Shown in pieces: positions 1 to 64,000 of a stretch of DNA of 64,000 nt. The notes below the pieces were generated by a model. It ran no database searches, was not told where the DNA came from, and saw only the letters and a list, made by a program, of their open reading frames with translations. Numbering within the stretch: position 1 is the stretch's first letter; each line of letters begins with the position of its first letter. The stretch is from Candidatus Rokuibacteriota bacterium (GTDB lineage Bacteria > Methylomirabilota > Methylomirabilia > Rokubacteriales > CSP1-6): positions 49,383-113,382 of the forward strand of contig JACPSW010000059.1 in the NCBI GenBank assembly GCA_016193045.1. Direction: 5' to 3'. Both the position numbers and the translations under genes were made by a program.

Positions 1-393
1 TGCCCGTACAACGCGTTTTCCTTCGACGACGGCCGCTTCTACACGAAGGACACCCCGGCCCTCCAGGCATACGAGAAGACCCCCACGTTCGAGTACGGCA
101 AGCCTCAGTTGAGGACCAACGGGAAACCCCCGGTCGGGACCGCGCGGAAGTGCCACTTCTGCCTCCAGCGGATCGAGGCGGGGATGCTCCCGGCCTGCAT
201 CACGACCTGCGACGGCGGGGTCAGCTTCTTCGGCGATCTGAGCGACGCCGAGAGCCTGGTCTCCAGGCTCCTCAGGACCCACGGGACGTTCAAGATGCAG
301 GCCGCGCTCAAGACCGAGCCCCGCGTCCATTATCTCGTTGACGACGCCCAAGCGGCCGACAGCCTCAAGGCCTGCCTGGCCTGCCACCGATAG
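1..393 (+). CDS. 4Fe-4S ferredoxin-type iron-sulfur subunit of a molybdopterin oxidoreductase. Only the C-terminal part is in the window; the 5' end lies upstream.
   Basis: Frame 1 is open from base 1 to the TAG at 391-393. It carries Cys-rich motifs (CHFC...C, CITTCDGG) typical of electron-transfer subunits of the TtrB/PsrB/HybA type. It sits immediately upstream of the molybdopterin catalytic subunit. Confidence 0.65.
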
Positions 394-404
394 GGGGAAG
401 ACCG

Positions 405-3400
405 ATGACGACAGAGCACGACATCTCGAACGGCTGCCGGGCCTGGTACCTGGATCGGCGGAACTTCCTCAAGACCGGAGCCTTCCTGGGCGGCTCGGCG
501 CTGCTGGCCGGGCAACTCCAGAGCGCGATGGACCTGATGGGGAGGGCGGAAGCCCAGACCCTCAGCGGCGGCGGCGCATATCCGCTGGCGAAGCCCGAAA
601 ACATCCTCTACTCGGTGTGCCTGCAGTGCAACACAGGGTGCGGGATCAAGGCCAAGGTCCTGAACGGCGTGGTCGTCAAGATCGACGGCAACCCACTCGA
701 CCCCATGAACCTCACCCCTCACCTCCCCTACAAGTCCTCTCCGTTCGACACCGCGACCTACGACGCCATCCTCTGCCCCAAGGGACAGGCCGGGCTCCAG
801 GCCGCTTACGACCCCTACCGGATCGTGAAGGTCTTGAAACGCGCCGGCACGCGCGGGTCGAACGAGTGGACGACGATCCCCTTCGACCAGGCGGTGCGGG
901 AGATTGTCGAGGGCGGCGAGCTCTTCAAGAGCGTGCCCGGGGAGGAAACCCGGAAGGTGGCGGGGCTCAGGGACCTCTGGGCGCTCCGCGACCCCAAGCT
1001 GGCCAAGGCCATGGCCGAGGACGCCAAGGCCGTCCAGGCCAAGAAGATGACCGTGGCGGAGTTCAAGGCCAAGCACGCTGGCCACCTGGACGTCCTGATC
1101 GATCCGGAGCATCCGGATCTGGGAGCCCGGAACAACCAGTTCGTCTTCGCCTGGGGCCGGCTCAAGGCGGGACGCGGGGATTTCATCAACCGGTTCACCA
1201 AGGACGCCTTCGGCTCGGTGAACGCCCACGGCCACACCACCGTCTGCCAGGGGTCGCTCTACTTTTCCGGCAAGGCGATGAGCGAGCAGTACAAGGGGGG
1301 CAAGTGGACGGGCGGGGCCAAGTTCTACTGGCAGGCCGACACGGGCAACTCCGAGTTCATCATCTTCGTGGGGGCCTCGCCCCTCGAGGGCAACTACGGC
1401 CCGCCCCTCAGGATCCCCAAGATCACCGAGGGGCTGACCTCCGGGCGGCTCAGGCTCGCCGTCGTGGACCCGCGCTTCTCCAAGACCGCCGCGAAGGCCT
1501 GGCGCTGGCTCCCCAACAGGCCGGGCACCGAGGGCGCCCTGGCCCTCGCCCTGATCCGCTGGGTCATCGATAACCAGCGCTTCGACGCCCGCTTCCTGGC
1601 CAACGCGAACAAGGCCGCGGCCAAGGCCGACGGAGAGCCCACCTGGACCAACGCCGCCTGGCTCGTCAAGCTGGAAAAGGACGGCGCGCCGGGCGCCTTC
1701 CTCCGCGCCAAGGAGGTCGGGCTCTCGGAGAAGGACCTCTTCGTCGTCCTGAAGGACGGCAAGCCCGTGGCCGTAGACCCCTACGACGAGGCCAACGCGG
1801 TCGAGGGGGACCTCCTCGTCACCGCCGAGGTGTCGGGGATCAAGGTCAAGAGCGGGCTCCAGCTCCTCAAGGAATCGGCCAGCGCCCGCACCATCGAAGA
1901 GTGGGCCGACGTCGCCGGCGTCGGCGCCCGGGACATCGCGGACCTGGCCCAGGAGTTCACCAGCCACGGCAAGAAGGCCGCGGCCGACATCCACCGCGGG
2001 GTCTCCCAGCACACCAATGGCTTCTACAACGTGATCGCCTGGTACGCGCTCAACCTCCTGATCGGCAACTACGACTGGAAGGGCGGGATGATCAAGGCGA
2101 CGACCTACAATCACGCGGGCGCGCGTGAGGGCCAGCCGTTCCCCATCGGCAAGCTCACGCCGGGCAAGGCCGCCCCCTTCGGGCTGAGCCTCATCCGCCA
2201 CGACGCCAAGTACGAGGAGTCCACTCTCTTCACGGGCTACCCGGCCAAGCGGCCCTGGTTCCCGCTCTCCTCCGACCTCTACCAGGAGATCGTCCCGTCG
2301 GCGGGGGACGCCTACCCCTACCCGATCAAGGCCCTCTTCCTCTACATGGGCACGCCAGTGTACTCGCTCCCCGCGGGCCACACGAACATCGAGATCCTCT
2401 CCGACGTGAACAAAGTCCCGCTCTTCGTCGCCTCCGACATCGTGATCGGCGAGACCTCCATGTACGCCGACTACATCTTCCCCGATCTCTCCTACCTCGA
2501 GCGCTGGGAGTTCCACGGCAGCCACCCCTCCGTAGCCCCGAAGATCCAGCCCGTGCGCCAGCCGGTGATCGCCCCCCTTCCCGAGACCGTCCGGGTGTTC
2601 GGCGAGGAGATGCCGATCTCGCTGGAAGCCATGCTGCTGGCGATCGCCGAGCGGCTAGGCCTCGCGGGCTTCGGCAAGGACGGTTTCGGTCCCGGCCGGC
2701 CGTTCACCCGCCCCGATGACTTCTACCTCCGGATGGTGGCCAACGTGGCCGCGGGGGACCGGGCGGGCGACGAGGTGCCCGACGCCAGCGACGAGGAGGT
2801 GAAGCTCTTCCTGGCCTCCCGGCAGCACCTGCCGAAGACCGTCTTCGACTCGGCCCGCTGGGAGCGGATCGTCGGCAACGGCCTGTGGCGCAAGGTGATC
2901 TACGTCCTGAACCGCGGCGGCCGCTTCCAGGACGCCGACAAGGCCTACGACGGCGACAAGGCCGCCAACAAGTACGGCAACCTCATCAACCTCTATCAGG
3001 AGAAAACGGCCAAGACCAAGAACGCGATGACCGGGAAGCCCTTCGCGGGCCTCGCCACCTATTTCCCGGCACCGCTGGACAGCCTGGGACGACCGATCGA
3101 GGATCGCGGGTACGACCTCAGGCTCATCACCTTCCGGGAGATCAGCCACACGAAGTCGCGGACGGCCGCCGACTACTGGCTGCTGCACCTCCTGCCGGAG
3201 AACTCGGTCATCATGAACGAGGTGGACGCCCAGCGGCTCGGGTTCAAGGACGGCCAGACCGTCAAGATCGTCTCGGCCTCGAACCCCGAAGGGGTCTGGG
3301 ACCTGAAGAACGGCCAGAAGCGGCCGATCGCGGGCAAGCTCCGGGTGATCCAGGGGATCCGGCCGGGTGTCGTGGCGTTCTCCCTCGGTCACGGCCACTG

Positions 3401-3587
3401 GGCCTACGGCTCGGCCGATGTCCGCGTGGACGGCAAGGTGGTCAAGGGCGATCCGCGCCGCGGCAAGGGGCTCCACGCCAACGCCGCCCTGCGGGTGGAC
3501 CCGGTTCTCGGCAACACCTGCCTCTCCGACCTGACCGGCGGGAGCGCGGTCTTCTACGACACGCAGGTGAAGGTCGTCAGAGCGTGA
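405..3587 (+). CDS. Molybdopterin (bis-MGD) oxidoreductase catalytic subunit, TAT-exported, of the tetrathionate/polysulfide/thiosulfate-reductase type.
   Basis: 1060 aa. The N-terminus has a twin-arginine signal ([19 protein letters not shown]). A Cys cluster ([11 protein letters not shown]) forms the N-terminal 4Fe-4S motif of the molybdopterin oxidoreductase (MopB) superfamily. The size matches TtrA-like enzymes. A GGGGAAG ribosome-binding site lies upstream of the ATG at 405. Confidence 0.85.
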
Positions 3588-3591
3588 CGGG

Positions 3592-4215
3592 ATGACGGCG
3601 GCCGTCGCCCTCGCTCAGGCACCCCTGGTGGAGCGGCCCGTCGCCGAGCTGGTCGAGGAGGCCGTCGCCTTCCACGGGCATCTCTGTCCCGGCCAGGTCC
3701 TGGGCGTCCGCATGGCGGTCACCGGCTGCCGCGAGGTCGGGATCCCCCTGCCCCGGCAGGCCGGCAAGGGACTGGTGGTGTTCGTGGAGATCGACCGCTG
3801 CGCCACCGACGCGATCCAGGCCCTGACCGGGGTGAGCCTCGGCAAGCGGACGCTCAAGCACCTGGACTACGGCAAGATGGCCGCCACGTTCGTCAACGTG
3901 CCCCGCGGGGCGGCCGTCCGCGTCTCGGCGCGCGACGACGCCCGCGTCCGGGCGCTCGCGTACGCTCCCGGCGAGGCGGACGCGCGCAGGGCCCAGATCG
4001 TCGCGTACCGGCTCATGCCCGAGACCGCGCTGCTCAGCATCGAGCCGGTGGTCGTGAACCCCGGCTGGCTCGACCGGCGCCGCGGCCGCGTGTTCTGCGA
4101 GGAGTGCGGCGAAGGAATCAACTATCAGCGCGAGCTCACGGCCGGCGGGCGGATCCTCTGCCGGCCGTGCGGCGGCCAGGGATACTACTCGGCCCACCCG
4201 TCCGACCGTCGCTGA
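3592..4215 (+). CDS. FmdE-family protein (formylmethanofuran dehydrogenase subunit E-like) with a C-terminal zinc ribbon.
   Basis: Carries the FHGHLCPG motif characteristic of the FmdE domain. A C-terminal CxxC...CxxC motif is present (CEECGEG...CRPCGG). It starts 5 nt after the oxidoreductase stop. Confidence 0.8.
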   Translation: MTAAVALAQAPLVERPVAELVEEAVAFHGHLCPGQVLGVRMAVTGCREVGIPLPRQAGKGLVVFVEIDRCATDAIQALTGVSLGKRTLKHLDYGKMAATFVNVPRGAAVRVSARDDARVRALAYAPGEADARRAQIVAYRLMPETALLSIEPVVVNPGWLDRRRGRVFCEECGEGINYQRELTAGGRILCRPCGGQGYYSAHPSDRR

Positions 4216-4248
4216 CCCGCCCCTCCGAAAAGTCCTCGGCCCCCGGCC

Positions 4249-4617
4249 CTACCGCCGCGTGATCACGACGATCCGGCCGCGATCGCTCAGGAAGACGGTC
4301 AGGAGCCAGCTCACCACACTGACGATCAGCGCCCCGAGGACGGCCGTCCAGAACCCGTGGACCTCGAACCCCTTCACCAGGAGCGAGGTCAGCCAGAGGG
4401 TGAGGCCGTTCAAGACGAAGAGGAAGAGCCCGAGCGTCACCAGCGTCAGGGGAAAGGTCAGGACGACCAGGACCGGGCGGACCACGGCGTTGACGAGCCC
4501 CAGCACGAGCCCGGCCCCGAGCGCGGTGAGGACACCCCGGATCTCGATCCCGGGGACGATGGCCGCGGCGAGAAAAATGGCCAGGGCGTTGGCGAGGACC
4601 CGCAGCAGGAAGCCCAA
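4249..4617 (-). CDS. DUF360 / phage holin 4_2-family small membrane protein (YvlD-like).
   Basis: The C-terminal ~120 aa of the ORF listed at 4249..5049 is a hydrophobic four-helix protein (LGFLLRVLANALAIFLAAAIVPGIEIRG...). The upstream part of that ORF is low-complexity shadow of the converging + frame. A TTG start at 4617 is likely. It lies 15 nt downstream of the DtxR-family gene on the same strand. Confidence 0.55.
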   Translation of the reverse strand: MGFLLRVLANALAIFLAAAIVPGIEIRGVLTALGAGLVLGLVNAVVRPVLVVLTFPLTLVTLGLFLFVLNGLTLWLTSLLVKGFEVHGFWTAVLGALIVSVVSWLLTVFLSDRGRIVVITRR

Positions 4618-4631
4618 GGGCGGCCCGAGCT

Positions 4632-5327
4632 CTACTTCGGCTGGTAGACCCAGATCTTCCCGGCAGCCGCCAGCCCCAGCACGATCGTCTTGCCGTCGCT
4701 CGCCGTCGTGATCGTCCCGGCCCACGGCGCGACGTCCTGGATCTTGAGCCGCATCCCCGGCCTCACCCCGTTCTGCCACAGGTGCTCGAGGAGCTTCCGG
4801 TCCGCCTCCGCCTCCTCGGTGATGCGCTCGACCACGACCGTCGTGCCTTCCTTGGCCTGGTCGAGCGGGAAGGGATGGGATTGCGACGGGCTCGCCATGC
4901 CCGGGATCGGGTTGCCGTGGGGACAGGTGGTCGGCATCCCGAGGATGGCCGCCAGGCGGTCCTCGACCTTGGGGGAGAGGGCGTGCTCGAGCCGGTGGGC
5001 CTCTTCGTGCGCCTCGGTCCAGTCGAGCCCGAGGATGTCCGTCAGCCACCGCTCGAGGAGCCGGTGGCGCCGGGCCATGACCTCGGCCATGGCCCTGCCT
5101 TTCTTGGTAAGCGTGATCTCCTTGCCCGCGGCCAGCCGGATGTAGCCCGCGCGGGCCATGCGGTGGAGGGCCTCGGTCACCGCGGGGGGGGAGACCTTCA
5201 TGTGCTTGGCGAGCCGCGCTCCGATCACCGGCCGGCCGCTCCCGGCGAGGTCGTAGATCGCCGCCAGATAGTCCTGGACTGAGGCGGTCGTCTCCGCGGA
5301 GGGGGCTTTCCGCGCCTCGTGCGCCAT
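4632..5327 (-). CDS. DtxR/IdeR/MntR-family metal-dependent transcriptional regulator with a C-terminal FeoA/SH3-like domain.
   Basis: Contains the VQDYLAAIYDL...GARLAKHMKVSPPAVTEALHRMARAGYI helix-turn-helix, followed by metal-binding and dimerisation regions and a C-terminal SH3-like domain. The start was chosen at the MAHEARK methionine (5327), which is consistent with the ORF frame. It is divergent from the Fe(III) ABC transporter. Confidence 0.85.
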   Translation of the reverse strand: MAHEARKAPSAETTASVQDYLAAIYDLAGSGRPVIGARLAKHMKVSPPAVTEALHRMARAGYIRLAAGKEITLTKKGRAMAEVMARRHRLLERWLTDILGLDWTEAHEEAHRLEHALSPKVEDRLAAILGMPTTCPHGNPIPGMASPSQSHPFPLDQAKEGTTVVVERITEEAEADRKLLEHLWQNGVRPGMRLKIQDVAPWAGTITTASDGKTIVLGLAAAGKIWVYQPK

Positions 5328-5381
5328 CGGTGCCCCATTATGAGGCCTCCCTCGGTCCGGCGCAAACAGGGCAGGCAAAAA

Positions 5382-5422
5382 TTAGGTTGACAGGATGTTT
5401 TGTATTAGGTATGGTTAATGCC
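5382..5422 (+). promoter_or_regulatory. Candidate DtxR-family operator (two TTAGGT half-sites) overlapping a sigma70-like promoter (TTGACA-17 nt-TATGGT) for the ABC transporter operon.
   Basis: The sequence ttaggTTGACAggatgttttgtattaggTATGGTtaatgcc lies 16-56 nt upstream of the ATG at 5438. TTAGGT matches the conserved half-site of IdeR/DtxR boxes. The -35 and -10 elements are spaced 17 nt apart. Confidence 0.35.
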
Positions 5423-5437
5423 ACCAGGAGGCTGGAA

Positions 5438-6457
5438 ATGAAACGCGCCGCGATTCTGCTGCTCGGCCTGGGGCTGGGACTGAGCGCCGCCCTTCCCGCC
5501 CGGGCCTCCGCGTCCGAGGTGGTCGTGTACTCGGCCCGCAAGGAAGATCTGCTCCGCCCCGTCCTGGATGCCTTCCAGAAGGACACGGGGATCAAGGTCA
5601 CGCTGCTGACCGGCAAGGCCGGAGACTTGGCCCGGCGGATCGAAGTCGAGAAGAGTGACCCCAGGGGCGACGTGTTCCTGGGCACCACCGCCGGCATCGC
5701 GGAGCTCCTCCGGCGAAAGGGGCTCCTGTCCCCGTACTTTTCCCCGGCCGCCCAGGAAGTGCCCGAGGAGTTCAAAGCCCCTGATGGAAGCTGGGTCGGC
5801 GTCACGGGCCGGGTGCGGGTCCTGATCTACAACAAGAACCGCGTGTCCGACGCCGAGCTCCCACGCTCGTTCTTCGACTTGACCGACCCGAAGTGGAAGG
5901 GGAAGGTGGCGGTGGCCTCCATGGGTGAGCGCACGACCGTGAGCTGGCTGGCTGCCTCGATGGCGCTGAGGGGCGAGGAGGCCACCCGTCAATACGTCAG
6001 GGGCCTCCGGGACAACGGCCTCAAGGTCCTCAACAACAACACCGAGGTGCGCAAGGCCGTGGCGCGGGGGGAGTACGCCATCGGCATCACGAACCACTAC
6101 TACTACCTGCTCCAGCTCCACGACGACCCCGCAAGCCCCGTGGGGATTCTCTACCCAGACCAGGGAGCCGACGGGATCGGCGCGCCGATGTTCTCCATCA
6201 CGGCCTCGATCCTCAACGGGGCAAAGCATCCGGAGGCGGCTCGCGCCCTGATCGACTACCTGCTCGGCCCAAGAGGGAACCGCCTCCTGGTGCAGGGAGA
6301 GTTCGAAATCCCCCTCATCCCGGGGATCCCCGTGCCGGGGGAGGACAAGGGCGTCAAGGGCCTCGGGCAGTTCAAGAAGGCGCGGGTGACCCAGGTCCAG
6401 CTTGCGGACCTGGAGACGAGGGTCGAGAAGCTCTTCGGGCCCTTCCTCATCCCGTAG
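5438..6457 (+). CDS. ABC transporter substrate-binding protein, Fe(III)/FbpA-type (extracellular solute-binding family 1).
   Basis: Signal peptide MKRAAILLLGLGLGLSAALPARASA. It resembles AfuA/FbpA-like iron-binding proteins. An AGGAGG ribosome-binding site lies 7 nt upstream of the ATG at 5438. Confidence 0.8.
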   Translation: MKRAAILLLGLGLGLSAALPARASASEVVVYSARKEDLLRPVLDAFQKDTGIKVTLLTGKAGDLARRIEVEKSDPRGDVFLGTTAGIAELLRRKGLLSPYFSPAAQEVPEEFKAPDGSWVGVTGRVRVLIYNKNRVSDAELPRSFFDLTDPKWKGKVAVASMGERTTVSWLAASMALRGEEATRQYVRGLRDNGLKVLNNNTEVRKAVARGEYAIGITNHYYYLLQLHDDPASPVGILYPDQGADGIGAPMFSITASILNGAKHPEAARALIDYLLGPRGNRLLVQGEFEIPLIPGIPVPGEDKGVKGLGQFKKARVTQVQLADLETRVEKLFGPFLIP

Positions 6458-6469
6458 GGCCGTGCCGGA

Positions 6470-8050
6470 GTGACGGTCCGCCGCCGCTGGTCCCCGACCG
6501 GGCTCGCTCTCGCCGTCCCGACAGCTCTCTTCGTCCTCGGTCCCCTCGGTTTTCTCGTCTGGATGGGCCTGGCCCAGGAGCGAGCCGACTTCCTCGAGCG
6601 GGCGCAGGACCTGGATCTGCCGATGGTGGTGGGGCAGGTCGCCCTCCTGGCCACGCTGACGACGGTGTGGGCGGGCGCGCTGGGGGTGCCCCTCGCATGG
6701 CTTACGGTGCGCACCGACCTTCCCGCCCGGCGGCTCCTTCACTGGCTGGCTCCGCTGCCGCTGGCCATTCCGCCGTACATCGGCGCCCTGGTCTACCAGA
6801 TCCTGCTGGCCCCGGGAGGAGTGCTTCCGAATTTCCTCGGCGTGACCAGCCTCCCGCTGAATCTCTACGGCGTCGGCGGCGCCGCGTGGATCCTGGGTCT
6901 CTTCACCTACCCGTACCTGTACCTGCTCGTGAGCGGCGCGCTGGAGCGGACGAACCCCGCACTCGAGGAAGCCGCCCGCGGGGCGGGGCTGTCGCCGCGG
7001 CGCGTGCTCACCCGCGTCACCCTCCCGTTGCTCCGCCCGTCCCTGCTGGCCGGCGGGCTCGTCGTCTTCCTCTACAGCTGGGCCGACTTCGGCGTCGTCT
7101 CCCTGCTCCGCGTGCGAACGCTCACCACGATCATCTACGACTACATCCAGGGCACGGCGGACTGGGCGCTCCCCTCCGCTCTCTCGATCCTGCTGACGGC
7201 CATCACGATCCTCGTCCTGCTCCTCCAGCTGCGGGTCCTGGGACGGGCCGGCTACACGCAGATCGTGGGTGCGGTAAAGCCCGCGCCGCTCGTTTCCCTC
7301 GGGGCGTGGCGCTGGCCGGCGTTCGCGTACGTCGGGGGGATGGTCACGCTGACGCTCCTGCTCCCGCTGGGCGTCCTGGGCTATCAGGCGTCCCGGCTGT
7401 CCGCCTCCGACATGGGCGCCTTTGCCCTGACGCAGTGGCCCTATCTCGTGAACAGCCTCTGGACGGCGGTCGCGGGGGCGAGCCTCGCCCTCCTGATCGC
7501 CCTCGGCGTCGCCCGGTCCGAGGGACGCGGCCGGGCGTGGCGCGTGTCCGGGCTCCTGCAGGTCGGCTACGCCATCCCCGGGACGGTGCTCGGGCTCGGC
7601 CTGGCGGGGTTCCTTCACGCGACGCTCCCCTGGATCTATGCGACCCCGTTGGCGCTGATCGTCGCCTATGTCGTCCTCTACATCACGCCGGCCTTCCAGG
7701 CCGTCAAGGCGGCGCTCGCCCAGCTGCACCCGTCGATCGAGGAGGCTGCCCGGAGCCTCGGCCGAGGGCCGCTCGCCGCCTTCCACGCGGTGACCCTGCC
7801 CCTCATCAAGCCGGGCCTCGTTGCCGGCTGGCTCCTGGTGTTCGTCCTCTCCATGCGCGAGCTGGCGGCCACGCTGATCGTGCGCCCGCCGGGCTTCGAT
7901 ACCCTGCCCGTGCGGATCTGGACTCACGCCATGGACGTGGGGCCGGAGCCGCGGGCGGCGGCGCTGGCCCTGGCCCTCGTCCTCACCATCGCGCTCCCCT
8001 GGTTCGCGCTGCTCTCCCGCCGGCTCAGGGGAATCTCCCCGAGCATGTGA
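6470..8050 (+). CDS. ABC transporter permease, FbpB-type (duplicated transmembrane domain).
   Basis: 526 aa. Two tandem six-helix permease domains with EAA-like loops. It follows the binding-protein gene in the operon. Confidence 0.85.
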   Translation: MTVRRRWSPTGLALAVPTALFVLGPLGFLVWMGLAQERADFLERAQDLDLPMVVGQVALLATLTTVWAGALGVPLAWLTVRTDLPARRLLHWLAPLPLAIPPYIGALVYQILLAPGGVLPNFLGVTSLPLNLYGVGGAAWILGLFTYPYLYLLVSGALERTNPALEEAARGAGLSPRRVLTRVTLPLLRPSLLAGGLVVFLYSWADFGVVSLLRVRTLTTIIYDYIQGTADWALPSALSILLTAITILVLLLQLRVLGRAGYTQIVGAVKPAPLVSLGAWRWPAFAYVGGMVTLTLLLPLGVLGYQASRLSASDMGAFALTQWPYLVNSLWTAVAGASLALLIALGVARSEGRGRAWRVSGLLQVGYAIPGTVLGLGLAGFLHATLPWIYATPLALIVAYVVLYITPAFQAVKAALAQLHPSIEEAARSLGRGPLAAFHAVTLPLIKPGLVAGWLLVFVLSMRELAATLIVRPPGFDTLPVRIWTHAMDVGPEPRAAALALALVLTIALPWFALLSRRLRGISPSM

Positions 8051-8054
8051 CGCT

Positions 8055-9092
8055 GTGGAGCTGCTGACCCTCGACCGCGTCACCAAGCGCTACGACCCGG
8101 ACCAGCCGCCGGCCGTGGACGCCCTCACGCTGACGGTCGAGCAGGGGGAGATCCTCGCCCTGCTGGGGCCCTCGGGGTGCGGCAAGACCACCACCCTTCG
8201 TCTGATCGCGGGGTTCGAGGTGCCGGACTCGGGGCGTGTGGTGATCCGCGGAGCGACCATGGCGGGACCGGAGGGCTGGATCCCTCCCGAGGCGCGCGGA
8301 GTCGGGATCATCTTCCAGGATTACGCGCTGTTCCCTCACCTGACCGTCGCCGAGAATGTCGGCTTCGGCCTGCACCACTTCGGCCGGAGCGCCCGGCAGG
8401 AGCGCACCCGGCAGATCCTGGCGCTGGTGGGGCTCGAGAGCTTCGCCCTCCGCTACCCTCACGAACTGTCCGGCGGCCAGCAGCAGCGCGTCGCCCTCGC
8501 CCGGGCCCTGGCCCCCGCCCCGGCCCTCATTCTGCTCGATGAACCCTTCTCGAACCTCGACGCCGACCTCCGCGCCCAGATGCGCGAAGAGGTGGAGCGG
8601 ATCCTGCGCAACACGGGGACGACCGGCATCTTCGTGACTCACGACCAGGAAGAGGCCTTCACCCTCGCGGATCGGGTCGGCGTGTTGAACGAGGGCCGGC
8701 TGGAGCAACTGGACGCGCCCGAAACGATCTACCACCACCCCGCCACGCTGTTCGTCGCCGAGTTCGTGGGGGCCGCCGATTTCCTCCCCGGCCTGGTGAC
8801 CCCCTACGGGATCGTGACGGAGCTCGGTGTCTTCGCCAACACCGAGGCGTGGAAGATCGGCGAAAAGGTGAAAGTCATGCTCCGCCCCGACGACGTCACC
8901 TTCGTCCCCAGCTCCGTTGGAGACGGCATGATCATCCGCCGCGACTTCCGCGGCCCGGAGACCCTCTACTGCATCCGGCTCCCCTCGGGCCAGCGGGTGC
9001 ATTCCTCCCAGGCATCGTCCTCCCTGTACCCCAACGGGACCCGAGTCCGCGCCGAGGCCCACCTCATCCACGTGGTCACCTTTCCAGTGTAG
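8055..9092 (+). CDS. ABC transporter ATP-binding protein, FbpC-type with a TOBE-like C-terminus.
   Basis: Walker A (GPSGCGKTT), ABC signature ([15 protein letters not shown]), Walker B ([11 protein letters not shown]) and H-loop are all present. A C-terminal regulatory domain follows. Confidence 0.9.
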
Positions 9093-9148
9093 GCCGGGGC
9101 CTGCTGATTCGCTCCCCAGGGGTAGATGCGGTAGCATGAAGTGTACCC

Positions 9149-10255
9149 ATGCGAGGCTTTGAGACCACGCCCCCGGATCTGCGGGCCCTCCTGCCGCAGC
9201 GCATCAGCCAGCTGGGCCTCAAGCTCGAAGGCTCGCCGGTGGAGCGCTTCGTCAAGAAGCTCTACCGGGAGGTCGAGCGGAAGGGCCTGAAGCACTTCCG
9301 CCCTCCCTGCTACCTCACCGACGAGTGGGGATGCCCCTCGGGAGAGCCGATCATCGGCATTCCCTTCTACCTCGCCGACGCCAAGCTGGCCCGCCTGGAG
9401 GACGAGATCGACGACGTCGAAGACGAGCGCGAGATCCGCATGTACCTCCGCCACGAGGCCGGACACGCTTTCAACTACGCCTTCAAGCTCTACGAGACCG
9501 CGGAGTGGCGCGAGCTCTTCGGGCCGTTCAACCGGCCGTATCGCGAGCGGTACCGCCCCGTTCCTTTCGACCGGAACTTCGTGCGCCACATCGAGGGCTG
9601 GTACGCCCAGAAGCATCCCGACGAGGACTTCGCCGAGACCTTCGCCGTCTGGCTGACCCCCCGCTCGCGCTGGCGCGCGCGGTACCGCGGCTGGCCGGCC
9701 ATGCGGAAGCTCCGCTACGTGGACCGCGCGGCGCACGCCCTGCGCGACTCCGAGCCGCCGGTCCGCCTGGCCTCCACCGACATCACGGTGGAAGAGATGA
9801 ACATGACCGTGGAGGAGTTCTTCCGCGCCAACCAGGGGGAGATCGCGCCGGTGGAGGTCGCGCTCGAGAACGACCTGCCGGACTTCTTCGTCCGCAAGGG
9901 GCGCCGCACCCGGGGGATCCGGCCAGCCTGGGAGATGGTCCACGAGCACCGCATCCCCCTGATCAACAAGATCGAGTACTGGACGGGGGTGCACCGCGGC
10001 GTCGTGCGGGCGCTGGTGGACAGCATCGCCGACGCCGCGGAGCGGCTCCAGCTCTACGTCGAGACCAAGACCGAGCGCGCCGCGCTCGTCGAGCTCACGA
10101 CTTACGCGACGACCCTCAGCATGAACTATCTGACCCGGGGGAGCTTCGTCCCGAGAGTCCGTCAGCGCATTCCGGAGGCGGCGAAACGGGCCGCCGCCCG
10201 AACGCCCAAGGAGACCGATGGCCAGACTCAGGATCGCGATCGCCCACAGCCCTGA
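9149..10255 (+). CDS. Putative zinc metallopeptidase of unknown specificity, carrying an HExxH motif.
   Basis: 368 aa. A HEAGHAFNY zincin motif is present, with a downstream EDFAETFA segment that is a possible third ligand region. It resembles the peptidase families that co-occur with ATP-grasp ligases. It overlaps the following ATP-grasp gene by 38 nt. Confidence 0.55.
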   Translation: MRGFETTPPDLRALLPQRISQLGLKLEGSPVERFVKKLYREVERKGLKHFRPPCYLTDEWGCPSGEPIIGIPFYLADAKLARLEDEIDDVEDEREIRMYLRHEAGHAFNYAFKLYETAEWRELFGPFNRPYRERYRPVPFDRNFVRHIEGWYAQKHPDEDFAETFAVWLTPRSRWRARYRGWPAMRKLRYVDRAAHALRDSEPPVRLASTDITVEEMNMTVEEFFRANQGEIAPVEVALENDLPDFFVRKGRRTRGIRPAWEMVHEHRIPLINKIEYWTGVHRGVVRALVDSIADAAERLQLYVETKTERAALVELTTYATTLSMNYLTRGSFVPRVRQRIPEAAKRAAARTPKETDGQTQDRDRPQP

Positions 10256-11222
10256 CGGCGACCCCCGGGTCCAGCGACGCCGCGCGGGCCTGCGGAAGAC
10301 CGACGCCCAGGAGGTCGCCGAGGTGCTGCGGCGGGCCGGCCACAAGACGTTCTTCGTCGTCGTGGACGGGGCGCCGAAGTGTCTGAAGCGGCTGGCCAGC
10401 GTGGACGCCGACCTCGTCTTCAACCTGGTCGAGGGCTTCGGTGACGACAACACGAAGGAGCCCCACGTCGCCGCCTATTACGACCTCCTCGGCCTCAGGT
10501 ATACGGGCTCGGGGATGCGCGGCCTCTCGCTCGCCATGGACAAAGCGCTGGCCAAGAAGGTCCTCACCTTTCACCGCGTCCGGACGCCGAAGTTCGCGAC
10601 GGTCTTCCGCGGCCGCCTGGACTGGGCGCACGATATCGAGTTCCCGGTGATCGTCAAGCCCGTCCGCGAGGACGGCTCCATCGGCATCGGCTTCAGCGCG
10701 CTGGCCGGCAGCATCAAGGAGCTGATGGAGCGCATCGACGAGCTCCACGCGGACTTCAACCACCCCGTGCTGATCGAGCAGTACATCGACGGGCGCGAGA
10801 TCTACGTCGGGGTGATCGGCAACGCGCGGGCGGAGGCGTTTCCCCCGGTGGAGCTCGACCTCTCCCACCTGCCCAAGGGCAAGCCCCGGATCGCCAGCGT
10901 GGAGGTGAAGTGGGAGGAGGGCACACGCGCCTACCGCAGCGCCAAGCTGCGGATTCCCGATGACCTGCCGCGCGAGGTCCTGGAGGCGATCCAGCACGCC
11001 GCGCTTACGAGCTTCCAGGCCCTGCAGCTCCGCGACTACGCCCGCTTCGACTTCCGAATCACCCCGGACGGGAAGGTCTTCCTGATCGAGGCGAACCCGA
11101 ACCCCTACCTCTATTCAGGGGCCGAGTTCATCCGGGGCGCCCGCGCCTCCGGCCGGACCCACCCGGAGACCATTCTCGACATTCTGGAGCTGGCCCAGGA
11201 GCGCTACCGCTCCCGCGGCTAG
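10218..11222 (+). CDS. ATP-grasp ligase of the D-alanine-D-alanine ligase family.
   Basis: 334 aa. The fold matches Ddl-type ATP-grasp enzymes (VIVKPVREDGSIGI, EIYVGVIG, FLIEANPNP). It is translationally coupled to the upstream metallopeptidase gene. Confidence 0.8.
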   Translation: MARLRIAIAHSPDGDPRVQRRRAGLRKTDAQEVAEVLRRAGHKTFFVVVDGAPKCLKRLASVDADLVFNLVEGFGDDNTKEPHVAAYYDLLGLRYTGSGMRGLSLAMDKALAKKVLTFHRVRTPKFATVFRGRLDWAHDIEFPVIVKPVREDGSIGIGFSALAGSIKELMERIDELHADFNHPVLIEQYIDGREIYVGVIGNARAEAFPPVELDLSHLPKGKPRIASVEVKWEEGTRAYRSAKLRIPDDLPREVLEAIQHAALTSFQALQLRDYARFDFRITPDGKVFLIEANPNPYLYSGAEFIRGARASGRTHPETILDILELAQERYRSRG

Positions 11223-11304
11223 TCTCAAGGGTCTGGGCTGAGCAGCCGAGTTCGGCACGACCCAGCGGGGATTGGAGTCCCGCATCGCCATTCGGGGGTG
11301 CGGC

Positions 11305-11577
11305 TCAGTGTGAGAAGCCACCACTCGGCTGCGCGAGCTTCTCTCCCTTTTCCCGGAGATACACGAGGCGCGCCCGACCTCGTTCCGAGAGCCGATAGAC
11401 ATGCTTCCCTCGCTTGCCGCGGCGCAGATCAACGACGCGACTGGCCAGGTTTTGGCGCGCGAGACGGAGCAGACCCATTGCCGCCGCTTGATACCGGACG
11501 CCGAATGCACGAGAGACCTCGTCCGAATCCGCCTGGCCCACTTTCGCGAGATATTCGAGGAGCTCGCGCTTCGTCAT
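11305..11577 (-). CDS. Small hypothetical protein, possibly a winged-helix DNA-binding protein.
   Basis: 90 aa, basic. A helix-turn-helix-like segment (SDEVSRAFGVRYQAAAMGLLRLARQNL) is followed by a predicted beta-hairpin wing (GKHVYRLSERGRARL). There is no firm family assignment. It sits at the edge of the AT-rich region. Confidence 0.35.
   Translation of the reverse strand: MTKRELLEYLAKVGQADSDEVSRAFGVRYQAAAMGLLRLARQNLASRVVDLRRGKRGKHVYRLSERGRARLVYLREKGEKLAQPSGGFSH
11312..11353 (+). terminator. Candidate rho-independent terminator for the + strand peptidase/ATP-grasp operon.
   Basis: A hairpin with a 7-bp perfect stem and 18-nt loop (GAGAAGC...GCTTCTC) is followed by TCCCTTTTCC. It lies 90 nt downstream of the ATP-grasp stop and overlaps the 3' end of the convergent small ORF. 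Confidence 0.25.
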
Positions 11578-12053
11578 ATCTCAGGATGCGGGGGATAGAC
11601 CCGCCCAGATCCCGCCTGAGTCATATCAGATTTTCGGGTTGGCGCGCCCGTGAGCAACGAGGCCCCCGAGCCAGCGGGGGCACGACGTTAGGCGGGAAAA
11701 ATGTACTCGCCGACTTGACGCACTTACACACCTTGACGCTCTTGGAGCCTCCAGATCATCGCTAGGTGTTATGATTACTGTGCCCCGTTGGCTCACATTT
11801 TGCTAAGTGTTTCTCCGAATGCTTTTTCGGGGTTTTCACGAAGAGGAACCGAGGGATCGAATCTAACGACAGACAGATAGAAACTACAGAAAGATAAGAG
11901 CTGCGGAGAACCCCTCCCGAGAAGGGCAAACCCGCCGTGAGGCGGGGGCGCAAAGCCACGGATCAGGCGACAGACCTGACAGCCGGGCTGCCGAAGGAAG
12001 GGTATCTCAACCCCCCCGGGACCGTGGTGGTCCTCCGCGCAAGGGGGACCACG

Positions 12054-13883
12054 ATGGTTGGGGGAAGGGGTTCGAGCGCTCACCGCCTCCTCGTCCTTCT
12101 ACTCGGGGGATTACTCGTCGGGGCGTCGCTGGTTCCCCCCGCCCTGGCGGCGCCACTGCCGGGCTTCCCGCTCCAGTCCTCGCAGGCCTCGCCCGTCACC
12201 GGCGCGGTCACGATCTCTGCCCCCTCCATCCTGCCCGAACCGGGCCTGCTGGGCGTCCAGTTCAAGGTCGACGGTTACGTGCTCGACGCGCTCGACGCGA
12301 CGGCGCCCTTCCAGGTCGTGTGGAGTGCCGCCAGTGCAACCAACGGCGACCATACCATCACGGCGGAGGTCCGGTTGACTTCGGGAATCGTCATCGAGTC
12401 GGCCCCGCTCAGTCTGACGGTCGACAACCCGTCGACCTTCAACCGCACGCTTCACGTCGATGCCACTGCCGGCAACGACGGCAACAATGGCCTGACACCC
12501 GACACGGCGTGGCGGACCCTCGACCGGGCCAACAACGCGGTGGTCGCGGGCGACACCGTGCTGCTATGGGGCACCTTCACTGGTCAGTACATTCGTCCCG
12601 CGATCTCAGGAACCCCCGCCACGCCGATCACCTTCAGGAGCGCTCCCGGACAGACCGCCGTGCTCGACGGTGGTCTCTCGGGCGTCGCGGCGCGGCTCAC
12701 CGCCCGCAGCTACATCGTGGTGGAGCAGCTCCGCATCCAGAACGTTCCCGGCCAGGCCGTCGTGCTGGAAGCCGGCGCCCATCACAACGTCCTGCGTGAC
12801 TTGCTTATCACAGATATTATCAACGGCACGGCGTGGGTCAGCGCCATCCGGATCACTCAGTCCAGCGACAACCTCATCGAGCGCAACACGATCACCAACA
12901 TCGGCAACGCGACGGCCGACCAGGGCGACAGCATGTGGATCGACAACGGATCGAGCCGCAACCGCATCCTCAGCAACACGATGCGGAACGGCAGCCATAG
13001 CCTCATCCTGATCGGCGGCGATTCGCCCGGTGACGCCGAGGTGGGCGACAACGTGGTGGCGGGGAACACGCTCTCGAACCCATGGGGGTCCCATATTGGT
13101 CTCTTGCATATGGCCCGACGAACGCTTATCGAGGGGAACCGCTTGTCCGACGCGAACGTGAACGGGACGAACCGCACGTCCGCCACCATTCAGGTGGTGT
13201 CACGCGATCACATCATCCGCTACAACGAGTTTGTCAACAACGGGGCAATCAATGCGGCTCCGGGTGCGGGCGGAACTCCGGGCATCTCGCTCTTGGCGTA
13301 CACCTATACGGCCGGGGTCGAGCAGGACGCGATCGGCAATCGGATATACCATAACGTCTTCTACGGCAACGGGACCTATGGGCTCTGGATGTCGGAGAAG
13401 GGCGGCCGCCGTGTCACCAACAACGTGATCGAGAACAACATCTTCTTCCGGAATGCCGGGTTCCCCCTCGGCAGCCAGACCTACACGATCGGGATTGAGC
13501 ACTACAGCAACCCGACGGCTTGGCCGGTCGGCAGCCTGAATGGCAACCGCATCCAGAACAACATCCTCCTGCGGCAGCCGGGGTCGGCGGGCGAGCCGAT
13601 GGTGCTGCGGATCCGCAACGCCAGCCAGGGCGGCAACCTGACCTACACGCTCTCGGCCTTCCAGCAGACCTACACGGAAGCGGCCAACAATCTGGAGGCC
13701 GACCCCCTGTTCACCGACGCGGTCAGTGGTGTGTTCACACTGCGAGCCGGTAGCCCCGCGGTCGATGCCGGCCTGATCATTCCCGGGATCGCCTACCTCG
13801 GGGCAGCGCCGGATCTGGGAGCCTACGAGTACGGGGCAGGCGGGCCGACACCCGCGGCCCCTTCAGGGTTAAGCCTCCGGTAA
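12054..13883 (+). CDS. Secreted right-handed parallel beta-helix protein (pectate-lyase fold) with an N-terminal Ig-like domain; paralog 1 of 3.
   Basis: Start chosen at the ATG at 12054 (MVGGRGSSAHRLLVLLLGGLLVGASLVPPALAA, a signal peptide; AAGGGGGA ribosome-binding site). An Ig-like domain is followed by the NRTLHVDATAGNDGNNGLTPDTAWRTLDRAN motif and repeated NxxxN/GxN beta-helix coils. It is paralogous to 55783..57633 and 57646..60018. Confidence 0.8.
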   Translation: MVGGRGSSAHRLLVLLLGGLLVGASLVPPALAAPLPGFPLQSSQASPVTGAVTISAPSILPEPGLLGVQFKVDGYVLDALDATAPFQVVWSAASATNGDHTITAEVRLTSGIVIESAPLSLTVDNPSTFNRTLHVDATAGNDGNNGLTPDTAWRTLDRANNAVVAGDTVLLWGTFTGQYIRPAISGTPATPITFRSAPGQTAVLDGGLSGVAARLTARSYIVVEQLRIQNVPGQAVVLEAGAHHNVLRDLLITDIINGTAWVSAIRITQSSDNLIERNTITNIGNATADQGDSMWIDNGSSRNRILSNTMRNGSHSLILIGGDSPGDAEVGDNVVAGNTLSNPWGSHIGLLHMARRTLIEGNRLSDANVNGTNRTSATIQVVSRDHIIRYNEFVNNGAINAAPGAGGTPGISLLAYTYTAGVEQDAIGNRIYHNVFYGNGTYGLWMSEKGGRRVTNNVIENNIFFRNAGFPLGSQTYTIGIEHYSNPTAWPVGSLNGNRIQNNILLRQPGSAGEPMVLRIRNASQGGNLTYTLSAFQQTYTEAANNLEADPLFTDAVSGVFTLRAGSPAVDAGLIIPGIAYLGAAPDLGAYEYGAGGPTPAAPSGLSLR

Positions 13884-13903
13884 ATCGGACCGGAGAGCTG
13901 GAG

Positions 13904-14614
13904 TCAGGTCCTCTTTCCCCCGCCCGAGCGAAGATCTAACGCTTTCCGTGCGCGTTCCCGGCAATCGCCAACGACCATTGGCATGGCGATTGCTGCACAC
14001 TCCCGAAACGCCAGCGGACGGCTTTCGACCCGGATCTGCCCTTTTCGGATGGCTGTGAGGACCGATGCGACCGTCAGATCTCCCTCGATAAGGGAGTAGG
14101 TTGTCCCGAGCTGCCGGACAGAATGGCTGTCCGAGGTGCCTATCAGCGGAAGACCGGCTTCCTTGGCCAGCCGGACCGCGGGCCGGTTGAAGTTGATTCG
14201 CCGGGTGTAGAAATGGCTGAACTCGATCGCATCGAAGAGATCGATTTCGTCGACGAGCCGCTTCCGCAGGGCGTACGAGGCGGGAAAGAACGGGTGGGGC
14301 GCCACCACGAGCCACTCCGGGCGGCGAAGCCGCCGCAGGTCGGCGAAGGTCCGGACCCGCTCCGGCGGCACGTCGAGGTTATAGAGGAGGACGTGCTTGC
14401 CTTCGATCGTCGCTTCGACCCCCGCTATCAGGAGAATTCCGCGCTCCCGCGCATAACCCTTGAGGTCCCCGCCGAAGGTGACGATGTTGTGATTGGTGAT
14501 GCTGAGCACATGAAAGCCGGACGCCGCCGCCCGGTCGATGAGATCCGGCGCATCGTAGGTGATGAACGCATCCCGCTCCCGCGTGTGGAGATGCAGATCA
14601 GCCTTGAGCTCCAT
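13904..14614 (-). CDS. PHP-domain metal-dependent phosphoesterase (CpsB/YwqE-like family).
   Basis: Carries the N-terminal DLHLHT His motif, plus ITNH and GTSDSH motifs typical of the PHP family. It is the last gene of the long minus-strand locus. Confidence 0.7.
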
Positions 14615-15608
14615 ATCCGCTCCTCGTTGCTTCCCTATCCACCGAGTTGAACAGCATGTTCGTAACGCTGCCTCTTATGCCTCCGGCCTTCTGACGGAAC
14701 CACTCGATAGTCCGGCACAGTCCCTCGTCCAGATCGACCGTGGGTTCCCAGCCAAGCAGGGTCCGCGCTCGTGTGATGTCGGGTTGGCGCACCTTCGGAT
14801 CGTCAATGGGGAGCGGTTTGAGGATGATGGAACTCGACGAGTCGCTGAGGGCGAGGATCTTCTTTGCCAGTTCGAGAAGGGTCTTCTCCTCAGGATTCCC
14901 CAGGTTCACGGGTTCGGTGACCGCTGACTGCATGAGCTGCCAGACCCCCGCGACCAGATCGTCAAAGAAGCAGAAGCTCCGTGTTTGAGAGCCATCGCCG
15001 TACACTGTGAGGGGGTCACCGCGGAGCGCCTGGGTGATAAACGTCGGGATGGCCCGGCCGTCGTGAAGCCTCATGCGGGGTCCGTAGGTATTGAAGATCC
15101 GAGCGATCCGGGTATCCAGTCCGTGGAACCGATGGTAGGCCATCGTCATGGCTTCAGCGAAGCGCTTGGCTTCGTCATAGACCCCACGCGGCCCCACGGG
15201 GTTGACGTTCCCCCAGTACTCCTCCCGCTGGGGGTGGACGAGTGGATCGCCGTAGACCTCCGATGTCGAAGCCAGGAGGAACTTGGCTCCCTTCTCCTTG
15301 GCGAGCCCGAGGGCCTTATGGGTGCCGGGCGCCCCCACCTTGAGCGTCTGGATTGGGTGCTGCTGATAGTCGATGGGAGAGGCGGGGCTGGCGAAATGGA
15401 GGACGTAGTCCAGCCGCCCGGCCACGTAGATGTAGTTGGTGACATCGTGCTTGACGAAGGTGAACCGGTGGTCGCGAATGTGAGCGATGTTGTCAATGGT
15501 TCCCGTGAGGAGGTTATCCATGCAGACCACCTCTCCCCCCAGGGCGAGGAGAAACTCGCAGAGGTGGGAGCCGATGAAGCCAGCCCCTCCCGTGATCAGC
15601 ACGCGCAT
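14598..15608 (-). CDS. UDP-glucuronate decarboxylase (UDP-xylose synthase, an extended SDR).
   Basis: Contains [16 protein letters not shown] and the YDEAKR catalytic YxxxK motif. The conservation pattern matches the UXS family. Confidence 0.85.
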
Positions 15609-15615
15609 GGATGAC

Positions 15616-16926
15616 CTATCCAGGGATCACGGGCTTGCGCCCGATGGAGTGATACTCGAAGCCGAGACGCCGCATCCGCTCCGGCTCGTAGAGGTTTCGG
15701 CCGTCGAAGATCACGGGACGGCGCATGAACGATCGGACGCGCTCCAGGTTGAGAAATTTGAATTCATTCCACTCGGTGGTTAGGATGAGGGCGTCTGCCC
15801 CCTCGGCTGCCTCGTACGCCGACATGCAGTAACGGAGGCCCGGAGGAAGGAGGGGCTTGGCGTTCTCAGTCGCCACCGGATCGTAGGCCCTCAGTTCGGC
15901 CCCGTCATCGTGGAGGAGTCGGATCACCTCCGCACTCTTGGCTTGCCGCGTGTCGTCGGTGTTAGGCTTGAAGGCCAACCCCAGCACGCCGATCACCTTC
16001 CCTTCCACCGGCCCCAGCACCTTATGAACCTTCTCGACGAGGACGGCGGCGCGCTCCCGGTTGATCTCCTCAACAGCCTTGAGGAGCTTGAAATCGTAGC
16101 CCAGGGCCGCGGCGGTCTGGATCAAGGAGTCGGTATCCTTTGGAAGGCAGGCGCCCCCGTACCCGAGCCCAGCCTGGAGGAACGTCGTGCCGATCCGCGG
16201 ATCAAGCCCTACGCCCTTGATCACCTGCCCCACGTCGGCGCCGGCCAAGTCACAAATGTTCGCGATGGCGTTGATGAACGAGATCTTGGTAGCGAGAAAT
16301 GCGTTGGAGGCGTACTTGATCATCTCCGCGGAGGGCACATCCGTGATGATCATGGGACGCCCGAGCTGGGCGTAGAGCTCGAGGAGCGTCATGGCGACCT
16401 GCTGAGTCGGCGCCCCGATGACGATCCGGTCGGGGCGGAGAGTGTCCTCGATCGCGGAGCCCTCGCGGAGGAACTCGGGGTTCGAGACGACGTCGAACTC
16501 CACCGGCTTCGGTTGATTGGTCAGGATGATCTCCCGCACCAGCTCACCGGTTCCCACCGGCACCGTGGACTTGTTGACGATGACCTTGTAGCGGTTCAGG
16601 GCCCGCGCGATCCCGCGGGCGACCTCTTCGACCGCCGAGAGGTCCGTCTCCCCGTTAGCCTTGGCCGGCGTGCCGACCGCGATGAAGATGATCTCCGATT
16701 TCCTGACGCCCTCGGCGAGACCGGTCGTGAAGCTGAGGCGGCCGTCGGCGACGTTGCGCGCCACCATCTCCTCCAGCCCGGGCTCGTAGATCGGCATACG
16801 GCCCTGCTTGAGGCCTTCGATCTTCTCGCGCACCTTGTCCACGCAGATGACGTCGTTGCCCAGATCGGCGAAGACCGCTCCGGTCACCAGCCCCACGTAT
16901 CCCGTCCCGACCACGCAGATGTTCAT
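15616..16926 (-). CDS. ugd: UDP-glucose 6-dehydrogenase.
   Basis: Carries the [16 protein letters not shown] Rossmann motif and a central catalytic Cys region (GGACLPKD). At 436 aa it is typical of bacterial Ugd. Confidence 0.85.
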
Positions 16927-16986
16927 CCTACCCTTCTCTCATCGGACGACCGGAATCCCACTAATTGTCATGCGCCACCCCAATGC

Positions 16987-19179
16987 CTAGTGCGGCTCGC
17001 CTTCGACCCCGACGTGGTCGCCTGGTCGCGCTGTGGCGGACGCATGCGCCTCCTCGCGACGATCGAGGATCCCAGGGGTATTGGCGAGATCCCGTCCCAT
17101 CTCGGGCTGACCACCGAGGTACTGCGCCGGGACCCGCCATGCGAGCAGCTGTTTACGCAGGGCGGCGCCCGTCTTTACGCGCGGTCGCCAGCCGAGTTCC
17201 TCGCGCGCCTTGCGGCAGTCGAACACCAGCCGCGCGTACGCAGAGCGCAGGCGGTAGGGAGAGATGGAGGCGGGACGCCCCAGCAGATTCAAGAGCCACT
17301 CAATCCCCCTTGCCAGGAAGCACGCCAGGCCCATCGGCACGTGGATGATCCTCAGGTGCGGTTCGCGCCCCTGAGCGTACAGCGAGGCCAGTTCCTCACG
17401 CGTGAGCGAGCCGTCGCCGACACATTGATAGATGCGACCATCGGTGAACGGGCTCCGCGCGGCCTTCACCATCGCTTCCACCGCGTCGTCCACGTGGATG
17501 AGCGGCAACCGGATCGATCGGTCGCCGATGAGGATCAGCCGTCTGCCGGCGCGCATGCCGACCGCAGCAGTGATCAGCGGGCTGCTCTCGCTCCACATCT
17601 GTCCGAGACGCAGGATCAGCGCGGGCACACTGCGCTCCTGCGCCGCAGCGCGCACGATCCGTTCCGCTTCGAGCTTCGCCCGCGTGTAGTAGCCGCGCTG
17701 CTGAGGGAAAGGTTCGAGCGGTGAATTCTCGGTGACCGGCCTCTCGGCGGGATGCCCCGCCCAGTCAGTCACCGAGAGGGAACTGATATGGATGAGCTTC
17801 CCCACGCGGTGCTTGTGGCAGGCCTCGACGATGTTCCGTGTGCCGGTGATCGTGGCCGCTTCATGCGCCTCCCAACCACCGCCCATCGCCGCGCCGATGT
17901 GGAAGACCGTGGTGGCGTTGGCGAGAGCGCGGTCCACCGCCTCTGGATCGCCCAGGTCGCCGAGCGTGACTTCGACCTGCGGGTGATGGAGGATTTCGGG
18001 CGGTGGCAACCGGCGCACGAAGAGCCGCATGAACTCCCCCTCGTCGATGAGTCGGTTCACGAAAGCGCGGCCGAGATGTCCGTTCGCCCCCGTCACGACG
18101 ACAGCCGGGCGATCGCTCGGCCGATACTGGCTGACAAACTTCGCTTTCGCGTGATCCGCCTCGCGGGCGGCCTGTTCGGTCCAACGCACGATGGCGCGCG
18201 CTTGCTCGACGCCAGCCGGCATCGGTCCGCCCGTGGCGAGCGCGTCGTAGAAGTTACGGACGAAATTGTGGAGGCCCTGATAGGGCTGAATCGAGCCCGC
18301 CATGAACCGCACAGCGTTGGAGCTGACTTGCGCGGCGATCGAACCCGCCTCGCCGATGGCGTTGACGACGCGCTCAACCGCCTTCGGCAGCGGCGTGTGG
18401 AAGCGACGGGTGAGGAACATCGAGAACAAATCCGCGCGCAGCGTCCCGCGCGTTCCCTGGATGATGAGTTGGTGCTGCAACGGCTTGATGCTCCATGAAA
18501 GATGGATGCCTCCGGCACCCCGCGCGCATCGGACAAGGGCGCGCCACTCGTCGAAATGGAGGTTGGGGTCGCGGGACCTCGCCCCTGACGTTCTGAAATC
18601 TATCCGTAGATCCTGAATGTCGCCGAGGAACTCCTGAAGAAGATACAGCGCGTGCACGCCGAGATCCCGGAATGGAAAGCCTCCGTCCCGGCACGGCGGC
18701 GGCAACGGCCCGCCGCGATGGGGCGGGTAGTTGGAGCTGCGGAGGTACTCGACGGCGATGATCTCGCCAATAGCGCCGCTGCGCACAAGGTGGAGCGCCT
18801 TCGCCACAAACGGGTCGCCGAGGAGTGAGTGGCTGACGCACAGGTTCACACCTCGCGACGTCGCTTCTCCGGCGAGCCGGTCGCAATCGTCGACGCTCGT
18901 CGCCAGCGGTTTCTCCACGAGGACGTGGCAGCCGAGGGCAAGGGCTTCAAGCGCGACGATGGCGTGACTGTCCGGCGGCGTGAGAACATGGACGACGTCC
19001 AGACCTTCCGCGGCCATAACGGCGAGGGATCGGAAGGACGGGAGGCCCGTGGCTTGAGCCCGGGCCGGGTCGAGGTCCGTAACGCCGACGATGCGCACAT
19101 GGGGGAGCCGCTTCAGCGCCTTGATATGAAACTCGCTGACGTACCCTGCGCCGACCAATCCGACGCGGAAGGTCTTCAT
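16987..19179 (-). CDS. Bifunctional fusion of a Gfo/Idh/MocA-family oxidoreductase (N-terminal) and an NAD-dependent epimerase/dehydratase SDR (C-terminal).
   Basis: 730 aa. The N-terminal domain has VGLVGAGYVSEFHIKAL...EKPLA. The C-terminal domain has VVVTGANGHLGRAFVNRL...YYTRAKLEAE (YxxxK). The two domains are joined in a single ORF with no internal stop. Confidence 0.8.
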   Translation of the reverse strand: MKTFRVGLVGAGYVSEFHIKALKRLPHVRIVGVTDLDPARAQATGLPSFRSLAVMAAEGLDVVHVLTPPDSHAIVALEALALGCHVLVEKPLATSVDDCDRLAGEATSRGVNLCVSHSLLGDPFVAKALHLVRSGAIGEIIAVEYLRSSNYPPHRGGPLPPPCRDGGFPFRDLGVHALYLLQEFLGDIQDLRIDFRTSGARSRDPNLHFDEWRALVRCARGAGGIHLSWSIKPLQHQLIIQGTRGTLRADLFSMFLTRRFHTPLPKAVERVVNAIGEAGSIAAQVSSNAVRFMAGSIQPYQGLHNFVRNFYDALATGGPMPAGVEQARAIVRWTEQAAREADHAKAKFVSQYRPSDRPAVVVTGANGHLGRAFVNRLIDEGEFMRLFVRRLPPPEILHHPQVEVTLGDLGDPEAVDRALANATTVFHIGAAMGGGWEAHEAATITGTRNIVEACHKHRVGKLIHISSLSVTDWAGHPAERPVTENSPLEPFPQQRGYYTRAKLEAERIVRAAAQERSVPALILRLGQMWSESSPLITAAVGMRAGRRLILIGDRSIRLPLIHVDDAVEAMVKAARSPFTDGRIYQCVGDGSLTREELASLYAQGREPHLRIIHVPMGLACFLARGIEWLLNLLGRPASISPYRLRSAYARLVFDCRKAREELGWRPRVKTGAALRKQLLAWRVPAQYLGGQPEMGRDLANTPGILDRREEAHASATARPGDHVGVEGEPH

Positions 19180-20336
19180 TGCGAACGGGCGCCTTTGGCC
19201 TGACCGACGCGCTCACAGACGTGCTTCATCTTCGCCTCCCACGTCTCGTCGCGCATGGCGTCACTACGTTGATGGCGCTTCGCAGGGGTGTCGTCGCGCA
19301 ATGCGTGTTCGAGGCTGGCGATGAACTCGTCGTGCCCGTGCGCAACAGAGCAGATGTCGCTGTAATACTTCACTTCCGGCAGGTCTGTCGAGACGACTGG
19401 CAGGCCGGCGCTGAGGTACTCGCGAAGCTTGATCGGATTGACGGCGCGCGAAAGGTCGCTCACGACGAACGGGATGATCCCGACGTCGAAGCCTTTGCAG
19501 TACGCAGGGAGCGTGTCGTAAGGCCGTCGGCCCAGGATGCGGATGTTGGGTAGCTCCCGCACACCGTCCAACGACACGCACACTTCTCCAATGAGGACGA
19601 CTGACCATTCGGGGTGGGTGCGTCCAACCTCCGCAATGAGCTTCAGATCGATCCAGTCGTGGATGAGACCGAAGAACCCGATGACGGGGTGCGGCAGGTG
19701 CCCGATGTCCTCGGGGACGTTCGTCTCCGGGGCGAGCGCCTTCGCGAAATGCTGGTAGTCCACGCCGTGCGACGACAGAAAGGTGTTCGGGTTATATTCC
19801 CTCTTCGACGTGACGAGCGTGTGCGCCGTCGCCAGGCATATGTCGGCTTTCCTCAGCAGGTCGCGCTCCATTGCGGCCATCTTCTCTCCGTCGAGGTACG
19901 AGAAGGCGGACCACTCATCGATGCAGTAGTACACGACGAGCGATTCGTCGAGCTGCCCGACCATGTCCGCGACGTTCGGCAGGAAGGTCCACATCTGGGG
20001 GCGGGCCATGCCGAGCTTGCGCGCCTGGCGCTGGAGGAACCAGCGCAGGAGCCTGCGGTTGACGATCCTCGCGAGGCTGGAGTAGGGCAGCGGGATGACC
20101 ATGGGCTGATACACCCAGGCCCGCGGGCCGACCTGTCGGAGGCCGCCGAGGCACATGCGCAACTTCCGGAGAATCTTCTTCAGGTCGCGGGCTGAAGCGA
20201 GGCTCGGGCTGCGCATCGAGATGGAGTTGACCCAGAGCACCTTGTTGTCGGCCGCGAGATGCTTGAACACGTGGTCGCAGCTTGTCGGATCTCCACCCCA
20301 TTCCTTCGCAAAGTAGATGATCGATTCGCCTTTCAC
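19176..20336 (-). CDS. Glycosyltransferase, GT1/GT4-like (TuaH-type group 1).
   Basis: 386 aa with a GTG start. The C-terminal domain carries the IGFFGLIHDWIDLKLI...EYLSAGLPVVSTDL nucleotide-sugar-binding pattern of group 1 glycosyltransferases. Confidence 0.7.
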   Translation of the reverse strand: MKGESIIYFAKEWGGDPTSCDHVFKHLAADNKVLWVNSISMRSPSLASARDLKKILRKLRMCLGGLRQVGPRAWVYQPMVIPLPYSSLARIVNRRLLRWFLQRQARKLGMARPQMWTFLPNVADMVGQLDESLVVYYCIDEWSAFSYLDGEKMAAMERDLLRKADICLATAHTLVTSKREYNPNTFLSSHGVDYQHFAKALAPETNVPEDIGHLPHPVIGFFGLIHDWIDLKLIAEVGRTHPEWSVVLIGEVCVSLDGVRELPNIRILGRRPYDTLPAYCKGFDVGIIPFVVSDLSRAVNPIKLREYLSAGLPVVSTDLPEVKYYSDICSVAHGHDEFIASLEHALRDDTPAKRHQRSDAMRDETWEAKMKHVCERVGQAKGARSQ

Positions 20337-21358
20337 TCGGATTCCCCTTGTGGCTTGCCGATCCTTACTACGCGCGGGTCAGTTGATCTAATTGGAAGCG
20401 ACGCCCAATGCGCAATCGGTTTCTTCAGGACACAAAAGACCGCAAAGACGAAAAATTCGTCCAGCAGGGGAATTTGGCTCAGGCCCCTCAACCAGTGGCC
20501 GACTCTGAACGCCTTTCCAGAAAATCCGATGCGCTCAAAGTGAACAGTTTCAAATGGTAGAACCTTGAGCATCCGCCGGAATTGACGGATCGTCATGTGG
20601 TTGAGGTACTCCTTCCAATGTTGGTGATCCGTGTAGGGATTCGGGCGACGTTTTCCGGTGTCGGGATCGAACCAATAGTAGGCAGGTGTGTATTCGTCTG
20701 AGGCGTAAAGGTAAGCCGCGGCGTTCAGGAGTGTCTCCATCGAGAAGACCGTATGGAGCCACGGAAGCGGAAGGATGTCCTCAAGGTGTGAACCATACGG
20801 ACCAAGCCAGGGATGAAAGTGGACCAGAAACACACCCCCCGGGCGCAAGAGGCGATAGCACTCCCTGAAAATGTCTTCGGCCCGGCTGAGATGTTCAACG
20901 GTGTCTACGGTGTAGACCACATCGACGGACTCGTTGGGCAGGGGAATGCCCGAGGCCGTGGATTCCACAAAATGGATTCCGTTGCCGTGCTCGGCGCGCC
21001 CACGGGCCAGAGCCGATCTATCAATGTCAATTCCGATTGGCGAAAACTGCTCCTGCTGGCGAAAGGCCTTGAGGAGGTATCCCGTCGAGCATCCGAGCTC
21101 AGCGACCGACTTTCCACTGAACCGGGCGAAACGAGCGAACAGGCCGTAGTATCTCTCGATGTTTGACAAGCGGTCATCCACATGGTTCTGAGCGCTATCG
21201 TATCTCGCTCCCAGTCGGCCGTATCTCAAACCGAACCGTCGGAGTCGTCCGCTAAGAAACACTCGAGCGACGGCCAAACATACCTTCTCCGAAACCCGTG
21301 TGAGCTCTGGCCGCCCATTCAGTGCGACATCCTGCATTTTCGCCTCATGCTGGCCCAC
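20333..21358 (-). CDS. Class I SAM-dependent methyltransferase.
   Basis: SAM-binding motif I (VAELGCSTGYL), motif post-I (IGIDID) and LLRPGGVF are present. Confidence 0.75.
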   Translation of the reverse strand: MGQHEAKMQDVALNGRPELTRVSEKVCLAVARVFLSGRLRRFGLRYGRLGARYDSAQNHVDDRLSNIERYYGLFARFARFSGKSVAELGCSTGYLLKAFRQQEQFSPIGIDIDRSALARGRAEHGNGIHFVESTASGIPLPNESVDVVYTVDTVEHLSRAEDIFRECYRLLRPGGVFLVHFHPWLGPYGSHLEDILPLPWLHTVFSMETLLNAAAYLYASDEYTPAYYWFDPDTGKRRPNPYTDHQHWKEYLNHMTIRQFRRMLKVLPFETVHFERIGFSGKAFRVGHWLRGLSQIPLLDEFFVFAVFCVLKKPIAHWASLPIRSTDPRVVRIGKPQGESE

Positions 21359-21743
21359 GGAACCCTCCGTCAGAAGGTCCTAACAGTCGTTCGAAGGCCC
21401 ACAAGCAAGGTGTGCCGTGAGGAGGGCGGCTGGAGAAGTCCGGGGCGTCATCACGGTTCCCATCGCCGAGCTGGCCGTAGTCGTTCAGCCCCCAGCACCG
21501 CACCGTGGCCTCCTCCAGGAGCGCGCAGGTGTGGAAGGCGCCGGCTTCGACGGCGGTGGCCGTGCTGATTACGGTCGCCGTGAACTGCTGGGTCTGGCCG
21601 ACGGCGATGGTGGGATCCGCCGGCGTGACGCTGATGGCCTGGGCGGCGACCTCATCTGTAGCCAGAGCGAGCACGAGGCTGAAGACGCCGGACAAAACCA
21701 GTGCTCTTGCCTTCCATTGTGGACCACGCCCATGTGGCTTCAT
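21345..21743 (-). pseudogene. Truncated paralog of the RCC1-repeat secreted protein. Only the signal peptide, Ig-like (Big_2) segment and first RCC1 blade survive before the frame diverges.
   Basis: About 300 bp (roughly 21440-21745) are near-identical to the 5' end of the full gene (roughly 24185-24444), including a 53-bp identical run (gccgtgaactgctgggtctggccgacggcgatggtgggatccgccggcgtgac). After about 100 codons the homology ends, and the ORF runs into the start of the methyltransferase gene. Confidence 0.5.
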
Positions 21744-21787
21744 GCGATGAAGGCGCCTCTAGAGCAGCAGCACCGCGGCGACGCCTC

Positions 21788-22885
21788 CTAGCGGACGCGA
21801 TAGACCGCGACAAACAGGCTGTTCAACACGGGAGCGTCGGCCAGCCGGCCCAACACGCCGAAGCTCATGCCAAGCTTGGCGTAAAAGTGTGCCTCGACCA
21901 GAGCCGCGCCCCGCGGAGCCAACTGCCGCGTAAGCTCGCCCAAGGTCGCGACGTTCTTGATGTGAGCAAAGTACGAGGGCCGGCCCGTCAGTCGGAACGT
22001 GAGCTGCTCCACCTTGCGGTAAATCGCCGACTTGTTTGGGAGCGAAACAATCAGGTGCCCGCCCTTGTTAAGCAGGTTCACAACGACATTCAGGCAGTGG
22101 GGCAGATCATCCACGTAATCCAGCACACTCGAACACAAGAGCAGGTCCGCCTTGGCGAGACCCGCGCCCGGCAAGTCCTCCAGCCGGTTGCAGCCAAACC
22201 TCACGTTCAGCACCTTCAACTCCGCCTGTTTCTGCTTGCAAAATTCGATCATCTCCGGGCTGGCGTCGATGCCAACGACCATCTTGTTGAATTTGGCCGC
22301 CGCGAAGCTGAACATCCCGACCCCACAGCCCACATCCAGGACCGAGGCAGCTGGCGAACTGTACTTCTCGATCAGCTTCGTCCAGACCGAGTAGCGCTCG
22401 CGGAAATCGGGGGCCTTTTGGTATTTCGCCGCAAATCCGTGGACGCATCGCGAGTGGAACTCGATGGCGTCTTTGGCCTTCATGCTTCGACTGACGTTCC
22501 CGCACATTGTGGTGTCATCCTGCGAACGGCGGCCCACACCGCTGCATATGAGCGCGACGAGCAGAACGCCAGTGAGGTTGAGGCCGACATCCATCGGCGA
22601 CAGGCTTCGGCCTGGCACCCCGCCCTGGTACCACTCGACGGAGAGCCCCAAGGCGCTGCCGACTGCAAGCACCAGCGCGGCGCGCTGCCGGACCGGCCAC
22701 CGGCGGAAGGCCAAGGTCAGGCACAAGGCGAGGCACGCGAAAAGCGGGATATGCGAGGCATTCCAAGCGAACCGCCAGAACCCCCTGCCCGCCGGTGTCG
22801 CGCCTCCGGGGAGAGACGATACGTAGAAGAGGGCCCCTACGTAAGCCAGGCTCAGAACGGTATAGACGGGAGACAGTCGTTTCAA
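21788..22885 (-). CDS. Fusion protein of a VanZ-like membrane domain (N-terminal) and a class I SAM-dependent methyltransferase (C-terminal).
   Basis: Residues 1-120 form four hydrophobic helices with a VanZ-like signature (VSSLPG...H, SVEWYQ). The C-terminal part has the VLDVGCGVGMFS SAM motif I, GIDAS, and LNKGGHLIV. Confidence 0.7.
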   Translation of the reverse strand: MKRLSPVYTVLSLAYVGALFYVSSLPGGATPAGRGFWRFAWNASHIPLFACLALCLTLAFRRWPVRQRAALVLAVGSALGLSVEWYQGGVPGRSLSPMDVGLNLTGVLLVALICSGVGRRSQDDTTMCGNVSRSMKAKDAIEFHSRCVHGFAAKYQKAPDFRERYSVWTKLIEKYSSPAASVLDVGCGVGMFSFAAAKFNKMVVGIDASPEMIEFCKQKQAELKVLNVRFGCNRLEDLPGAGLAKADLLLCSSVLDYVDDLPHCLNVVVNLLNKGGHLIVSLPNKSAIYRKVEQLTFRLTGRPSYFAHIKNVATLGELTRQLAPRGAALVEAHFYAKLGMSFGVLGRLADAPVLNSLFVAVYRVR

Positions 22886-22997
22886 AACCTGTCAGGCTGT
22901 CACGGCGGCGCTGATGCGTTTGCTGGACCTGCTGCTGATCGAAGAACGACCTGATCCGAACCTCATCACAGGCCCCTCAATGACGGTGGCTAGCTTG

Positions 22998-23026
22998 AAT
23001 CCCCGCAGTTGATCGCCGCGGGGATT
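22998..23026 (-). terminator. Perfect 9-bp stem hairpin immediately downstream of the RCC1 gene; an intra-locus terminator- or attenuator-like element.
   Basis: AATCCCCGC-11 nt loop-GCGGGGATT begins 6 nt after the RCC1 gene stop (23032). No U-tract follows. Confidence 0.25.
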
Positions 23027-23031
23027 GGAGG

Positions 23032-24444
23032 TCACGGTAACACTGTGAGCGTGGTGCTCCCACTCCGGCCGCCGGAGGTCGCGGTGATCGTCGTGAATCC
23101 CGGGAGGAGGCCCGTGGCCAACCCAGTCGCAGTGATCGTGGCGACCGTCTCGTCGTCGCTCGTCCACGTCGCGCCGAGCCCGACCACTGTCACGGGAGTG
23201 AAGGCATCGGTGGTGGCGCCGTTGCCGAGCCGGCCGAACAGGCCCCGCCCCCAGCATTGCACCGTTCCGCCCGGAAGGAGCGCGCAGCCATGCTCGGCGC
23301 CCGATGTGGCGGCGGTGGCGGTAGTGATTCCGGTGACCCCGGCTCCCGGGGTGGCAAAAACGCCTCTCGGGCTCCCGTCGCCGCGCTGGCCGTAGTTGTT
23401 GTCCCCCCAGCATTGCACCCTTCCGTCCCCAAGGAGCACGCAGGTGTGCTCGGCGCCGGGTGCGAGGGCGGCGGGGGTGATGCCGCTGATGGTCACTGGG
23501 GTGGAGGACGAATTGAATGCTGGTGTCTGGCCGAGCTGGCCAAACTCGTTCCAGCCCCAGCATTGCATCGTGCCGTCCTGAAGGAGCGCGCAAGTGTGGA
23601 AGATGCCGGACTTGATGGCGACGTCCGTGGTGATTCCGGTGACCTCCACCGGGATGGGGGTGGGCCTGGGGGCGGGGGGGGCGGGGCGTTGAGTGATCGG
23701 GCTCCCATCGCCGAGCTGGCCGTACTCGTTCCGCCCCCAGCAGCGCACCCTGCCGTCCTGAAGGAGCGCGCAGGTGTGCCACCCGCCGGCGGAGACGGCG
23801 GTGGCCGTGGTGATTCCGAACACTTCCACCGGGGTGGAGTTGGTGAATAGTGGGAATAGCGCGGGTGCAGTGGTCCCGTTGCCAAGCTGGCCGTAGTCGT
23901 TCTGCCCCCAGCACCGCACGGTGCCGTTCTGAAGCAGCGCGCAGGTGTGGTAACCGCCGCCCGTCACGGCCGTGGCAGTGGTCATTCCGGTGACCGGCAC
24001 CGGCGTGGCGGAGAAGAAGGCAGTGGTGGCGGGGTCGCCGAGCTGGCCTTCACTGTTCCGCCCCCAGCATCCGAGCGTGCCGTCGGGAAAGCGCGCGCAG
24101 GTGTGGAAGCCGCCGCCCGTGACCGCCGCGGCGCCCGTGACCCCGGCGACCGCCACCGGGGTGGAGGAATCGGTTCGGGTCCCGTCGCCGAGCTGGCTGT
24201 AGTCGTTCAGCCCCCAGCAGCGCAGCGTGGCATCCTCCAAGAGCGCGCAGGTGTGGAAGGCCCCGGCTTCGACAGCGGAAGCCGTGTCGATTCCGGTCGC
24301 CGTGAACTGCTGGGTCTGGCCGACGGCGATGGTGGGATCCGCCGGCGTGACCGCGATGGTCTGCGCCACGACCTCGTCGGCGGCCAGAAGAGAGACGAGG
24401 CCGAGGACACCTAAGACAAGGACGAGGCTCGCATTTCTCTTCAT
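23032..24444 (-). CDS. Secreted RCC1-repeat (seven-blade beta-propeller) protein flanked by bacterial Ig-like (Big_2) domains.
   Basis: Signal peptide MKRNASLVLVLGVLGLVSLLAA. Seven repeats of the GxHTCALLxDGxxxCWGxNxxGQLGDG consensus follow. Big_2-like segments sit at the N-terminus (IAVTPADPTIAVGQTQQFTATG) and C-terminus. Confidence 0.8.
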   Translation of the reverse strand: MKRNASLVLVLGVLGLVSLLAADEVVAQTIAVTPADPTIAVGQTQQFTATGIDTASAVEAGAFHTCALLEDATLRCWGLNDYSQLGDGTRTDSSTPVAVAGVTGAAAVTGGGFHTCARFPDGTLGCWGRNSEGQLGDPATTAFFSATPVPVTGMTTATAVTGGGYHTCALLQNGTVRCWGQNDYGQLGNGTTAPALFPLFTNSTPVEVFGITTATAVSAGGWHTCALLQDGRVRCWGRNEYGQLGDGSPITQRPAPPAPRPTPIPVEVTGITTDVAIKSGIFHTCALLQDGTMQCWGWNEFGQLGQTPAFNSSSTPVTISGITPAALAPGAEHTCVLLGDGRVQCWGDNNYGQRGDGSPRGVFATPGAGVTGITTATAATSGAEHGCALLPGGTVQCWGRGLFGRLGNGATTDAFTPVTVVGLGATWTSDDETVATITATGLATGLLPGFTTITATSGGRSGSTTLTVLP

Positions 24445-24802
24445 CTCGTACCCTCCGCTCTACTTCTCTTTCGTAATCCACTCACCTTTTCGGGAGCCAC
24501 GCTCCACGATCAGTGCCGTCATCCTGACGCCATCCTAGAATCTCGAGCGGGGAAGGACAATCAGGTGGAAACCCGCATCAACCATGGGGGAATCCCCGAA
24601 CAGGTGGGGGAGGCGGCCTACAGTCGAGGCGTGCGGTTTGCGGTTCGATTTTGTAGCCAGTCAGGCTATGAGAGTTGATGCGATCGAGTCACGCTCGCTG
24701 CAGAGCGACCGATCGCTGTCTCGGGACCGAGAGACGAAGACCCTGTGGGGTGCCCGCCCTCCGTCAGTACCGCCCGGGGGCGGGCACCCCATCAATTGGC
24801 CT

Positions 24803-26452
24803 TCAGCCCAGCTTCTGGAACGCGTCGGCGGCGCGGAGCACCGTACCATCCTCCCAATGACGTCCAATCAGCATCATGCCGACTGGGAGTCCCGCGGACA
24901 TGCCGGCCGGGACGGTAGCTGCGGGATGGCCGGTCACGTCGAAGGGGGCGGTGTTGGCGATCATCTCGAGGGCCCGCGCCACGTACTCCTCGCGGCTGGC
25001 GTTGGGCGCGGGGAGCAGAGTAGCCTTCAGCGGCAGCGTCGGCATCAGGAGCAGATCCACGTTCTTCAGGGCCTCGTCGTAGGCGGCCCGGAGCACGCGG
25101 GCCAGGTTCTGGGCCTTGGCGTAGTAGCGGCCCTGGTAGTTGTCCTGCATGTACTGGCCGAGCAGGATGACCAGCTTGACGGTCTCCGACAGGTCATTGG
25201 CGCGCGCCCGTCGGCTCCGGCCGTAGAAGTCCAGCAGCGAGGTGGTATAGTGGCCCTTCCAGTTCGTCCCCATGCTGTTGCCGGCGACCATCAGCATAGT
25301 CGCGCCCTCGACGGCGATCGCATTCCAGATGTCGAGGCCGTCACGGTGGAGCGGGATGGACACCTCGCTCACGGAGGCCCCGGCCCCTGTCAAGCGCTGC
25401 CCGGCCTGGCGCACCATGTCATCCACGTCCCGCTCGGAGTTAGGCCAGGCGAACCCCTCCTTCACGATCCCGATGCGCAGGCCCCGGGCGTCTCCGGTGA
25501 GCCGCTTCGTGTACGCATCCGTGCGGAGCCCGGCTGGCTGGCGTGGGTCGAGGCCGTCGGGCCCGGCGATCACCTCCAGGAGCAGGGCGCAGTCAGCGGC
25601 GCTGCGGGCGATGGGGCCGGTGTGATCCAGCGTGAGCTCGATCGGGAAGACACCCGTGTAGGGCACCAGACCATAGGTCGGCTTGTGGCCGACGGCGCCG
25701 CAGAATGAACTCGGGATCCGGATCGATCCGCCCTGATCGCCGCCCATGGCCATGTCGCACTCGCGGGCTACCACCAGGGCCGCGCTACCGCTGGAGGAGC
25801 CGCCGGCCGATCGCTTCGGGTCGTGGGGGTTGAGGACGGGTCCCGTATCCGAGGTGTGGCTGCCGCCCGAGAAGCAAAGGTGCTCGCAGACCGACTTGCC
25901 AATGATCTCCCCGCCCGCGTCCAGAATGCGGGTCACGATGGTCGCGTCGACGTCGGGCACATAGCCTTCGAGGACGTTGGAACCGTTCATCATCGGGATC
26001 CCGGCGACGCAGACGTTGTCCTTGATCGCGATCTTCTTGCCGGCGAGCAGCCCGGAGGGCGCACCCTTGATCGAGGACTTCCAGTACCACGCGTTGAGCC
26101 GATTCTCAGAGGCGGGCGGACGGTGTCCCGCGTCCCGCGGGTACTTCACCGGCAGCGTGGGCTCCGCGAACTGGTCGAGGCGGCGGTACGAGGCGAGCAC
26201 CCCGTCCATAAGATTACGGAACGACGCGAGGTCCTCACGGCTCAGGTCCAGGCCGTAGGACCTGGCAATGCGCTCCAACTCGCCTAGCGGCGGCTTGCGC
26301 AGGATCCGCGGGGCGGTCGCGGCTGGTGGCGGGGCCTGCACCTCTGCGGCCCCGGCCTGGCTAGGCCTTGTCGGAGTGACGAGGGTCGCCGCCATGGCGG
26401 CCGCGCTCGTACGGAGAAACTGGCGACGCGAATGTTTCGGCGAACCTAGCAT
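24803..26452 (-). CDS. Amidase-signature-family amidase, TAT-exported.
   Basis: Start at MLGSPKHSRRQFLRTSAAAMAATLV (twin-arginine motif; GAGGAGG ribosome-binding site). The amidase-signature core (GGSSSGSAALVA) and Ser-cisSer-Lys triad region are present. Confidence 0.85.
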   Translation of the reverse strand: MLGSPKHSRRQFLRTSAAAMAATLVTPTRPSQAGAAEVQAPPPAATAPRILRKPPLGELERIARSYGLDLSREDLASFRNLMDGVLASYRRLDQFAEPTLPVKYPRDAGHRPPASENRLNAWYWKSSIKGAPSGLLAGKKIAIKDNVCVAGIPMMNGSNVLEGYVPDVDATIVTRILDAGGEIIGKSVCEHLCFSGGSHTSDTGPVLNPHDPKRSAGGSSSGSAALVVARECDMAMGGDQGGSIRIPSSFCGAVGHKPTYGLVPYTGVFPIELTLDHTGPIARSAADCALLLEVIAGPDGLDPRQPAGLRTDAYTKRLTGDARGLRIGIVKEGFAWPNSERDVDDMVRQAGQRLTGAGASVSEVSIPLHRDGLDIWNAIAVEGATMLMVAGNSMGTNWKGHYTTSLLDFYGRSRRARANDLSETVKLVILLGQYMQDNYQGRYYAKAQNLARVLRAAYDEALKNVDLLLMPTLPLKATLLPAPNASREEYVARALEMIANTAPFDVTGHPAATVPAGMSAGLPVGMMLIGRHWEDGTVLRAADAFQKLG

Positions 26453-26575
26453 CGCACATCCTCCTCTTGACCGGCGGGTTGTGAAACCAATCACCAGGAA
26501 AGCGTCGCCCCACGGTCTGCCGCTTCGTCTGGAAACATGACCGGGCGCCACTTCCCGTCAACACACATTCCTAAT

Positions 26576-29089
26576 TCATCGCGCAACCGCGCTAGATGGT
26601 GGGAAATCTGGGAGAAGGTCACCTGCGCTCGTCTCACCCGCCAAATCATGGACTCCACTGCGCAGCTTCCTGAATACGGCAAAAGCCAGCGCGTACAAAC
26701 CCAGTGCGACCAGGATAGCGACGTTCAAACCGAACGCTATGCTGATTGGCACGCTCAGTAGACCACCAACGACGGTAAACAAGCCGTTCATCCCCCACGC
26801 CCAAGCGATTGCACCACGAGGCTGGTTTGCGATCGCTAGAATGCCCAGAGGGAACGGCATACCGAGGAGAAACCCTACAGGAAATATCATAACCCCCGAC
26901 GCGAGGATTCTACCGGTAAGAGGCAATCCGAGAACCAGACCGGATAGCCATGGATAGAGTATCACAAACGCAAGACCCACGGCGAGGACTCCCAGGAACG
27001 GTATCGCCCATCTGCGCCGACATTCAATCCCCAACATCTCCGACGACCCGCTGCCGATTCCCGCTGCAAGCAGCAATGTGAATATGACCGTCGAATACGT
27101 GTGCAGTGGGCTGCCGATCAGTTGCATGAATTTTTGTATGAAGACGAGCTCAAGAATAATGAACCCCGCACCCAGGCAAGAAAAGTACAAGAGCAACGGT
27201 ACAGCGCTCGTCCCCCTTTCTCTGCCAATCTTCGAGAATCGCAGAGGAACCAGAACAAACAGCAATACAAATACAGCAGAAGCGAATCCGGTAAAGAATA
27301 AGTGCACCCAATCCATCGGAATGACGCCTTTGATGAGTGATTGGTTCAGAACAGCTGCAGTCCCCACATCCAGATAGTTCCTTGCATCCGGGTCCAAGCG
27401 CTCGATCGTCTTTCGAAGCAATCCAAAATAGGGTCTGTCGTCCGTGCGCGGCGTGACGTGAACGGCCATCCGGTCGGCCAGCTCATCGGGAAAACCCCCG
27501 GAATAAAACTCCTGCGACAGGAACCTCTCCTTCGGCTCCAGCGGATTCTCAACAAGACTCAGACGATGGTCTTCATCAGCCTCAGGCGGCGCCAGGAACT
27601 TGTTCAGCGACGCAATTTCCGCGGCTGTCCATGGCTGATTCTTTACCAGCAGAGTGGGCAGCAGAGGTTCCAGTGGGTAGGCATAGACAGCAACGTGGCG
27701 TGCAAAATCGGTTCGTCCCATGCGCTTCCACGCCAGCGCAGCGGTCGTAATCATTCTCGGATATGCATAGTGATTAATGTGCAGTATGCCATTGGCGGTC
27801 AGCCGCGAGAAATACTCCTGATAAGCCTCGGCAGTCTGCAGATACACCGGCGCTAGGGCGCCCGTGCCCTGCGCAACGCTCGAGCTTGTGTGATTGCTAT
27901 AGATCTGAATGACGTCGTACTTGCGGTCGCTGTGGCGTAAGAAGCTTCGACCTTCACCAGCCTGAACGCGCACAGCCGGGTTGTGAAATATGTGGCCGAT
28001 ATACTTCGAGTACCGACCGGTCGCGAGTTCGACTACGGTCGGCACCAGCTCTACAGCATCGATATAGGTCGCACCGTACATCAGGGCGGCTTTTGTTTCC
28101 TGGCCGCCTGCGCTCCCAATTACCAAGACCCTGTGCCCCGCATCGCGTTTCAGGTAGTGCGACGCCAAAACGCCGATCTGCCAGAAGTGCTCAGTAATAC
28201 GGGATTTGTCGTGCTCGATATGTTCCCGAAGAGACTTCAGATCGCCGTCAAACTTATAGAAGTAACTCGTCTGATTACCGCCGTCGTACTGAATGGCCTT
28301 TCGATCACCGTACCGATGCCATGGCGTGGATATTTCAGGTGACCACGTTTCATCGATCACCTCGATCTTTGATATCGGATCCCAGCGAACGAGCTCGCGC
28401 CTGCCTTTTTCGACGGCGTCCTTCACCCTCCCCTGCTTGTCCATGTGCTGCACAAAGTCAATATAGTCTGGTGCTTTGACCATTGGCAGGGCGACGGCCA
28501 GGACCGCTAGAACACCAGCAGCGCGACTGCGGAATCGCGACTCTGTAAACAACGCCGCCGCCAGGAGTCCCAGTCCCGCCGCACACACAATAAGGCCGCC
28601 AGGGCCGAGTGTTGATATGAATGGAACGACGATCACACTCCCCAAGCCCGCGCCGATCAGATCCCAGAAATACAATCTTTGAATCCTCAGCGCATATTTT
28701 GAGAACGTTGCAATGAGTACGTAACCGGCCAGAAAGAATGGAAGAAGCAGAGCCACGTACAGAAGGGCGAACGATGCCACGGTGATGAACGGACGTCGGA
28801 CGATGCTCGTGTAGTCAAGCGGCAAGACGTTGATCAGTGGGATCACCAACGCAGTCGTCGCCGCAAATCCAACGCTTCCTGTAAAAAGAATCTCACTGAT
28901 CTCTCGATCTACCGGAATCGGGCGCAGGGTCGCCCACACTCCAGCCAGACCAAAGGCGAATACGGCGACTGTTACGACGAAATAGGCGATGTTAGGGGCC
29001 AGCATCACGTCAAACACACGCGTAAGCATGAGCTCAAGCACCAGCGTCGCAAGAGCAATCAACAGGATTCCGCACGAAAGCCTGCGCAT
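26576..29089 (-). CDS. Large polytopic membrane protein with a central spermidine/spermine-synthase-like (aminopropyltransferase-fold) domain.
   Basis: 837 aa. An N-terminal block of about 7 transmembrane helices is followed by a soluble domain with VLVIGSAGGQETKAALMYGATYIDAVELVP...DVIQIY (a SpeE-like class I methyltransferase fold), then a second multi-helix membrane block. Its GC content is markedly lower than that of its neighbours. Confidence 0.65.
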   Translation of the reverse strand: MRRLSCGILLIALATLVLELMLTRVFDVMLAPNIAYFVVTVAVFAFGLAGVWATLRPIPVDREISEILFTGSVGFAATTALVIPLINVLPLDYTSIVRRPFITVASFALLYVALLLPFFLAGYVLIATFSKYALRIQRLYFWDLIGAGLGSVIVVPFISTLGPGGLIVCAAGLGLLAAALFTESRFRSRAAGVLAVLAVALPMVKAPDYIDFVQHMDKQGRVKDAVEKGRRELVRWDPISKIEVIDETWSPEISTPWHRYGDRKAIQYDGGNQTSYFYKFDGDLKSLREHIEHDKSRITEHFWQIGVLASHYLKRDAGHRVLVIGSAGGQETKAALMYGATYIDAVELVPTVVELATGRYSKYIGHIFHNPAVRVQAGEGRSFLRHSDRKYDVIQIYSNHTSSSVAQGTGALAPVYLQTAEAYQEYFSRLTANGILHINHYAYPRMITTAALAWKRMGRTDFARHVAVYAYPLEPLLPTLLVKNQPWTAAEIASLNKFLAPPEADEDHRLSLVENPLEPKERFLSQEFYSGGFPDELADRMAVHVTPRTDDRPYFGLLRKTIERLDPDARNYLDVGTAAVLNQSLIKGVIPMDWVHLFFTGFASAVFVLLFVLVPLRFSKIGRERGTSAVPLLLYFSCLGAGFIILELVFIQKFMQLIGSPLHTYSTVIFTLLLAAGIGSGSSEMLGIECRRRWAIPFLGVLAVGLAFVILYPWLSGLVLGLPLTGRILASGVMIFPVGFLLGMPFPLGILAIANQPRGAIAWAWGMNGLFTVVGGLLSVPISIAFGLNVAILVALGLYALAFAVFRKLRSGVHDLAGETSAGDLLPDFPPSSAVAR

Positions 29090-29099
29090 TCTCCTGCTC

Positions 29100-29525
29100 C
29101 TAGAAGGTGTTTACCGCCCTCATCGCACAGAGACGAGCCTCGGTCGCTGACAGGACCCAGCCTCTAACGTTGACTACGCGGCCATGCAGGAAATCGTCAC
29201 GTTGCTGCTGGTGCACCAAGTCGCGGAGTTTTTCTATGTCAGTGTCCAGGAGCTCGGCACCACGGCCTGGCCACGTTGAACAAATCACACCAAGCAGCAA
29301 CTGCACGTTCGCCTCGCTGGGGACCTGCTTAAGGTATTCTCGTCCAACGATCGCGGCGCTTTCTTTACAGGCCAACACACCAGCGAGTTTCGAAGCGCCC
29401 GGATCGTGGACTCTGCTCCTACGCACGGCACCCCACGTGCCTAGTGGGCGGCAGAGACCAAGGGCCCCCACCCAAAGCATGAAAGTCAGGAAACGTCGTC
29501 TGAGGATGCTTGTAGACGGGCTCAT
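29100..29525 (-). CDS. Gluconate 2-dehydrogenase subunit-3-family small TAT-exported subunit, the partner of the GMC oxidoreductase.
   Basis: Carries the RRRFLTF twin-arginine signal at the N-terminus and is the small subunit typically encoded beside GMC flavoproteins. It overlaps the upstream GMC gene by 4 nt. Confidence 0.6.
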   Translation of the reverse strand: MSPSTSILRRRFLTFMLWVGALGLCRPLGTWGAVRRSRVHDPGASKLAGVLACKESAAIVGREYLKQVPSEANVQLLLGVICSTWPGRGAELLDTDIEKLRDLVHQQQRDDFLHGRVVNVRGWVLSATEARLCAMRAVNTF

Positions 29526-31102
29526 GTCATAAGCCTCTTTACGTGGTCGGCTAGTCTCAGTGAAAGGGCCACGATCGTAAGCGTCGGATTCGAGGCGCCG
29601 GACGTGGGGAAGACAGAGCTCCCGGCTATGAACAGATTCGAGATATCGTGCACCCGGCAGTTCTCATCAACGACCCCCTTCTTGGGGTCGCGGTGCATGC
29701 GAGTCGTTCCTATGTGGTGAAAACCAATCAACGGCTGAGATGGGCCATTCTCTTCGTCAAGAATGATTTTGACGCGTCCCAGGCCAGCCCGGCCGAATTC
29801 TTCGGCGATAAGCTCGGTCGCCCGTCTGATGGCGTGCTTGTACGCCGCTGTCAAGCCCCAATGCAAGACTACGCGGTTCTGGCCAAGCACATCTCGCTCG
29901 GTACTGAGCGTCACGCGGCTATGTGGATCCGGGACTTGTTCAATGCCGCAAAAGAGTTCTGCCATGCGAACCGGGGTCACCCCCTTGAAGACTCTTCCAT
30001 AGCCGAGCCTCGCGACATCATCGATGTCAGCAATGACGTTGCCTAGATGTTCGGAGAGATCGTCGGGCATAGAGGGCTTGCGCACAGCGTCGAAGAGAAA
30101 CTGAAGAGAGGCTATCCCTTTGGGTTGTATCGGCGCCAGATGTACCCGAAAATTCACAAGGTTGAAGCTACGCTGCGTCTCTCGGGTAGGCACGAGGGCG
30201 CCCTTGATCGCTGTCCGTCGTCGGCTTCCTGGAGGATTCTCGTGTCTCGGGGACGTGTAGGATTCGTATAGGCGAATGGGGAGGTAGGGATTCGAGAGCA
30301 GGAGAACGGCGGATTGTTGCCACGGGTGTTCCATGAAGAATCTTCCGACCAGGTCGTACTGGTTGCCGAGCCCGGCCCTTCGGACTTGATTGGACAAGAG
30401 TAACAAGCGGGCGTTCTCGATGACGCCCGTTGCGAGGATGAAGATCTTCGCTGCGACCCAATATCTATTGCCTTGCAGGCTGGCCACGCGGACCCGTGTG
30501 ACGGTTCTGCCGTTGGGGGGCGTCTCGATGTTGATCACGTTGGCGTAGAGGTTGAGGGTGATATTGCCCGCTCGCACGATTTCATCGCGGTAAACCTTGC
30601 CAAACCGGGTGGGCGGACTCAGCTGAATGATCTTGGTGATCACGCGGTCGCCATTGAAGTGGAAGCGGGGGGCACTTGGAGTCTCCCAAGCGTCCGCGTC
30701 ATAGAGAAAGGGCCCCAACTCGCAGATTGATTGAGCGCGCTCGTAAAACGGATCGAGATGATTCTTATTGAAAGGCCAACCGCTGTACGGAATCCAGTCG
30801 CGTGACTCGAAGTCGATTTCGTCCAGGGGTTGGCACCAACCTGTCCAGTGGTTGGTCGTACCACCGAAGTAACGGAGGCGGGCCACGTCCAGCGGCGGAT
30901 AGGGAAATCCCGTGTTCTCGCCGGCGTAAAGTGACTGCGTACCCTTCTCGAACTCGAGGCCTCCACTCTCGAGGAGGCAGACCCGGAACGGCTGGCCGAC
31001 GAACTGACGCGCCAGGGTAATTCCGGCCGCTCCGGCTCCGATGATGCAGACGTCGGTCTGGATGGTTTGGTCGCCTGGCACCGCGTGGGCATCAATGACC
31101 AA
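29522..31102 (-). CDS. GMC-family FAD-dependent oxidoreductase.
   Basis: N-terminal DVCIIGAGAAGITLA FAD-binding motif. The GMC family typically carries a C-terminal His/Asn active-site region (not checked here). Confidence 0.85.
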   Translation of the reverse strand: MVIDAHAVPGDQTIQTDVCIIGAGAAGITLARQFVGQPFRVCLLESGGLEFEKGTQSLYAGENTGFPYPPLDVARLRYFGGTTNHWTGWCQPLDEIDFESRDWIPYSGWPFNKNHLDPFYERAQSICELGPFLYDADAWETPSAPRFHFNGDRVITKIIQLSPPTRFGKVYRDEIVRAGNITLNLYANVINIETPPNGRTVTRVRVASLQGNRYWVAAKIFILATGVIENARLLLLSNQVRRAGLGNQYDLVGRFFMEHPWQQSAVLLLSNPYLPIRLYESYTSPRHENPPGSRRRTAIKGALVPTRETQRSFNLVNFRVHLAPIQPKGIASLQFLFDAVRKPSMPDDLSEHLGNVIADIDDVARLGYGRVFKGVTPVRMAELFCGIEQVPDPHSRVTLSTERDVLGQNRVVLHWGLTAAYKHAIRRATELIAEEFGRAGLGRVKIILDEENGPSQPLIGFHHIGTTRMHRDPKKGVVDENCRVHDISNLFIAGSSVFPTSGASNPTLTIVALSLRLADHVKRLMT

Positions 31103-31141
31103 GAGAGGTCCTCCTCAAGGCGTGGCGGCCCCGCACCGGCC

Positions 31142-32062
31142 TCATCGCCGAGCCCCCGAATCGGCGGAGGCGGCGTGGCGCACGTCCGGGCGGTCGCGGA
31201 CGGCCAGCATGGCTGCGACGAGCCGAATGAGATCGCGGTGATGCAGGAGGGGATCGTGGCCCACCCGGGCCCGAAACAGGAAGTTCCCCGGGCTGGTCTC
31301 CTCGGCGGGCACGCCGGCCGGAATGTCCAGGGGAATACCCCCCGCGCCGTCCAGCACCGCGCTCCGCTCCGGCGCGATCCACCGGTCGGGCTCGATCCGG
31401 ACGGTCAGGTAGAGGATGCTGCGGCGGCTGTCGGGCGGGACGCGCGGGCCCCCGGGTCGGTCGCTCCCGAGGCCGTGCGGTGTCTCGTCGACCCACGCCC
31501 CGTCGGCGCCGTTGAGGGCCACCTGCAGGGGGTGCGTCTGGGCGCTGGTCGCGAAGGCCGGGCACATCTCTCGCGCAGCCTCATGGGTGAAGCGGCAGAG
31601 CGCGTTGGTGCCGTGGTTGGCTCCGACAAGGCTGACCCACGTGCGCACGACCTCGGGATGAAGCTTGGCGGCGTACCACCGGCTGCTCACCGCCCCCATG
31701 CTGTGCGACACGATGTCGAGCCGTTGGGGCATTTCGCCCCGGTATCCGCCACCCTGGGCGGCGGCGTTCGCCCTGACGAGGAGCGCTGCCGCCGCCGGCG
31801 CGATCACCGAGGTCGCCGCCGGGATGTTGGCCATGGTGTTCGGGACAATGTCCACGGCGTGCAGGTATTCGCTCGGGTACCCGATGCCGACCAGATACCT
31901 GATGAGAGGTCGCCAGTCGGCCGAGGACAGCCCGTGACCGTGGACGAAAAGCACCGGCGTCCGCGCATAGTCGGCGGTCTCCGAGCGAACTGCCGAGCAT
32001 CCCGACGCGAGCCCGAGCAGCAGCGACATCGCCCACAGTCGCAAGGGCCGGCAGCGTTGCAT
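31142..32062 (-). CDS. Lipoprotein lipase/esterase of the alpha/beta-hydrolase fold (triacylglycerol-lipase-like).
   Basis: Start at MQRCRPLRLWAMSLLLGLASGC (lipobox L-A-S-G-C). Motifs include PVLFVHGHG, the nucleophile elbow HSMG, and VGANHGT. The start codon overlaps the upstream acyltransferase stop. Confidence 0.7.
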   Translation of the reverse strand: MQRCRPLRLWAMSLLLGLASGCSAVRSETADYARTPVLFVHGHGLSSADWRPLIRYLVGIGYPSEYLHAVDIVPNTMANIPAATSVIAPAAAALLVRANAAAQGGGYRGEMPQRLDIVSHSMGAVSSRWYAAKLHPEVVRTWVSLVGANHGTNALCRFTHEAAREMCPAFATSAQTHPLQVALNGADGAWVDETPHGLGSDRPGGPRVPPDSRRSILYLTVRIEPDRWIAPERSAVLDGAGGIPLDIPAGVPAEETSPGNFLFRARVGHDPLLHHRDLIRLVAAMLAVRDRPDVRHAASADSGARR

Positions 32063-32763
32063 CACATGGCACTCACGTGAAACGCATCGACGTTGCCCGT
32101 CGCCCCAGGCGCGCCGCGCCGGCGCAATGGTCGTGCCGGGTTGCCGACCACGATCGTGAACTCGGGCACCGGCTTGTTGACGACGGCACCCGCGCCGACG
32201 AGAGCGCCGCGACCCACGTCCTCCATCACCACGCAGTGGGCGCCGATCCAGCAGTCGTCGCCGATCGCGATGCGCTTCTTGCGGCCTCGCTGCAGGGCCA
32301 TCGGGATGTCGGTCCGGTCGATGTTGTGTTGCCGCGACCCGCTCAACAGCACCGAGTGCTCGCCCACGAGCGCGTAGTTGCCGAAGTCGCAGTGATGGAT
32401 GACGCAATACCGGTTGATGGTCACGTTGTCCCCGATGGAGACGTCGTGGTAGATGAAGACGGCACCGAGCTCGATGAGGACGTTCCGGCCACAGCGCGTG
32501 AGCGCGAAGCGATAGAACTCGGCGCGTACCACGACGCCGAAGACGTAGGGGATCAGGCTGAGAAGCTCGGAGACGGTGCGGAAGACGATGTCCGGGGGGA
32601 AGACCAGGTCCGCGGCCCGGCAGAGCATGGCGAGCGGCCACACGAAGGGCCAGGTCAAGGCCCCCACGACCGCGCGGGCGATGGTGAGCCACCGAGGTGG
32701 TCGAAACTGCAAGTAGTCGACGTCCGTGTATCGTCCGTGCTCGATTCGCGCCTCTCTTTGCAT
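32062..32763 (-). CDS. Hexapeptide-repeat (left-handed beta-helix) acyltransferase, of the WcaF / colanic-acid acetyltransferase type.
   Basis: The N-terminus is hydrophobic. Tandem [LIV]GxxxxI hexapeptide repeats are present (IGDNVTINRYCVI, IGDDCWIGAHCVV, VGAGAVVNKPV). Confidence 0.75.
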   Translation of the reverse strand: MQREARIEHGRYTDVDYLQFRPPRWLTIARAVVGALTWPFVWPLAMLCRAADLVFPPDIVFRTVSELLSLIPYVFGVVVRAEFYRFALTRCGRNVLIELGAVFIYHDVSIGDNVTINRYCVIHHCDFGNYALVGEHSVLLSGSRQHNIDRTDIPMALQRGRKKRIAIGDDCWIGAHCVVMEDVGRGALVGAGAVVNKPVPEFTIVVGNPARPLRRRGAPGATGNVDAFHVSAM

Positions 32764-32773
32764 GGCTATCCCC

Positions 32774-33526
32774 TCAACTCATCGTGCCGCCGCGTCCCGG
32801 GAACGTCCGCGCGCGCTCGACATCGAGCGCGATGGGGGCGGCCAGGTCGAACCACACCTGGACCATCGGTTCACCGGCGCGCTCGTACGGCTCGAAGCGT
32901 CCACCCAGCTGGTGGTAGAAGAGAAGCGCCGGCTTGTTCGGGGCGTCGACGACCGCCCGCATCCGGTCGACGCCCACGCGCTGGAGATAGGCCACGACGT
33001 GCGCAATGAGCGCTTCCCCGATCCGGAGAGCGGTCCGGCGCACGAAGTGCGGGGTCCGGTACTCGGGCAGCACCCCGATCGCGAGGACCTCTCCCAGCGG
33101 CTCCTGGCCAAGGTGGAGCTCGGCGCGCCGCGAGAACATGAGCCACACGGCCCTGAGCAGGCGCGGGACCAGGCGGGGAGCGCGGAGGACGGACAGCGCG
33201 ATCAGCCACGCCGCGTAGGCCCAGTGGCGCCGGATGGCCTGGCGGTGGAAGGTGATCGAGCGGTCCGTGTAGGCGACGAATCCGGCCGGCCGACCGTCCA
33301 CCTCGAAGAGCGCGGCCCGCATGAGACCGTCGCGCAGGAGGACGGTGTAGCAGAACCGTCGCAGAAAGAGTTCGCCGAGACGCGCCATCGGGCCCCACTC
33401 GAGGAGTACCTGGTGCAGGCGGGTGATGGTGGCCACATCCTCCCGCCGGGTGGGGTCGATCTCACGAAGCCGGTGCCCGACGGGAGGCTCCGCTCGCCGG
33501 TCCCGCGCGCCGACGCTCTGGATCAC
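32774..33526 (-). CDS. GNAT-family N-acyltransferase.
   Basis: Motif A-like LAIGVLPEYRTPHFVRRTAL and motif B-like AVVDAPNKPALLFYHQLGG are present. Sequence divergence is considerable. Confidence 0.5.
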   Translation of the reverse strand: MIQSVGARDRRAEPPVGHRLREIDPTRREDVATITRLHQVLLEWGPMARLGELFLRRFCYTVLLRDGLMRAALFEVDGRPAGFVAYTDRSITFHRQAIRRHWAYAAWLIALSVLRAPRLVPRLLRAVWLMFSRRAELHLGQEPLGEVLAIGVLPEYRTPHFVRRTALRIGEALIAHVVAYLQRVGVDRMRAVVDAPNKPALLFYHQLGGRFEPYERAGEPMVQVWFDLAAPIALDVERARTFPGRGGTMS

Positions 33527-34863
33527 GAGGCTCTCCTCATCTTCTTGAACCGCTCACCGTGCATCTTTTCGTCAACGATCAGCACCTTCTGGGGGATCTT
33601 GAATCCCGACAGCCTGTCCCGGCAAAAGATCCGCATCCGCCTCCTGAACTCGGGGAGCGTCTCCCCGGTGCTGAGGCTGACCTTGACCGCCACGATCTGT
33701 CCGGTGATGGGATTCGCTTCGGCACTAACGGTGACGTCCTTCACGCCCTCCATGCACAGGAGAACGCTCTCCACCTCCGCCGGGTAGACCTTTTCCCCGC
33801 CGACATTGATGATCTCGGATGGACGTCCGAGAATGCGGAGGTACTCCCCGTCCACTTCCACGGCGTCGCCCGTCGGGAACCAGCCATCGGGCGTGAACGG
33901 GCTCGGGGCGTTCAAATACCCCAGCATGGCCGACTGGGCCCGGATCTGGAGCATCCCATCGACGACACGCGTCTCGAATCCTTCCCCGCCCACCTTGACC
34001 CAGAGCGAGTCGGAGGATCTGGACTGCGAGCGCAGGATGCCGACTTCCGAGAGGCCGTAGGTCTGCAGCAAACGGATGCCAGGAAACAGCTGGCGGAACC
34101 GGGTCAGGGTGCTCTCCGGCATCACCTCGGTCCCGTACGTCACCAGCTCCAGGCTGGAGAGGTCGTGGTCCTTGTAGGCCTCGCTCGCCAGCAGGAGGTT
34201 GATGAACGTCGGGGAGGTAGGGAGCAGCTGGACCCGGTATTTCTCGATGGCTGCGCAGACCACCTCGGGCGAGCGGTCCTGGACCGTCACGATGCAGCCG
34301 GCGTTGGACAGGACGTACAGCAGCGTGTTCACGCCGCCGATGTGGTCGAAGAGCAGAAACGTCAGGGTGCGGAGCGCGTGCCGTGGGACCTTGAACTTCT
34401 CGAGAAGCGGGACGAAATCGTGGACCGCGGCCTTGCTCTTTCCGGTGGACCCGGACGAGAAGAGGACGAGCCCGGGATGCTGCGCGCTCCGCAACCTCGT
34501 GAACAGCTCGTGGCTCGGTCGGGCAGCCGTGTGCGCCGGGCGGGCCTGATCGTCGGCGCTCACGGAAACGATCGCCTCCACCTGGGCGATGGCCCGGAAC
34601 TCCGGCTTCTTCATCTCGACCGAGGAGGTCAGCGGGACGACGATGCATCCCCGCTCGACCAGGGCGAGGAGGAGCGCGATCGCGTTGGGCGAGAAGTCGC
34701 CTTCCAGGCTGACGACCGTGCCCGGAGCGGCGTCGGCGAGGGACCGGCCCCAGCGATCGACGGCGTCCGCCAGCCAGCCGTACGAGACGACCTGCTCGCG
34801 CCAGACGACCGCGTCCTTCGTGTGATTCGCGCGAAACCCGTCGAGCAAGAAGTCGATATGCAT
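33523..34863 (-). CDS. AMP-dependent synthetase/ligase (ANL superfamily), likely a fatty-acyl-AMP / acyl-ACP ligase.
   Basis: The AMP-binding motif LFSSGSTGKSKAAV, the YGLSE motif and the TGD hinge are present. A short C-terminal domain (446 aa total) and proximity to an ACP gene favour an acyl-AMP ligase role. Confidence 0.8.
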   Translation of the reverse strand: MHIDFLLDGFRANHTKDAVVWREQVVSYGWLADAVDRWGRSLADAAPGTVVSLEGDFSPNAIALLLALVERGCIVVPLTSSVEMKKPEFRAIAQVEAIVSVSADDQARPAHTAARPSHELFTRLRSAQHPGLVLFSSGSTGKSKAAVHDFVPLLEKFKVPRHALRTLTFLLFDHIGGVNTLLYVLSNAGCIVTVQDRSPEVVCAAIEKYRVQLLPTSPTFINLLLASEAYKDHDLSSLELVTYGTEVMPESTLTRFRQLFPGIRLLQTYGLSEVGILRSQSRSSDSLWVKVGGEGFETRVVDGMLQIRAQSAMLGYLNAPSPFTPDGWFPTGDAVEVDGEYLRILGRPSEIINVGGEKVYPAEVESVLLCMEGVKDVTVSAEANPITGQIVAVKVSLSTGETLPEFRRRMRIFCRDRLSGFKIPQKVLIVDEKMHGERFKKMRRAS

Positions 34864-36605
34864 CAGCCACCGCGCCGGGCATGAACGAGTTCGCCCGGCG
34901 ATCCCGCGACCGCGGCCCCGTCAACCCGATACAGTCGGACGTCGGGCGCAGCCAGGACCGCCACCAGCCATGGGGGGACGTCCCCGCGCTCGAGCTGCTG
35001 GAAGAACGGCCGGTTGCCATCCGAGGGATGGGTCGGGTCGAACAGGCCAGGGAAGAAGATGACGTAGGCCACCCCGTACGAGGCGACGAGCCGCCTGACC
35101 TGGTCGTCCGTCCACACCCGCCGGGTATACGCCGCTTGCGTGAGGCCCAGCACGGGCCGATCCAGCACGGCTCCCAGCATCTGGGCTTCGTTGCCGAGGA
35201 GCGGGCTGGCCGTCGTGACCCGTTGGCGCAGGAACAGGACCAGGGGCTCGCCAGCGAGAGGGCCCTCCAGGGCGTCCCGTATCGTGCGGTAGGGATTGGC
35301 CTGGGTGAGCGGGCGCCAGTGGTGGTGGAACACGTTGACCTGCCCTGCCAGGAGAGTGACCACGGCGGCCCCCACCCACAGCCGGGCCGCCCACGCATGC
35401 CGCGAGCGGCTCGGCGTGAAGCGGATCACCCTCACCCCATCCGCGAGGCAGAGGAGTCCGAACGGGATCAGGGCCAGGAGGTAACGCGGGCTGATGTGTC
35501 CGGAGGCGTAATTCCGGGCCCCCTGGACCATGAGAATGATGCTGACGGCCATGTACGCCAGCGAGAGGGAGACATGAGTCTCCGCAAGGGCGGCCCGCAG
35601 GGCGGACCTGTCGATCTTGAGGCGACCGATCCAGCACACCCCACCAACAAGACCGGCCGCCGCGACGATGACGAACGCGACCTCCGGCGCGCTCCCGCCC
35701 AGAAGTCCGGACTTCGTGAATCCGAAGATCCCTCCTAACGCCCACCCGACAGTCCGGTGTAACTCCATCAGCGGGTCCCCGGGGAGCATGGTGCCCGTCA
35801 GTTTTCCCGTCAGCACGAGATTGCGAAGGAACAGGGCCACCACGAACACGGACGCCGGGCCAGTGGCGAGAATCAGGGCGCGGGCGGACTGCCAGTCTCG
35901 CTGGCGGATGACCCGCACCAGGAAAAAGAGCCCCAGGCTGATGACATAGTAGACCCCCTGGTAGCGGACGGTGAAGGCCAGCCCGGCCACTGTCCCCGCC
36001 GCTGCCAGCCAGAGGTCGCGCCGCCCGGGATCCCGTTCCCCCTGCATGGCGCACCTCAGGCTGACCAGCGTCAGCAGAGTGAAGGGCATCTCGCTCATAC
36101 AGCCGAGCACGTTGAACCAGGCGAACGGAGAACCGAGCCAGACCGCGCTGACTGCGAACGAGCGCAGGGGCGTATGGCCTGCGGTCCTGAGGATGTCGTA
36201 GATGACCAGCGCGACGGCCCCGAACGAGAGCAGCGAGACCAGGAAGGCGGCATAGGGCGGATCGAGACCCAGCCGGCTGCCCAGCGCGATGAGCAGCGGA
36301 TAGCCCGGCGGGAAGACCGTCTGCGGGGCGGGCACCCCGCCCAGGCGGTATTGCTCTTCGTGCCAGACGATACTGGTGGCGAAGCCGTGGCCGCTAGCCA
36401 GGTTCTTGGCGGCGTTCACGAAAAACGCGCCGTCGATGCCGATGAACGAGCGATCGTAGAGCGCGGTGAGGCCGCCCAGCGACGCGCCGAGCAGGAGCGC
36501 CCACAGCGCGAGCGCCAGCCCGGCCGAGCCTGCGGCCGCTCTCCCGGCCGCGCGCCCTTCCCCGGCCTCACTCGCGATACCGTCCAGCCGGACGTCGGGC
36601 CACAT
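34863..36605 (-). CDS. GT-C fold membrane glycosyltransferase of the ArnT/PMT family (GT39/GT83-like), dependent on a polyprenyl-phosphate sugar donor.
   Basis: Start at MWPDVRLDG (36605), giving 580 aa. The shadow N-terminal extension of the ORF listed at 34863..37208 is excluded. It has about 13 transmembrane helices, a PMT_2-like loop and a C-terminal soluble domain. Confidence 0.7.
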   Translation of the reverse strand: MWPDVRLDGIASEAGEGRAAGRAAAGSAGLALALWALLLGASLGGLTALYDRSFIGIDGAFFVNAAKNLASGHGFATSIVWHEEQYRLGGVPAPQTVFPPGYPLLIALGSRLGLDPPYAAFLVSLLSFGAVALVIYDILRTAGHTPLRSFAVSAVWLGSPFAWFNVLGCMSEMPFTLLTLVSLRCAMQGERDPGRRDLWLAAAGTVAGLAFTVRYQGVYYVISLGLFFLVRVIRQRDWQSARALILATGPASVFVVALFLRNLVLTGKLTGTMLPGDPLMELHRTVGWALGGIFGFTKSGLLGGSAPEVAFVIVAAAGLVGGVCWIGRLKIDRSALRAALAETHVSLSLAYMAVSIILMVQGARNYASGHISPRYLLALIPFGLLCLADGVRVIRFTPSRSRHAWAARLWVGAAVVTLLAGQVNVFHHHWRPLTQANPYRTIRDALEGPLAGEPLVLFLRQRVTTASPLLGNEAQMLGAVLDRPVLGLTQAAYTRRVWTDDQVRRLVASYGVAYVIFFPGLFDPTHPSDGNRPFFQQLERGDVPPWLVAVLAAPDVRLYRVDGAAVAGSPGELVHARRGG

Positions 36606-37303
36606 CACACGCCCCCGAGAAACAGGCACTGCCCGGTGATAAAGCCGCTTGTTCTCAGCAGATAGAAGTCGATCACGTTGGCGACGTCGGCCGCGGTTCC
36701 CAGCCGGGGGATGGCCTGTCTCGACACCAGGCGGTCGATCTTTTCCTTGGGCACCGAGCGGATCAGGTCCGTCTCGATGGCCACCGGCCCCACGGCGTTC
36801 ACGGTGATGCCGAAGGGGGCTAGTTCCCTGGCCAGGACTCCGGTCAGCGAGAGGACTGCTGCTTTGGAGGCGACGTAGATCGCCTCCCCCTCCAGCTTCA
36901 GCGGCACCGCCACCGTGGTGAGATTGACGATACGGCCATACGCGTTCGTCTTCATGAGCTTCGCCGCCTCGCGGCAGAAGAGAAATGTTCCAACGACGTT
37001 GGTGTTGAGGACGGCGTTCACCGTGGAGAGAGGGGTGAGCAGCGAGTGGTTCATCGAGCCGATGCCCGCGTTGTTGATGAGGTGGTCCAGCCGTCCGTAT
37101 TTCTTCCGCACATCCGTGAAGATCCGCCTCGCCGCCTGTTCGTCGGAGACGTCCGCGACGTAGTGCTGGTAGCCGTCGAGACTCCAATCGACGTCGCCCC
37201 GACTGCATCCGACCACGCGGTGGCCGCAGCGGACGTAGTGTTCGGCGAGATACCTGCCGATTCCCTTTCGCGTGCCGGTGATCAGGGTGATGGGGGTGTC
37301 CAT
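36605..37303 (-). CDS. Short-chain dehydrogenase/reductase of the 3-oxoacyl-ACP reductase (FabG)-like type.
   Basis: Start at MDTPITLITGTRKGIGRYLA (Rossmann TGxxxGIG). Motifs include NNAG and a YVASKAAV catalytic YxxxK. 232 aa. Confidence 0.85.
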   Translation of the reverse strand: MDTPITLITGTRKGIGRYLAEHYVRCGHRVVGCSRGDVDWSLDGYQHYVADVSDEQAARRIFTDVRKKYGRLDHLINNAGIGSMNHSLLTPLSTVNAVLNTNVVGTFLFCREAAKLMKTNAYGRIVNLTTVAVPLKLEGEAIYVASKAAVLSLTGVLARELAPFGITVNAVGPVAIETDLIRSVPKEKIDRLVSRQAIPRLGTAADVANVIDFYLLRTSGFITGQCLFLGGV

Positions 37304-37304
37304 C

Positions 37305-37601
37305 TCAGGCGGCGGCCCGGATGAGGCTGCCCGCGTAATCGGCCAGTGCGCCGACGGTGCGGTAGGGGCTCGCTCGCTGCGACAAGGCTCGCTCGTCGGC
37401 GAGACTGACGCTGACGCCCAACTCGTCTTCGATCGCCTGTTCCACGGCGACGACCAGCGTGACCAGCCCCAGCGAATCCAGCAAGCCGTCGCGGCCGAAG
37501 AGGGGCGTGTCGCCATCGAGGGCCGTGGGAAGCGGCACGCCGTTGTGCTCACCGAGCTCCTGAACAGCGTTGAGGATCAGGGATACGAGTTCTGGTTTCA
37601 T
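37305..37601 (-). CDS. Acyl carrier protein.
   Basis: 98 aa, acidic. The phosphopantetheine attachment motif GLDSLGLV is present with the conserved Ser. Confidence 0.8.
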   Translation of the reverse strand: MKPELVSLILNAVQELGEHNGVPLPTALDGDTPLFGRDGLLDSLGLVTLVVAVEQAIEDELGVSVSLADERALSQRASPYRTVGALADYAGSLIRAAA

Positions 37602-37613
37602 CAGGTGACCTCG

Positions 37614-38648
37614 TCAGGTGGAGGTGGCGCCGGGGAAGGCCCGCGACGTCGCGGCGGCCACGGGGAAGCGGGGTTCACGCACCGGGAGCTGCGACGCGCG
37701 GGCGGCGGCTTCGGCGTGCTGCTCGAGGGTGAGCACCGCGAATCGGGCGGTCAGGAGATCGACCGCCTCGCCAACCAGCTCGAGCTTCCTTCCAAGGGGG
37801 AGGTTCATGGCTGGGAAGAAGGCAAGATCGCGTGTATCGTCGCAGCCGAGAAAATCCAGCGGATGCAGAAGCAGCGACGGGTGGGTCGCAGTCCACCGGC
37901 AGAGGCTGAGAGCGGCGCGGAAGTAGAGCAGAGCCAGGGCCGGCGCCAGCGCGCTCAGGTAGAGGAGGTAGCTGACGTGGATCGGGACCCTGAATACGGG
38001 CATGGTCGTCACCGGGATCTCGATGATCTCGCCGGCGTCCGTCCGCAATCGGTACGGCCGGATCGGCCGCAACCCGTCCCGAAAGCTGCCGAAGAGCGCC
38101 CGGCGTTGCCGGATCTCCTCCCGGCTCATCCCGCTCGTCCTCAAGTAATAGGCCCGGGCCAGCGGCCCCAGAAAGGTGGGCAGGGTCGAGGCGTCATAGA
38201 GGTAGCCTCGCCGCACAAGCACCTGCACCACCGTCCGAGAGAGACTGAATCCCGGGCCGCGGAAGCCGCAGGGGATCCGTCCGGTGGCACGCTCGATGTG
38301 CTCTTCCGCCCGCTCGAGCTCGACCCCGATCTGCTGCTCGGAATACAGGTGCAGCCAGGGCTCGTGGTGGAAAGAGTGGTTGCCGATCTCGTGCCCAGCC
38401 GCCGCGATCGCGGACAGCAGCGGCCGATTCTCTGCCACCGCTGCATCCTGGCCGACGATGAACACGGTGATGGCGAGGTTTCGTGCGCCGAGAAAGTCGA
38501 GGACCCGAGGCACGACGAGGTCCAGGTAGGACGGAAACCGCTCCCACCCTGGCTCCCCGCGGGTCTTCATGTACGACCACTTGTTGTCAAGGTCGAGTGA
38601 CAAGCTCGCGATGGGCTTCCTGGTCGTCATGGTCGTCCTTGTCATCAA
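37614..38648 (-). CDS. Polysaccharide deacetylase (NodB homology domain, carbohydrate esterase family 4).
   Basis: The LSLDLDNKW (TFDD-like) motif and the HEIGNHSFHH His-His metal motif are present. 344 aa. Confidence 0.8.
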   Translation of the reverse strand: MMTRTTMTTRKPIASLSLDLDNKWSYMKTRGEPGWERFPSYLDLVVPRVLDFLGARNLAITVFIVGQDAAVAENRPLLSAIAAAGHEIGNHSFHHEPWLHLYSEQQIGVELERAEEHIERATGRIPCGFRGPGFSLSRTVVQVLVRRGYLYDASTLPTFLGPLARAYYLRTSGMSREEIRQRRALFGSFRDGLRPIRPYRLRTDAGEIIEIPVTTMPVFRVPIHVSYLLYLSALAPALALLYFRAALSLCRWTATHPSLLLHPLDFLGCDDTRDLAFFPAMNLPLGRKLELVGEAVDLLTARFAVLTLEQHAEAAARASQLPVREPRFPVAAATSRAFPGATST

Positions 38649-39661
38649 AAGGTCGGCGCGATCGGCACGGGAGCTCCGTTTTTCTCGAGCGATCGCTGAG
38701 CCGCCTCCAAGACCTTGACCACCCGCAATCCGTCTCGTCCGTCGCTGAGCGGTCGCCTCCGCTCACGGACGCAGTCGAGAAAGTGCTGGCATTCCAGCCG
38801 GAGTGGTTCGTCGACCTTGACATGGGGAATGATGATGTCGCCAAAACGGATCGTGATATACTCCGCGAACGTATTGTAGTCGGTCGTGTGCTCGGCGCTC
38901 TTGTCATAGATCCTGAGTTTTTCGGTGCCCTCTAGATCGTCGAACACGACCATCTTCTTGCTGCCCACGATGGTCAGCTTGCGAATCTTATGCGGGTCCA
39001 ACCAGCTGATATGGATGTGCGCCATCGATCGTTGATTGAAATTGAGGGTCACGAAGACGACATCTTCGATCCCCGGCTGAAGATAGGATTGTCCGCGCGC
39101 CGTCACATCCGTTGGATCGAGGCCGAGCAAGTGGAGGATGACGGATATGTCGTGGGGGGCGAAGCTCCACAGCGCGTTCTCGTCCCCACGCACCGTGCCG
39201 AGATTCACCCGCTGGTTATACACGTAATAGATGTCGCCGAGCTCGTTCGAATCGACCATCTGCTTGATGCGGCCTACGACCGGGTGATACAGGAGCAGGT
39301 GACCGACCATGAGGATCCGACGTTCGTCCTCGGCGATCTTGATCAGTTCCTGCGCCTGAATGGCGAAGAGCACGAAAGGCTTCTCAACGTAGACATCCTT
39401 GCCGGCCCTCAAAGCGGCCTTGCAAAGGGCGTAGTGCGTGGACGCGGGGGTGGCGATCACGATGGCGTCGAGGTCCGGGTCCTTCAAGAGGTCCTCGAAA
39501 CGACTGGTGGTGCGGGTTCCCGGCACGAGCCCCCGCATCTGGTCGAGCTTTCGCTGATCGAGATCGCAGATGAACTTGAGCGAACAGTCGGGGATCTGAA
39601 AGTAATTGCGGGCCAGATTCTTCCCCCAACCTCCGACTCCGGCCACGGCGACCTGGACCAT
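38645..39661 (-). CDS. Gfo/Idh/MocA-family oxidoreductase, WbpB/WlbA-like (UDP-GlcNAcA 3-dehydrogenase candidate).
   Basis: Start at MVQVAVAGVGGWGKNLA (39661). The EKP motif (YVEKPFV) is present. It sits in a wbpB/wecB/wbpE/wbpD-like block. Confidence 0.7.
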   Translation of the reverse strand: MVQVAVAGVGGWGKNLARNYFQIPDCSLKFICDLDQRKLDQMRGLVPGTRTTSRFEDLLKDPDLDAIVIATPASTHYALCKAALRAGKDVYVEKPFVLFAIQAQELIKIAEDERRILMVGHLLLYHPVVGRIKQMVDSNELGDIYYVYNQRVNLGTVRGDENALWSFAPHDISVILHLLGLDPTDVTARGQSYLQPGIEDVVFVTLNFNQRSMAHIHISWLDPHKIRKLTIVGSKKMVVFDDLEGTEKLRIYDKSAEHTTDYNTFAEYITIRFGDIIIPHVKVDEPLRLECQHFLDCVRERRRPLSDGRDGLRVVKVLEAAQRSLEKNGAPVPIAPTF

Positions 39662-39683
39662 CGGCTTCTCCCTCGGGCCGTCC

Positions 39684-40850
39684 TCAGAGGAGAGCATGTG
39701 AGGCCCGTTCACGCGGGGCGATGAAGGCCAAGACCGCATCGCGGATCCGGTCGGCCGCGTGGCCGTCGCCGAACGCGGCAGCCGCGGCAGCCGAGAAATC
39801 AGCCTGTCCTGCTGGAGCGCGGGCTTCCCATGCCGATACGGCCGCACGGATCGCCTCGGGTTCGATTCCGGCGAGAATGTTGCCACCCCCCTGGAGCGTT
39901 TCGACCCATTCGGTCTCTTCCCGCAGCGTGATACAGGGGCAGCCCAAGAAGAACGCCTCCTTCTGAAGACCTCCGGAGTCCGTGAGGAGCATCCTGGCAT
40001 GGCCGACGAGGGAGAGGGTGTCGAGGTATCCAGCGGGCGGAATGAGTTGCAGGCGCGGATGCGGTGACCACGCGGGGAACCGGGACTGGAGCACCTTCGC
40101 GGTGCGCGGATGGAGGGGAAAGACGAGCCGGGCCGCCGTTGCCGCGATTTCGTTGAGCGCTGACAGCACCTTCCGGAGTCGCTTCTCGTCGTCGGTGTTT
40201 TCCGCCCGATGGATCGTCACCACCCCGTAGCGGCGAGGCTCCAGGGCCAGTCGATCGAGAATGCTCGACCGCTGCGCGGCCAGCCTACGGTTGAACAGTA
40301 CGGCGTCGTACATGATGTCGCCAGTCAGGACCGCACGCTCGGCGAGCCCCTCCTTTTCCAGATTCGCAATCGCGGTTGGAGTGGGCGCCAGCAGGAGGTC
40401 CGACACGTGGTCCGCGACGACCCGGTTGATTTCCTCCGGCATCCGCCGGTTGAAGCTACGGAGGCCGGCTTCGACGTGAGCGACCGGGATGTGGAGTTTC
40501 GCCGCCGACAGCGTGGCGGCGAGGGTGGAGTTGGTGTCGCCGTACGTCACCACGATGTCGGGGCGACCGTTCAGGAGCGCCCCTTCGATTCTGGCGAGCA
40601 TCTGGTCGGTTTGGCTCCCGTGGCTCCCCGAGCCCACACCGAGATTGAACGTGGCGGGTGGAATCGCGAGCTCGTCGAAGAACACGTCGGACATGCCCGC
40701 ATCGTAGTGCTGACCGGTGTGGACGATGATGTGGTCAATGGGCGGACCGCCACGGCGTGTGAAATGCTCGAAGGAGCGCAAGAGGGGCGCGATCTTGATG
40801 AACTGGGGTCGTGCCCCGACAATGCTGACCAGCTTAATGGCCGTCGTCAT
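39684..40850 (-). CDS. wecB: UDP-N-acetylglucosamine 2-epimerase, non-hydrolysing (WecB/WbpI-like).
   Basis: Full-length WecB pattern is present: VGARPQFIKIAPL, HTGQHYD, and DSGGLQKEA. Confidence 0.9.
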   Translation of the reverse strand: MTTAIKLVSIVGARPQFIKIAPLLRSFEHFTRRGGPPIDHIIVHTGQHYDAGMSDVFFDELAIPPATFNLGVGSGSHGSQTDQMLARIEGALLNGRPDIVVTYGDTNSTLAATLSAAKLHIPVAHVEAGLRSFNRRMPEEINRVVADHVSDLLLAPTPTAIANLEKEGLAERAVLTGDIMYDAVLFNRRLAAQRSSILDRLALEPRRYGVVTIHRAENTDDEKRLRKVLSALNEIAATAARLVFPLHPRTAKVLQSRFPAWSPHPRLQLIPPAGYLDTLSLVGHARMLLTDSGGLQKEAFFLGCPCITLREETEWVETLQGGGNILAGIEPEAIRAAVSAWEARAPAGQADFSAAAAAAFGDGHAADRIRDAVLAFIAPRERASHALL

Positions 40851-42039
40851 AGAACTCCACGACCGTGCTCACGACGTGGCGCTGCTGGTCTGCAGTCAAT
40901 TCGGGATAGATTGGAATCGCGAGGGTCTCCCTGGCGGCGCGAAGGGCCTCGGGGCAGTGCGCGGATCCATAACCGAAATGGGCGAAACACCTCTGGAGGT
41001 GAAGCGGCACAGGGTAGTAGATCTCCGAACCCACTTCCGCCCGTGTGAGGTGGTCTTTGAGGTCGTCCCGCCGCTCCGCCCGGACGACGTACTGGTTGAA
41101 AATGTGGCGACAGCCTTCCATCGCGCGAGGAGTTGAGATGTGATCGCCGACGCCCGCCTTCTGGAAAGCAGTGTGGTAATAGCGCGCGTTCTCCTGGCGA
41201 CGCCTCGTCCACCCGTCTAGATATTTGAGCTTGACGAGCAGGACGGCGGCCTGCAGCTCATCGAGCCGGAAGTTGCCGCCGACGACGAGATGGTGGTACC
41301 TGGGCCTGCTGCCGTGGACTCGTAAGATTTTCAGGCGCTCCGCCAGGGTGGGATCGTTGGTCACGCACATTCCCGCGTCACCGAACGCGCCCAGGTTCTT
41401 GCTAGGAAAGAAGGAGAAGCAGCCGATGTCGCCGATACTGCCGGCCCGACGGCGGCCCGGATATTCCGCGCCGATGGCCTGGGCCGCGTCCTCAACCACC
41501 CTGAGGCCATGCCGTCGTGCCAGCTCCATCAACGCATCCATGGCGGCCATCTGTCCGAAAAGATGGACGGGCATCAGGACCTTGACGACGCCCCCGGTAT
41601 TCCGGTCGATCAGACGGCCGGCCCGCATCTCGCACTGCGTCCCGATGAGATCCTCGACGCCAGCCGGCGAGAGGTTGTACGTCTTCGGATCGATGTCGAC
41701 GAAGAGCGGACGGGCGCCGAGGCGCGCGATCGTGCCCGCGGTGGCGAAGAAGCTGAACGCGGTCGTGATGACCCCGTCGCCGGGTCCGACCTCAAGCGCC
41801 ATGAGCGCCGCCAGGAGGGCATCGGTCCCCGATGAGACGCCGACGCCGTACCTGCACCCAGAGTACTCCGCGATACGTTCCTCGAGTTCAGTCACGCGTG
41901 GGCCGAGAATGAACTGCTGTCGCGCGCATACTTCGCGGAGAGCCTCCATGATCTCGGGCTCGATCGCACCATACTGAGCCTGAAGGTCGAGGAGGGGCAC
42001 CGCCAACCGGCGTATCGGTTCTCTCGTCAGGAGCTTCAC
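40834..42039 (-). CDS. DegT/DnrJ/EryC1/StrS-family PLP-dependent sugar aminotransferase (WbpE-like).
   Basis: GTG start at VKLLTREPIRRLAVPLLDLQAQY (42039). The PLP Lys region FSFFPSKNLGAFGDAG is present. Confidence 0.85.
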   Translation of the reverse strand: MKLLTREPIRRLAVPLLDLQAQYGAIEPEIMEALREVCARQQFILGPRVTELEERIAEYSGCRYGVGVSSGTDALLAALMALEVGPGDGVITTAFSFFATAGTIARLGARPLFVDIDPKTYNLSPAGVEDLIGTQCEMRAGRLIDRNTGGVVKVLMPVHLFGQMAAMDALMELARRHGLRVVEDAAQAIGAEYPGRRRAGSIGDIGCFSFFPSKNLGAFGDAGMCVTNDPTLAERLKILRVHGSRPRYHHLVVGGNFRLDELQAAVLLVKLKYLDGWTRRRQENARYYHTAFQKAGVGDHISTPRAMEGCRHIFNQYVVRAERRDDLKDHLTRAEVGSEIYYPVPLHLQRCFAHFGYGSAHCPEALRAARETLAIPIYPELTADQQRHVVSTVVEFYDDGH

Positions 42040-42047
42040 CCGTTCTC

Positions 42048-42650
42048 TCACGTTGGGACGACTTCGGAGACAGTGAGGCCCTTCTTCCGATAGCTGCGAC
42101 GGCAGGCGGCGCAACTCGTCGTCTCGTCCCCATCGTTCGCGATCCCCAGTCCGAGCTTGACACCGCAGGAGCACATCCACCCCCGCAACCGGGCCGGGTT
42201 GCCGTAGACCATCGCGTAGTCCGGAACATCCCGCGTGACGACCGCCCCGGCACCGACGAAGGAATAGCGCCCCAGCGTGGCGCCGCAGATCAGCGTCGCA
42301 TTGGCGCCGATCGTGGCGCCCCGCCGGACGAGCGTGGGCTGGTATTCGTTCTTCCGAGGCACGTGGCTGCGCGGGTTTTCCACGTTGGTGAACACCGACG
42401 ACGGCCCGCAGAACACGTCGTCCTCGAGGATGACTCTCTCGTACACCGAGACATTGTTCTGGATCTTGACGTTGTTACCGATGACGCAGCCCGACCCCAC
42501 GAACACGTTCTGACCGAGGCTGCAGTGTTCGCCGATGACTGCGCCCGTCATGATGTGGCAGAAATGCCAGATCTTCGTGCCCTTCCCGACCGAACAGGGC
42601 TCATCGATGAGCGCCGAGTCGTGGGCAAAATAGCCGCTGCCTTCCTTCAT
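42048..42650 (-). CDS. Hexapeptide-repeat N-acyltransferase, WbpD/WlbB-like, with an unusual C-terminal Cys cluster.
   Basis: Start at [17 protein letters not shown]. Left-handed beta-helix repeats are present. The C-terminal tail (WMCSCG...CAACRR) adds four Cys residues not typical of WbpD. Confidence 0.7.
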   Translation of the reverse strand: MKEGSGYFAHDSALIDEPCSVGKGTKIWHFCHIMTGAVIGEHCSLGQNVFVGSGCVIGNNVKIQNNVSVYERVILEDDVFCGPSSVFTNVENPRSHVPRKNEYQPTLVRRGATIGANATLICGATLGRYSFVGAGAVVTRDVPDYAMVYGNPARLRGWMCSCGVKLGLGIANDGDETTSCAACRRSYRKKGLTVSEVVPT

Positions 42651-44023
42651 TGGATGACGACCTTCGATCCGCGAAGTCGCTCCTGGCACGCCGCCGGCGA
42701 CCCAGCCGAGACCTCACGGTCTTCGAGTCGATTACCGTAATCCCTGAGGAATTCGTCGACCGCCCGCGCGACTTCGTTGTTGTTGAGGGTGGCGTTGACG
42801 AACTGGGCCGTGTTGAGCACAAAGAAGTCTTCATGCCGGGTGGTGACTCGAGGGATGAGGCTGGAGTAATTCAGGACCTGAAGGGGCTGCACCTTGAAGG
42901 CGCGGTTGATGTGGAGGCCCTGGATGTCGTCGGCGGTGAGGCCGGGGAACATCAGCCGCAGTCCATCAGAGAATACCCGGCGGAGCTGGTCATCGGTCCG
43001 GCGCAAGAAGGGATCACCGGACAGCACGTACTTGGGCAGGTACGTGAGGTGATAGCCCCCAAGCTCTTGCGGCGAGACGAGGTTGCTCATGCCGATGACA
43101 CCGGTGAACGGGATCCGGCCGTCCGCAATGTTGACGACGTAATACGGGACGAGCGGCTTCCGGGTGACGAGGACCGCGCAGACGACGCCCAGATACTCGA
43201 CGCCGCCCTCCCCGTTGGCGACTCTGACGAGTTCGCCTCCGGCGACCTCCTGGAGGACGTTGACGGGGCTCGTGAAGATGACCTTGTCGAAGGCCTCGCG
43301 TTCCTGATCGTGGGAGACCCACAGACCCCCCTTGGGACGAGGATCGATATGCTTCACAGCGACCCCCATTCGGATGTCGCCTCCGGCGGACCGGATAAGC
43401 TTCTCGAGCCGCTCGAACACCGCCTTGTAGCCGCCGGAGATATGACCGAGATGCTCGCGTTTGGCGGCGGCGTCGCGCGCGGAGAAGAGACGCTTGATGT
43501 AGGACCAGATAAAGACGGCCGAGACCCGGCGATAGCTGTCTCCCAACTTCGCCAACAGCAGAGGCTTCCAGAGCTTCTCGTAGGTGGCTCTGCCACAAGT
43601 GTGGATGAGCCACTCTTCGACAGGAATCCTCTCAAGGCGCTGCCAGTCACGAATGCGTGCGCAGTATAAGATGGTCAAGGCCAGGCGGATTTTGCCCCAG
43701 AGACCGACAAGGGGGAACCGCAGGAATTCCAGGTTGGAGCTGATGGAGTAGAACCGCCGGTCCACGTAGAACCCCGTCAAGGTTCTTGTCCAGCGCAGTT
43801 GATCCCCGAGACCGACCTCATTGAGAAAACGGATCAGATGAGTGTCGGAGGGCAGGATGCAATGGTAGAAGCGATCCCAGAAGAACGGGCCGTAGTCGTG
43901 GTACGTGGCCAGGCCGCCGACCTGGTTATCACGTTCAAACACGGTGACGGCATGCCCCCGGCGGGCGAGACGATATGCGAGCGCCATCCCCATGAAGCCG
44001 CCGCCGATGATTCCGATTTTCAC
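42647..44023 (-). CDS. FAD/NAD(P)-binding oxidoreductase, amine-oxidase/protoporphyrinogen-oxidase-like.
   Basis: GTG start at [30 protein letters not shown] (a dinucleotide-binding beta-alpha-beta with GxGxxG and an acidic end). 458 aa. Confidence 0.7.
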
Positions 44024-45045
44024 GAGTTCGACGCTTCCCCGTTCGGGGACGTGGTGTGGCGGCGCGTGACCGTGCGCTGCCATTCGATGGTCCGGGCCAG
44101 ACCCTCCTCCAGCCCCACCGTCGCTTTCACCCCCAGAATCCGCTCGCAGCGGGAGACGTCGGGGACGCGGCGTCGGACGTCCTCGTAGCTTCTTCCCGTG
44201 AACGACTCGTACGGCACGAACCGGAGTTTGAGGTCCGCGGGAGTGTTGCACAGGCGCTTGACGATTCTGGCCAGGTCGAGAATGGTGATCTCATGGGAAC
44301 TGCCGATGTTGAAGATTTCGCCGTTCGCCTCGGCCGTCACCATCGACGCGTATATGCCCTCAACGGTGTCGCTCACATACGTGAAGCTTCTCGTCTGGAG
44401 CCCGTCGCCATGAATCGGGATCTCGCGACCATTCAGCACGGCTTCGATGAAGACGGCCTGCGGGCCGCCCCACCAGCTGAGGTGCTGGCGGGGTCCATAG
44501 GAGCCGAAAAACCGGAGGACGGTGATCGGCAGACCGAAGCTCTCCTGGTAGGCGAAGGCGAGGTGCTCGTCGAACAACTTGGACACTGCATAACTCCATC
44601 GGGCGACTTTGGAGGAGCCGATCACGCACTCATCATCCTCCGCGAAGGGGACCCTCCCGTTGCGCCCGTACACGTCGGAGGTGGAGGCCAGCACCAACTT
44701 GGCGCGATTCTGCCTGGCGAATTCGAGAACATTCTCGGTACCCCTGGAGTTGATCCTCAACGTCTTCAGGGCATCCCCGTAGCGGGGAATCTTGAACGCG
44801 GCCAGGTGGACCACGCAGTCGAACTCCTTCGGCAGATCACCAAAGACCGATGCCTCCGTGACGTCCCTCTCAAGGAAGCGAAACGCAGCGCTATTCAAGT
44901 GCGCGGCGATATTCTCGAGCTTGCCCATCGAGAGATTGTCAATGCCAACCACTACATGACCAGCCGCCAGCAACTTGTCGAGCAGGTGAGATCCCAGAAA
45001 CCCTGCGGCGCCCGTGAGCAGGATCCTGTCGGGCGGATTCCTCAT
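44020..45045 (-). CDS. NAD-dependent nucleotide-sugar epimerase/dehydratase (an extended SDR).
   Basis: Start at [27 protein letters not shown] catalytic YxxxK is present. Confidence 0.85.
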
Positions 45046-46220
45046 GGTCTGGCGCTCCCGTCGTCCCGGGTCGTTCGGTAGATGGTGCTGCCGAGGTGGA
45101 AGATCTCCTCGAAGTAGCGCTTGCTCTGCAGCGCCAGGATGCCCAGGCTGATGAACTGGATCGCGAGCGTCAGACTCATGAGGCCGACGAAGAAGGTGTG
45201 GGGCGCCTGATGATAGGCGGTGGCCACCGCCGCCGAAGCCCGGGAAAAGAACCACGTGTACTGGGGAAACTTCTGATACTCAGCAAGGAAGTGGACGAGC
45301 ATCCAGGCATTGACGTAGAGGGAAAAGAGGAGCAGCACGAAGCCGGGGATGATGAAGAACATGAACGGCTTGAAGAGGAAACCGGATAACAGGGTGGACA
45401 TGGTGTGCCGGAGGACCTTCATGCTCGACTTGCGCCTCGGGCCGGCGGCGTTCTGGAGGCGCCAGTCCAGGTCGGCGGGAATCTCCTCGATCCGGGCGCG
45501 CAGCAGCATGGCCTTGTAGATCACCTCGGGGTTGATGTCCATACCCATGGACCGCAGGTTGAGCGCCCGTACGAATTTCGCGTCGTACACTCGGACCATG
45601 CTGGTCAGCGTCGACAGGCCGCCCTTGGCGGTGGCTGACAGAAAGCGATTGGCGCAGACACTCAACGTCCGTCGCAGCCAGGGGACGTTCGAGATGTAAC
45701 CGCCCTTCATGTAGGGGGATGCCACCACGACCTTGGCCCTCGTCTCCCTGATCCTGGTCAGCAGCCGGCGGATGTGATCGGCCGAGTAGCTCAGGTCCAC
45801 GTCCATCGTGACGATGTACTCGCCCCGGCAGTGGTTGAAGGCGAACTTGAGCGCCTGGCCGAGGCCGAAGTTGATCGCGTGGTGGAGGACGCGGATGTTG
45901 TCCCGCGTCCTGGCGAAGGCCTCCACCAGGCTGCCGGTATCGTCGCTGCTGCCGTCGTTGATGACGACGACCTCCCAGTTGTACTCGTCCTCGAGGGACT
46001 CCATGTACCGGCAGAGCACCGCCAGGTTGGCCTCGACGATGGCCGCCTCGTTGTAGGCCGGCACGACCACCGAGACGAGGGGCTTGGGCGCCGGCCGCTC
46101 TGCCGCGCCGTTGCCCCGTCCAACAAACGTGGATGCAGCTTCCGTCTGCGCGGACAGACCCATCACGCTCACCTCCCCAACATTCGATCCCATGTCCTCT
46201 TCTCCCCAGGGAAAGGGCAT
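45042..46220 (-). CDS. GT2-family polyprenyl-phosphate glycosyltransferase (DPM1/GtrB/ArnC-like) with C-terminal transmembrane helices.
   Basis: Motifs VSVVVPAYNEA, DGSSD, and DVDL (DxD) are present. C-terminal hydrophobic helices match ArnC/GtrB-type enzymes. The exact start is uncertain (alternative Met residues at +10 and +20). Confidence 0.75.
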   Translation of the reverse strand: MPFPWGEEDMGSNVGEVSVMGLSAQTEAASTFVGRGNGAAERPAPKPLVSVVVPAYNEAAIVEANLAVLCRYMESLEDEYNWEVVVINDGSSDDTGSLVEAFARTRDNIRVLHHAINFGLGQALKFAFNHCRGEYIVTMDVDLSYSADHIRRLLTRIRETRAKVVVASPYMKGGYISNVPWLRRTLSVCANRFLSATAKGGLSTLTSMVRVYDAKFVRALNLRSMGMDINPEVIYKAMLLRARIEEIPADLDWRLQNAAGPRRKSSMKVLRHTMSTLLSGFLFKPFMFFIIPGFVLLLFSLYVNAWMLVHFLAEYQKFPQYTWFFSRASAAVATAYHQAPHTFFVGLMSLTLAIQFISLGILALQSKRYFEEIFHLGSTIYRTTRDDGSARP

Positions 46221-46239
46221 CCCCTCTGCACCAGCTCCG

Positions 46240-47559
46240 TCACGCCGTTCGTCGATGGGCAGGATCTTCGGCTTCTACCCGCGCATCACCGACGCGAACA
46301 TCTCGACGATCCCGTGGCTCGCGCGAGGCGGCCGGGCCGCCCGGGCGGCCGGCGCGAGCGACGGCGAGAAGCAGCCCCGGACTCGGGACCTCGCCCGTAC
46401 GCGGCGTCGTGTTCCAGAGGGGGCGCGCCAGGCCCAGGGCGCCGCGCGCGAACCCAAGCAGGAGCCCAGTGTTCAACGCGAGAAAGTACCGTACCGCGGA
46501 GGCCACCAACGCGAGAACCCGGACGAACCCGGCCCCCAGCCCGAGCCCGTAGAAGGCGAGCTGGCCGATGAAGAGCCACCGGAAAAAGGGCGTGCCGAGA
46601 AGCCAGAGATTCGCCCCGAAGGCAATGAGCAGAAGCCAAGGCCCGAACCATCGAAGAACCTTGTGTGAGAAGTAGGTAAGCGCCACCATTCCCTTCCACG
46701 GAAGCAGGAGCTGCCACGTCCAGAGCAGGGCCTGAAGATCACCCGCTCCGATCCGCGCCCGTCGGCGAAACTCGTCCCGGACCTGCTGAGGCGAGGTCTC
46801 CCAGGCTCGGGCTTCCGGTACGAAAAACACACCACCGCCCGAGCGCACCCGCATCAGCATCGGAATCAGGAAGTCGTCGACGATCGCTCGGGTGGGAAGC
46901 GGCTGATATCGCTTGCGACGAAACGCGTAGATGGCGCCGTTCGCCCCCAAAACGCAGCCGAAATGCGACTCGAGGGTTTTCATCCACGTTTCGTACCGCC
47001 AGTAGGGGCCGTCGAGGTTCCCAGCCGCCACTGACGACCGCAGCTCCAGTCGTCCCACGACCGCACACGCCGACGGATAGCGCCAGAGCGCGTCGACCAG
47101 CTTCCGGACGGCGTCGGGAAGAAAGAAGGTGTTGGCGTCGGTGCAGACGATGATCTCACCCCGCGCCTGGGCGACGAGGTCGTTCAAGACGCTCGCCTTC
47201 CCTCTTCTCGGCTCGAAGGCAATGAGGCGAACGCCCGGGGCGGCGCACCCGGCGATCACCTCGCACGTTCGATCCGTGGAGCCGTCGGACCCGACGAGGA
47301 TCTCGAGATGTTCCACGGGGTAGTCAAGCTCGAGGAAGTTTCTCACGCGGTCGCCGATGACGTGCTCCTCGTTGTACGCCGAGAGCACGATGCTGACGTC
47401 TGGCCACGCCGGCCTCGGACCGCCGGGGCCGCCACCGGCGGAGGGGATGAGCCGGCTCAGCACCCAGAGGCATCCCGGGTAGATCCCATAGGCGTAGACC
47501 AACAACCCCACCGAGGCGACCAGGAGCCATCCGGCGAGAATCTCACCGTCCGCCATCAC
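46240..47559 (-). CDS. GT2-family membrane glycosyltransferase (processive/CsbB-like).
   Basis: An N-terminal transmembrane helix is present. Motifs VSIVLSAYNE, DGSTD and TDAN are present, followed by C-terminal transmembrane helices. Confidence 0.8.
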   Translation of the reverse strand: MMADGEILAGWLLVASVGLLVYAYGIYPGCLWVLSRLIPSAGGGPGGPRPAWPDVSIVLSAYNEEHVIGDRVRNFLELDYPVEHLEILVGSDGSTDRTCEVIAGCAAPGVRLIAFEPRRGKASVLNDLVAQARGEIIVCTDANTFFLPDAVRKLVDALWRYPSACAVVGRLELRSSVAAGNLDGPYWRYETWMKTLESHFGCVLGANGAIYAFRRKRYQPLPTRAIVDDFLIPMLMRVRSGGGVFFVPEARAWETSPQQVRDEFRRRARIGAGDLQALLWTWQLLLPWKGMVALTYFSHKVLRWFGPWLLLIAFGANLWLLGTPFFRWLFIGQLAFYGLGLGAGFVRVLALVASAVRYFLALNTGLLLGFARGALGLARPLWNTTPRTGEVPSPGLLLAVARAGRPGGPAASREPRDRRDVRVGDARVEAEDPAHRRTA

Positions 47560-47668
47560 GCGCTCCGCTTGGTCAGCAGGGACCAGGCGGTCTGGACCAG
47601 GACAGCGCCAACGCCGCAGAGCGGGAGGTCCTCCACCTTCGCCTCACCGCGTTGCGAGAGAAACTGTT

Positions 47669-49726
47669 TCACGAGAGCTCCATGGCCCAGCGGAGCAGCG
47701 GCTCGATCGCGGGCGAGACACCGCCTCGGACAGGCATCAGGACGAAGCGGATTTCGATCGGGACCACGCCCCGCCTCTCGTAGGTGACGACCGGGGCCCT
47801 CTCGATCACCCCGTACCGAGGGGAGAGCCAGCCGTCGCTCACCGCCACGGACAGCTCCGGATCCTGGTTCCAGACCACCATCAACCGCCGGTCGCGGTCT
47901 CCGACGTGGATCACCCACGGATCCATCGAGGCGACGGCGACCTCCAGAGGGGCCAGGTGCAGGAACCCCCGGACGGTGTGCGTCCCCTTGCCCGTGAGGA
48001 GGTCACGAACAGTCCAGACACCCAGCCGTTTGTCGAACCAGATCTGGCGGCGGTGGACGACGGGCTCGGGCAGACGGGTATAACCGTTGTGCTCCCCGTC
48101 GAAGCGGTCGAGGTCGTCGTGGACCTCCCAGCCGCGCAGGGTGAAGAGCACGGTTTCGTCCCGCTCGACCGGGAAGAGGTTCGGGTCGTCGAGGAGCCGC
48201 GTCTGCTCGTATCCGTCGACCATGACCGTGTTGTGCGACGCCGTGCTCCGGAACCGGTTCCTCCACTCGGGGGAGACGGTGTAGGCGTACGTCCCGGGAT
48301 CCTGCACGTACGCCGTCCCAGCGGCCCAGCACTCGAACGAGAGGAGGTCATGGTGCAGGTGGCCAGCCGGCCCCGTGCTCGGGCCACTCACCACCAGGTG
48401 GCGCCCCTCGCCCCGCATCACGAAGAACCCACCGTGGGGAAAGGCCCGGGAGGGCACGGTCTCGGGCTTCTCCGGAATGGCGTCATAGGTTCGGAGCCCG
48501 GTCAGCCCGAGCCACCAGAGGTTCGCCGCCCCGAGGGCCCCGCTTGCCGCCTTGAAATCAGATCGGCCGAAGAGCGCGGCGCCGGCGGCCAGCAAGGCCC
48601 GGTGACTCCGCGGGTCTCGGCTGCCCAGGTCAATCAGACTGCCGTCATCGCAGTCCCCGATGGCGGGGAAGGTCCCGTCCGGGCGGGTATAGGCGAGGGT
48701 GAACTCCAGCATGCGCTCGACGCGCTCGAGAGCCGCCGGCGGCGGCTCCAGGCCGTTTCGCCGGCAGAGGCTCAGGGCCACGAGCAAGCAATGGAGGACG
48801 TCACCGTGATATCCGATGGCATGCTCGTAATCGACCCCGTCGGCCGTTACCTGGCGGGTGACCTCGCCCCACACGATGCGCCAGCCTCGCCCGAGCCACC
48901 GGCGGGAGTCCCGGACCTCGCGCAGTACCACCCCCAGCGCGAGGAGCCCGAGCCCGTCGGTTATAAAGTGGTTCCCGGGAAGCGGGCAGATCTCCAGGTT
49001 CTGGAGGATGAACCGGGCGTGATCAGCCAGGGCGGCCAGGAAACGCCGCTGGCGCCCCTCGTCGAAGACCGGCGCCTCCAGAAACAGGAAGAACGCCCAC
49101 AGCCAGTTGACGGCGCGAACGGCGGCCTCCATGGCGCATGTCCAGTTCACGCCGAATCCGGCAGGGTTGGCAGCCATCCAGCTCTCCCACTGGGCCACGA
49201 ACTCGGCAGCGTACCGTTCGCTCCCCGTGAGCCAGTAGGCCTGGCCGAGAGTCACCCACTGATGGCAGCGGGAGAGCTCCCAGACCACCCTGACGTCAGA
49301 GGGGCGGCCGGGGTCCAGGTAGTCGATCGCCGTGTGATGGCGAAGCTCCCACCGCAAGCCTGAGATCGGGTCCCGGTGCCAGTCGATCGGGTGGGCCAGC
49401 TCGACGGGTCCTCGACCCAGCAGCGGAACCCGATGGCCGCACACCTCGTCCGCGGCGCGTACCGTGGCCGCCACCGCCTCGGGCTCGTGGGCCTGCAGCG
49501 CCTCGACCAGGGCCCACCGGTCCGCCGGATGCACGAAGAAGCGGGAGGCGGCGCTCGCCCGGAGGTCTCGATGCACCTCCACAGTGACGCCGTTCGTCCG
49601 CCACGCCGACGCGCTATCGGTCATCAGCCGATGGGTCAACGCCCGGCCCCGCTGCGTGAGCTTCTGGGCTAGGATCGGAAGCGGCATCTTCAGCGCCCTC
49701 GCCACGTTCGTGCCACGCGTCCTCAT
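47669..49726 (-). CDS. Heparinase II/III-like protein (alpha/alpha-toroid plus beta-sandwich); a candidate polymer-level uronate epimerase or lyase.
   Basis: Start at MRTRGTN (49726). Large conserved blocks (WELSRCHQW, AEFVAQWESWMAANP...NWTCAMEAAVRAVNW, HGHADLLSF-like HHDLLSFE) are typical of the Hepar_II_III family. There is no signal peptide. Confidence 0.7.
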   Translation of the reverse strand: MRTRGTNVARALKMPLPILAQKLTQRGRALTHRLMTDSASAWRTNGVTVEVHRDLRASAASRFFVHPADRWALVEALQAHEPEAVAATVRAADEVCGHRVPLLGRGPVELAHPIDWHRDPISGLRWELRHHTAIDYLDPGRPSDVRVVWELSRCHQWVTLGQAYWLTGSERYAAEFVAQWESWMAANPAGFGVNWTCAMEAAVRAVNWLWAFFLFLEAPVFDEGRQRRFLAALADHARFILQNLEICPLPGNHFITDGLGLLALGVVLREVRDSRRWLGRGWRIVWGEVTRQVTADGVDYEHAIGYHGDVLHCLLVALSLCRRNGLEPPPAALERVERMLEFTLAYTRPDGTFPAIGDCDDGSLIDLGSRDPRSHRALLAAGAALFGRSDFKAASGALGAANLWWLGLTGLRTYDAIPEKPETVPSRAFPHGGFFVMRGEGRHLVVSGPSTGPAGHLHHDLLSFECWAAGTAYVQDPGTYAYTVSPEWRNRFRSTASHNTVMVDGYEQTRLLDDPNLFPVERDETVLFTLRGWEVHDDLDRFDGEHNGYTRLPEPVVHRRQIWFDKRLGVWTVRDLLTGKGTHTVRGFLHLAPLEVAVASMDPWVIHVGDRDRRLMVVWNQDPELSVAVSDGWLSPRYGVIERAPVVTYERRGVVPIEIRFVLMPVRGGVSPAIEPLLRWAMELS

Positions 49727-49733
49727 CGGCTGG

Positions 49734-50855
49734 CTAGCCTCTCGCGAAGCCGGCGGCGGCCACTCCGCTCTCGCTCCGGAGTGGGCCGATCCCGACGCGC
49801 TCGTAGACGTCGAGCAGCCGATCCTGGGCGCCCGCGTCTTCGCATCGCGAGCGCCAGTCGCCGGTGAGCCGCAGGTGCAAGGCCCGGGCGACCTTCTCGG
49901 CGAGATCTTGTACGTCCCCTCGGCGACAGAGGAGGACGCCGGCCGGCCGGAAGTCCGTATCGGTGGCGACGACGGGGACGCCCAGCGCCAAGGCCTCCCG
50001 CACCGAGGAGGCGTCGCCATCGATGTAGCTCGGCCGGACATAGACGTCGGCTCGTGCCAGGAGGGCCAGGCATCGCTCGTGGGCGACCTCTCCTAGGCAG
50101 AGGACGCGATCCTCGAGCCCGCGCTCGGCTATGAGGCGGCGCAGCGCGGCGTCGCCCCCGGAGCCGATCACGATGCATCCCAAGCGGGGGAAGTGCGCGC
50201 TGAGACGGGCGACCGCGTCCACCACGATCGGAAGGCCGTACCACTCCGGCTCACGTCCGCCTATCGTGGCCACCAGCGGCGTGAAGGCGCTCAGCATGCG
50301 CTGGTCCGCCTCCGTCAGCGGGGCAGTCGCGCGGATCCCCAGGTAAGCGGGGATGACGGACAGCCGGTCCGTCTGGACGCCGAGGCCCGCGACCGCCTCG
50401 CGGATCTTGGCGTTGACGCAGATGACGTGGGCGAACGACGCGATGCCGAGGCGCACCAGGGAGCGGCTGGCGGGGTTGAGACTCAGCAGGTACCCCGGGG
50501 CCAGGCCAGAGTGAAGCGTGAGCAGGCCCGTCGCCCCACGCATCCGGAGGACCATGGCCGCCACCACGACCATCAAGCAGCTCTTCCGGTTGTCGCAGTT
50601 GGTGTGGAGGTGGAGTAGCGCCCCGGGCACGAGGCTTTCGCATAGCGCGGTGAGGAAGTCGACACGCCGGGCGATGGCACGGTACTCCGCGCTCGGCGGC
50701 GCGCCCCGACGGAGGTTGAGGATCTTGACGGGCACGCCGTGCGTCCGGAGCCGCTGGGCCAGCTCGCTGATGTGCAGACCTTCCCCGCCCATGGGCGGGG
50801 GGTAGTAACCAGCCAACACCACGGGCCTCAGGCCGACGCCTACGGTCGCCCGCAT
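49734..50855 (-). CDS. Glycosyltransferase family 4 (GT-B fold).
   Basis: Pattern includes the C-terminal EALALGVPVVATD (the E-x7-E region). Confidence 0.75.
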   Translation of the reverse strand: MRATVGVGLRPVVLAGYYPPPMGGEGLHISELAQRLRTHGVPVKILNLRRGAPPSAEYRAIARRVDFLTALCESLVPGALLHLHTNCDNRKSCLMVVVAAMVLRMRGATGLLTLHSGLAPGYLLSLNPASRSLVRLGIASFAHVICVNAKIREAVAGLGVQTDRLSVIPAYLGIRATAPLTEADQRMLSAFTPLVATIGGREPEWYGLPIVVDAVARLSAHFPRLGCIVIGSGGDAALRRLIAERGLEDRVLCLGEVAHERCLALLARADVYVRPSYIDGDASSVREALALGVPVVATDTDFRPAGVLLCRRGDVQDLAEKVARALHLRLTGDWRSRCEDAGAQDRLLDVYERVGIGPLRSESGVAAAGFARG

Positions 50856-50865
50856 CGGTGCCGCC

Positions 50866-52020
50866 TCATGCCGCGAGGACCTGGTCGTACAGAGCAGCGT
50901 ACCTGTCCACCATGAGCTCGAGGCGCGCGTGGGCGTTCACGTAATCCTCTCCGGCCTTGGCCAGCCTTCGACCTAGCCCGCCGTCCCGGCGCAGCTGGAG
51001 CAGCGCCCGGGCCAGGGCGGCTGAATCGCCGGGAGGCACCAACAGTCCGGTTTCCCCGTCGGCGATGACCTCCCGGATGCCCAGCACGCGAGTCGCCACG
51101 ACGGGCTTTCCCGCCGACATAGCCTCGAAGACTGTGAGGGGCATGCCCTCGTAGTGGGAGGGTAGGCAGTAGACGTCGAACACCGAATACAGTTCGGGGA
51201 CGTCGAGGCGAGCGCCGAGGAAGCGCACCCGGTCCCGCACGGTCAGCGCCCCAGCGAGCGCCTCGAGCTGCTCGCGCCGCTCCCCCTCGCCCACCAGGAC
51301 CAGCCAGGCATCCGGAACGACCAGTCGGAGTTGGGCAAAGGCCCGGAGGAGCCCCTCGTGGTTCTTCTGAGGCCGAAGATTGCCTACGAGGCCGATCACC
51401 CACGCGTCGGACGGAAGGCCGAGTTCACGTCGTTTCGCCGCGCTGTCGTGAGGTTGGCCGAAGCGCCGGACGTCCACGCAGTTATAGATCACTTTGACAC
51501 GATCGGGGGACACGCCGGCTTCGTCGAGCAAATAGGCGCCCACGGCGTCGGAGGCGCCGGTCACGAGATCGGGACGCGACAGGAGCCAGCGGCCGACCCA
51601 CACCAGCCATCGGGGATACCCGCCGTCGACGTCGGGACGGATCTGCTCGGTGTGCACCCAGCGCCACCGCCGTGCCCTCCGACCGGCAAGGAACGCGTGC
51701 AGGAGTGGAGTCAGGTGGTGCGTGTGGAGGATGTCGATCTCATCGCGCTCCATCAGGGCCTCGAGCCGGGCCACCCGGGCCCGCAGTGCGTGAAGCTTCC
51801 CCATGGCGCGCGGCCGACGTCCGTTGACCGGATCGCCGATCGTGTGCACGGGACATCCTCGCGCCGCCAGAGCTTCCCCGACCAGCCCCCCGGTCTGGCT
51901 ACACGCGAACACCCGAAACCGGTCCGGGTCCAAGTGGGCGGCCAGGTCGGCGACCAGACGCTCCGTCCCTCCGGTCGCGAACGCGGGAAGGAAAAACAGG
52001 ACGTTCGTCCGTGAAACCAT
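50866..52020 (-). CDS. Glycosyltransferase family 4 (GT-B fold).
   Basis: Motifs LPSHYEGMPLTVFEAMSAGKPVVAT and GETGLLV are present. Confidence 0.8.
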   Translation of the reverse strand: MVSRTNVLFFLPAFATGGTERLVADLAAHLDPDRFRVFACSQTGGLVGEALAARGCPVHTIGDPVNGRRPRAMGKLHALRARVARLEALMERDEIDILHTHHLTPLLHAFLAGRRARRWRWVHTEQIRPDVDGGYPRWLVWVGRWLLSRPDLVTGASDAVGAYLLDEAGVSPDRVKVIYNCVDVRRFGQPHDSAAKRRELGLPSDAWVIGLVGNLRPQKNHEGLLRAFAQLRLVVPDAWLVLVGEGERREQLEALAGALTVRDRVRFLGARLDVPELYSVFDVYCLPSHYEGMPLTVFEAMSAGKPVVATRVLGIREVIADGETGLLVPPGDSAALARALLQLRRDGGLGRRLAKAGEDYVNAHARLELMVDRYAALYDQVLAA

Positions 52021-52029
52021 TCTCCAGAC

Positions 52030-53337
52030 TCACCGCGTCGGGGAGACCAACACCGCCAGCCGAGCGCCGATCACCCGGATGGCCGCCGCGAGGCCGGCCA
52101 GGTAAAAGAGCAGGAAGCCGTAGGAAATGGGCAGGAAGGAGGCGCCGACCAGAAAGCTGTAGATCGCCAGTTCCAGGCCGCTGGCTATGGCGATGACCTC
52201 GCGCGCCTCCGGGACCGGCCTGAGCCGCCTCTGCGTCTGTCGGAGCCCTCGCAGGCTCTGAACGAACAGCAGGACGTAGACGAGCAGTCCCGGAAGGCCG
52301 AGGTCGGCCCCCACCCGCAGAAATACGCTGTGGGTCACGTGTTCCCCCTTGAACCCCTTCTCGACGTACACAAGGCCCTCCATCCCCAGGCCTGCGCCGA
52401 TCAACGGATTCTCCAGCATGGACCTGAAGGCGACCTGCATCTGTTGCGAGCGGCTCTGGATGGAGCCGGCGCGGTCGCGGTCCCAATCGAAGAGGCTGTA
52501 CAGCCGGTCGGCGTAGCCGTCCGGAGCCAGGAAGATGCCCACGACGACAAGCGCCGATGCCCACAGCAGCGCCACGGGCCCCCGTGCCCGGACCCATCTT
52601 GCCAGCAGCACCGCAACAATCAGCGTCAAGCCGAGGAACCCACCGCGGGAAAAGCTGACGATGACCCCTGCCACCGCCAGACCCATCCCCGCCAGGAGCA
52701 GCACCTTCACGAGGCGCCGCCGCGCCACGAAATAGAGCCCGATCGTGAGCGCGAGGATCACGTTGAGGGTGAGGGCGAGATCGACGGCGTTGTCGGCCAA
52801 CTGGTTGGCGTAGCCCCAGATGCGGCCAGGCTCACGGGACATCGTGTGCTCGGTGGCGAAGTTGCGCAGCGCCGTCGCCGAGATGATGAAGCCGTAGAGG
52901 ACGATGGACGCGACGAGCAGCTTGAGGCGTCGCATCGTCTCCAGTAGATTGGCGATCAGAAAGAAGACGATGACGCTCTTCACGAAAGTGCTGAGGAAGA
53001 ACTCGAGGCTGCCGCCGGGCGAGAGCGAGAACGGGATCGACACCACGGCCGCGAGCGCGAACCACAAGACCAGGCGAACCTCGGGCGTGACGACCGTCAC
53101 GGGCCGCCGGTTCATGAGACGGCTCAGGACATAGGCGACCGCGGCCAGGCCTGCCGACGTCGCCGCGAGACGGAGCGGCTCCAGGCTCGGGAAGATGTTT
53201 TGTGGCGCGATGAACAGGACGAACGTGAAGAACATGAGGCACCAGAACGGGACGACGTTCTCCCGGGGTGGGGCCGCCGACGTCCGGGACGCGCCGGAGC
53301 GGGCCCGCGCCTCGCTCACGATCCCGGCGGCCGTCAC
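52030..53337 (-). CDS. O-antigen/EPS polymerase or ligase-family membrane protein (Wzy_C domain).
   Basis: About 10 transmembrane helices, with the characteristic periplasmic loop FSRGGFLGL. Confidence 0.65.
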   Translation of the reverse strand: MTAAGIVSEARARSGASRTSAAPPRENVVPFWCLMFFTFVLFIAPQNIFPSLEPLRLAATSAGLAAVAYVLSRLMNRRPVTVVTPEVRLVLWFALAAVVSIPFSLSPGGSLEFFLSTFVKSVIVFFLIANLLETMRRLKLLVASIVLYGFIISATALRNFATEHTMSREPGRIWGYANQLADNAVDLALTLNVILALTIGLYFVARRRLVKVLLLAGMGLAVAGVIVSFSRGGFLGLTLIVAVLLARWVRARGPVALLWASALVVVGIFLAPDGYADRLYSLFDWDRDRAGSIQSRSQQMQVAFRSMLENPLIGAGLGMEGLVYVEKGFKGEHVTHSVFLRVGADLGLPGLLVYVLLFVQSLRGLRQTQRRLRPVPEAREVIAIASGLELAIYSFLVGASFLPISYGFLLFYLAGLAAAIRVIGARLAVLVSPTR

Positions 53338-53380
53338 CGCGTCACCTCGCCGAGCACGGCCATGAGGTCGCTCACCGCGG

Positions 53381-54910
53381 TCACCCCTCTAGAGCTTCCC
53401 GGGCGGGGAGACCACCCAGCGCGCGGAGCCTTCGGCCCAGGGCCTGGATGGCTTTCTTTTCGCCGCTGCTGAGCACCGCAAACCGCCACAGCATCACGAC
53501 GTAGATCGCCCCGAAGGCCACACCGGCGGCGGCGAGGATCAGCCAGGAGGCCAGGAGTCCCGTTGTCTTCACCAGCAGCACCGGAATCGCCGACACGAGA
53601 GAGGCCGCGACGATCCGGGCCAGCACGCCGAGCGGCCATACCTTCGCGTACGGCAGGCCGGTGAGGCGGCTGACGCGGACGAGCAGGATCACGTGGGTGG
53701 CCGCGAGCGCCAGGACGAAGGCGAGCGGCGCGCCCGGGAGGCCGAGCGTCGGGGGAAGCACGGTCAGGAGCCCCACACACACCATGCCGCGGACCGCGTA
53801 CATGAAGAACAAGAAGCGCGTGTCGGCCCACGCCCGGGGCACGTAGTCGAGCTGGGTCGCCATGAGGGGAAGCACCAGCAGGGACACCCGGAAGACCGGC
53901 ACGGCGTCCACGAAACGGTGCGTGTACAGGAGCGTGATCACCTCGCCGGCGAGGAGCTCGAGCAAGACGAACAGGGGCAGGCAAACCAGCGCCACCAGCC
54001 GGATGCCGGCGCCGATCGTGTCGTGGATCTGGTCGCGGGCGCCGACCTGCGCCAGCCGGGTGACCTGCACAACGACCATACTGACGACAGCGCTGTAGAT
54101 CACATCGACGAACGGGACACTCATGGAGCCCACCGCGAACACGGCGAACGTCCGGGTGTCATACCCCCAGGCGACGTAGTACTGCGGCGCCGCCAAGGCG
54201 AGGACCTCCACGATGTGGCCGCCCCAAAAAGGGATCGCGTAGTTCCACTGGCGCCCCACGGGCCCCCAGGACAGCGCCCGGAAGGACAGGAGGCGGGCCC
54301 GACGGAGATAGAGGAGGAGCGCGGTGATCCGTGCGGCGTGGACCACGGTCACGGCCCACAGAATGGCGGGCACGCCTCCCCCGGCCAGGAGCACTCCCAG
54401 GACGAGGGCGGCGAGAGCGAGATCTGAGACGCCGTAGGCCACCGCCGCCTGGCGGGCGCGCTGCCGCGCGATGAGGATGGCTTCCAGCACGGAGCTGACG
54501 AGCGTCGCGCCCAGAAACACCGCCAGTTGAGGCGCCAGGGGACCCAGGAGATTCTCGTAAAAGGCTGCCCCCCACCACGGCGCCCCAGCAACGAGCGCCG
54601 CCCCGCCGACGACGGCCACGAGCGCCAGCACGGCCAGGCTCTGGGAGACGTACTGGGGTCTGGCCCGCTCGTCGCGCTGGAGGAAGTAGTACAGGCTGGC
54701 GGGCAGGCCGAGATCCAGCAGCAGAATGAACGTGGTCTGCAGCAGGAAGGCCTGCTTGTACAGTCCGAACTCGATCTGGGGCAACTGCCGGGCCAGGACC
54801 ACGGCCATGGCGAACCGGCAGACGAACCCCGCCCCCCGTCCCACCACCAGCGCGGCGGTGCCTCGCCCGAAGCTCGAGTCCACGGCTGGCCGCGAGGGGG
54901 CCTTAAGCAC
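53381..54910 (-). CDS. Wzx-type oligosaccharide flippase (MOP superfamily polysaccharide biosynthesis protein).
   Basis: 509 aa with 12-14 transmembrane helices. The composition and length are typical of Wzx/RfbX flippases. Confidence 0.75.
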   Translation of the reverse strand: MLKAPSRPAVDSSFGRGTAALVVGRGAGFVCRFAMAVVLARQLPQIEFGLYKQAFLLQTTFILLLDLGLPASLYYFLQRDERARPQYVSQSLAVLALVAVVGGAALVAGAPWWGAAFYENLLGPLAPQLAVFLGATLVSSVLEAILIARQRARQAAVAYGVSDLALAALVLGVLLAGGGVPAILWAVTVVHAARITALLLYLRRARLLSFRALSWGPVGRQWNYAIPFWGGHIVEVLALAAPQYYVAWGYDTRTFAVFAVGSMSVPFVDVIYSAVVSMVVVQVTRLAQVGARDQIHDTIGAGIRLVALVCLPLFVLLELLAGEVITLLYTHRFVDAVPVFRVSLLVLPLMATQLDYVPRAWADTRFLFFMYAVRGMVCVGLLTVLPPTLGLPGAPLAFVLALAATHVILLVRVSRLTGLPYAKVWPLGVLARIVAASLVSAIPVLLVKTTGLLASWLILAAAGVAFGAIYVVMLWRFAVLSSGEKKAIQALGRRLRALGGLPAREALEG

Positions 54911-55904
54911 GGGACGTTCCTCCGAAGGTCTCCACCAGGATCTTCACGATCCGGCTCGCCGCCTGCCCGTCCCACAGCGGCGGAGGATCGTTCGGACAGG
55001 GCGGGTGCTCCAGAGTCCACAATGCTTCCGCCACGATGCGCGCCGGATCGGCGCCGATTACCCTATTCGTCCCGTGGCTGACGGTGACCGGACGCTCGGT
55101 GGTGTCCCGGAGGGTCAGGCAAGGCACGCCAAGGACCGTCGTCTCCTCCTGGACCCCTCCAGAATCGGTGAGGACGAGACGGGCACGGCTCATGAGGGCG
55201 ATGAAGTCGAGGTATCCCAGGGGATCGAGATAGGTGATGCCCTTTCTGGACAGAGGTCCACTGGAATCCGGCATCCCCTTGAACAGGTAACTTTGGCGGA
55301 GGAGCTGGTGCTTCACGCGCGGGTGGACGGGAAAGACAATGGGCACCTGGCGAGCCAGCTCCTCGAGCGCTTCCAGGTAGTTCATCAGGGTCAGGGGGTC
55401 GTCCACGTTGGAAGGGCGGTGGAGGGTCAAGACCGCGTACGACTCACCGTCCAGCCCCAGCCGGCTCAGGATCGCCGACCGTTCCCATCTCGACCGGAAC
55501 GTCTGCAGGGCGTCGATCATGAGGTTGCCGACGAAATGGACCTTCTCCGGCGTGATGCCCTCCCGGAGCAGGTTCTGCCGGCCGCTCTCTTCCGTGACGA
55601 ACAGCAGGTCGGCCACGGCGTCCGTCAGCACCCGGTTGATTTCCTCGGGCATGGTCCGGTCGAAGGAGCGGAGACCGGCCTCGACGTGGGCGACCGGGAT
55701 GCGAAGCTTCACCGCCGTGAGGGCGGCGGCCAGTGTTGAGTTCACATCCCCCACGACCAGCACGAGGCCCGGGCGCGTCGATTCAAGAAGAGGCTCCAGC
55801 CGCCGCATCACCTCGGCGGTCTGAACCGCGTGGGAGCCCGAGCCCACGCCGAGGTTGAAGTCCGGCGGACGGATGTCCAGCTCGGTGAAGAACTGCGCCG
55901 ACAT
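54903..55904 (-). pseudogene. Second UDP-GlcNAc 2-epimerase (wecB) copy, missing the N-terminal ~40 codons (Rossmann beta1-alpha1).
   Basis: The first ATG of the ORF (MSAQFFTELD) aligns to about residue 53 of the intact copy. Homology continues upstream in the same frame (LLVHTGQHYDGPM) to about 55,940 and then stops abruptly inside the 3' end of the beta-helix gene. No in-frame start codon was identified in the homologous upstream stretch. Confidence 0.5.
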
Positions 55905-57633
55905 CGGACCGTCGTAGTGCTGGCCGGTGTGGACGAGCAGCGGGGTCAGAGCGGACGCCTGGGATGCGCAGTCCCCGGTCCACGGCCGGACTGCCCGCCC
56001 GCAGCGTGAAGACCCGCTTGGCCTCGTCGGTGAACAGCGGGTCGATCTCGAGGTTGTCGGTGGCCTCGCGGTGAGTCTCCTGGAACTGCGCCAGGGTGTA
56101 TGTCAGGTTCTCGCCCTGGCTCGTGTTGCGGATCCGCAGCACCGCCGACTTGCCCGCCGATCCGGGCTCGCCCAGGAGGATGTTGTTCACAATCCGATTG
56201 CCATTCAGGCTCCCCACGGGCCAGGCCGTCGGGTTGTGGTAATGCTCGATCCCGATCGTGTAAGGCCCGCTGTTCCGGAAGAAAATATTGTTGGCGATCA
56301 GGTTGTCGCGCACGCTGCGGCCGTCCTTTTCAGACATCCAGATCGCGTATGACCCGTTGCCGTAGAAGACGTTGTGGTAGATCTGGTTGCCGATCGCGTC
56401 TTGGGGGAGGGCCTCACCTTTCTCCGTGTAGACATACCCGAGCAGCAAGAATGAGGTCGCGTTGTTGAAGACCTCGTTGTAGCGGATGATGTGGTCGCGC
56501 GACATAATCTGGATCGCCGTGGCAGTAAAGTTCACATTGGCCCGCTTCGCATCGGAGATGCGGTTGCGCTCGACGAGCGTTCGTCGGGCCATCCCGCCCA
56601 GCCCCATCCCCGTCCCCCACGGATTCGACAGGCTGTTCCCCGCCACCACGTTGTCTGCCACCTCGGCCTGGCCGGCCCTGTCACCGCCGACCTGGATCAG
56701 GGCGTGACCGGCGTTGCGCAGGGTGTTCTTCAGGACGCGGTTGCGGCTCGATCCGTTGTCGATCCAGATGCTGTCTCCCTTGTCGCCATTCAGATCACCG
56801 ACGTCGATGATCTGGTTCCGCTCGATGAGATTGTCGCTGGACCTGGTGATTCGAATAGCGTGGCCATAGGCGCCGGGTGCCGTGCCGGTATCCGCGATAT
56901 AGGAGTCGCGCACGACGTTGTGATGCGCGCCGGCGTCGAGCATGACGGCATTACCGGGGACGTTCTGGATCCGGAGCCGCTCCACCACGATGTGGCCGCG
57001 AGCCTCGAGCCTCACCGCGACGCCGGAGCGGCCGCCGGCGAGCACGGCGGTCTGGTTGGGATAGCTCTTGAAGGTGATCGGCTTCGCGGGAGTTCCCGAG
57101 ACCGCGGGACGAATCTGCTGGGCCGTGAAAGTCCCACGCAAGAGCACCGTATCACCCGCGACGACGGAGCGGTTGGCCTTCTCCAGGGTCCGCCACGCCG
57201 TCTCCGGGCTAGCCCCGTCCTTGCCGTCGTCGCCGCTGGCGGCATCGACGTAGAGGACCCGGTTGAAGGTCGGCGGGTTCACGACGGTCAGCCGGAGGGG
57301 GGCGGACACGATCACGGCCCCCGAACGGTAGTGGGCCTCCGCTGTGACCGTATACTCTCCAGGGGTCGCGCTGGCGGCGCTCCAGACCACCTCGTACGGA
57401 CGCGTGGTGTCCGGCGCGTCCAGGACGTAGCCATCCAGCTTGAACTGGACGGCGAGCAACCCCGGGTCCGGCGGCACCTCGGCGGTGAGCATCACGGCTC
57501 CGCTCACCGGGGATGGTTGAGAGGACCGGAGTGAGACGGGCAAGGACTGCGCGTGGCTGGAAACCGGGCCGCACACCAGCAGCAGGGCCACGAGGAGCGG
57601 GAGACCCCTTGCCAAGCTTCGGTGGTCGTTCAC
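55783..57633 (-). CDS. Secreted right-handed beta-helix protein with an N-terminal Ig-like domain (paralog 2). Its C-terminal tail is replaced by read-through into wecB-derived sequence.
   Basis: GTG start and signal peptide (LARGLPLLVALLLVCGPVSSHA). Motifs match paralogs 1 and 3 up to ...GLRIPGV. The last 56 aa (RSDPAARPHRP...) are unrelated and are encoded by an alternative frame of the truncated wecB. Confidence 0.75.
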   Translation of the reverse strand: MNDHRSLARGLPLLVALLLVCGPVSSHAQSLPVSLRSSQPSPVSGAVMLTAEVPPDPGLLAVQFKLDGYVLDAPDTTRPYEVVWSAASATPGEYTVTAEAHYRSGAVIVSAPLRLTVVNPPTFNRVLYVDAASGDDGKDGASPETAWRTLEKANRSVVAGDTVLLRGTFTAQQIRPAVSGTPAKPITFKSYPNQTAVLAGGRSGVAVRLEARGHIVVERLRIQNVPGNAVMLDAGAHHNVVRDSYIADTGTAPGAYGHAIRITRSSDNLIERNQIIDVGDLNGDKGDSIWIDNGSSRNRVLKNTLRNAGHALIQVGGDRAGQAEVADNVVAGNSLSNPWGTGMGLGGMARRTLVERNRISDAKRANVNFTATAIQIMSRDHIIRYNEVFNNATSFLLLGYVYTEKGEALPQDAIGNQIYHNVFYGNGSYAIWMSEKDGRSVRDNLIANNIFFRNSGPYTIGIEHYHNPTAWPVGSLNGNRIVNNILLGEPGSAGKSAVLRIRNTSQGENLTYTLAQFQETHREATDNLEIDPLFTDEAKRVFTLRAGSPAVDRGLRIPGVRSDPAARPHRPALRRSDVGAVLHRAGHPSAGLQPRRGLGLPRGSDRRGDAAAGASS

Positions 57634-57645
57634 CAGTAATCGCGC

Positions 57646-60018
57646 CTACGACGTGACCCGCGTGTCCATGGCCTCTTGCACCTCCGCCTGGGTCAGCGCG
57701 CGGTTGTAGACCCGAACCTCGTCGATCAGCCCGCCGAAGAAGTCGAGGTTCGACGCGCCGTAGATCCAAGCCCCGATCTGGAGCGCATCAGTGACTGCGG
57801 GCAGCGATACCGATCGGGCGGTCCCCTGCGGTGCCCCGTTCAGGTAGGCGCGCAGGGTCGCGCCATCGTAGACAAGCGCTACGTGATGCCAGGTGTTCGT
57901 CGAGATGGCCGTGCCGAAGGTGCGGCCGCCGGAGAAGGTGATCACGCCGTTCCTGAGGAAAAAGGCTCGCGTACTCCCGACCGTCATGATCGTCTCGTAC
58001 GCCTCGTTGCTCGGGTTGAAGACCCAGGCCATCATGGTGAAGGCCGGACCGAGCGTCACTGTGCCCGCAGCGACGCGATCGTGGACGCCGTCGAAGGCAA
58101 GTGCCCTCCCCAAACCCCCCGGCGTGTGCGTCGTCCTGGTGGCGCCCGAGATGGTGGCACTGCGGTTGTTTCCCGAGGAGTCGACGGCGGTGGCGCCACT
58201 CCCTTCGTCGAACCCGTAGGCGGCCACGAGGCCGCCGGCCGCGGCGACCTCGAAGATGCCGATATCCGGGGCGGCCCCCTGGAAGTGGACGCCGGGGATG
58301 ATCACGCCCTCATCGATGGCAGAGCTCCCCGCCTGGAGGGCGAACACCCGGTTCGCCTCGTCGGCGAAGCGCGGGTCGGTCTCGAGGTTGTTGGCCGCCT
58401 CTGGGTAAAGGGCCTCGAATTGAGCCAGGGTGTAATCGACGTTGCCCCCCTGGTCGGGGCGGCGAATGCGCAGCACGGCGAGCTCCCCGGCGGAGCCGGG
58501 CTCCCGGAGGAGGATGTTGTTCTGGATCCGATTCCCGTTCAGGCTGCCTTCCGGCCACGCCACCGGCGTCTGGAAATGCTCGATGACGACCGAATAGATG
58601 GCGCCCCCGAAGGCAAAACCGCTGTTTCGGAAGAAGACGTTGTTCGCGATGAGGTTGTCGCGAACCGTGCGGCCGTCCTGTTCGAACAACAGGATCGCGA
58701 CCCCGGCCTGTCCCGCGTTGGCGGGCGCGGCCGTCCCCCCGTTGCCGTAGAAGACGTTGTGGTAAATCTGGTTGCCGATCGAGTCCTGCCCGATGGGTCC
58801 GAAGGCGAAGCCGCCCACGTGGATGCCCGCGCCCGCGTTGTCGAAGACCTCGTTGTACCTGATGATGTTGTCGCCGGCCGCGATCTGAATCCCCGGCCCG
58901 GGGGGGTTGACGCCGTTGCGGGCCCCGTCGGAAATCCGGTTGCCCTCGACGAGCGTCCGCCGGGCTCGCCACGAGAGGATAAGGGGCGTCGCCCACCGGT
59001 TGGACAGCACGTTGTTGGCCACGACGTTGTCGAGGACATCGGCGTCATCCGGCCGGTCGCCGCCGATCTGGATCAGGCTGTGGCCGCCGTTCGTCAAACG
59101 GTTGTTGAGGATCAGGTTCCGGCTGGCGCCGTTCGCGATCCAGACCGAGTCGCCGATGTTGGCCGCCTCGTCGCCCACATCCCGGATGATGTTGGCGTCG
59201 ATGACGTTGTCGCTGGAGCCGTCGTAGATGAGGATGTCGGTGCCCGTGAGGTCAGAGTTCCTGACCACGTTGTGGTGCGCGCCCTCGGCCAAGAAGACGC
59301 CGGACACTCCGATCGGGCTGCCGATGTTCGTCATGGCGAGGCCGTCGACGATGATGTAGCTCTCGGCCGAGCCCCTGTCGAGCCACACGACAGCGGCGAA
59401 CCATCCGCCGTCGAGCACGGCGGTCGCCCCCGGCGCGCTGCGGAAGGTGATCGGCCGGTCGGCCGTCCCCGACGTGAGGGGCCGGATCACCTGGCCCACG
59501 AATGTGCCCCGCAGCAAGACCGTGTCGCCTGCTACGACCGACTGGTTGGCCCTGTCGAGCGTCCGCCAGGCCGTGCTCGGGCCCAGTCCGTCGTTCGCGT
59601 CGTCGCCGCTGGCAGCATCCACGTAGAGCGTTCGGTTGAAGGCCAGGGGGTTGGCCACGGTGAGGTGGAACGGGGCGGATTCGATCACTTCGCCCGAGGC
59701 GTAGCGGGCTTCAGCGGTGATCGTGTGCTCGCCGTTCACGGCGCTGGCCGCGCTCCACAGGATCTCGTAGGGAAAGGCGGTATCGAGCGCTTCCAGCGGG
59801 TAGCCGTCGAGTTTGAACTGCACGCCGAGGAGCCCAGCCTCGGGCGGGACGTCGGCGGAGAGCGTCACGACGCCGGTCACCGGCGACGACTGGGACGCGC
59901 AGATCGCGAACCCCGGGAGCGCGGCCGGTTGGGCGGCCACGGGCAGGGGCAGGGCGGCCCAGGCCGCGAGCAGCAGGAGCGCCCGGCAGGCCCGAGCGAG
60001 GATCGAGTGTGCGTTCAC
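57646..60018 (-). CDS. Secreted right-handed beta-helix protein with an N-terminal Ig-like domain and a C-terminal LamG/concanavalin-A-like lectin domain (paralog 3).
   Basis: Signal peptide ILARACRALLLLAAWAALPLPVAA. The beta-helix core is paralogous to 12054..13883. A C-terminal ~200 aa LamG-like domain is present (FDGVHDRVA...WHHVALVYDG...LRAYLNG...IDEVRVYNRALT). Confidence 0.8.
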   Translation of the reverse strand: MNAHSILARACRALLLLAAWAALPLPVAAQPAALPGFAICASQSSPVTGVVTLSADVPPEAGLLGVQFKLDGYPLEALDTAFPYEILWSAASAVNGEHTITAEARYASGEVIESAPFHLTVANPLAFNRTLYVDAASGDDANDGLGPSTAWRTLDRANQSVVAGDTVLLRGTFVGQVIRPLTSGTADRPITFRSAPGATAVLDGGWFAAVVWLDRGSAESYIIVDGLAMTNIGSPIGVSGVFLAEGAHHNVVRNSDLTGTDILIYDGSSDNVIDANIIRDVGDEAANIGDSVWIANGASRNLILNNRLTNGGHSLIQIGGDRPDDADVLDNVVANNVLSNRWATPLILSWRARRTLVEGNRISDGARNGVNPPGPGIQIAAGDNIIRYNEVFDNAGAGIHVGGFAFGPIGQDSIGNQIYHNVFYGNGGTAAPANAGQAGVAILLFEQDGRTVRDNLIANNVFFRNSGFAFGGAIYSVVIEHFQTPVAWPEGSLNGNRIQNNILLREPGSAGELAVLRIRRPDQGGNVDYTLAQFEALYPEAANNLETDPRFADEANRVFALQAGSSAIDEGVIIPGVHFQGAAPDIGIFEVAAAGGLVAAYGFDEGSGATAVDSSGNNRSATISGATRTTHTPGGLGRALAFDGVHDRVAAGTVTLGPAFTMMAWVFNPSNEAYETIMTVGSTRAFFLRNGVITFSGGRTFGTAISTNTWHHVALVYDGATLRAYLNGAPQGTARSVSLPAVTDALQIGAWIYGASNLDFFGGLIDEVRVYNRALTQAEVQEAMDTRVTS

Positions 60019-60023
60019 GTGCG

Positions 60024-61334
60024 CTACAGCCTGAGAATCCGGTCGGCCGGAGCGGGGATCCCCCAGGTGGCGTTCCGCGTGTCCACGACGAGCGCCGCCG
60101 CCTCGACGATCCGCCGGTAGTCGAACTCCGGATGGTCGGCGAGGATCAGCGCGCAGTCGGTCGCTCGGAGCTCCTCGTCCGTCACCGCCACGGCCTTCAG
60201 CACAGCCCCGTCAAGCACGATCGAGGGGACGTAAGGGTCGGCGTAAGAGACCTCGGCCCCCCTGTCGCGGAGCTTCGCGACGATCTCCAGGGCAGGCGAC
60301 TCCCGCATATCGCCGACGCCGCGCTTGTACGCGACCCCGAGCGCGAGGATCCTAGCGGCGTTCACACAGCGGGCCCGCCGGTTCAGCGCCTCGGTCACCA
60401 GCTCCACCACGTGGCGGGGCATCGCGCGATTGATCTCGTCGGCCAGCGCGATGAAGCGCGCCTCGTAGCCGTTGAGGCGCATCTTCCAGGCGAGATAGAG
60501 GGGGTCGACGGGGATGCAGTGCCCGCCGATGCCCGGCCCCGGGTAGAAGGGCATGAAGCCGAAGGGCTTCGTGGCGGCGGCGTCGATCACCTCCCTGGTG
60601 CTCACGCCGAGGCGCTGGCACATGAGGGCGAACTCGTTCGCCAGCGCGATGTTGACGTTCCGGAAAACGTTTTCGTAGAGCTTGGCCAGCTCGGCGACCT
60701 TCGGGCTGGAGACCTCGACGACCTTGGTGATGATCTGACGGTAGAGGAAGGCGGCGAGGTGTGCGCACTCGGGCGTGACGCCCCCCACCACCTTCGGGAT
60801 GTCTCGCACCTTGAAGGTCGCGTTGCCCGGGTCGATGCGTTCCGGCGAGAAGGCGAGGAACAGGTTGACGCCCACCCTGGCCTGCCGGCCCTCGAACAGG
60901 GAGAGTAGGAGCTCCTCGGTGGTCCCCGGATAGGTCGTGGATTCCAGAATCACCAGCTGACCGGGCCTGAAGCGGGCGGCGGCCTGCTCTGCCGCGGCGA
61001 CCACGAAGGAGATGTCCGGGTCCTTGGATTTCCTCAGCGGCGTCGGCACACAGATGAGCACGGCTTCGCTCTGTTCCAGGACGGAGAAGTCCGACGTCGC
61101 CTCGTACCGGCCTTGGCGGAGCAGTGTCGCCAGGTCCTCGCTCTCCACGTCGGGGCTGCACGACCGGCCGGCGTTGAGCGCCGTGACTCGGTCCAGGTCG
61201 GTGTCGAGGCCCGTCACCGGAAAGCCGGCGCGGGCGAACTCGACGGCCAGAGGGAGCCCCACGTACCCCTGGCCGATGACGGTGAGGCGTGCCTCCCGGT
61301 TTCGGATGCGTTCGACGAGGCCTGCGTGACTCAT
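60024..61334 (-). CDS. UDP-N-acetyl-D-glucosamine (or mannosamine) 6-dehydrogenase, WbpA/WecC-like.
   Basis: The Rossmann motif TVIGQGYVGLPLA and a catalytic Cys region (GGHCIPVD) are present. 436 aa, in the nucleotide-sugar dehydrogenase family. Confidence 0.85.
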   Translation of the reverse strand: MSHAGLVERIRNREARLTVIGQGYVGLPLAVEFARAGFPVTGLDTDLDRVTALNAGRSCSPDVESEDLATLLRQGRYEATSDFSVLEQSEAVLICVPTPLRKSKDPDISFVVAAAEQAAARFRPGQLVILESTTYPGTTEELLLSLFEGRQARVGVNLFLAFSPERIDPGNATFKVRDIPKVVGGVTPECAHLAAFLYRQIITKVVEVSSPKVAELAKLYENVFRNVNIALANEFALMCQRLGVSTREVIDAAATKPFGFMPFYPGPGIGGHCIPVDPLYLAWKMRLNGYEARFIALADEINRAMPRHVVELVTEALNRRARCVNAARILALGVAYKRGVGDMRESPALEIVAKLRDRGAEVSYADPYVPSIVLDGAVLKAVAVTDEELRATDCALILADHPEFDYRRIVEAAALVVDTRNATWGIPAPADRILRL

Positions 61335-62368
61335 TCCCGCACCTCCGCGGCCAGCTCCAGGACGGCCTGGGCCAGTCTCTGTGGGTCGTGGCGGATCTTG
61401 GGGCCCACCCCGAGAAGGTCGCGCGCGATCGGCCGGACGCCCAGCGCCCCTAGGGGCGGGACTTCCATGGGGACGGGGACAGTACCTTCGGCGGCATAAT
61501 GCTCGATCAGCTCAGGGGGGATGGGGGCAGTATTAAAGAGCACATCGTGAATGGGGACCTGGGGCGCATGGCCACGGATGGCCATGACAAAGTCGGCCGC
61601 GGTGTAGCCGTCGGTCTCCCCCGGCTCGGTCATCAGGTTCATCACGAGCACGATCCGGGCACGGGAATGCGCCACGGCCTCCGCGAGCTCCTCGATCAGG
61701 AGGATAGGGATGAGGCTGGTGTAAAGACTTCCGGGGCCGATGACGATCAGATCCGCCGCCCCGATGGCGTCCCGGGCCTGGGGGAGGGCCCGGGCGCCTT
61801 CCGGCTTCAGCCGAACCCGCCGGATGGGGCGGCGGGCCGAGGCGATCCGTGATTCTCCTTCCACGCAGCTGCCGTCGGCAAACTCAGCCAGGAGGACGAC
61901 ATCGTCCCCGGTGGATGGCAAGACTCGCCCCCGGATCGCCAGGATCTCGCCTCCCCGCTCCACCGCCCTGGAGAAGTCGCTCTCGAGCTGGCTGAGGGCG
62001 GTCAGGATGAGGTTCCCCAGGCTATGGCCTCCAATTTCTTCTCCGCCATTGAATCGGAAGCTGAAGATGGCCGCCATTCGGGGATCGCCATCCGCGAGGG
62101 CGAGAAGGCAGTTCCGGAGGTCGCCCGGAGGGAGCACCCGGTACGCCTGTCTCAGGCGCCCGGAACTGCCTCCGTCGTCCGCGACCGTGACGATGGCCGT
62201 GAGTCGATCCCGGTCTCGGGACGGTTCCCACATCCATCCGGGAGGAAACAAGGCCGCTCTCATGCCCTGGAGCAGAATGGGGAGACCGGTGCCGCCCCCC
62301 AGCGCGACCACCCTGGGAGTTCGACGGGCGGGCCGGAAGGCCGGGGCCAGGAGCCGCTCCCCCGGCAT
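61331..62368 (-). CDS. YvcK/CofD-family (UPF0052) protein.
   Basis: Start at MPGERLL. The VVALGGGTGL motif and conserved DGGSSG and GPGSLYTS blocks are present. Confidence 0.75.
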   Translation of the reverse strand: MPGERLLAPAFRPARRTPRVVALGGGTGLPILLQGMRAALFPPGWMWEPSRDRDRLTAIVTVADDGGSSGRLRQAYRVLPPGDLRNCLLALADGDPRMAAIFSFRFNGGEEIGGHSLGNLILTALSQLESDFSRAVERGGEILAIRGRVLPSTGDDVVLLAEFADGSCVEGESRIASARRPIRRVRLKPEGARALPQARDAIGAADLIVIGPGSLYTSLIPILLIEELAEAVAHSRARIVLVMNLMTEPGETDGYTAADFVMAIRGHAPQVPIHDVLFNTAPIPPELIEHYAAEGTVPVPMEVPPLGALGVRPIARDLLGVGPKIRHDPQRLAQAVLELAAEVRE

Positions 62369-62478
62369 GGCCTGCCACCGGTAGAGCCCTATGTGGCTGT
62401 CGTACTCGACCAGGTAGCGTGGCTCGCCCACGGCCTCACTCCGTCTTGATGCCCCGCACTTCCTCGCTCTTCCACCAA

Positions 62479-63774
62479 TCACGCCGCCTTCGTCTGGTCG
62501 AGCTTCTTGCGTAGTGTCCATTTGCCGGTCACTCCCGTGAGGGGCTCGGCCCGGCGGGCATCGGGCGCCGCTGAACGGCAAGCTAAGAGAACGATCTTGA
62601 ATGTCTCGAAGAGGATACGGAGATCGAGCCGGAACGACCGGTGCTTGACGTAGTAGACGTCGTACCGCAGCTTCTCGATCTCTTCCTCGAGGTTGTTCGC
62701 GTAGCGGTAGCGGACCTGGGCCCAGCCCGTGATTCCTGGCCGGACCATCGAGCGGAGGCAGTAGTACGGGATGGCTTCGCCGCTCTCGGGGGTGTTTCGA
62801 GCTACCAGGGCAAACAGCTCGAAGTTTGAGGCCGGATGGGGCCGCGGACCTACGAGATTCATGTCGCCCCGGACGATGTTCACCAACTGAGGAAGCTCAT
62901 CGAGGTGAAACTTCCGGAGCCACTTCCCGACCCGGGTGATGCGGTCGCCGTTGTCCCCGACCCACTCGGACGTCCGCCCGCTGGCGGGGCGCATGGTGCG
63001 AAACTTGACTAACGTGAAACGCTTCCCGCGCAGGCCCACCCGCTCCTGAACGAAAAACACGGGCCCCCGGGAATCCAGCTTGATCGCCAGGGCGATGAAG
63101 CCGAAAAGGAGGGCAAGGCTGATGAGCCCCATCAGAGAGGCGAGAAAGCTCATGGCGCGCACGAGCACCAGGTAGGTCCAGGGCTTGGGGAAATCCCTGG
63201 AGAAGACGAGGTGGTTCGACGTGAGCGACTCGATGGCGAGCTTCCCCGTGAGGCGCTCGTAGACCTCGACACCGTCGTCGACAGCAACGCCCCTCAACAT
63301 CCGGGCCTCCAGGAGCGGCTCGATACGCAACCTCCCTCGCAGCTCGTCGAGCGCCACGATGATCCGGTCAGGACGGACCTGCTCAACAATCTTGCCGATC
63401 TGCTCCAGTGGCCCCAACAGGGGATAGCCGAGCGGTAGGTCTTGGGGCCCGCCGGGATCATCCGCCACGCCCACGATGGCGTACCGGCCACGGGGGTCAG
63501 CCTCGATCTCCTCGATGAGCTTCCGGGTGAGCAGGCTCGTCCCCACGATCAGCACGCGCTCCCTGAAGGCGCGGCTTCTGAGAATCCGGTATGTGGCGGC
63601 GTGGAGCGGCAGAACCAGCCCGAGGCCGATCAGGACACTCGCGAGGACAGGACCTCGGGCGAGCATTTCTGGGAAAAGCACGTAAAGGGCGCCCACCACG
63701 GGTAAGGCGATGCCGAGGGATACCGCGCAGGCGAACGACAGTGCGGAGGCTAGCTTCAGCCGCGTCAGCGTCAT
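62479..63774 (-). CDS. Polyprenyl-phosphate glycosyl-1-phosphate transferase (WbaP/EpsB-type bacterial sugar transferase); initiates repeat-unit assembly.
   Basis: N-terminal transmembrane helices and a CoA-binding-like linker are present. A C-terminal catalytic domain has KFRTM, DELPQLVNIVRGDMNLVGPRP and ITGWAQV motifs. Confidence 0.85.
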   Translation of the reverse strand: MTLTRLKLASALSFACAVSLGIALPVVGALYVLFPEMLARGPVLASVLIGLGLVLPLHAATYRILRSRAFRERVLIVGTSLLTRKLIEEIEADPRGRYAIVGVADDPGGPQDLPLGYPLLGPLEQIGKIVEQVRPDRIIVALDELRGRLRIEPLLEARMLRGVAVDDGVEVYERLTGKLAIESLTSNHLVFSRDFPKPWTYLVLVRAMSFLASLMGLISLALLFGFIALAIKLDSRGPVFFVQERVGLRGKRFTLVKFRTMRPASGRTSEWVGDNGDRITRVGKWLRKFHLDELPQLVNIVRGDMNLVGPRPHPASNFELFALVARNTPESGEAIPYYCLRSMVRPGITGWAQVRYRYANNLEEEIEKLRYDVYYVKHRSFRLDLRILFETFKIVLLACRSAAPDARRAEPLTGVTGKWTLRKKLDQTKAA

Positions 63775-64000
63775 CGTTCGCGGGGCTCTCTCAGGCGGTC
63801 CAGGCTGACAACGGAGCCTGACTCACGCCCGTTGCCCCCGGTGACCGGCCACCCGATCCTCATTCTCCGGCGGGGGTGGCCGGCAACCAGCTGGCAGAGG
63901 AGGGGCCCCAGCTTGTCGGGATCGTGCCGAACCACGGGCGCCGGCTCGAGGAGGTCAGTGGTCACGACCAGCGGATGCCCGGACGGGGCCGCGAAGTCGA
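63771..64000 (-). CDS. 3' end of an unidentified upstream gene (partial); the reading frame is open to the window edge.
   Basis: The minus-strand frame is open from 64000 down to the TGA at 63771-63773, which overlaps the start of the priming transferase (ATGA). The encoded C-terminus has no recognisable motif. Confidence 0.35.
   Translation of the reverse strand, partial: DFAAPSGHPLVVTTDLLEPAPVVRHDPDKLGPLLCQLVAGHPRRRMRIGWPVTGGNGRESGSVVSLDRLREPRER

Follow-up and report, generated by a model that had tools for sequence, protein, structure and literature searches.

A conserved gene pair of a Peptidase_Mx zincin and a Ddl-family ATP-grasp ligase in soil bacteria, a candidate make-and-break module for an amide-linked product

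Several described systems combine an ATP-dependent ligase with a hydrolase. In the VanA-VanX module, which also includes VanH, VanR and VanS, the gene for a Ddl-family ligase stands beside that for VanX, a zinc hydrolase acting on a dipeptide of the same pathway. RimK-RimB, cyanophycin synthetase-cyanophycinase and LysX-LysK each consist of an ATP-dependent amino-acid ligase and its own peptidase, by which the product is trimmed or released; the ligases are RimK-type or ATP-grasp plus Mur-type, the peptidases belong to the retropepsin, S51 and M20 families, and the substrates are the S6 tail, an Asp-Arg polymer and the LysW carrier, respectively. Finally, in trypanothione synthetase-amidase an ATP-grasp synthetase is coupled to the hydrolase of its own product (PMC2427367).

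A soil Rokubacteria genome contains a pair of adjacent genes that is best read as an uncharacterised variant of this logic. As in VanA-VanX, a Ddl-family ligase gene lies beside a zinc hydrolase gene; however, VanX is a small D,D-dipeptidase of another fold, whereas the partner here is a gluzincin of 330-370 aa resembling anthrax lethal factor (LF), Pro-Pro endopeptidases (PPEP) and MtfA, and no vanH, vanR or vanS gene is conserved near the pair. The Ddl-family ligase and the zincin also set the pair apart from RimK-RimB, the cyanophycin enzymes and LysX-LysK, and no carrier or target gene is linked to it. The glutathionylspermidine and trypanothione synthetase-amidases (GspS/TryS) possess a Cys (CHAP-type) amidase and an ATP-grasp domain of another family; the hydrolase of the present pair depends on zinc, and in most cases it is a protein separate from the ligase. 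By sequence, DdlA, DdlB and the VanA-type D-Ala-D-Lac/Ser ligases belong to the same ATP-grasp subfamily as the ligase discussed here, but the latter, unlike Ddl, is found outside a cell-wall gene context and always paired with a zincin.

Both genes lie on the + strand of the analysed 64-kb stretch of DNA (the window), where an ORF check confirmed their coordinates:

9149..10255, + strand: ORF A, zincin peptidase gene (368 aa, ATG start)
10208..10213, + strand: AAGGAG Shine-Dalgarno sequence, ribosome-binding site of the ligase gene, read from the sequence
10218..10255, + strand: overlap of the two reading frames (38 nt)
10218..11222, + strand: ORF B, ATP-grasp amide ligase gene (334 aa, ATG start)

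The AAGGAG site is located within the 3' end of the peptidase coding region, 4 nt before the ligase ATG. The sequence-only reading had described this locus as a translationally coupled pair of an HExxH peptidase and a Ddl-like ligase. Both ORFs and their 38-nt overlap were recovered; coupling through the overlap does not generalise, as among the compared loci the identical overlap occurs only in L001, L085 and L086 and is specific to the lineage of the window. It arises because the peptidase of this lineage carries an extra C-terminal tail of ~30 aa, missing in other members. In the other loci the median gap between the two genes is 37 nt, with 4-nt ATGA overlaps in several of them; tight operonic linkage is general, while the particular 38-nt overlap is not.

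ORF A encodes a cytoplasmic zincin, a divergent member of the Peptidase_Mx family (PF15887), with the following features:

9452..9466, + strand: HEAGH zinc-binding/catalytic motif of the HExxH class, residues 102-106, directly preceded by R101
9614..9643, + strand: HPDEDFAETF motif, residues 156-165, with E163 as predicted third zinc ligand
9866..10153, + strand: C-terminal helical domain, ~residues 240-335 (helices at 260-330 in the AF2 model)
10154..10252, + strand: lineage-specific C-terminal tail, modelled with low confidence (pLDDT 51-73)

Its Pfam score of 28.7 bits passes the gathering threshold of Peptidase_Mx (cutoff 27), but membership is marginal, the match spanning only positions 81-164 of the 236 in the profile; precomputed PF15887 hits are present among its homologues. 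Peptidase_Mx was the sole family reported by Pfam and the VanX family was not among the matches, in agreement with the initial assignment to a HEAGH gluzincin rather than a VanX-type dipeptidase. In an alignment of 32 sequences reaching down to 29% identity, R101, H102, E103 and H106 are invariant, as are H156, P157, D160, E163 and F165, the first of these lying seven residues N-terminal of E163. The HExxH motif and downstream Glu of gluzincin zincins are thus both in place, and the peptidase looks active judging by its invariant R101, HExxH, H156, D160 and E163. LF, PPEP and MtfA share an HExxH motif and an EFFAE-type motif, and it is by likeness to these enzymes that E163 is predicted to be the third zinc ligand, in agreement with the fold match. 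The C-terminal tail is missing in 30 of the 31 other aligned sequences, the remaining one (P0263) having a shorter extension.

The AF2 model of the peptidase (pLDDT 90) has a zincin fold, its core being that of an LF/PPEP/MtfA-like gluzincin in fold comparison. Nevertheless, the peptidase is without a close solved relative: sequence and profile searches against PDB chains detected no meaningful similarity, and Foldseek against the PDB gave weak matches only, the best being 4l7a (E 0.17). This entry is Bacteroides BACCAC_01431, a Peptidase_Mx protein. Compared with LF and PPEP (M34), MtfA (M90) and 4l7a, only ~120-150 residues superpose, at 13-16% sequence identity, while the C-terminal helical domain and a conserved N-terminal segment are found in this peptidase family alone.

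Judging by its sequence, the product of ORF B is a Ddl-family ATP-grasp amide ligase of a distinct clade marked by FNLxE, KW and E(A/V)NPNP motifs. Its main features are:

10245..10307, + strand: residues 10-30, a variable loop that follows strand beta-1 (from aligning DdlB and from N-terminal sequences)
10419..10433, + strand: FNLVE motif, residues 68-72, near the position of DdlB His63
10908..10913, + strand: omega-loop K231-W232, equivalent to DdlB K215-Y216, Lys kept and Tyr replaced
11043..11102, + strand: catalytic/Mg block R276, D278, E291, N293, equivalent to DdlB R255, D257, E270, N272, conserved in 71-73 of 73 sequences

The assignment to the Ddl family rather than to RimK or GshB, proposed from the first inspection, is borne out by Pfam, by NCBIfam scores and by relatives in the PDB. 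The match to Dala_Dala_lig_C scores 93.4 bits; RimK and GSH-synthetase families were not reported by Pfam at E <= 0.01, and the ligase groups with Ddl, with no RimK-family domain of the kind found in poly-glutamate ligases. The closest solved relatives are Ddl and VanA (E 1e-21 with the single sequence and 3e-37 with a profile, against the PDB). Profile alignments begin at ~residue 85, the N-terminal substrate domain barely aligning to Ddl. The equivalents of DdlB K97, K144, E180, E187, K215, R255, D257, E270 and N272 are kept in 71-73 of the 73 sequences; with the ATP/Mg and catalytic/transition-state residues retained, the ligase looks active. The AF2 model of the ligase (pLDDT 51), built on a shallow alignment of 69-86% identity, was set aside.

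The substrate-binding positions are a different matter. Residues 10-30 stand where Ddl has the GGxSxExEVS loop of the D-Ala1 site, and in Acidobacteriota ligases this beta-1 loop is enlarged, first by an acidic/Pro-rich stretch and then by a polybasic insert. The equivalent of DdlB S150 is Gly in 71/73 ligases and that of Y210 is Ala in the clade; in the omega-loop the Lys is universal (73/73), and the position of Y216 is occupied by F (48), W (24) or L (1). Neither the loop with Glu15 nor the Glu15-Ser150-Tyr216 triad of the D-Ala1 site is therefore present. The D-Ala2 site (Gly276, Ser281 and Leu282 within TSPGxxxxSL) is likewise replaced: G276 by W/Y in 71/73 sequences, S281 by A/Q in 66/73 and L282 by E in 71/73, and NPNPY follows the catalytic/Mg block where Ddl has TSPG. 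E72 is invariant in alignment A3 and conserved in all ligases displayed; it falls at or beside the position of DdlB His63, as the alignments (including HMMER) differ by one residue.

These data bear on two readings of the ligase. The first, that it is the housekeeping D-Ala-D-Ala ligase with an unrelated peptidase as neighbour, follows the GenBank annotation (MBI3029523.1, on the same contig as MBI3029522.1, is named 'D-alanine--D-alanine ligase') and the Dala_Dala_lig_C match. However, every curated Ddl threshold is missed: the best-scoring NCBIfam Ddl model (NF002378) gives 130 bits, its cutoff being 243, and the Ddl equivalog models give 45-94 bits against cutoffs of 310-1015. Moreover, the D-Ala-specific residues are replaced, there is no mur or fts context, and in all the phyla concerned the gene shows strict linkage to that of the peptidase, with which some genomes have it fused. 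The sequence-only reading had itself singled out retention of the D-Ala-binding residues, in a genome otherwise lacking ddl, as the outcome favouring a housekeeping role; the residue and threshold tests effectively refute that role, which we regard as having practically no probability. According to the second reading, the pair is a VanA/VanX-like module, with a ligase producing an alternative D-Ala-D-X depsipeptide or dipeptide and a peptidase that removes D-Ala-D-Ala, leading to intrinsic glycopeptide resistance or peptidoglycan remodelling. The two structures nearest to the ligase, Ddl and VanA, and the shared ligase-plus-metallopeptidase logic speak for it, but all Van models remain far under cutoff (40-89 bits against 495-775), and neither the D-Ala1 loop nor the Ser150/Tyr216 equivalents are retained. 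In addition, the peptidase is a PF15887 protein of 368 aa with an endopeptidase-like cleft fold rather than a member of the VanX family, and the neighbourhood lacks a conserved VanH-type dehydrogenase, racemase, VanRS or mur gene, making this reading very improbable. Since its D-Ala-specific residues are lost and its scores lie far under the curated thresholds, the ligase is predicted to be neither a housekeeping Ddl nor a VanA.

Whether the pairing is conserved or sporadic had been set beforehand as a test, and it proved to be conserved. The ligase gene is directly downstream of the peptidase gene in all 77 informative genome loci, which represent at least six phyla-level groups: Methylomirabilota, Chloroflexota (Limnocylindria), Eisenbacteria, Acidobacteriota, Gemmatimonadales and delta-proteobacteria/Myxococcales. 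In the reciprocal search from the ligase side the peptidase was found upstream in 57/62 informative metagenome loci, and the pairing also holds, with 4-nt overlaps, for four distant peptidase homologues (30-33% identity). Roughly 140 paired loci are thus available, far more than chance adjacency would produce. Between the two proteins, pairwise distances are correlated (r = 0.889, with 0/999 Mantel permutations as high), which reflects co-inheritance as a unit, although simple vertical co-inheritance would give the same result.

Beyond the two genes the context is not conserved. The flanking genes are functionally unrelated across loci, the next most frequent neighbouring family occurring in only 8 of 80, and no third gene is conserved across the ~80 loci. 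In the window, where no other Ddl-like gene was found, the neighbours of the pair are genes for an iron ABC transporter and for a beta-helix protein; the transporter, which lies upstream and was considered as a partner in siderophore-like chemistry, was rejected, as it is not conserved with the pair outside the lineage of the window. With Rfam, no riboswitch was detected ahead of the pair, and the single hit, a c-di-GMP riboswitch, belongs to the next gene; a promoter/terminator scan gave nothing useful, and neither protein was hit by the PADLOC defence models. Full-text literature searches returned nothing relevant on Peptidase_Mx/PF15887 or on a zinc metallopeptidase or MtfA with an ATP-grasp enzyme.

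No precursor or substrate gene had been seen beside the pair at first inspection, and this picture extends to the ~80 loci: within 700 bp on either side, no small or precursor ORF is conserved beyond closely related genomes. Combinations of an ATP-grasp enzyme with a zincin peptidase are known in graspetide loci (PMC8939145), and the pair could accordingly be imagined as part of a graspetide-like RiPP cluster, the ATP-grasp enzyme macrocyclising a precursor peptide and the zincin removing its leader. With such an ORF missing, no transporter or other maturase conserved in the compared loci, and a ligase of the Ddl family, there is only the slightest chance of this.

In some genomes the two activities are joined in one protein. 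This natural fusion (P0338, 568-572 aa; a cluster of four members from several sources) combines the peptidase catalytic domain with the ligase, retaining only ~residues 1-228 of the peptidase and therefore missing the C-terminal helical domain. The logic of the 568-aa form is that of GspS/TryS, and by this likeness its two domains, not homologous to those of GspS/TryS, may act on the same product. There is also a second arrangement, in which the ligase gene precedes, with a 4-14-nt overlap, the gene for a different Peptidase_Mx protein with N-terminal double zinc ribbons; this is an independent architecture. Not all relatives are paired: 22 relatives of the peptidase on phage contigs stand alone, locus L091 (P0289) contains a retropepsin gene and lacks the ligase, and ligase paralogues are found beside aminomutase or ADP-ribosylglycohydrolase genes without a peptidase. 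A sister clade of the ligase adjoins lysine-2,3-aminomutase-like genes; no such partner is present in the window or in loci L001-L080, and the literature searches found nothing relevant on an aminomutase with an ATP-grasp enzyme and beta-lysine.

Because hundreds of genomes have the two genes side by side, and some have them fused, both enzymes very probably act on one common molecule. We consider it fairly probable that the two genes make up a self-contained make-and-break module, located in the cytoplasm, for one amide-linked product. An amide or peptide bond would be formed by the ligase, which would use ATP/Mg2+ to activate a carboxylate as acyl-phosphate for coupling to an amine. The peptidase, with Zn bound by H102, H106 and E163 and with E103 as general base, would hydrolyse this bond or trim the product, so that the amount or length of a single amide-linked product would be controlled by the pair. 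The initial suggestion of a ligase that builds an amide and a peptidase that trims or recycles it is strengthened by the fusion and the second arrangement, and remains an inference. The tight spacing or overlap and the occasional fusion point to a fixed stoichiometry and probably to a physical complex of both enzymes. We infer that the two enzymes share one bond as their target, and likewise in which direction the flux runs. The gene pairing alone cannot tell a peptidase that undoes the work of the ligase from one that feeds it.

The latter possibility corresponds to serial salvage or remodelling, in which the enzymes work in series on different bonds instead of opposing each other on one: the peptidase frees an amino acid or peptide, or exposes a terminus, and the ligase re-ligates it to another acceptor. 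The conserved pairing and the fusion, as evidence of functional coupling, apply equally to this scheme, and LF/PPEP-like folds are typically endopeptidases. The peptidase gene is also first in the main family; however, the order is reversed in the zinc-ribbon Peptidase_Mx variant and therefore carries little information. Given that no conserved donor or acceptor gene lies nearby and that the documented ATP-grasp-hydrolase fusions are synthetase/amidases for the same bond (PMC2427367), serial action appears rather unlikely.

As to the product of the make-and-break module, the substrate would be other than D-Ala-D-Ala and is not encoded beside the pair, which leaves as candidates common metabolites, short non-ribosomal peptides or poly-amino-acids, and the termini or side chains of housekeeping proteins. 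Hints on its size conflict, since Ddl-family enzymes point to small molecules and LF/PPEP-like peptidases are mostly endopeptidases. A cationic partner, e.g., lysine or beta-lysine, is a speculative option, suggested by the conserved Glu at two pocket-equivalent positions and by the sister clade near lysine-2,3-aminomutase-like genes. A macromolecular target is compatible with the lack of a linked substrate gene and the endopeptidase-like fold of the hydrolase, as well as with two features of the ligase, its remodelled N-terminal substrate domain and the polybasic insert of many members. In that case the pair might run a reversible ATP-driven cycle of amino-acid tagging on a housekeeping protein, with the LF-like zincin as the 'eraser', an idea that we hold to be a doubtful but conceivable one. 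Such a cycle, operated by a Ddl-family ligase, may be a bacterial counterpart of tubulin tyrosination/glutamylation or of RimK-S6, and one with a wide distribution among soil phyla, Acidobacteriota and Methylomirabilota included.

The make-and-break module is directly testable, as it is no larger than two genes, its enzymes both look active, and the pair may be present in cultured Acidobacteriaceae. If the proposal is true, the clade annotated as 'D-alanine--D-alanine ligase' in soil phyla is misnamed, and an unstudied system for making and breaking an amide is present in at least about 590 species-level genomes. Once identified, the product would show what a branch of the uncharacterised Peptidase_Mx family does, and would be a new metabolite or protein modification in soil bacteria that are dominant and poorly understood, namely Acidobacteriota, Rokubacteria, Gemmatimonadota and Eisenbacteria.

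Both genes of the pair are present as open reading frames at the positions reported by the sequence-only reading, and they share the segment 10218-10255:

9149-10255, + strand: peptidase, 368 aa
10208-10213: AAGGAG ribosome-binding site of the ligase, inside the 3' end of the peptidase gene and 4 nt ahead of the ligase ATG
10218-11222, + strand: ligase, 334 aa

Exact-sequence matches in a Candidatus Rokubacteria MAG, both on a contig of 144 kb, are MBI3029522.1 for the peptidase ('putative zinc-binding metallopeptidase') and MBI3029523.1 for the ligase ('D-alanine--D-alanine ligase'). The 38-nt overlap is restricted to the window's own lineage, because the peptidase there carries a C-terminal tail of ~30 aa, which other members lack; the median gap between the two genes in the loci compared is 37 nt.

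When 185,579 species, each represented by one genome, were scanned with the peptidase alignment, at least 593 carriers were found. The best 80 of these loci come from Methylomirabilota, Limnocylindria (Chloroflexota), Eisenbacteria, Acidobacteriota (Thermoanaerobaculia, Terriglobia, and Vicinamibacterales), Gemmatimonadales, and delta-proteobacteria/Myxococcales. The ligase gene lies directly downstream of the peptidase gene on the same strand in 77 of them, and in the other three the contig stops less than 300 bp from the peptidase. Reciprocally, when metagenome contigs were searched with a diverse ligase alignment, the peptidase was found directly upstream in 57 of the 62 loci having sufficient upstream sequence; the pairing is thus conserved rather than sporadic. 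Even peptidase homologues of 30-33% identity (four examined) each have a Ddl-like gene directly downstream, with a 4-nt overlap in three cases. In 72 genomes, the pairwise distances of the two proteins are correlated (r = 0.889, reached by 0 of 999 Mantel permutations) and their mean divergence is nearly equal (0.356 vs. 0.353), which shows that peptidase and ligase are inherited as a unit, although shared vertical descent would yield the same correlation. Clustering of all ORFs from the 80 best loci revealed no third conserved gene beside the pair, the nearest candidate family occurring in 8 loci only; sampled neighbors (GGDEF, FAD halogenase-like, chalcone-isomerase-like, OsmC, and PilZ proteins) are unrelated.

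Two further arrangements were found. A cluster of four fusion proteins of 568-572 aa, from several contigs in JGI, ENA, Logan, and NCBI, joins the peptidase catalytic domain (~1-228) to a complete ligase, the helical domain being absent. The gene order is reversed in three metagenome loci, where the ligase is followed by a different Peptidase_Mx protein, from a subfamily with N-terminal double zinc ribbons (L166:3992-4993, L147:1287-2222, and L169:925-1968), the genes overlapping by 4-14 nt in L147 and L166. The association of ligase and zincin is therefore retained with either order of the genes, with peptidases of two subfamilies, and also in fused form. As for exceptions, the gene for P0289, a peptidase homolog (40% identical) encoded at locus L091, has no Ddl-like gene within 5 kb; a retropepsin-like aspartyl protease gene lies upstream and overlaps its start (L091:4621-6059). 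Shorter relatives of the catalytic domain occur without the ligase on 22 IMG/VR viral contigs. Three of these phage Peptidase_Mx-like genes were examined (L098:4536-6239, L100:4815-6299, and L109:4515-5693; 392-567 aa): none has a ligase nearby, and two encode a fused Sod_Fe_C-like domain. The gene in L109 is preceded by a portal gene, and that in L098 lies between HNH/AP2 and DNA methylase genes.

The peptidase is matched marginally by Pfam family PF15887 (Peptidase_Mx; 28.7 bits, cutoff 27), over the HExxH core only; NCBIfam has no model for it, and PDB contains no sequence relative detectable by single sequence or family profile. Among 1.84 billion cluster representatives, searched exhaustively, 1,832 clusters match at E <= 0.001, of which 454 reach E <= 1e-30. 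Across 32 aligned full-length members, with identity down to 29%, residues R101, H102, E103, H106, H156, P157, D160, E163, and F165 are invariant, the signature motifs being LRHExGH and HPDEDFAETF. AlphaFold2 gave a model of high confidence (pLDDT 90.3, pTM 0.81): an alpha/beta catalytic domain at the N terminus (~1-230) is followed by a C-terminal domain of helices (~240-335), and the tail is disordered. The peptidase is therefore an LF/PPEP/MtfA-type gluzincin without a close characterized relative and is not VanX-like, as had been proposed. No obvious signal peptide was seen on reading the peptidase sequence by eye.

The assignment of the ligase to the Ddl family also stands (Pfam Dala_Dala_lig_C, 93.4 bits), as its top NCBIfam and PDB matches are all Ddl or Van ligases. 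It falls far under every curated NCBIfam threshold, scoring 130 vs. 243 bits with the best Ddl model and 53-89 vs. 550-775 bits with the Van D-Ala-D-Lac models; given also a peptidase that is not VanX-like, a VanA/VanX-like cell-wall module is improbable. In 73 family members aligned to E. coli DdlB (sequence identical to PDB 1iov/2dln), the ATP, Mg, and transition-state residues K97, K144, E180, E187, K215, R255, D257, E270, and N272 are kept in 71-73 sequences. The D-Ala-specific positions are replaced: S150 by Gly, Y210 by Ala, Y216 by Phe/Trp, G276 by Trp/Tyr, S281 by Ala/Gln, and L282 by Glu. A variable insert takes the place of the GGxSxExEVS loop bearing Glu15, and opposite His63 stands either Val/Thr or the adjacent Glu of FNL[VT]E, depending on the placement of one gap. 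The ligase thus does not carry the Ddl D-Ala-binding residues, and the idea that this is the housekeeping Ddl can practically be dismissed. The 64-kb window contains no second Ddl-like gene. The missed thresholds and replaced residues make the GenBank name of MBI3029523.1 most likely a misannotation. The family profile aligns with solved Ddl structures only from ~residue 85 onward, which fits a remodeled N-terminal substrate-binding domain. In many Acidobacteriota, the N-terminal ~60 residues contain a low-complexity insert after strand beta-1 (ligases of L009-L053, e.g., L025:9051-10097), in which an acidic/Pro-rich stretch (WEEEPxEPEP) precedes a polybasic run, for example RKRKGQKKRKKK; this insert is short in the window's ligase.

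Peptidase-linked ligases and the other relatives all carry the motifs FNLxE, KW, and E(A/V)NPNP, and none has the Ddl GGxSxE loop. A sister clade, placed outside all peptidase-linked ligases by a neighbor-joining tree, is encoded beside lysine-2,3-aminomutase-like radical-SAM genes (L136:1563-3909, L183:69-3778, and L195:15-2174); L183 additionally has a GNAT acetyltransferase gene and another ATP-grasp gene that is more Ddl-like. This setting suggests a beta-amino-acid peptide pathway. No lysine-aminomutase homolog was found in the window or the 80 genome loci. At L155:852-3538, a ligase homolog overlaps a gene for a fusion of dual-specificity phosphatase and ADP-ribosylglycohydrolase.

The surroundings of the pair in the window are as follows:

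4632-5378, - strand: DtxR/IdeR-type iron-dependent repressor with a FeoA domain, divergent from the ABC importer
5330-6457: ABC importer, solute-binding protein
6470-8050: ABC importer, permease
8055-9092: ABC importer, ATPase, ending 57 nt before the peptidase gene
11305-11577, - strand: 90-aa ORF without a Pfam match, convergent with the ligase gene
11916-11996, + strand: c-di-GMP-I-GGC riboswitch aptamer RF03167 (70.5 bits, gathering score 59, E 1e-14)
11937-13883: ORF of a 648-aa secreted-looking beta-helix/Big_7/NosD-like protein

Since the gap is 57 nt and no terminator is predicted in it, the pair may be co-transcribed with the importer in the window lineage only; as no third gene is conserved across loci, the iron ABC transporter and DtxR-type regulator are lineage-specific neighbors. 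The aptamer lies immediately ahead of the called start of the beta-helix ORF or overlaps it, and belongs to that gene and not to the pair. Judged by its sequence, the 90-aa product resembles a small DNA-binding protein of the winged-helix type, and its gene is not kept beside the pair in other genomes. No Rfam family was found upstream of the pair, and neither protein has a PADLOC match. A subset of Acidobacteriaceae loci (L021, L025, L040, L052, and others) shares a conserved element, located ~20-110 nt ahead of the first codon of the peptidase, with a promoter-like TGCCAA-N17-TATAGA and, 5' of it, an inverted repeat (aggcgt...acgcct), suggesting that in these loci the pair is transcribed from a promoter of its own. 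As noted from the sequence alone, no precursor peptide gene is evident: no small ORF near the pair is conserved beyond closely related genomes, and a RiPP cluster, in which the pair would act on such a peptide, is very improbable.

The best-supported explanation, which we consider fairly probable, is that the pair forms a self-contained cytoplasmic make-and-break module. Given the family mechanism and the retained catalytic residues, the ligase would form an amide bond via an acyl-phosphate intermediate, and the zincin would hydrolyze this bond or trim the product. That the two enzymes instead belong to a serial salvage pathway seems unlikely. Because no partner gene is linked to the pair, the make-and-break module must act on a common metabolite, on an oligomer made non-ribosomally, or on a housekeeping protein. 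That one partner is cationic is speculation, weakly hinted at by a near-universal family Glu at two pocket-equivalent positions and by the sister clade linked to aminomutase genes. Make-and-break logic is known from VanA/VanX, RimK/RimB, and cyanophycin synthetase/cyanophycinase. Another precedent is the trypanothione/glutathionylspermidine synthetase-amidase (PMC2427367). No experimental or computational account of this exact pair was found in the searchable literature, which did not cover the amidoligase survey of Iyer et al. (2009). The logic is known, and this pair is an uncharacterized variant of it, in which a Ddl-clade ligase that lost the D-Ala site is joined by an LF-like Peptidase_Mx zincin. 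The whole ligase clade is very probably misnamed in public databases, many homologs bearing the same 'D-alanine--D-alanine ligase' label in JGI too.

Follow-up and report, generated by a model that had tools for sequence, protein, structure and literature searches.

Three beta-helix paralogs and a truncated wecB

The window, a 64-kb stretch of DNA from a soil Candidatus Rokubacteria MAG, contains three related genes, here called P1, P2 and P3, together with genes for polysaccharide synthesis. The features discussed below are these:

12054..13883, + strand: P1, ORF of 609 aa, P0034 at NCBI ('right-handed parallel beta-helix repeat-containing protein'); predicted signal peptide ~aa 1-32, Big_7 Ig-like domain ~aa 37-125 (12162..12428), right-handed beta-helix ~aa 126-575 (12429..13778)
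13904..14614, - strand: PHP-family phosphatase gene, convergent with P1 (Pfam PHP_C/PHP)
52030..53337, - strand: Wzy polymerase, with Wzx directly downstream of P2 and wecB
53381..54910, - strand: Wzx flippase
54903..55954, - strand: remnant of wecB (UDP-GlcNAc 2-epimerase), no start codon; its Pfam Epimerase_2 match begins at profile position 24
55783..57633, - strand: P2 ORF; native stretch aa 1-560 (55955..57633) with predicted signal peptide, Ig-like domain (~57277..57543) and beta-helix
55783..55954, - strand: non-native P2 tail, aa 561-616 (56 residues), out-of-frame wecB (DNA alignments to contigs L001 and L034; P0039 sequence)
Between 55955 and 55954: junction at which 127 bp are missing (DNA alignments to L001 and L034)
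57646..60018, - strand: P3, 790 aa, 100% identical to P0001; predicted signal peptide, Ig-like domain (~59650..59913), beta-helix (~58294..59649), Laminin_G_3 domain aa 646-781 (57676..58083)
60024..61334, - strand: UDP-ManNAc/NDP-sugar dehydrogenase-like gene, stop codon 5 nt upstream of the P3 start

The three proteins are paralogs, with BLASTP identities of 63.8% (P1/P2), 55.2% (P1/P3) and 56.8% (P2/P3) over ~570-583 aa (E = 0), and their alignment is collinear, with indels chiefly in loops. A tblastn search found no fourth copy within the window. All three match Pfam Beta_helix (PF13229; P1 48.1, P2 61.4 and P3 45.7 bits, cutoff 25.9); NosD (PF05048) is matched by P2 (31.1 bits) and P3 (30.0 bits) and falls just under its cutoff of 23.6 in P1 (22.7 bits), and the Pel9A-like family PF22842 is recorded for their orthologs. 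The Big_7 (PF17957) matches are marginal throughout (24.4-24.6 bits, cutoff 24.1). Laminin_G_3 (PF13385) scores 76.2 bits in P3 (cutoff 27.6); because the AlphaFold2 model of this region is of low confidence (pLDDT 30-55), we assign the LamG domain from the Pfam match alone. Sec-type export of all three proteins is predicted from their N-termini, which, like those of the orthologs, combine a charged n-region with a hydrophobic core and an A-x-A-like site. Both members of the tandem pair start with GTG and a similar motif, (M)NDHRSLAR in P2 and (M)NAHSILAR in P3. An earlier sequence-only reading had described the three ORFs, their common Ig-like plus beta-helix order, the LamG domain of the third copy and the start motif shared by the pair, and all of this is borne out, the 3' end of P2 excepted.

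That reading had taken P2 to run to the end of its ORF, and this holds for residues 1-560 but not for residues 561-616. Two independent assemblies, Logan contigs L034 and L035, match the window at 100% identity on either side of the junction and contain the 127 bp that are missing from it; P2 is therefore fused out of frame after residue 560 to a 5'-truncated wecB. In L034 and L035 the P2 sequence closes with '...IPGVVYHGSAPDIGAFEVDR*', and the gene shares 4 nt with an intact wecB of 376 aa. The native part in the window stops ~16 residues short of this natural stop, and the longest possible ORF of the wecB remnant is 333 aa, compared with 376 aa when intact.

Locus organisation and ancestry of the paralogs

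Translational coupling ties P2 and P3 into a Wzx/Wzy operon, in which the spacing around them consists of gaps of 5 and 12 nt and the 4-nt overlap. The stop codon of the dehydrogenase-like gene lies so close to the P3 start that the two genes belong to one operon, which continues past P2 and P3 with this gene, a YvcK-like gene and a priming sugar transferase. The locus encodes two wecB copies, UDP-ManNAc dehydrogenase-like and UDP-Glc dehydrogenase enzymes, GFO/DegT/hexapeptide enzymes, glycosyltransferases, Wzx, Wzy and the priming transferase, a gene set suggesting a polymer rich in uronic acids. Genes for a heparinase II/III-like protein and for a polysaccharide deacetylase are present as well. 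The suggestion that the paralogs bracket the locus holds for P1 alone, which lies at its boundary beside the PHP phosphatase gene; P2 and P3 are internal.

These arrangements recur. The P3-P2 tandem is kept between export/precursor genes and wzx/wzy in three other contigs (L001, L003 and L034), which repeat the Wzy/Wzx order downstream of P2 and wecB, and a P1-type gene is paired with PHP in L005 and L006, the PHP copies being 81-83% identical. The paralog lineages represented by P1, P2 and P3 are old, and for each of them orthologs occur in the matching gene neighbourhood. Across the three lineages, 136 columns are jointly conserved and only 4 conserved switches are lineage-specific; the lineages differ in variable loops and in C-terminal add-on domains, the P1 type having gained Ig-like modules (Big_13, HYR; up to ~1000 aa) and the P3 type LamG or DUF11. 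This pattern gives no support to the earlier proposal that triplication reflects diversifying substrate specificity.

Remote homologs in other phyla (27-31% identical) lie in glycan-catabolic contexts, beside GH123, lambda-carrageenase-like propellers and a sugar-binding protein. On this basis the paralogs might be depolymerases of foreign polysaccharides, serving nutrition or competition and only incidentally near a biosynthetic locus. P1 itself sits at the locus edge, on the opposite strand and beside unrelated genes, and the P1-like gene of L007 likewise has unrelated genes upstream. However, the translational coupling of P2 and P3 within a biosynthetic operon, the retention of their position in at least three other Rokubacteria contigs and the conserved P1-PHP pairing make a foreign substrate very improbable, as does the finding that no sugar uptake or catabolic genes lie near the paralogs in the window.

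Beta-helix fold and candidate groove residues

In the AlphaFold2 model of P1 (pLDDT 86.4, pTM 0.86) a beta-sandwich (~aa 37-125) gives way to a beta-helix that extends to ~575; within the Ig-like region, aa 51-123 form six to seven strands, modelled at pLDDT >90. The helix is a three-stranded right-handed coil with Asn ladders, as in the pectin-lyase-like superfamily, and fold searches identify it as the generic beta-helix CAZyme fold. Fold and remote homology lead to polysaccharide lyases and glycoside hydrolases, and, among proteins of solved structure, those nearest in sequence are without exception enzymes. The paralogs belong to a large uncharacterised branch of this superfamily, with 2,562 clusters at E <= 1e-30.

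The groove residues specific to the family are Asp292, His315 and Trp344. Among 50 family members that are only 25-43% identical, Asp292 is kept in 40 and His315 in 43; in the most remote homologs Asp292 is replaced by Gly or Asn. From the repeat register and an alignment with PsAly, the PL31 alginate (polymannuronate) lyase of Paenibacillus sp. FPU-7 (PDB 6KFN), we deduce that the three residues would share one groove, Asp292 aligning with the PsAly cation ligand Glu181 at the bottom of its cleft. Structural ladders account for most of the remaining conserved polar residues, which leaves the case for a catalytic centre thin.

We compared this candidate site with known signatures. The PL31 pair Tyr184/Lys221 (PsAly numbering) is not conserved: catalytic Tyr184 aligns with Trp295, with Tyr present in 6/50 members, and Lys221 aligns in both profile alignments with a non-conserved, non-basic position. 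For Glu216 and Asp219, which with Glu181 make up the first PL31 cation site, the aligned positions change with the alignment used, and none of them is acidic. The helix contains one Lys in P1, 11 in P2 and none in P3, and the single Lys position that P1, P2 and P3 have in common, K71, falls in the Ig-like domain. Lys-base lyase chemistry of the PL3, PL6, PL9 or RbmB type is excluded for P1 and P3, there being no conserved groove Lys. The putative active-site residues match no characterised enzyme family. Where conserved groove Asp, Glu or His had been sought as a check, Asp292 and His315 are indeed kept, but with no known catalytic signature.

AlgG-type C5-epimerisation was also put forward by the sequence-only reading. 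The paralogs could in principle act as polymer-level C5-epimerases of ManNAcA/GlcA like AlgG/AlgE, possibly with the heparinase II/III-like protein as AlgG acts with AlgL: the locus makes uronic acids, encodes that protein and a polysaccharide deacetylase, and a conserved His beside an Asp would suit C5 proton abstraction. The DPH(D/E) motif of AlgG/AlgE is, however, missing, a regular-expression search finding no DPH in any paralog, and the AlgG match is marginal (E 0.39 with profile A1, 2e-3 with A5). His315 would lie in the T3 turn ahead of PB1, unlike His154 of AlgE4, which we take to be at PB1 position 3. Moreover, polymer-level epimerisation is not known to occur in Wzx/Wzy heteropolymers. 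We therefore consider epimerisation of this kind quite improbable.

The same residues bear on whether the paralogs are catalytic at all. As matrix or surface proteins of the adhesin, S-layer or RbmC/Bap1 type, their modules would bind EPS or surfaces and tether the polymer or cross-link the matrix. Loss of the known catalytic residues, the accretion of Ig-like modules and of LamG/DUF11, and the near absence of lineage-specific core changes all agree with this. We nevertheless regard a non-catalytic role as unlikely. Retention of Asp292 and His315 over thousands of clusters is more readily explained by catalysis, the remote homologs lie beside glycoside hydrolase and sugar uptake genes, and the nearest relatives of solved structure are enzymes. 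Adhesin-like repeats, named beforehand as a sign against enzymatic function, were not found in the paralog alignment beyond the helix coils.

Our preferred reading is that P1, P2 and P3 are exported (periplasmic/extracellular) glycan-processing enzymes acting on the acidic (ManNAcA/GlcA-type) polymer of their own locus, to which we give a probability of roughly 0.5. The earlier idea of secreted polymer-modifying enzymes survives in this general form, through operon coupling, recurring neighbourhoods and a lyase/hydrolase fold. The polymer would sit in the groove made by the PB1 strands of the helix and be cut where Asp292 and His315, from neighbouring rungs, form a centre, while Trp344 and Trp295 would serve as platforms for the sugars; beta-elimination or hydrolysis would be likelier than C5-epimerisation. 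The Ig-like domain, and LamG in P3, may keep the enzyme on the polymer or cell surface, and processing of this kind could set chain length or serve to release or remodel the polymer.

That three depolymerases should be retained together although their conserved cores are nearly identical is not obviously economical, a point against an enzymatic role.

Comparison with known polysaccharide-processing proteins

The best Foldseek matches (E ~2e-9) are the GH136 lacto-N-biosidases LnbX, TnX and BsaX and the GH120 xylosidase XylC. Homology with these is clear in the N-terminal cap 'YVdaasGdDandG...TL..A...GDtV' and in C-terminal 'SPAIDaG...PDiGAfE', but the likeness is mostly confined to the caps, and alignments of the GH136 catalytic region are unreliable. 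The catalytic carboxylates are Asp382 and Glu405 in XylC and two Asp in GH136; the nucleophile Asp382 falls opposite Ser447 in a low-confidence block of the alignment, next to a position, 448, that varies within the family; against NCBIfam LnbX the paralogs score 19-23 bits (cutoff 2500). With a deeper family profile, the best PDB sequence match is 9RX2, a 'Parallel beta-helix repeat protein' (E 4.6e-29), which shares the rungs of E360 and R389 as well as the C-terminal part, and matches in three separate pieces; as we found no publication for it, it adds no functional information.

Other comparisons that had been suggested yielded little. PelA and PslG are absent among the listed sequence and fold matches, and no esterase family occurs among the Pfam or structure matches. 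Phage tailspike depolymerases show no specific structural or sequence kinship beyond the generic fold, and no trimerisation or particle-binding domain was found. PsAly, a catabolic enzyme, lacks the rung bearing His315 as well as Ig-like and LamG domains. The mannuronan C5-epimerases AlgG and AlgE4 act on alginate made by a synthase-dependent pathway, in contrast to the Wzx/Wzy pathway here.

It is speculative, and rather improbable, that the core defines a new catalytic class, either a new CAZy PL/GH family or a polymer-level epimerase, with an Asp-His centre in place of Lys, Tyr or DPHD chemistry, and that its three copies in Rokubacteria, long diverged, act as a fixed module of the Wzx/Wzy pathway that is co-translated and works after polymerisation. 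If so, this would be a Wzy-dependent counterpart of the periplasmic AlgG/AlgL/AlgX machinery. Beta-helix enzymes encoded in EPS loci are already familiar; current understanding is not overturned, and we rate the finding as a whole as ordinary to moderate. Rokubacteria are nevertheless abundant in soil, uncultured and little known in their cell envelope, and a conserved exported beta-helix trio in their main Wzx/Wzy locus offers a handle on how their exopolysaccharide is shaped. Because the superfamily is very large and the Asp/His pair conserved, establishing the chemistry of this core would annotate thousands of metagenomic proteins.

[quoted passage not shown] It is 11% identical to the Rokubacteria proteins, which have no conserved Lys; the likeness would lie in remodelling of the polymer. 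The paralogs are encoded within a biosynthetic locus and conserved with it, as is characteristic of EPS-locus polymer-processing glycanases (WceF, RbmB, PslG, AlgL), among which WceF and RbmB are precedents with a beta-helix. In the role proposed for P1, P2 and P3 they resemble WceF of Pantoea stewartii, an exported right-handed beta-helix protein encoded in the Wzx/Wzy stewartan cluster, which cuts the cluster's own polymer and whose knock-outs produce longer chains (PMC7949094).

The paralogs and their place in the locus

The three ORFs that the sequence-only reading had placed here are present in the window (G+C ∼66%), and tblastn finds exactly three copies there.

12054..13883 (+): P1, 609 aa; signal peptide, Big_7 Ig-like domain, right-handed beta-helix
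55783..57633 (-): P2, native part aa 1-560; same domains
57646..60018 (-): P3, 790 aa; same domains plus Laminin_G_3 (LamG)

In BLASTP, P1 and P2 are 63.8% identical, P1 and P3 55.2%, and P2 and P3 56.8%, over ∼570-583 residues (E = 0 throughout); the alignment is collinear, with indels mostly in loops, and the start motif described for P2 and P3 is real. All three match Pfam Beta_helix far over threshold and Big_7 slightly over it, while NosD is exceeded by P2 and P3, with P1 slightly under. An AlphaFold2 model of P1 (pLDDT 86.4, pTM 0.86) opens with a disordered leader; a beta-sandwich then spans aa ∼37-125, and a right-handed beta-helix runs on to ∼aa 575. The P3 model has the same two domains. 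Because pLDDT falls to 30-55 in the LamG region of that model, the LamG domain is an HMM match alone (Pfam, aa 646-781, 76 bits). At the N-termini of the paralogs and their orthologs, a basic n-region precedes a ∼12-residue hydrophobic core and an A-x-A-like site, after which Gln mostly follows; from inspection of these features we infer that the proteins are probably Sec-exported.

The paralogs had been thought to bracket the locus. This holds for P1, which lies at its boundary, to the right of unrelated genes (molybdopterin oxidoreductase, FmdE, a DtxR-type repressor, an ABC transporter, a peptidase and a D-Ala-D-Ala-ligase-like gene), but not for P3 and P2, which are internal to an operon with intergenic gaps of 5 and 12 nt. 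Upstream in the same operon are a UDP-ManNAc dehydrogenase-like gene, a YvcK-like gene and a priming sugar transferase; downstream of P2 are wecB, wzx, wzy, GT4 and GT2 glycosyltransferases, a heparinase II/III-like protein and many sugar-modifying genes. Several other genes of the region deserve mention.

16987..19179 (-): 730-aa fusion of a GFO/IDH/MocA oxidoreductase and an NAD-dependent epimerase/dehydratase, unusual, among sugar-nucleotide pathway genes
21345..21743 (-): separate 132-aa RCC1 fragment
23032..24444 (-): RCC1-repeat beta-propeller protein with a C-terminal Big_2 domain, in the locus
24803..26551 (-): amidase with a twin-arginine signal, inside the locus
26000..30000: low-GC island (0.56-0.58 versus ∼0.66)
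26576..29089 (-): 837-aa ORF of the island, without a Pfam family; weak spermidine synthase/aminopropyltransferase likeness (NCBIfam, far under cutoff)
29100..29525 (-): 141-aa ORF of the island, next after the 837-aa ORF, no function assigned
47669..50041 (-): 790-aa heparinase II/III-like protein (Hepar_II_III_N and C domains), within the biosynthetic operon
61331..62581 (-): CofD-like gene

The heparinase II/III-like protein, kept in contigs L001 and L032, is a second candidate polymer-processing enzyme beside the beta-helix proteins, as lyase or epimerase. The CofD-like gene encodes a YvcK-family UDP-GlcNAc-binding protein (TIGR01826, 331 bits), not F420 CofD, and is also kept in contig L003, between the priming transferase and the remaining locus. 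The RCC1 fragment lies ∼1.3 kb from the larger RCC1 gene, past a methyltransferase gene, and together they look like a duplicated or broken gene. The low-GC island is possibly a horizontal acquisition into the locus. Related loci carry AsnB-type amidotransferases instead of the amidase, which points to amide chemistry acting on the uronic acids.

A 127-bp gap at the end of P2

P2 diverges from its paralogs past '...GLRIPGV' and then reads, in a different frame, into the UDP-GlcNAc 2-epimerase gene; alignment of L001 to the window also reveals sequence absent from the window at this P2/wecB point. The clearest evidence is a protein matching P2, P0039, encoded in both L034 and L035, which are independent Logan assemblies. 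Over residues 48-560 of P2 the identity is 100%; P0039 then ends in '...VYHGSAPDIGAFEVDR' followed by the stop, and its gene overlaps an intact 376-aa wecB by 4 nt. On either side, the DNA of L034 matches the window at 100% identity, and exactly 127 bp are missing from the window between 55955 and 55954. This gap takes out the last part of P2 together with the beginning of wecB. Residues 561-616 of P2, as previously read, are therefore not native, and the adjoining wecB (54903..55954) lacks its start and ∼43 N-terminal residues; the window has another wecB, intact, at 39684..40850. Either a deletion allele or a mistake in assembling the MAG would account for the gap. Protein matches from the source contig include P1 and P3, not P2, which would fit annotators having called P2 a pseudogene.

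Fold, known chemistries and a candidate active centre

An NCBIfam search of the three proteins gave no model over cutoff and hence no family. We matched a 50-member family profile to the PDB, judging sequence profiles more informative. The best match was 9RX2 (E 4.6e-29), whose function is not stated and for which our literature search found no paper; it was followed by the PL31 alginate lyase PsAly (6KFN, 3.5e-23), GH136 (1e-20 to 1e-22), Pel9A (1e-17), GH120 (1e-16), PL6 (6e-15) and AlgG (only 2e-3), a large part of this signal coming from a common N-terminal cap and from the 'SPAIDaG...PDiGAfE' region at the C-terminus. The core superfamily is uncharacterised and very large: a cutoff of E <= 1e-30 yields 2,562 representative clusters, and one of E <= 1e-10 yields 29,384. 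The proposed comparison with phage tailspikes yields generic fold likeness only, and we reject kinship with them.

The catalytic signatures of known beta-helix enzymes were compared. PsAly has Tyr184 and Lys221 as its catalytic residues and a cation held by Glu181, Glu216 and Asp219 (PMC6796002). In a confident alignment block its Glu181 corresponds to Asp292 and its Tyr184 to Trp295, while Lys221 is without a basic counterpart in the family in either alignment; PL31 membership is rejected because the Tyr/Lys pair is not conserved. RbmB, a VPS lyase, uses Lys227 (PMC12993940). The helix regions of P1, P2 and P3 contain 1, 11 and 0 Lys respectively, none conserved, which argues against Lys-base lyases, RbmB-like enzymes included. 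The suggested AlgG-type C5-epimerase fares no better, since the DPH motif is absent from all three paralogs and the HMM scores are marginal. The nucleophile of the GH120 xylosidase XylC lines up with a non-conserved Ser in a low-confidence block, and the GH136 alignments are unreliable across the catalytic part. The paralogs belong to the beta-helix superfamily but lie outside PL31, the Lys-base lyases and the AlgG-type epimerases.

Placing the sequence on the beta-helix repeat register assigned most conserved polar residues to ladders. One kind is formed by Asn at the T2 and T1 turns, another by alternating Asp272-Arg302-Asp332-Arg356-Asp385 in T1, and a third by Glu360-Arg389-Tyr432. The last three are the most conserved polar residues. 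We read them as structural and not catalytic, because they stack on the same PB2 position of successive rungs and because Glu360 and Arg389 have counterparts in PsAly (and in 9RX2, the Arg also in XylC) that are not among the listed active-site residues of PsAly; by the same reasoning we read the T1 ladder as structural, and we take the Asn ladders as structural too. With ladders removed, there remain Asp292 (40/50), His315 (43/50) and Trp344 (30/50), among members only 25-43% identical. They lie on consecutive rungs on the T3/PB1 side, and His315 and Trp344 are kept even in 24-31% identical homologs of other phyla. Judged from conservation and register, the active centre, if there is one, is best sought at Asp292/His315/Trp344.

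Relatives, descent and proposed role

P1 and P3 each match a protein of a Candidatus Rokubacteria MAG at 100% identity. Close homologs number ∼50, at 48-81% identity, and nearly all derive from soil metagenomes and Rokubacteria MAGs; a literature search found no publication on Rokubacteria EPS loci. The gene neighbourhood is kept among relatives, two related contigs having these gene orders:

L001: dehydrogenase, P3 ortholog (794 aa, LamG), P2 ortholog (582 aa), wecB, Wzy, GT4, AsnB, GT4, heparinase-like
L003: priming transferase, YvcK-like, unknown, Wza, Wzc, kinase, P3 ortholog, P2 ortholog, Wzx, Wzy

The same PHP phosphatase adjoins P1-type genes in L006 and in L005, where there are two in tandem. 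In L005 (814..7247) the pair lies upstream of the PHP gene, and its first copy is broken across two frames and is therefore a frameshift or pseudogene; P1-lineage copy number therefore differs among Rokubacteria.

A neighbour-joining tree resolves three old clades, P1-, P2- and P3-type, so the triplication is older than the divergence of these lineages. LamG is confined to one P3 subclade, the remaining P3-type proteins having no add-on or DUF11, and P1-type proteins gain Ig-like modules, reaching ∼1000 aa. The triplication had been taken to suggest diversifying substrate specificity. The three clades have 136 jointly conserved columns and only 4 in which conservation differs from clade to clade, which is evidence against divergence in chemistry, and we reject lineage-specific functional divergence; the differences sit in loops and appended binding modules.

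Remote homologs lie in other settings. In Latescibacterota and Gemmatimonadota (L016, 1804..17872; L011, 1821..17636), a beta-helix homolog with PKD belongs to a conserved block with two ∼1100-aa beta-propeller proteins, a PhyH dioxygenase, two DUF6785/DUF6784 membrane proteins and a sugar-binding protein. One of the beta-propeller proteins matches the lambda-carrageenase beta-propeller domain, and the block looks like an undescribed glycan-utilisation locus. In an Armatimonadota MAG the homolog adjoins GH123. These glycan-degrading contexts support the core fold as that of a glycan-active enzyme. A distant homolog in L032 has glycosyltransferases and a heparinase-like gene as neighbours, an arrangement shared with the window.

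The likeliest reading, at about even odds (roughly 0.5), is that P1, P2 and P3 are exported glycan-processing enzymes acting on the uronic-acid-rich polymer of their own locus; the Ig-like and LamG modules would serve attachment, and as chemistry we favour lysis or hydrolysis over C5-epimerisation. A serious rival, which we nevertheless consider unlikely, is that the three proteins are purely binding or structural. Unless the Asp/His centre turns out to be a new catalytic class, the arrangement is of moderate to low interest. It is a further example of an already known kind of system, and for the enzymes we propose WceF, the beta-helix enzyme of the stewartan locus (PMC7949094), and RbmB as functional analogues.

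Follow-up and report, generated by a model that had tools for sequence, protein, structure and literature searches.

A large, mosaic gene run in an uncultivated Rokubacteria bacterium, mostly attributable to a single surface-polysaccharide locus

The window analyzed here, a 64,000-nucleotide part of an NCBI MAG of Candidatus Rokubacteria, an uncultivated soil bacterium, is occupied from position 13,904 to its end by a run of genes which, judging from their sequences, mostly appear to form a single surface-polysaccharide biosynthesis locus. The favored reading, held with moderate confidence, is that this would be the principal locus for a surface heteropolysaccharide (EPS, capsule or O-antigen-like), Wzx/Wzy-dependent and put together through recombination of several, now cooperating, modules. 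One functional system is favored over juxtaposed clusters because the initiating transferase (PGT), Wzx and the Wzy_C protein each occur only once, and because relatives share the gene set.

Gene calling by GC3 and Pfam yields 40 complete minus-strand genes (13,904-63,774), two of them remnants, and one partial gene that runs off the window end; the ‘about 45' genes of the initial annotation are thus slightly too many although the uninterrupted run is real. From 13,904 onwards, all genes are indeed on the minus strand, with none on the plus strand, where the ORFs within the run were rejected as antisense shadows of Pfam-supported minus-strand genes. By a rough estimate rather than a computed statistic, a co-directional run of at least 40 genes far exceeds chance strand persistence. 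The junctions are as tight as originally described: with the best-fitting starts, 33 of 40 overlap or span at most 25 bp, and 19 of the 40 are overlaps, mostly -4 or -1. The larger gaps measure 358 (24,445-24,802), 146, 109, 60, 44, 43 and 39 bp; the three widest could harbor internal promoters, and promoter and terminator scans of the run gave no signal above shuffles. The 5' end of the putative transcription unit is indeed outside the window, with a 41st minus-strand ORF extending past 64,000, but the 3' boundary at 13,904 was drawn too tightly: a paralog of two secreted proteins of the run, with its own riboswitch, is located at 11,916-13,883 on the plus strand. From the window end inwards, the run starts with the following genes.

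63,771-64,000 (-), 3' end of the 41st gene, an open frame running off the window; ATGA overlap with the PGT start
62,479-63,774 (-), PGT, initiating polyprenyl-phosphate glycosyl-phosphotransferase (WbaP/WcaJ-type, EPS_sugtrans; Pfam Bac_transf, 7e-59)
61,331-62,482 (-), YvcK-type (CofD-family) UDP-sugar-binding protein (TIGR01826, 331 bits, cut-off 196)
60,024-61,334 (-), UDP-N-acetylhexosamine 6-dehydrogenase, WecC/Cap5O/WbpA family (Pfam UDPG_MGDP_dh x3)
57,646-60,018 (-), BH2, secreted protein with Big_7, right-handed beta-helix and LamG (Pfam; signal peptide)
55,783-57,633 (-), BH1, secreted protein with Big_7 and beta-helix (Pfam)
54,903-55,904 (-), N-terminally truncated WecB (UDP-GlcNAc 2-epimerase) remnant
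53,381-54,910 (-), Wzx-type flippase (Pfam Polysacc_synt, Polysacc_synt_3; multiple transmembrane segments)
52,030-53,337 (-), Wzy_C-domain membrane protein (Pfam Wzy_C, 6.6e-18)
50,866-52,020 (-), GT4b glycosyltransferase (Pfam)
49,734-50,855 (-), GT4a glycosyltransferase (Pfam)
47,669-49,726 (-), heparinase II/III-like protein, cytoplasmic (Pfam Hepar_II_III_N, Hepar_II_III_C)
46,240-47,559 (-), GT2b, membrane GT2 (Pfam; transmembrane segments)
45,042-46,220 (-), GT2a, polyprenyl-phosphate-sugar-synthase-like GT2 with two C-terminal transmembrane helices (Pfam)

The PGT scores 311 bits against TIGR03025 (cut-off 295.55), is 100% identical to MBI3029563.1 of Candidatus Rokubacteria, and adjoins a YvcK gene also in contigs L006, L009 and L041, so that the two are conserved partners. 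An F420-related role of this CofD-family gene was rejected, with the F420 CofD model reaching only 30 bits compared with the 331 bits of the YvcK-type model. The C-terminus encoded by the 41st gene weakly resembles those of the YvcK/CofD family (E 6e-5 with the YvcK of the window; E 1e-5 in L041). The dehydrogenase, with UDP-ManNAc dehydrogenases (4r16 and Cap5O) as top PDB matches, is 78% identical to the product of the gene that follows YvcK in L041, where the entire PGT-YvcK-dehydrogenase series is conserved and Wza-like, PCP, kinase-like and NusG-paralog genes precede the PGT; in L006, Wzz and a kinase lie ahead of it. No export genes are found within the window, and the export and chain-length genes may be located upstream of it.

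The designation of the next membrane protein as Wzy is correct as far as the Wzy_C domain goes, but the polymerase role is not singled out: the top NCBIfam match is TIGR03097, a putative O-glycosylation ligase associated with the exosortase A system (116 bits, below the cut-off of 188), so the protein could equally be a polymerase or a ligase/O-oligosaccharyltransferase. The heparinase-like protein (PDB heparinase III, 1e-24; 100% identical to MBI3029554.1) has no signal peptide at the inspected N-terminus and is a candidate uronate C5-epimerase or lyase-like editing enzyme; GT4 homologs (62-64% and 37-39%) flank its counterparts in L039 and L040. GT2a is most similar to PgfS, PpgS, ArnC and AglJ among NCBIfam models and to DPMS (5mlz), ArnC and GtrB in the PDB. 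At the family level, the PGT would prime the repeat unit on polyprenyl phosphate, beside the YvcK-type protein, GT4a, GT4b, GT2b and a distally encoded TuaH-like enzyme would elongate it, Wzx would flip it, and the Wzy_C protein would polymerise or ligate it.

The middle of the run encodes a nucleotide-sugar pathway and a sugar-decoration module.

44,020-45,045 (-), NAD-dependent sugar epimerase/dehydratase (Pfam)
42,647-44,023 (-), FAD oxidoreductase, family PRK07233 (Pfam; NF005560, 457 bits, cut-off 252)
38,645-42,650 (-), WbpD-WbpE-WbpI-WbpB block: N-acetyltransferase, 3-aminotransferase, 2-epimerase, 3-dehydrogenase (Pfam)
37,614-38,648 (-), CE4 deacetylase, directly after the Wbp genes (Pfam Polysacc_deac_1, 1.9e-17)
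37,305-37,601 (-), carrier protein (ACP) with DSL motif (weak Pfam PP-binding)
36,605-37,303 (-), FabG-like SDR (strong Pfam adh_short; FabG-type best matches)
34,863-36,608 (-), GT-C fold glycosyltransferase (Pfam PMT_2/DUF2079)
33,523-34,863 (-), AMP-forming ligase (Pfam)
32,774-33,526 (-), GNAT (Pfam)
32,062-32,763 (-), hexapeptide acyltransferase (Pfam)
31,142-32,065 (-), lipoprotein alpha/beta-hydrolase, Lipase_2-like (Pfam; N-terminal lipobox LASGC)

Together with the WecC/WbpA-type dehydrogenase, the four Wbp enzymes would, at the family level, make UDP-2,3-diacetamido-2,3-dideoxy-hexuronic acid. They match solved structures (WlbB 3mqg, 3e-68; WbpE 3nu7, 5e-78), the 2-epimerase exceeds the cut-off of wecB TIGR00236, and the GFO enzyme has a UDP-GlcNAc 3-dehydrogenase as the top match; the search of solved structures gave no close match for the 42,647-45,045 pair. 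The Wbp genes retain identical order in L037 (73-88% identity), as part of a conserved WbpD-E-I-B-CE4-ACP-SDR series. The CE4 deacetylase has intact DxD and HSxxH catalytic motifs and no signal peptide; its position, as well as the ACP-SDR pair, is conserved in L001, L037 and L038, which also encode GT-C orthologs (73-76%). The ligase, GNAT and hexapeptide acyltransferase genes are contiguous in all four of L001, L002, L037 and L038 (75-89% identity), and the lipoprotein hydrolase has orthologs in each.

For the central module, the closest precedent in mechanism appears to be the Wbp/Vim pathway, where a CE4 enzyme removes an N-acetyl group from a di-N-acetyl uronic acid before re-acylation takes place, and the sugar of which, in Porphyromonas, joins secreted proteins to polysaccharide (Veith et al. 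2020, PMC7468200). Compared with that pathway, the adenylating ligase and the carrier protein are additions in the Rokubacteria locus, and the GNAT does not match the VimA/FemAB-type model. Following Wbp/Vim-like logic, CE4 would strip an N-acetyl group from the Wbp product; the ligase may load an acid onto the dedicated carrier protein, the FabG-like SDR may reduce it, and the GNAT and/or the hexapeptide transferase may re-acylate the freed amine with the carrier-bound acid. GT2a could produce a polyprenyl-phosphate sugar, with GT-C adding the sugar at the external face of the membrane, a logic resembling ArnC/ArnT or PpgS/Rv3779.

The remainder of the run, with the adjacent plus-strand features, is the most heterogeneous part.

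29,522-31,102 (-), GMC flavoprotein oxidoreductase, low-GC3 cassette (Pfam)
29,100-29,525 (-), twin-arginine small protein, 141 aa, low-GC3 cassette (RRRF signal)
26,576-29,089 (-), 837-aa membrane protein with a central spermidine-synthase-fold domain, low-GC3 cassette (Pfam)
24,803-26,551 (-), Tat-signal amidase (NF005565, 790 bits, cut-off 545)
23,032-24,444 (-), secreted RCC1-repeat beta-propeller with Big_2 (Pfam; signal peptide)
21,788-22,885 (-), VanZ-like membrane domain fused to class I methyltransferase (Pfam)
21,345-21,743 (-), second RCC1 gene, remnant
20,333-21,358 (-), methyltransferase, GC3 0.64 (Pfam)
19,176-20,336 (-), TuaH-like glycosyltransferase (Pfam; TuaH best match)
16,987-19,179 (-), GFO/IDH/MocA::NAD-epimerase fusion (Pfam)
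15,616-16,926 (-), UDP-glucose 6-dehydrogenase (UGDH; Pfam; TuaD-type, 576 bits)
14,598-15,608 (-), extended-SDR sugar enzyme, UXS-like by eye (Pfam)
13,904-14,614 (-), PHP-family phosphoesterase (Pfam)
12,054-13,883 (+), BH3, third secreted Big_7 and beta-helix paralog (Pfam; ATG and signal peptide at 12,054)
11,916-11,996 (+), c-di-GMP-I-GGC riboswitch aptamer in the BH3 leader (Rfam RF03167, full length)

Each of the components listed in the initial annotation was thus recovered by Pfam or NCBIfam: the PGT, Wzx, a Wzy_C protein, proteins with signal peptides, the glycosyltransferases (GT2 x2, GT4 x2, TuaH-like GT1/4, GT-C), the CE4 deacetylase, two methyltransferases and the acyl-carrier module with its DSL-bearing carrier protein, AMP-ligase and FabG-like SDR. 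The TuaD-like dehydrogenase and the SDR enzyme would, at the family level, supply UDP-GlcA and a derivative. For the methyltransferases, the GFO::epimerase fusion, UGDH, SDR and PHP, the related contigs offer no clear orthologs; a CpsB/YwqE-like identity of the PHP protein was rejected by comparison. BH3, convergent with the locus end, shares 64% identity with BH1 and 55% with BH2, and its riboswitch scores 70.5 bits (gathering score 59, E 1e-14).

The locus is clearly a mosaic, with two remnants, one compositionally foreign cassette and a passenger-like amidase. The two remnants mark recent rearrangement. The match of the truncated WecB begins at profile position 42 of 366, the GTRPE motif is absent upstream in every frame, and the remnant overlaps BH1 by 122 nt; the tail of BH1 diverges from BH3 past ‘...IPGV', its native C-terminus being replaced by read-through into the remnant. 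Judging from the spacing of NCBI accessions, one gene of this stretch would lack an accession, and the truncated WecB is probably a pseudogene. The second RCC1 gene retains ∼100 N-terminal aa, 73% identical to RCC1, ahead of an unrelated tail. The cassette (26,576-31,102) has GC3 of 0.62-0.69, and its three genes also occur together in L002, whereas L001, L037 and L038 carry a cyt c-PQQ dehydrogenase in place of the GMC and small-protein pair, so that a periplasmic dehydrogenase of one kind or the other always precedes the 837-aa protein. The AF2 model of this protein (pLDDT 81) matches SpeE structures in Foldseek (E 5e-7). Outside the cytoplasm, the polymer may be modified or processed by the Tat-exported flavoprotein dehydrogenase with the 837-aa membrane partner, and also by the methyltransferases, the lipoprotein hydrolase and the secreted beta-helix and RCC1 proteins. 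The amidase, which is followed by the 358-bp gap preceding RCC1, is absent from L001, L002, L037 and L038, the four relatives covering that part of the locus; it is probably outside the glycan system and would be a passenger. The view of the run as one locus holds for most of the genes but not for the amidase, which lacks a glycan role; PHP and RCC1 are at most putative members of the glycan system.

Five related contigs share the gene set in shuffled order. L001, L002, L037 and L038 keep CE4, ACP, SDR, GT-C, ligase, GNAT, hexapeptide transferase, hydrolase, periplasmic dehydrogenase, 837-aa protein and RCC1 together and co-directional (66-89% identity), but permuted; RCC1 orthologs close the module in L001, L037 and L038. 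These contigs come from close relatives (same phylum, mostly 70-89% identity), so the shared gene content partly reflects common ancestry rather than selection. The claim that the locus goes well past a typical O-antigen or EPS operon is overstated: L039, L040 and L041 bear co-directional glycan loci of comparable size, which makes this one high-end rather than exceptional.

It appears unlikely that the run consists of independent systems side by side, namely a Wzx/Wzy EPS core (∼47.7-63.8 kb), the Wbp sugar pathway combined with a distinct glycoconjugate module, lipid-linked or acylated (∼26.5-47.6 kb), and genes unrelated to either (amidase, RCC1, methyltransferases, UDP-GlcA genes and PHP). 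Such an arrangement would fit the 109-, 358- and 146-bp gaps at the block borders, the heterogeneous GC3 and foreign-looking cassette, the remnants at two junctions, the amidase missing from relatives, the heparinase/GT4 core of L039 and L040 that has no ACP/GT-C module within 10 kb, and the presence of the 837-aa protein outside glycan loci in Steroidobacteraceae. However, PGT, Wzx and the Wzy_C protein are present in a single copy each across the whole 50 kb, and therefore, the downstream blocks are left without separate assembly machinery; the nucleotide-sugar genes require glycosyltransferases that are mostly in the other block; in L039 and L040, 49% homologs of the distal block's TuaH-like enzyme are encoded at a distance of 2-3 kb from the heparinase-like/GT4 core; L037 has the Wbp genes directly adjoining the decoration module; and 19 junctions overlap. 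Still less probable is a protein glycosylation or anchoring system, with the glycan transferred to, or tethering, the co-encoded beta-helix and RCC1 proteins, the Wzy_C protein acting as an O-oligosaccharyltransferase or ligase and GT2a/GT-C as a PMT-like system: the TIGR03097 and PMT_2 matches, the four secreted repeat proteins inside or beside the locus, the RCC1 genes conserved next to the module and the Porphyromonas precedent are all compatible with it, but the supporting family matches all fall short of curated cut-offs, inspection of the window revealed neither a sortase or exosortase nor a PEP-CTERM tail or T9SS C-terminal domain, Wzy_C is the usual Pfam match of polymerases too, and secreted beta-helix proteins of EPS loci are usually lyases or epimerases.

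Under the favored reading, that of one recombination-assembled surface-polysaccharide system, the locus is a large, patchwork example of an already known kind, with a sugar-decoration module that is unusual and conserved.

Gene calling in the window, whose GC content is ~66%, was based on third-position GC and Pfam support. Between 13,904 and 63,774, it yields 40 complete genes, all 40 on the minus strand and two of them remnants, along with a partial 41st minus-strand frame that enters from past the window end and whose stop at 63,771 overlaps, as ATGA, the start of the gene for the initiating polyprenyl-phosphate glycosyl-phosphotransferase (PGT). The plus-strand ORFs within this run are shadows, on the opposite strand, of genes that have strong Pfam support. 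These calls bear out the statement of the initial annotation that all genes from 13,904 to the window end lie on the minus strand, and the frame that continues past the window end agrees with its placement of the 5' end outside; the co-directional run itself stands, but its count of about 45 genes has to be lowered to 40 plus one partial gene. With the best-fitting starts, 33 of the 40 junctions overlap or span no more than 25 bp (19 overlapping, mostly of the -4/-1 type), so that the description of the junctions as mostly overlapping or short holds as well; the wider gaps measure 358 bp (24,445-24,802), 146, 109, 60, 44, 43 and 39 bp. Scans for sigma-70 promoters and intrinsic terminators gave counts within the shuffle expectation, nearly all inside coding sequence, and have no bearing on the number of operons. 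In the order of transcription, the run consists of the following genes, all on the minus strand.

63771-64000, minus: partial YvcK/CofD-like C-terminus, in a frame running off the window
62479-63774, minus: PGT (Bac_transf, 7e-59; TIGR03025, 311 bits against a cut-off of 295.55)
61331-62482, minus: YvcK-type UDP-sugar-binding protein (TIGR01826, 331 bits against 196)
minus: WecC/Cap5O/WbpA-type dehydrogenase (family-level match)
57646-60018 and 55783-57633, minus: two secreted Big_7 and beta-helix proteins, BH2 and BH1 (Pfam)
54903-55904, minus: truncated WecB, with the first ~41-52 residues missing and a 122-nt overlap with the preceding gene
minus: Wzx, next the Wzy_C protein (Pfam)
minus: two GT4 glycosyltransferases, next a cytoplasmic heparinase II/III-like protein (Pfam)
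minus: two GT2 glycosyltransferases, the second of which (GT2a) is nearest to the polyprenyl-phosphate sugar synthases DPMS, ArnC, GtrB, PpgS and PgfS
minus: SDR epimerase/dehydratase and PRK07233-type FAD oxidoreductase
minus: WbpD, WbpE, WbpI and WbpB homologs
minus: CE4 deacetylase (motifs intact)
minus: carrier protein with a DSL motif and FabG-like SDR
34863-36608, minus: GT-C enzyme (Pfam PMT_2/DUF2079)
minus: AMP-forming ligase, GNAT and hexapeptide acyltransferase (Pfam)
minus: lipoprotein alpha/beta-hydrolase
26576-31102, minus: GMC flavoprotein oxidoreductase, 141-aa twin-arginine partner and 837-aa membrane protein
24803-26551, minus: Tat-signal amidase (NF005565, 790 bits)
minus: secreted RCC1 propeller (23,032-24,444), VanZ-methyltransferase fusion and truncated second RCC1 (21345-21743)
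minus: methyltransferase, TuaH-like glycosyltransferase and GFO::epimerase fusion
minus: TuaD-like UDP-glucose dehydrogenase, SDR sugar enzyme and PHP phosphoesterase

Three proteins have fully identical (100%) counterparts in a Candidatus Rokubacteria MAG: the PGT (MBI3029563.1), the heparinase-like protein (MBI3029554.1) and the 837-aa protein (MBI3029536.1, locus tag HYY64_08505). The flank at 1-11222 carries unrelated housekeeping-type genes with GC3 far above that of the locus, namely, a molybdopterin oxidoreductase with FmdE, a DtxR/IdeR-type repressor, an ABC importer, a zinc peptidase-like protein and a D-Ala-D-Ala-ligase-like ATP-grasp enzyme.

The assembly machinery is represented once across 50 kb, by one PGT, one flippase (a multi-TM protein matching Polysacc_synt and Polysacc_synt_3 at 1e-12) and one Wzy_C protein, so that the blocks for the sugar pathway and for decoration lack an assembly apparatus of their own. 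The best NCBIfam match of the Wzy_C protein, a polymerase or ligase candidate, is to a putative O-glycosylation ligase and falls below the cut-off; the Wzy_C domain is common to ligases and O-OTases. In a metagenome scan, matches to the PGT reached 57% identity at most. Taken together, the family-level assignments across the run support a putative Wzx/Wzy-dependent pathway for an acidic, amino-sugar-rich heteropolysaccharide.

No chain-length regulator (PCP/Wzz/Wzc) or export protein (OPX/Wza) was found among the 40 genes of the window. Two related contigs, L006 and L041, carry genes of these types upstream of the PGT, and given this arrangement, the export and chain-length genes of the present locus may lie beyond the window end. 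In L006, Wzz/GNVR and a kinase-like ATPase precede the PGT; in L041, the PGT is preceded by a NusG paralog, two Poly_export proteins, a GNVR protein, AAA and AAA_31 ATPases and GlmS, and the genes that follow, PGT-(MT)-YvcK-dehydrogenase, encode proteins 59%, 74% and 78% identical to their counterparts in the window. The NusG paralog (374-952, plus strand) is the first gene of the L041 locus, before the Poly_export, GNVR and kinase-like genes and the PGT; in other bacteria, specialized NusG paralogs act as antiterminators of long polysaccharide operons. The adjacency of the PGT and a YvcK-type (CofD-family) protein is conserved in L006, L041 and a further relative, L009, and because the partial gene upstream of the PGT ends like a YvcK protein, the PGT in the window may be flanked by two YvcK paralogs. 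We know of no role for YvcK in polysaccharide initiation. Two other assignments were rejected: 61,331-62,482 is not an F420 CofD/FbiA gene (TIGR01819, 30 bits against a cut-off of 257, compared with 331 against 196 for the YvcK model TIGR01826), and the PHP protein is not a CpsB/YwqE-type phosphotyrosine phosphatase, having no such Pfam, NCBIfam or PDB match and being nearest to PHP phosphoesterases.

Four related contigs (L001, L002, L037 and L038) contain the same gene set, namely, the genes for the CE4 enzyme, carrier protein (ACP), SDR, GT-C, AMP-ligase, GNAT, hexapeptide transferase, periplasmic dehydrogenase, 837-aa protein, lipoprotein hydrolase and RCC1 protein, together and co-directional, in a shuffled order and with 66-89% identity to the window; these relatives are close, so the common content is partly inherited, and the methyltransferases and the GFO::epimerase fusion match at the family level only (27-34%). 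The order in L037 is WbpD-E-I-B-CE4-ACP-SDR-GFO-epimerase-cyt c::PQQ-837aa, then GT-C-ligase-GNAT-hexapeptide-MBL-lipase-RCC1, where tblastn places the lipase homolog on the forward strand (18,563-19,360), at a site to which the gene caller assigned a 216-aa reverse-strand gene. L001 is similar to L037, L038 reads CE4-ACP-SDR-GT-C-MT-lipase-ligase-GNAT-hexapeptide-cyt c::PQQ-837aa-GFO-epimerase-MBL-RCC1-RCC1, and L002 reads GT2-MT-MT-lipase-GFO-epimerase-ligase-GNAT-hexapeptide-GMC-141aa-837aa. In every one of these arrangements, the 837-aa protein directly follows the periplasmic dehydrogenase. The GT-C enzyme had one match in the searched genome contigs, in another Rokubacteria MAG. The distal end of the run is tied to the core in two further relatives, L039 and L040, where homologs of the TuaH-like transferase (49%) lie 2-3 kb from homologs of the heparinase-like protein (64-67%) and of a GT4 enzyme (62-64%). 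Three lines of evidence, namely, the common assembly machinery, the content kept in the relatives and the distal-core links, favor a single functional system. The literature search returned nothing specific on Rokubacteria polysaccharide loci or on ACP/ligase modules in polysaccharide clusters.

The locus shows clear signs of mosaic assembly. GC3 is 0.91-0.94 in the flanking housekeeping genes and 0.77-0.91 in most of the locus genes, compared with 0.62-0.69 for the GMC/141-aa/837-aa cassette (26576-31102, minus strand) and 0.64 for one methyltransferase. Those homologs of the 837-aa protein that adjoin PQQ dehydrogenases (L037 and L038) have a GC3 of 0.85-0.89, and the GMC-linked homolog in L002 has 0.69; GC3 that is low in the GMC-linked versions and native-looking in the PQQ-linked ones suggests that the cassette was swapped in from a lower-GC donor. 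The truncated WecB lacks the GTRPE motif and overlaps by 122 nt with the upstream BH1, the C-terminus of which is replaced by read-through, and this junction looks like a deletion that joined the two genes. Similarly, the second RCC1 gene is reduced to a signal peptide and ~100 aa with 73% identity to the intact RCC1, after which comes an unrelated tail, and it ends at the start of the methyltransferase gene, where the next block begins. As judged from the sequence, both remnants mark apparent recombination joints. Two tandem RCC1 genes, both of them intact, are present in L001 and L038. The spacing of NCBI accessions implies that, in the stretch from the heparinase-like gene to the PGT, one gene lacks a protein accession, which fits a pseudogene in this interval. 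The amidase was not found in the four relatives that cover this part of the locus, the largest gap of the run follows it, and it is probably an unrelated passenger gene. The single giant locus of the initial annotation is supported in part: its functional unity survives as the likely reading, but at least one probable passenger gene has to be subtracted and the true boundaries are different.

At the 3' boundary, the locus does not stop where the initial annotation had placed its end: a third paralog of the secreted Big_7 and beta-helix proteins, BH3, lies just outside, convergent with the 3' end of the run and preceded by a predicted riboswitch.

11,916-11,996, plus: c-di-GMP-I-GGC riboswitch aptamer (RF03167, 70.5 bits against a gathering threshold of 59, E 1e-14, full length)
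12,054 (ATG)-13,883 (stop), plus: BH3, a Big_7 and beta-helix protein

BH3 is 64% identical to BH1 and 55% identical to BH2, and the predicted aptamer ends 57 nt upstream of its ATG, in the 5' leader. A short hairpin, GTGGTCC / GGACCAC, immediately precedes this ATG and could mask the ribosome-binding region of BH3. The Rfam search gave no second match in the window and no riboswitch in eight related loci.

The central module of the locus concerns an amino sugar and is best interpreted along the lines of the Wbp/Vim pathway. At the family level, a complete set of predicted Wbp-type enzymes is present, with all five families found: 3-dehydrogenase, 3-aminotransferase, 3-N-acetyltransferase, 2-epimerase and 6-dehydrogenase. 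The matches include WlbB (3mqg, 3e-68), WbpE (3nu7, 5e-78) and wecB (TIGR00236, above the cut-off); the GFO enzyme is nearest to UDP-GlcNAc 3-dehydrogenase and the 6-dehydrogenase is WecC/Cap5O-like. The WbpD/E/I/B-type genes are contiguous, in common with the Wbp pathway of P. aeruginosa O5 (WbpA/B/E/D/I) and the Bordetella Wlb pathway. The CE4 gene, with intact catalytic motifs, overlaps the WbpB stop codon, a position that is kept in L037, and is followed by genes for the carrier protein, a reductase, an adenylating ligase and two acyltransferases. From this arrangement, we infer that the CE4 enzyme would de-N-acetylate the Wbp product, to which a carrier-bound acyl group would then be transferred. 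According to a proposal for Porphyromonas and Tannerella (PMC7468200), VimE, a CE4 enzyme, de-N-acetylates the di-N-acetyl uronic acid produced by WbpA/B/E/D, and VimA then attaches serine or glycine as the new acyl group. The present locus resembles this system in having a CE4 enzyme and a GNAT-type transferase downstream but differs in the additional AMP-ligase, carrier protein and FabG-like SDR, which suggest a carrier-bound acyl donor, and in the 3- and 6-dehydrogenases, which look nearest to the archaeal and WecC types, so that the order of the steps may differ. The GNAT protein has no NCBIfam match at 1e-4, including to the VimA type (FemAB-like, TIGR03019), and matches Acetyltransf_1 weakly (2.9e-6); because it fails to match the VimA family, the likeness to Wbp/Vim is to be taken as an analogy rather than as membership. 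The AMP-ligase retrieved generic ANL-family matches only in the PDB search.

Additional modifications can be envisaged. GT2a is nearest to DPMS, ArnC, GtrB and PpgS, all below the equivalog cut-offs, and the CE4 enzyme is not specifically ArnD-like; the GT-C enzyme has no sequence-level PDB match. The GT2a/GT-C pair might add a further lipid-linked sugar outside the cytoplasm, as ArnC/ArnT or PpgS/Rv3779 do. From what is generally known of the respective folds, editing of uronic acid residues is a possible role of the cytoplasmic heparinase-like protein, and the secreted beta-helix proteins may cut or epimerize the polymer. The 837-aa protein has no Pfam family, and its homologs are labeled ‘spermidine synthase' by JGI; >1,000 homologs share 64-85% identity, some of them, in Steroidobacteraceae, being located outside any glycan locus. 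It contains ~14 hydrophobic, putative TM segments around a SpeE-fold domain that is placed between two transmembrane bundles (AF2 pLDDT 81). This central domain matches SpeE with a Foldseek E of 5e-7 and a TM to target of ~0.58, and by eye, the catalytic motif seems to be missing, with ‘YSNHTS' in the usual region of the acidic motif.

A far more ambitious reading, to which we assign a very low probability, is that the WbpDEIB-CE4-carrier-ligase-GNAT sugar, as an N-acyl or N-aminoacyl 2,3-diamino uronic acid, would also serve as a covalent tether linking the secreted RCC1 and beta-helix proteins to the polysaccharide, with the dehydrogenase and the 837-aa protein forming a new extracytoplasmic modification pair. 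Such a linking sugar would differ from the Wbp/Vim sugar of type IX secretion cargo in that T9SS and exosortase signals are absent here and the acyl donor is carrier protein-based.

In its overall layout, the locus follows Wzx/Wzy clusters for O-antigens, capsules and EPS, such as those for colanic acid and the Salmonella O-antigen, with the Leptospira rfb locus being a very long co-directional example. It has in common with them the PGT, Wzx, the Wzy_C protein, several GT families and nucleotide-sugar genes, on one strand and with overlapping junctions; however, such clusters usually comprise 10-25 genes, compared with ~40 here, and the present locus adds periplasmic redox, GT-C and carrier-protein modules and comes from an uncultivated phylum with no characterized glycans. 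The combination of a GT2 synthase-like enzyme, a CE4 enzyme and a GT-C enzyme in one locus recalls ArnC/ArnD/ArnT (Ara4N of lipid A) and PpgS/Rv3779 (mycobacterial GalN), but specific similarity to ArnD or ArnT is missing, the acceptor is presumably a polysaccharide, and GT2a is ~8 kb from the GT-C gene rather than adjacent. The XrtA/PEP-CTERM EPS loci (Haft et al. 2006, PMC1569441), in which hydrolases, a carrier protein and an acyl-CoA ligase are likewise encoded, supply the nearest NCBIfam models for the PGT, one of the GT4 enzymes (GT4b), the CE4 enzyme, the AMP-ligase and the Wzy_C protein, all below the cut-off. The window genes show no Pfam or NCBIfam match to an exosortase (EpsH/XrtA), and the C-termini of the secreted proteins carry no PEP-CTERM tail. 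The tetronate module of the Vibrio cholerae O1 O-antigen, rfbKLMNO, which N-acylates an amino sugar, is similar in having a carrier protein, an adenylating ligase, a reductase and a hexapeptide acyltransferase but differs in that the sugar is perosamine, the enzymes belong to other subfamilies and there is no CE4 step.

This is an otherwise ordinary polysaccharide locus, and its interest lies mainly in the decoration module and the adjacent paralog under a predicted riboswitch. Rokubacteria are abundant in soil; to our knowledge, none has been brought into culture, and their cell surface is undescribed. The locus provides a testable parts list for the main surface glycan of Rokubacteria. The decoration module, which is kept across several Rokubacteria contigs and combines a Wbp sugar pathway with the CE4 deacetylase, the carrier protein and ligase, the GT-C enzyme and the periplasmic dehydrogenase plus SpeE-fold membrane protein, extends the recently described Wbp/Vim logic, and the locus as a whole illustrates rebuilding by cassette exchange and ties the system to a predicted variant c-di-GMP-I riboswitch.
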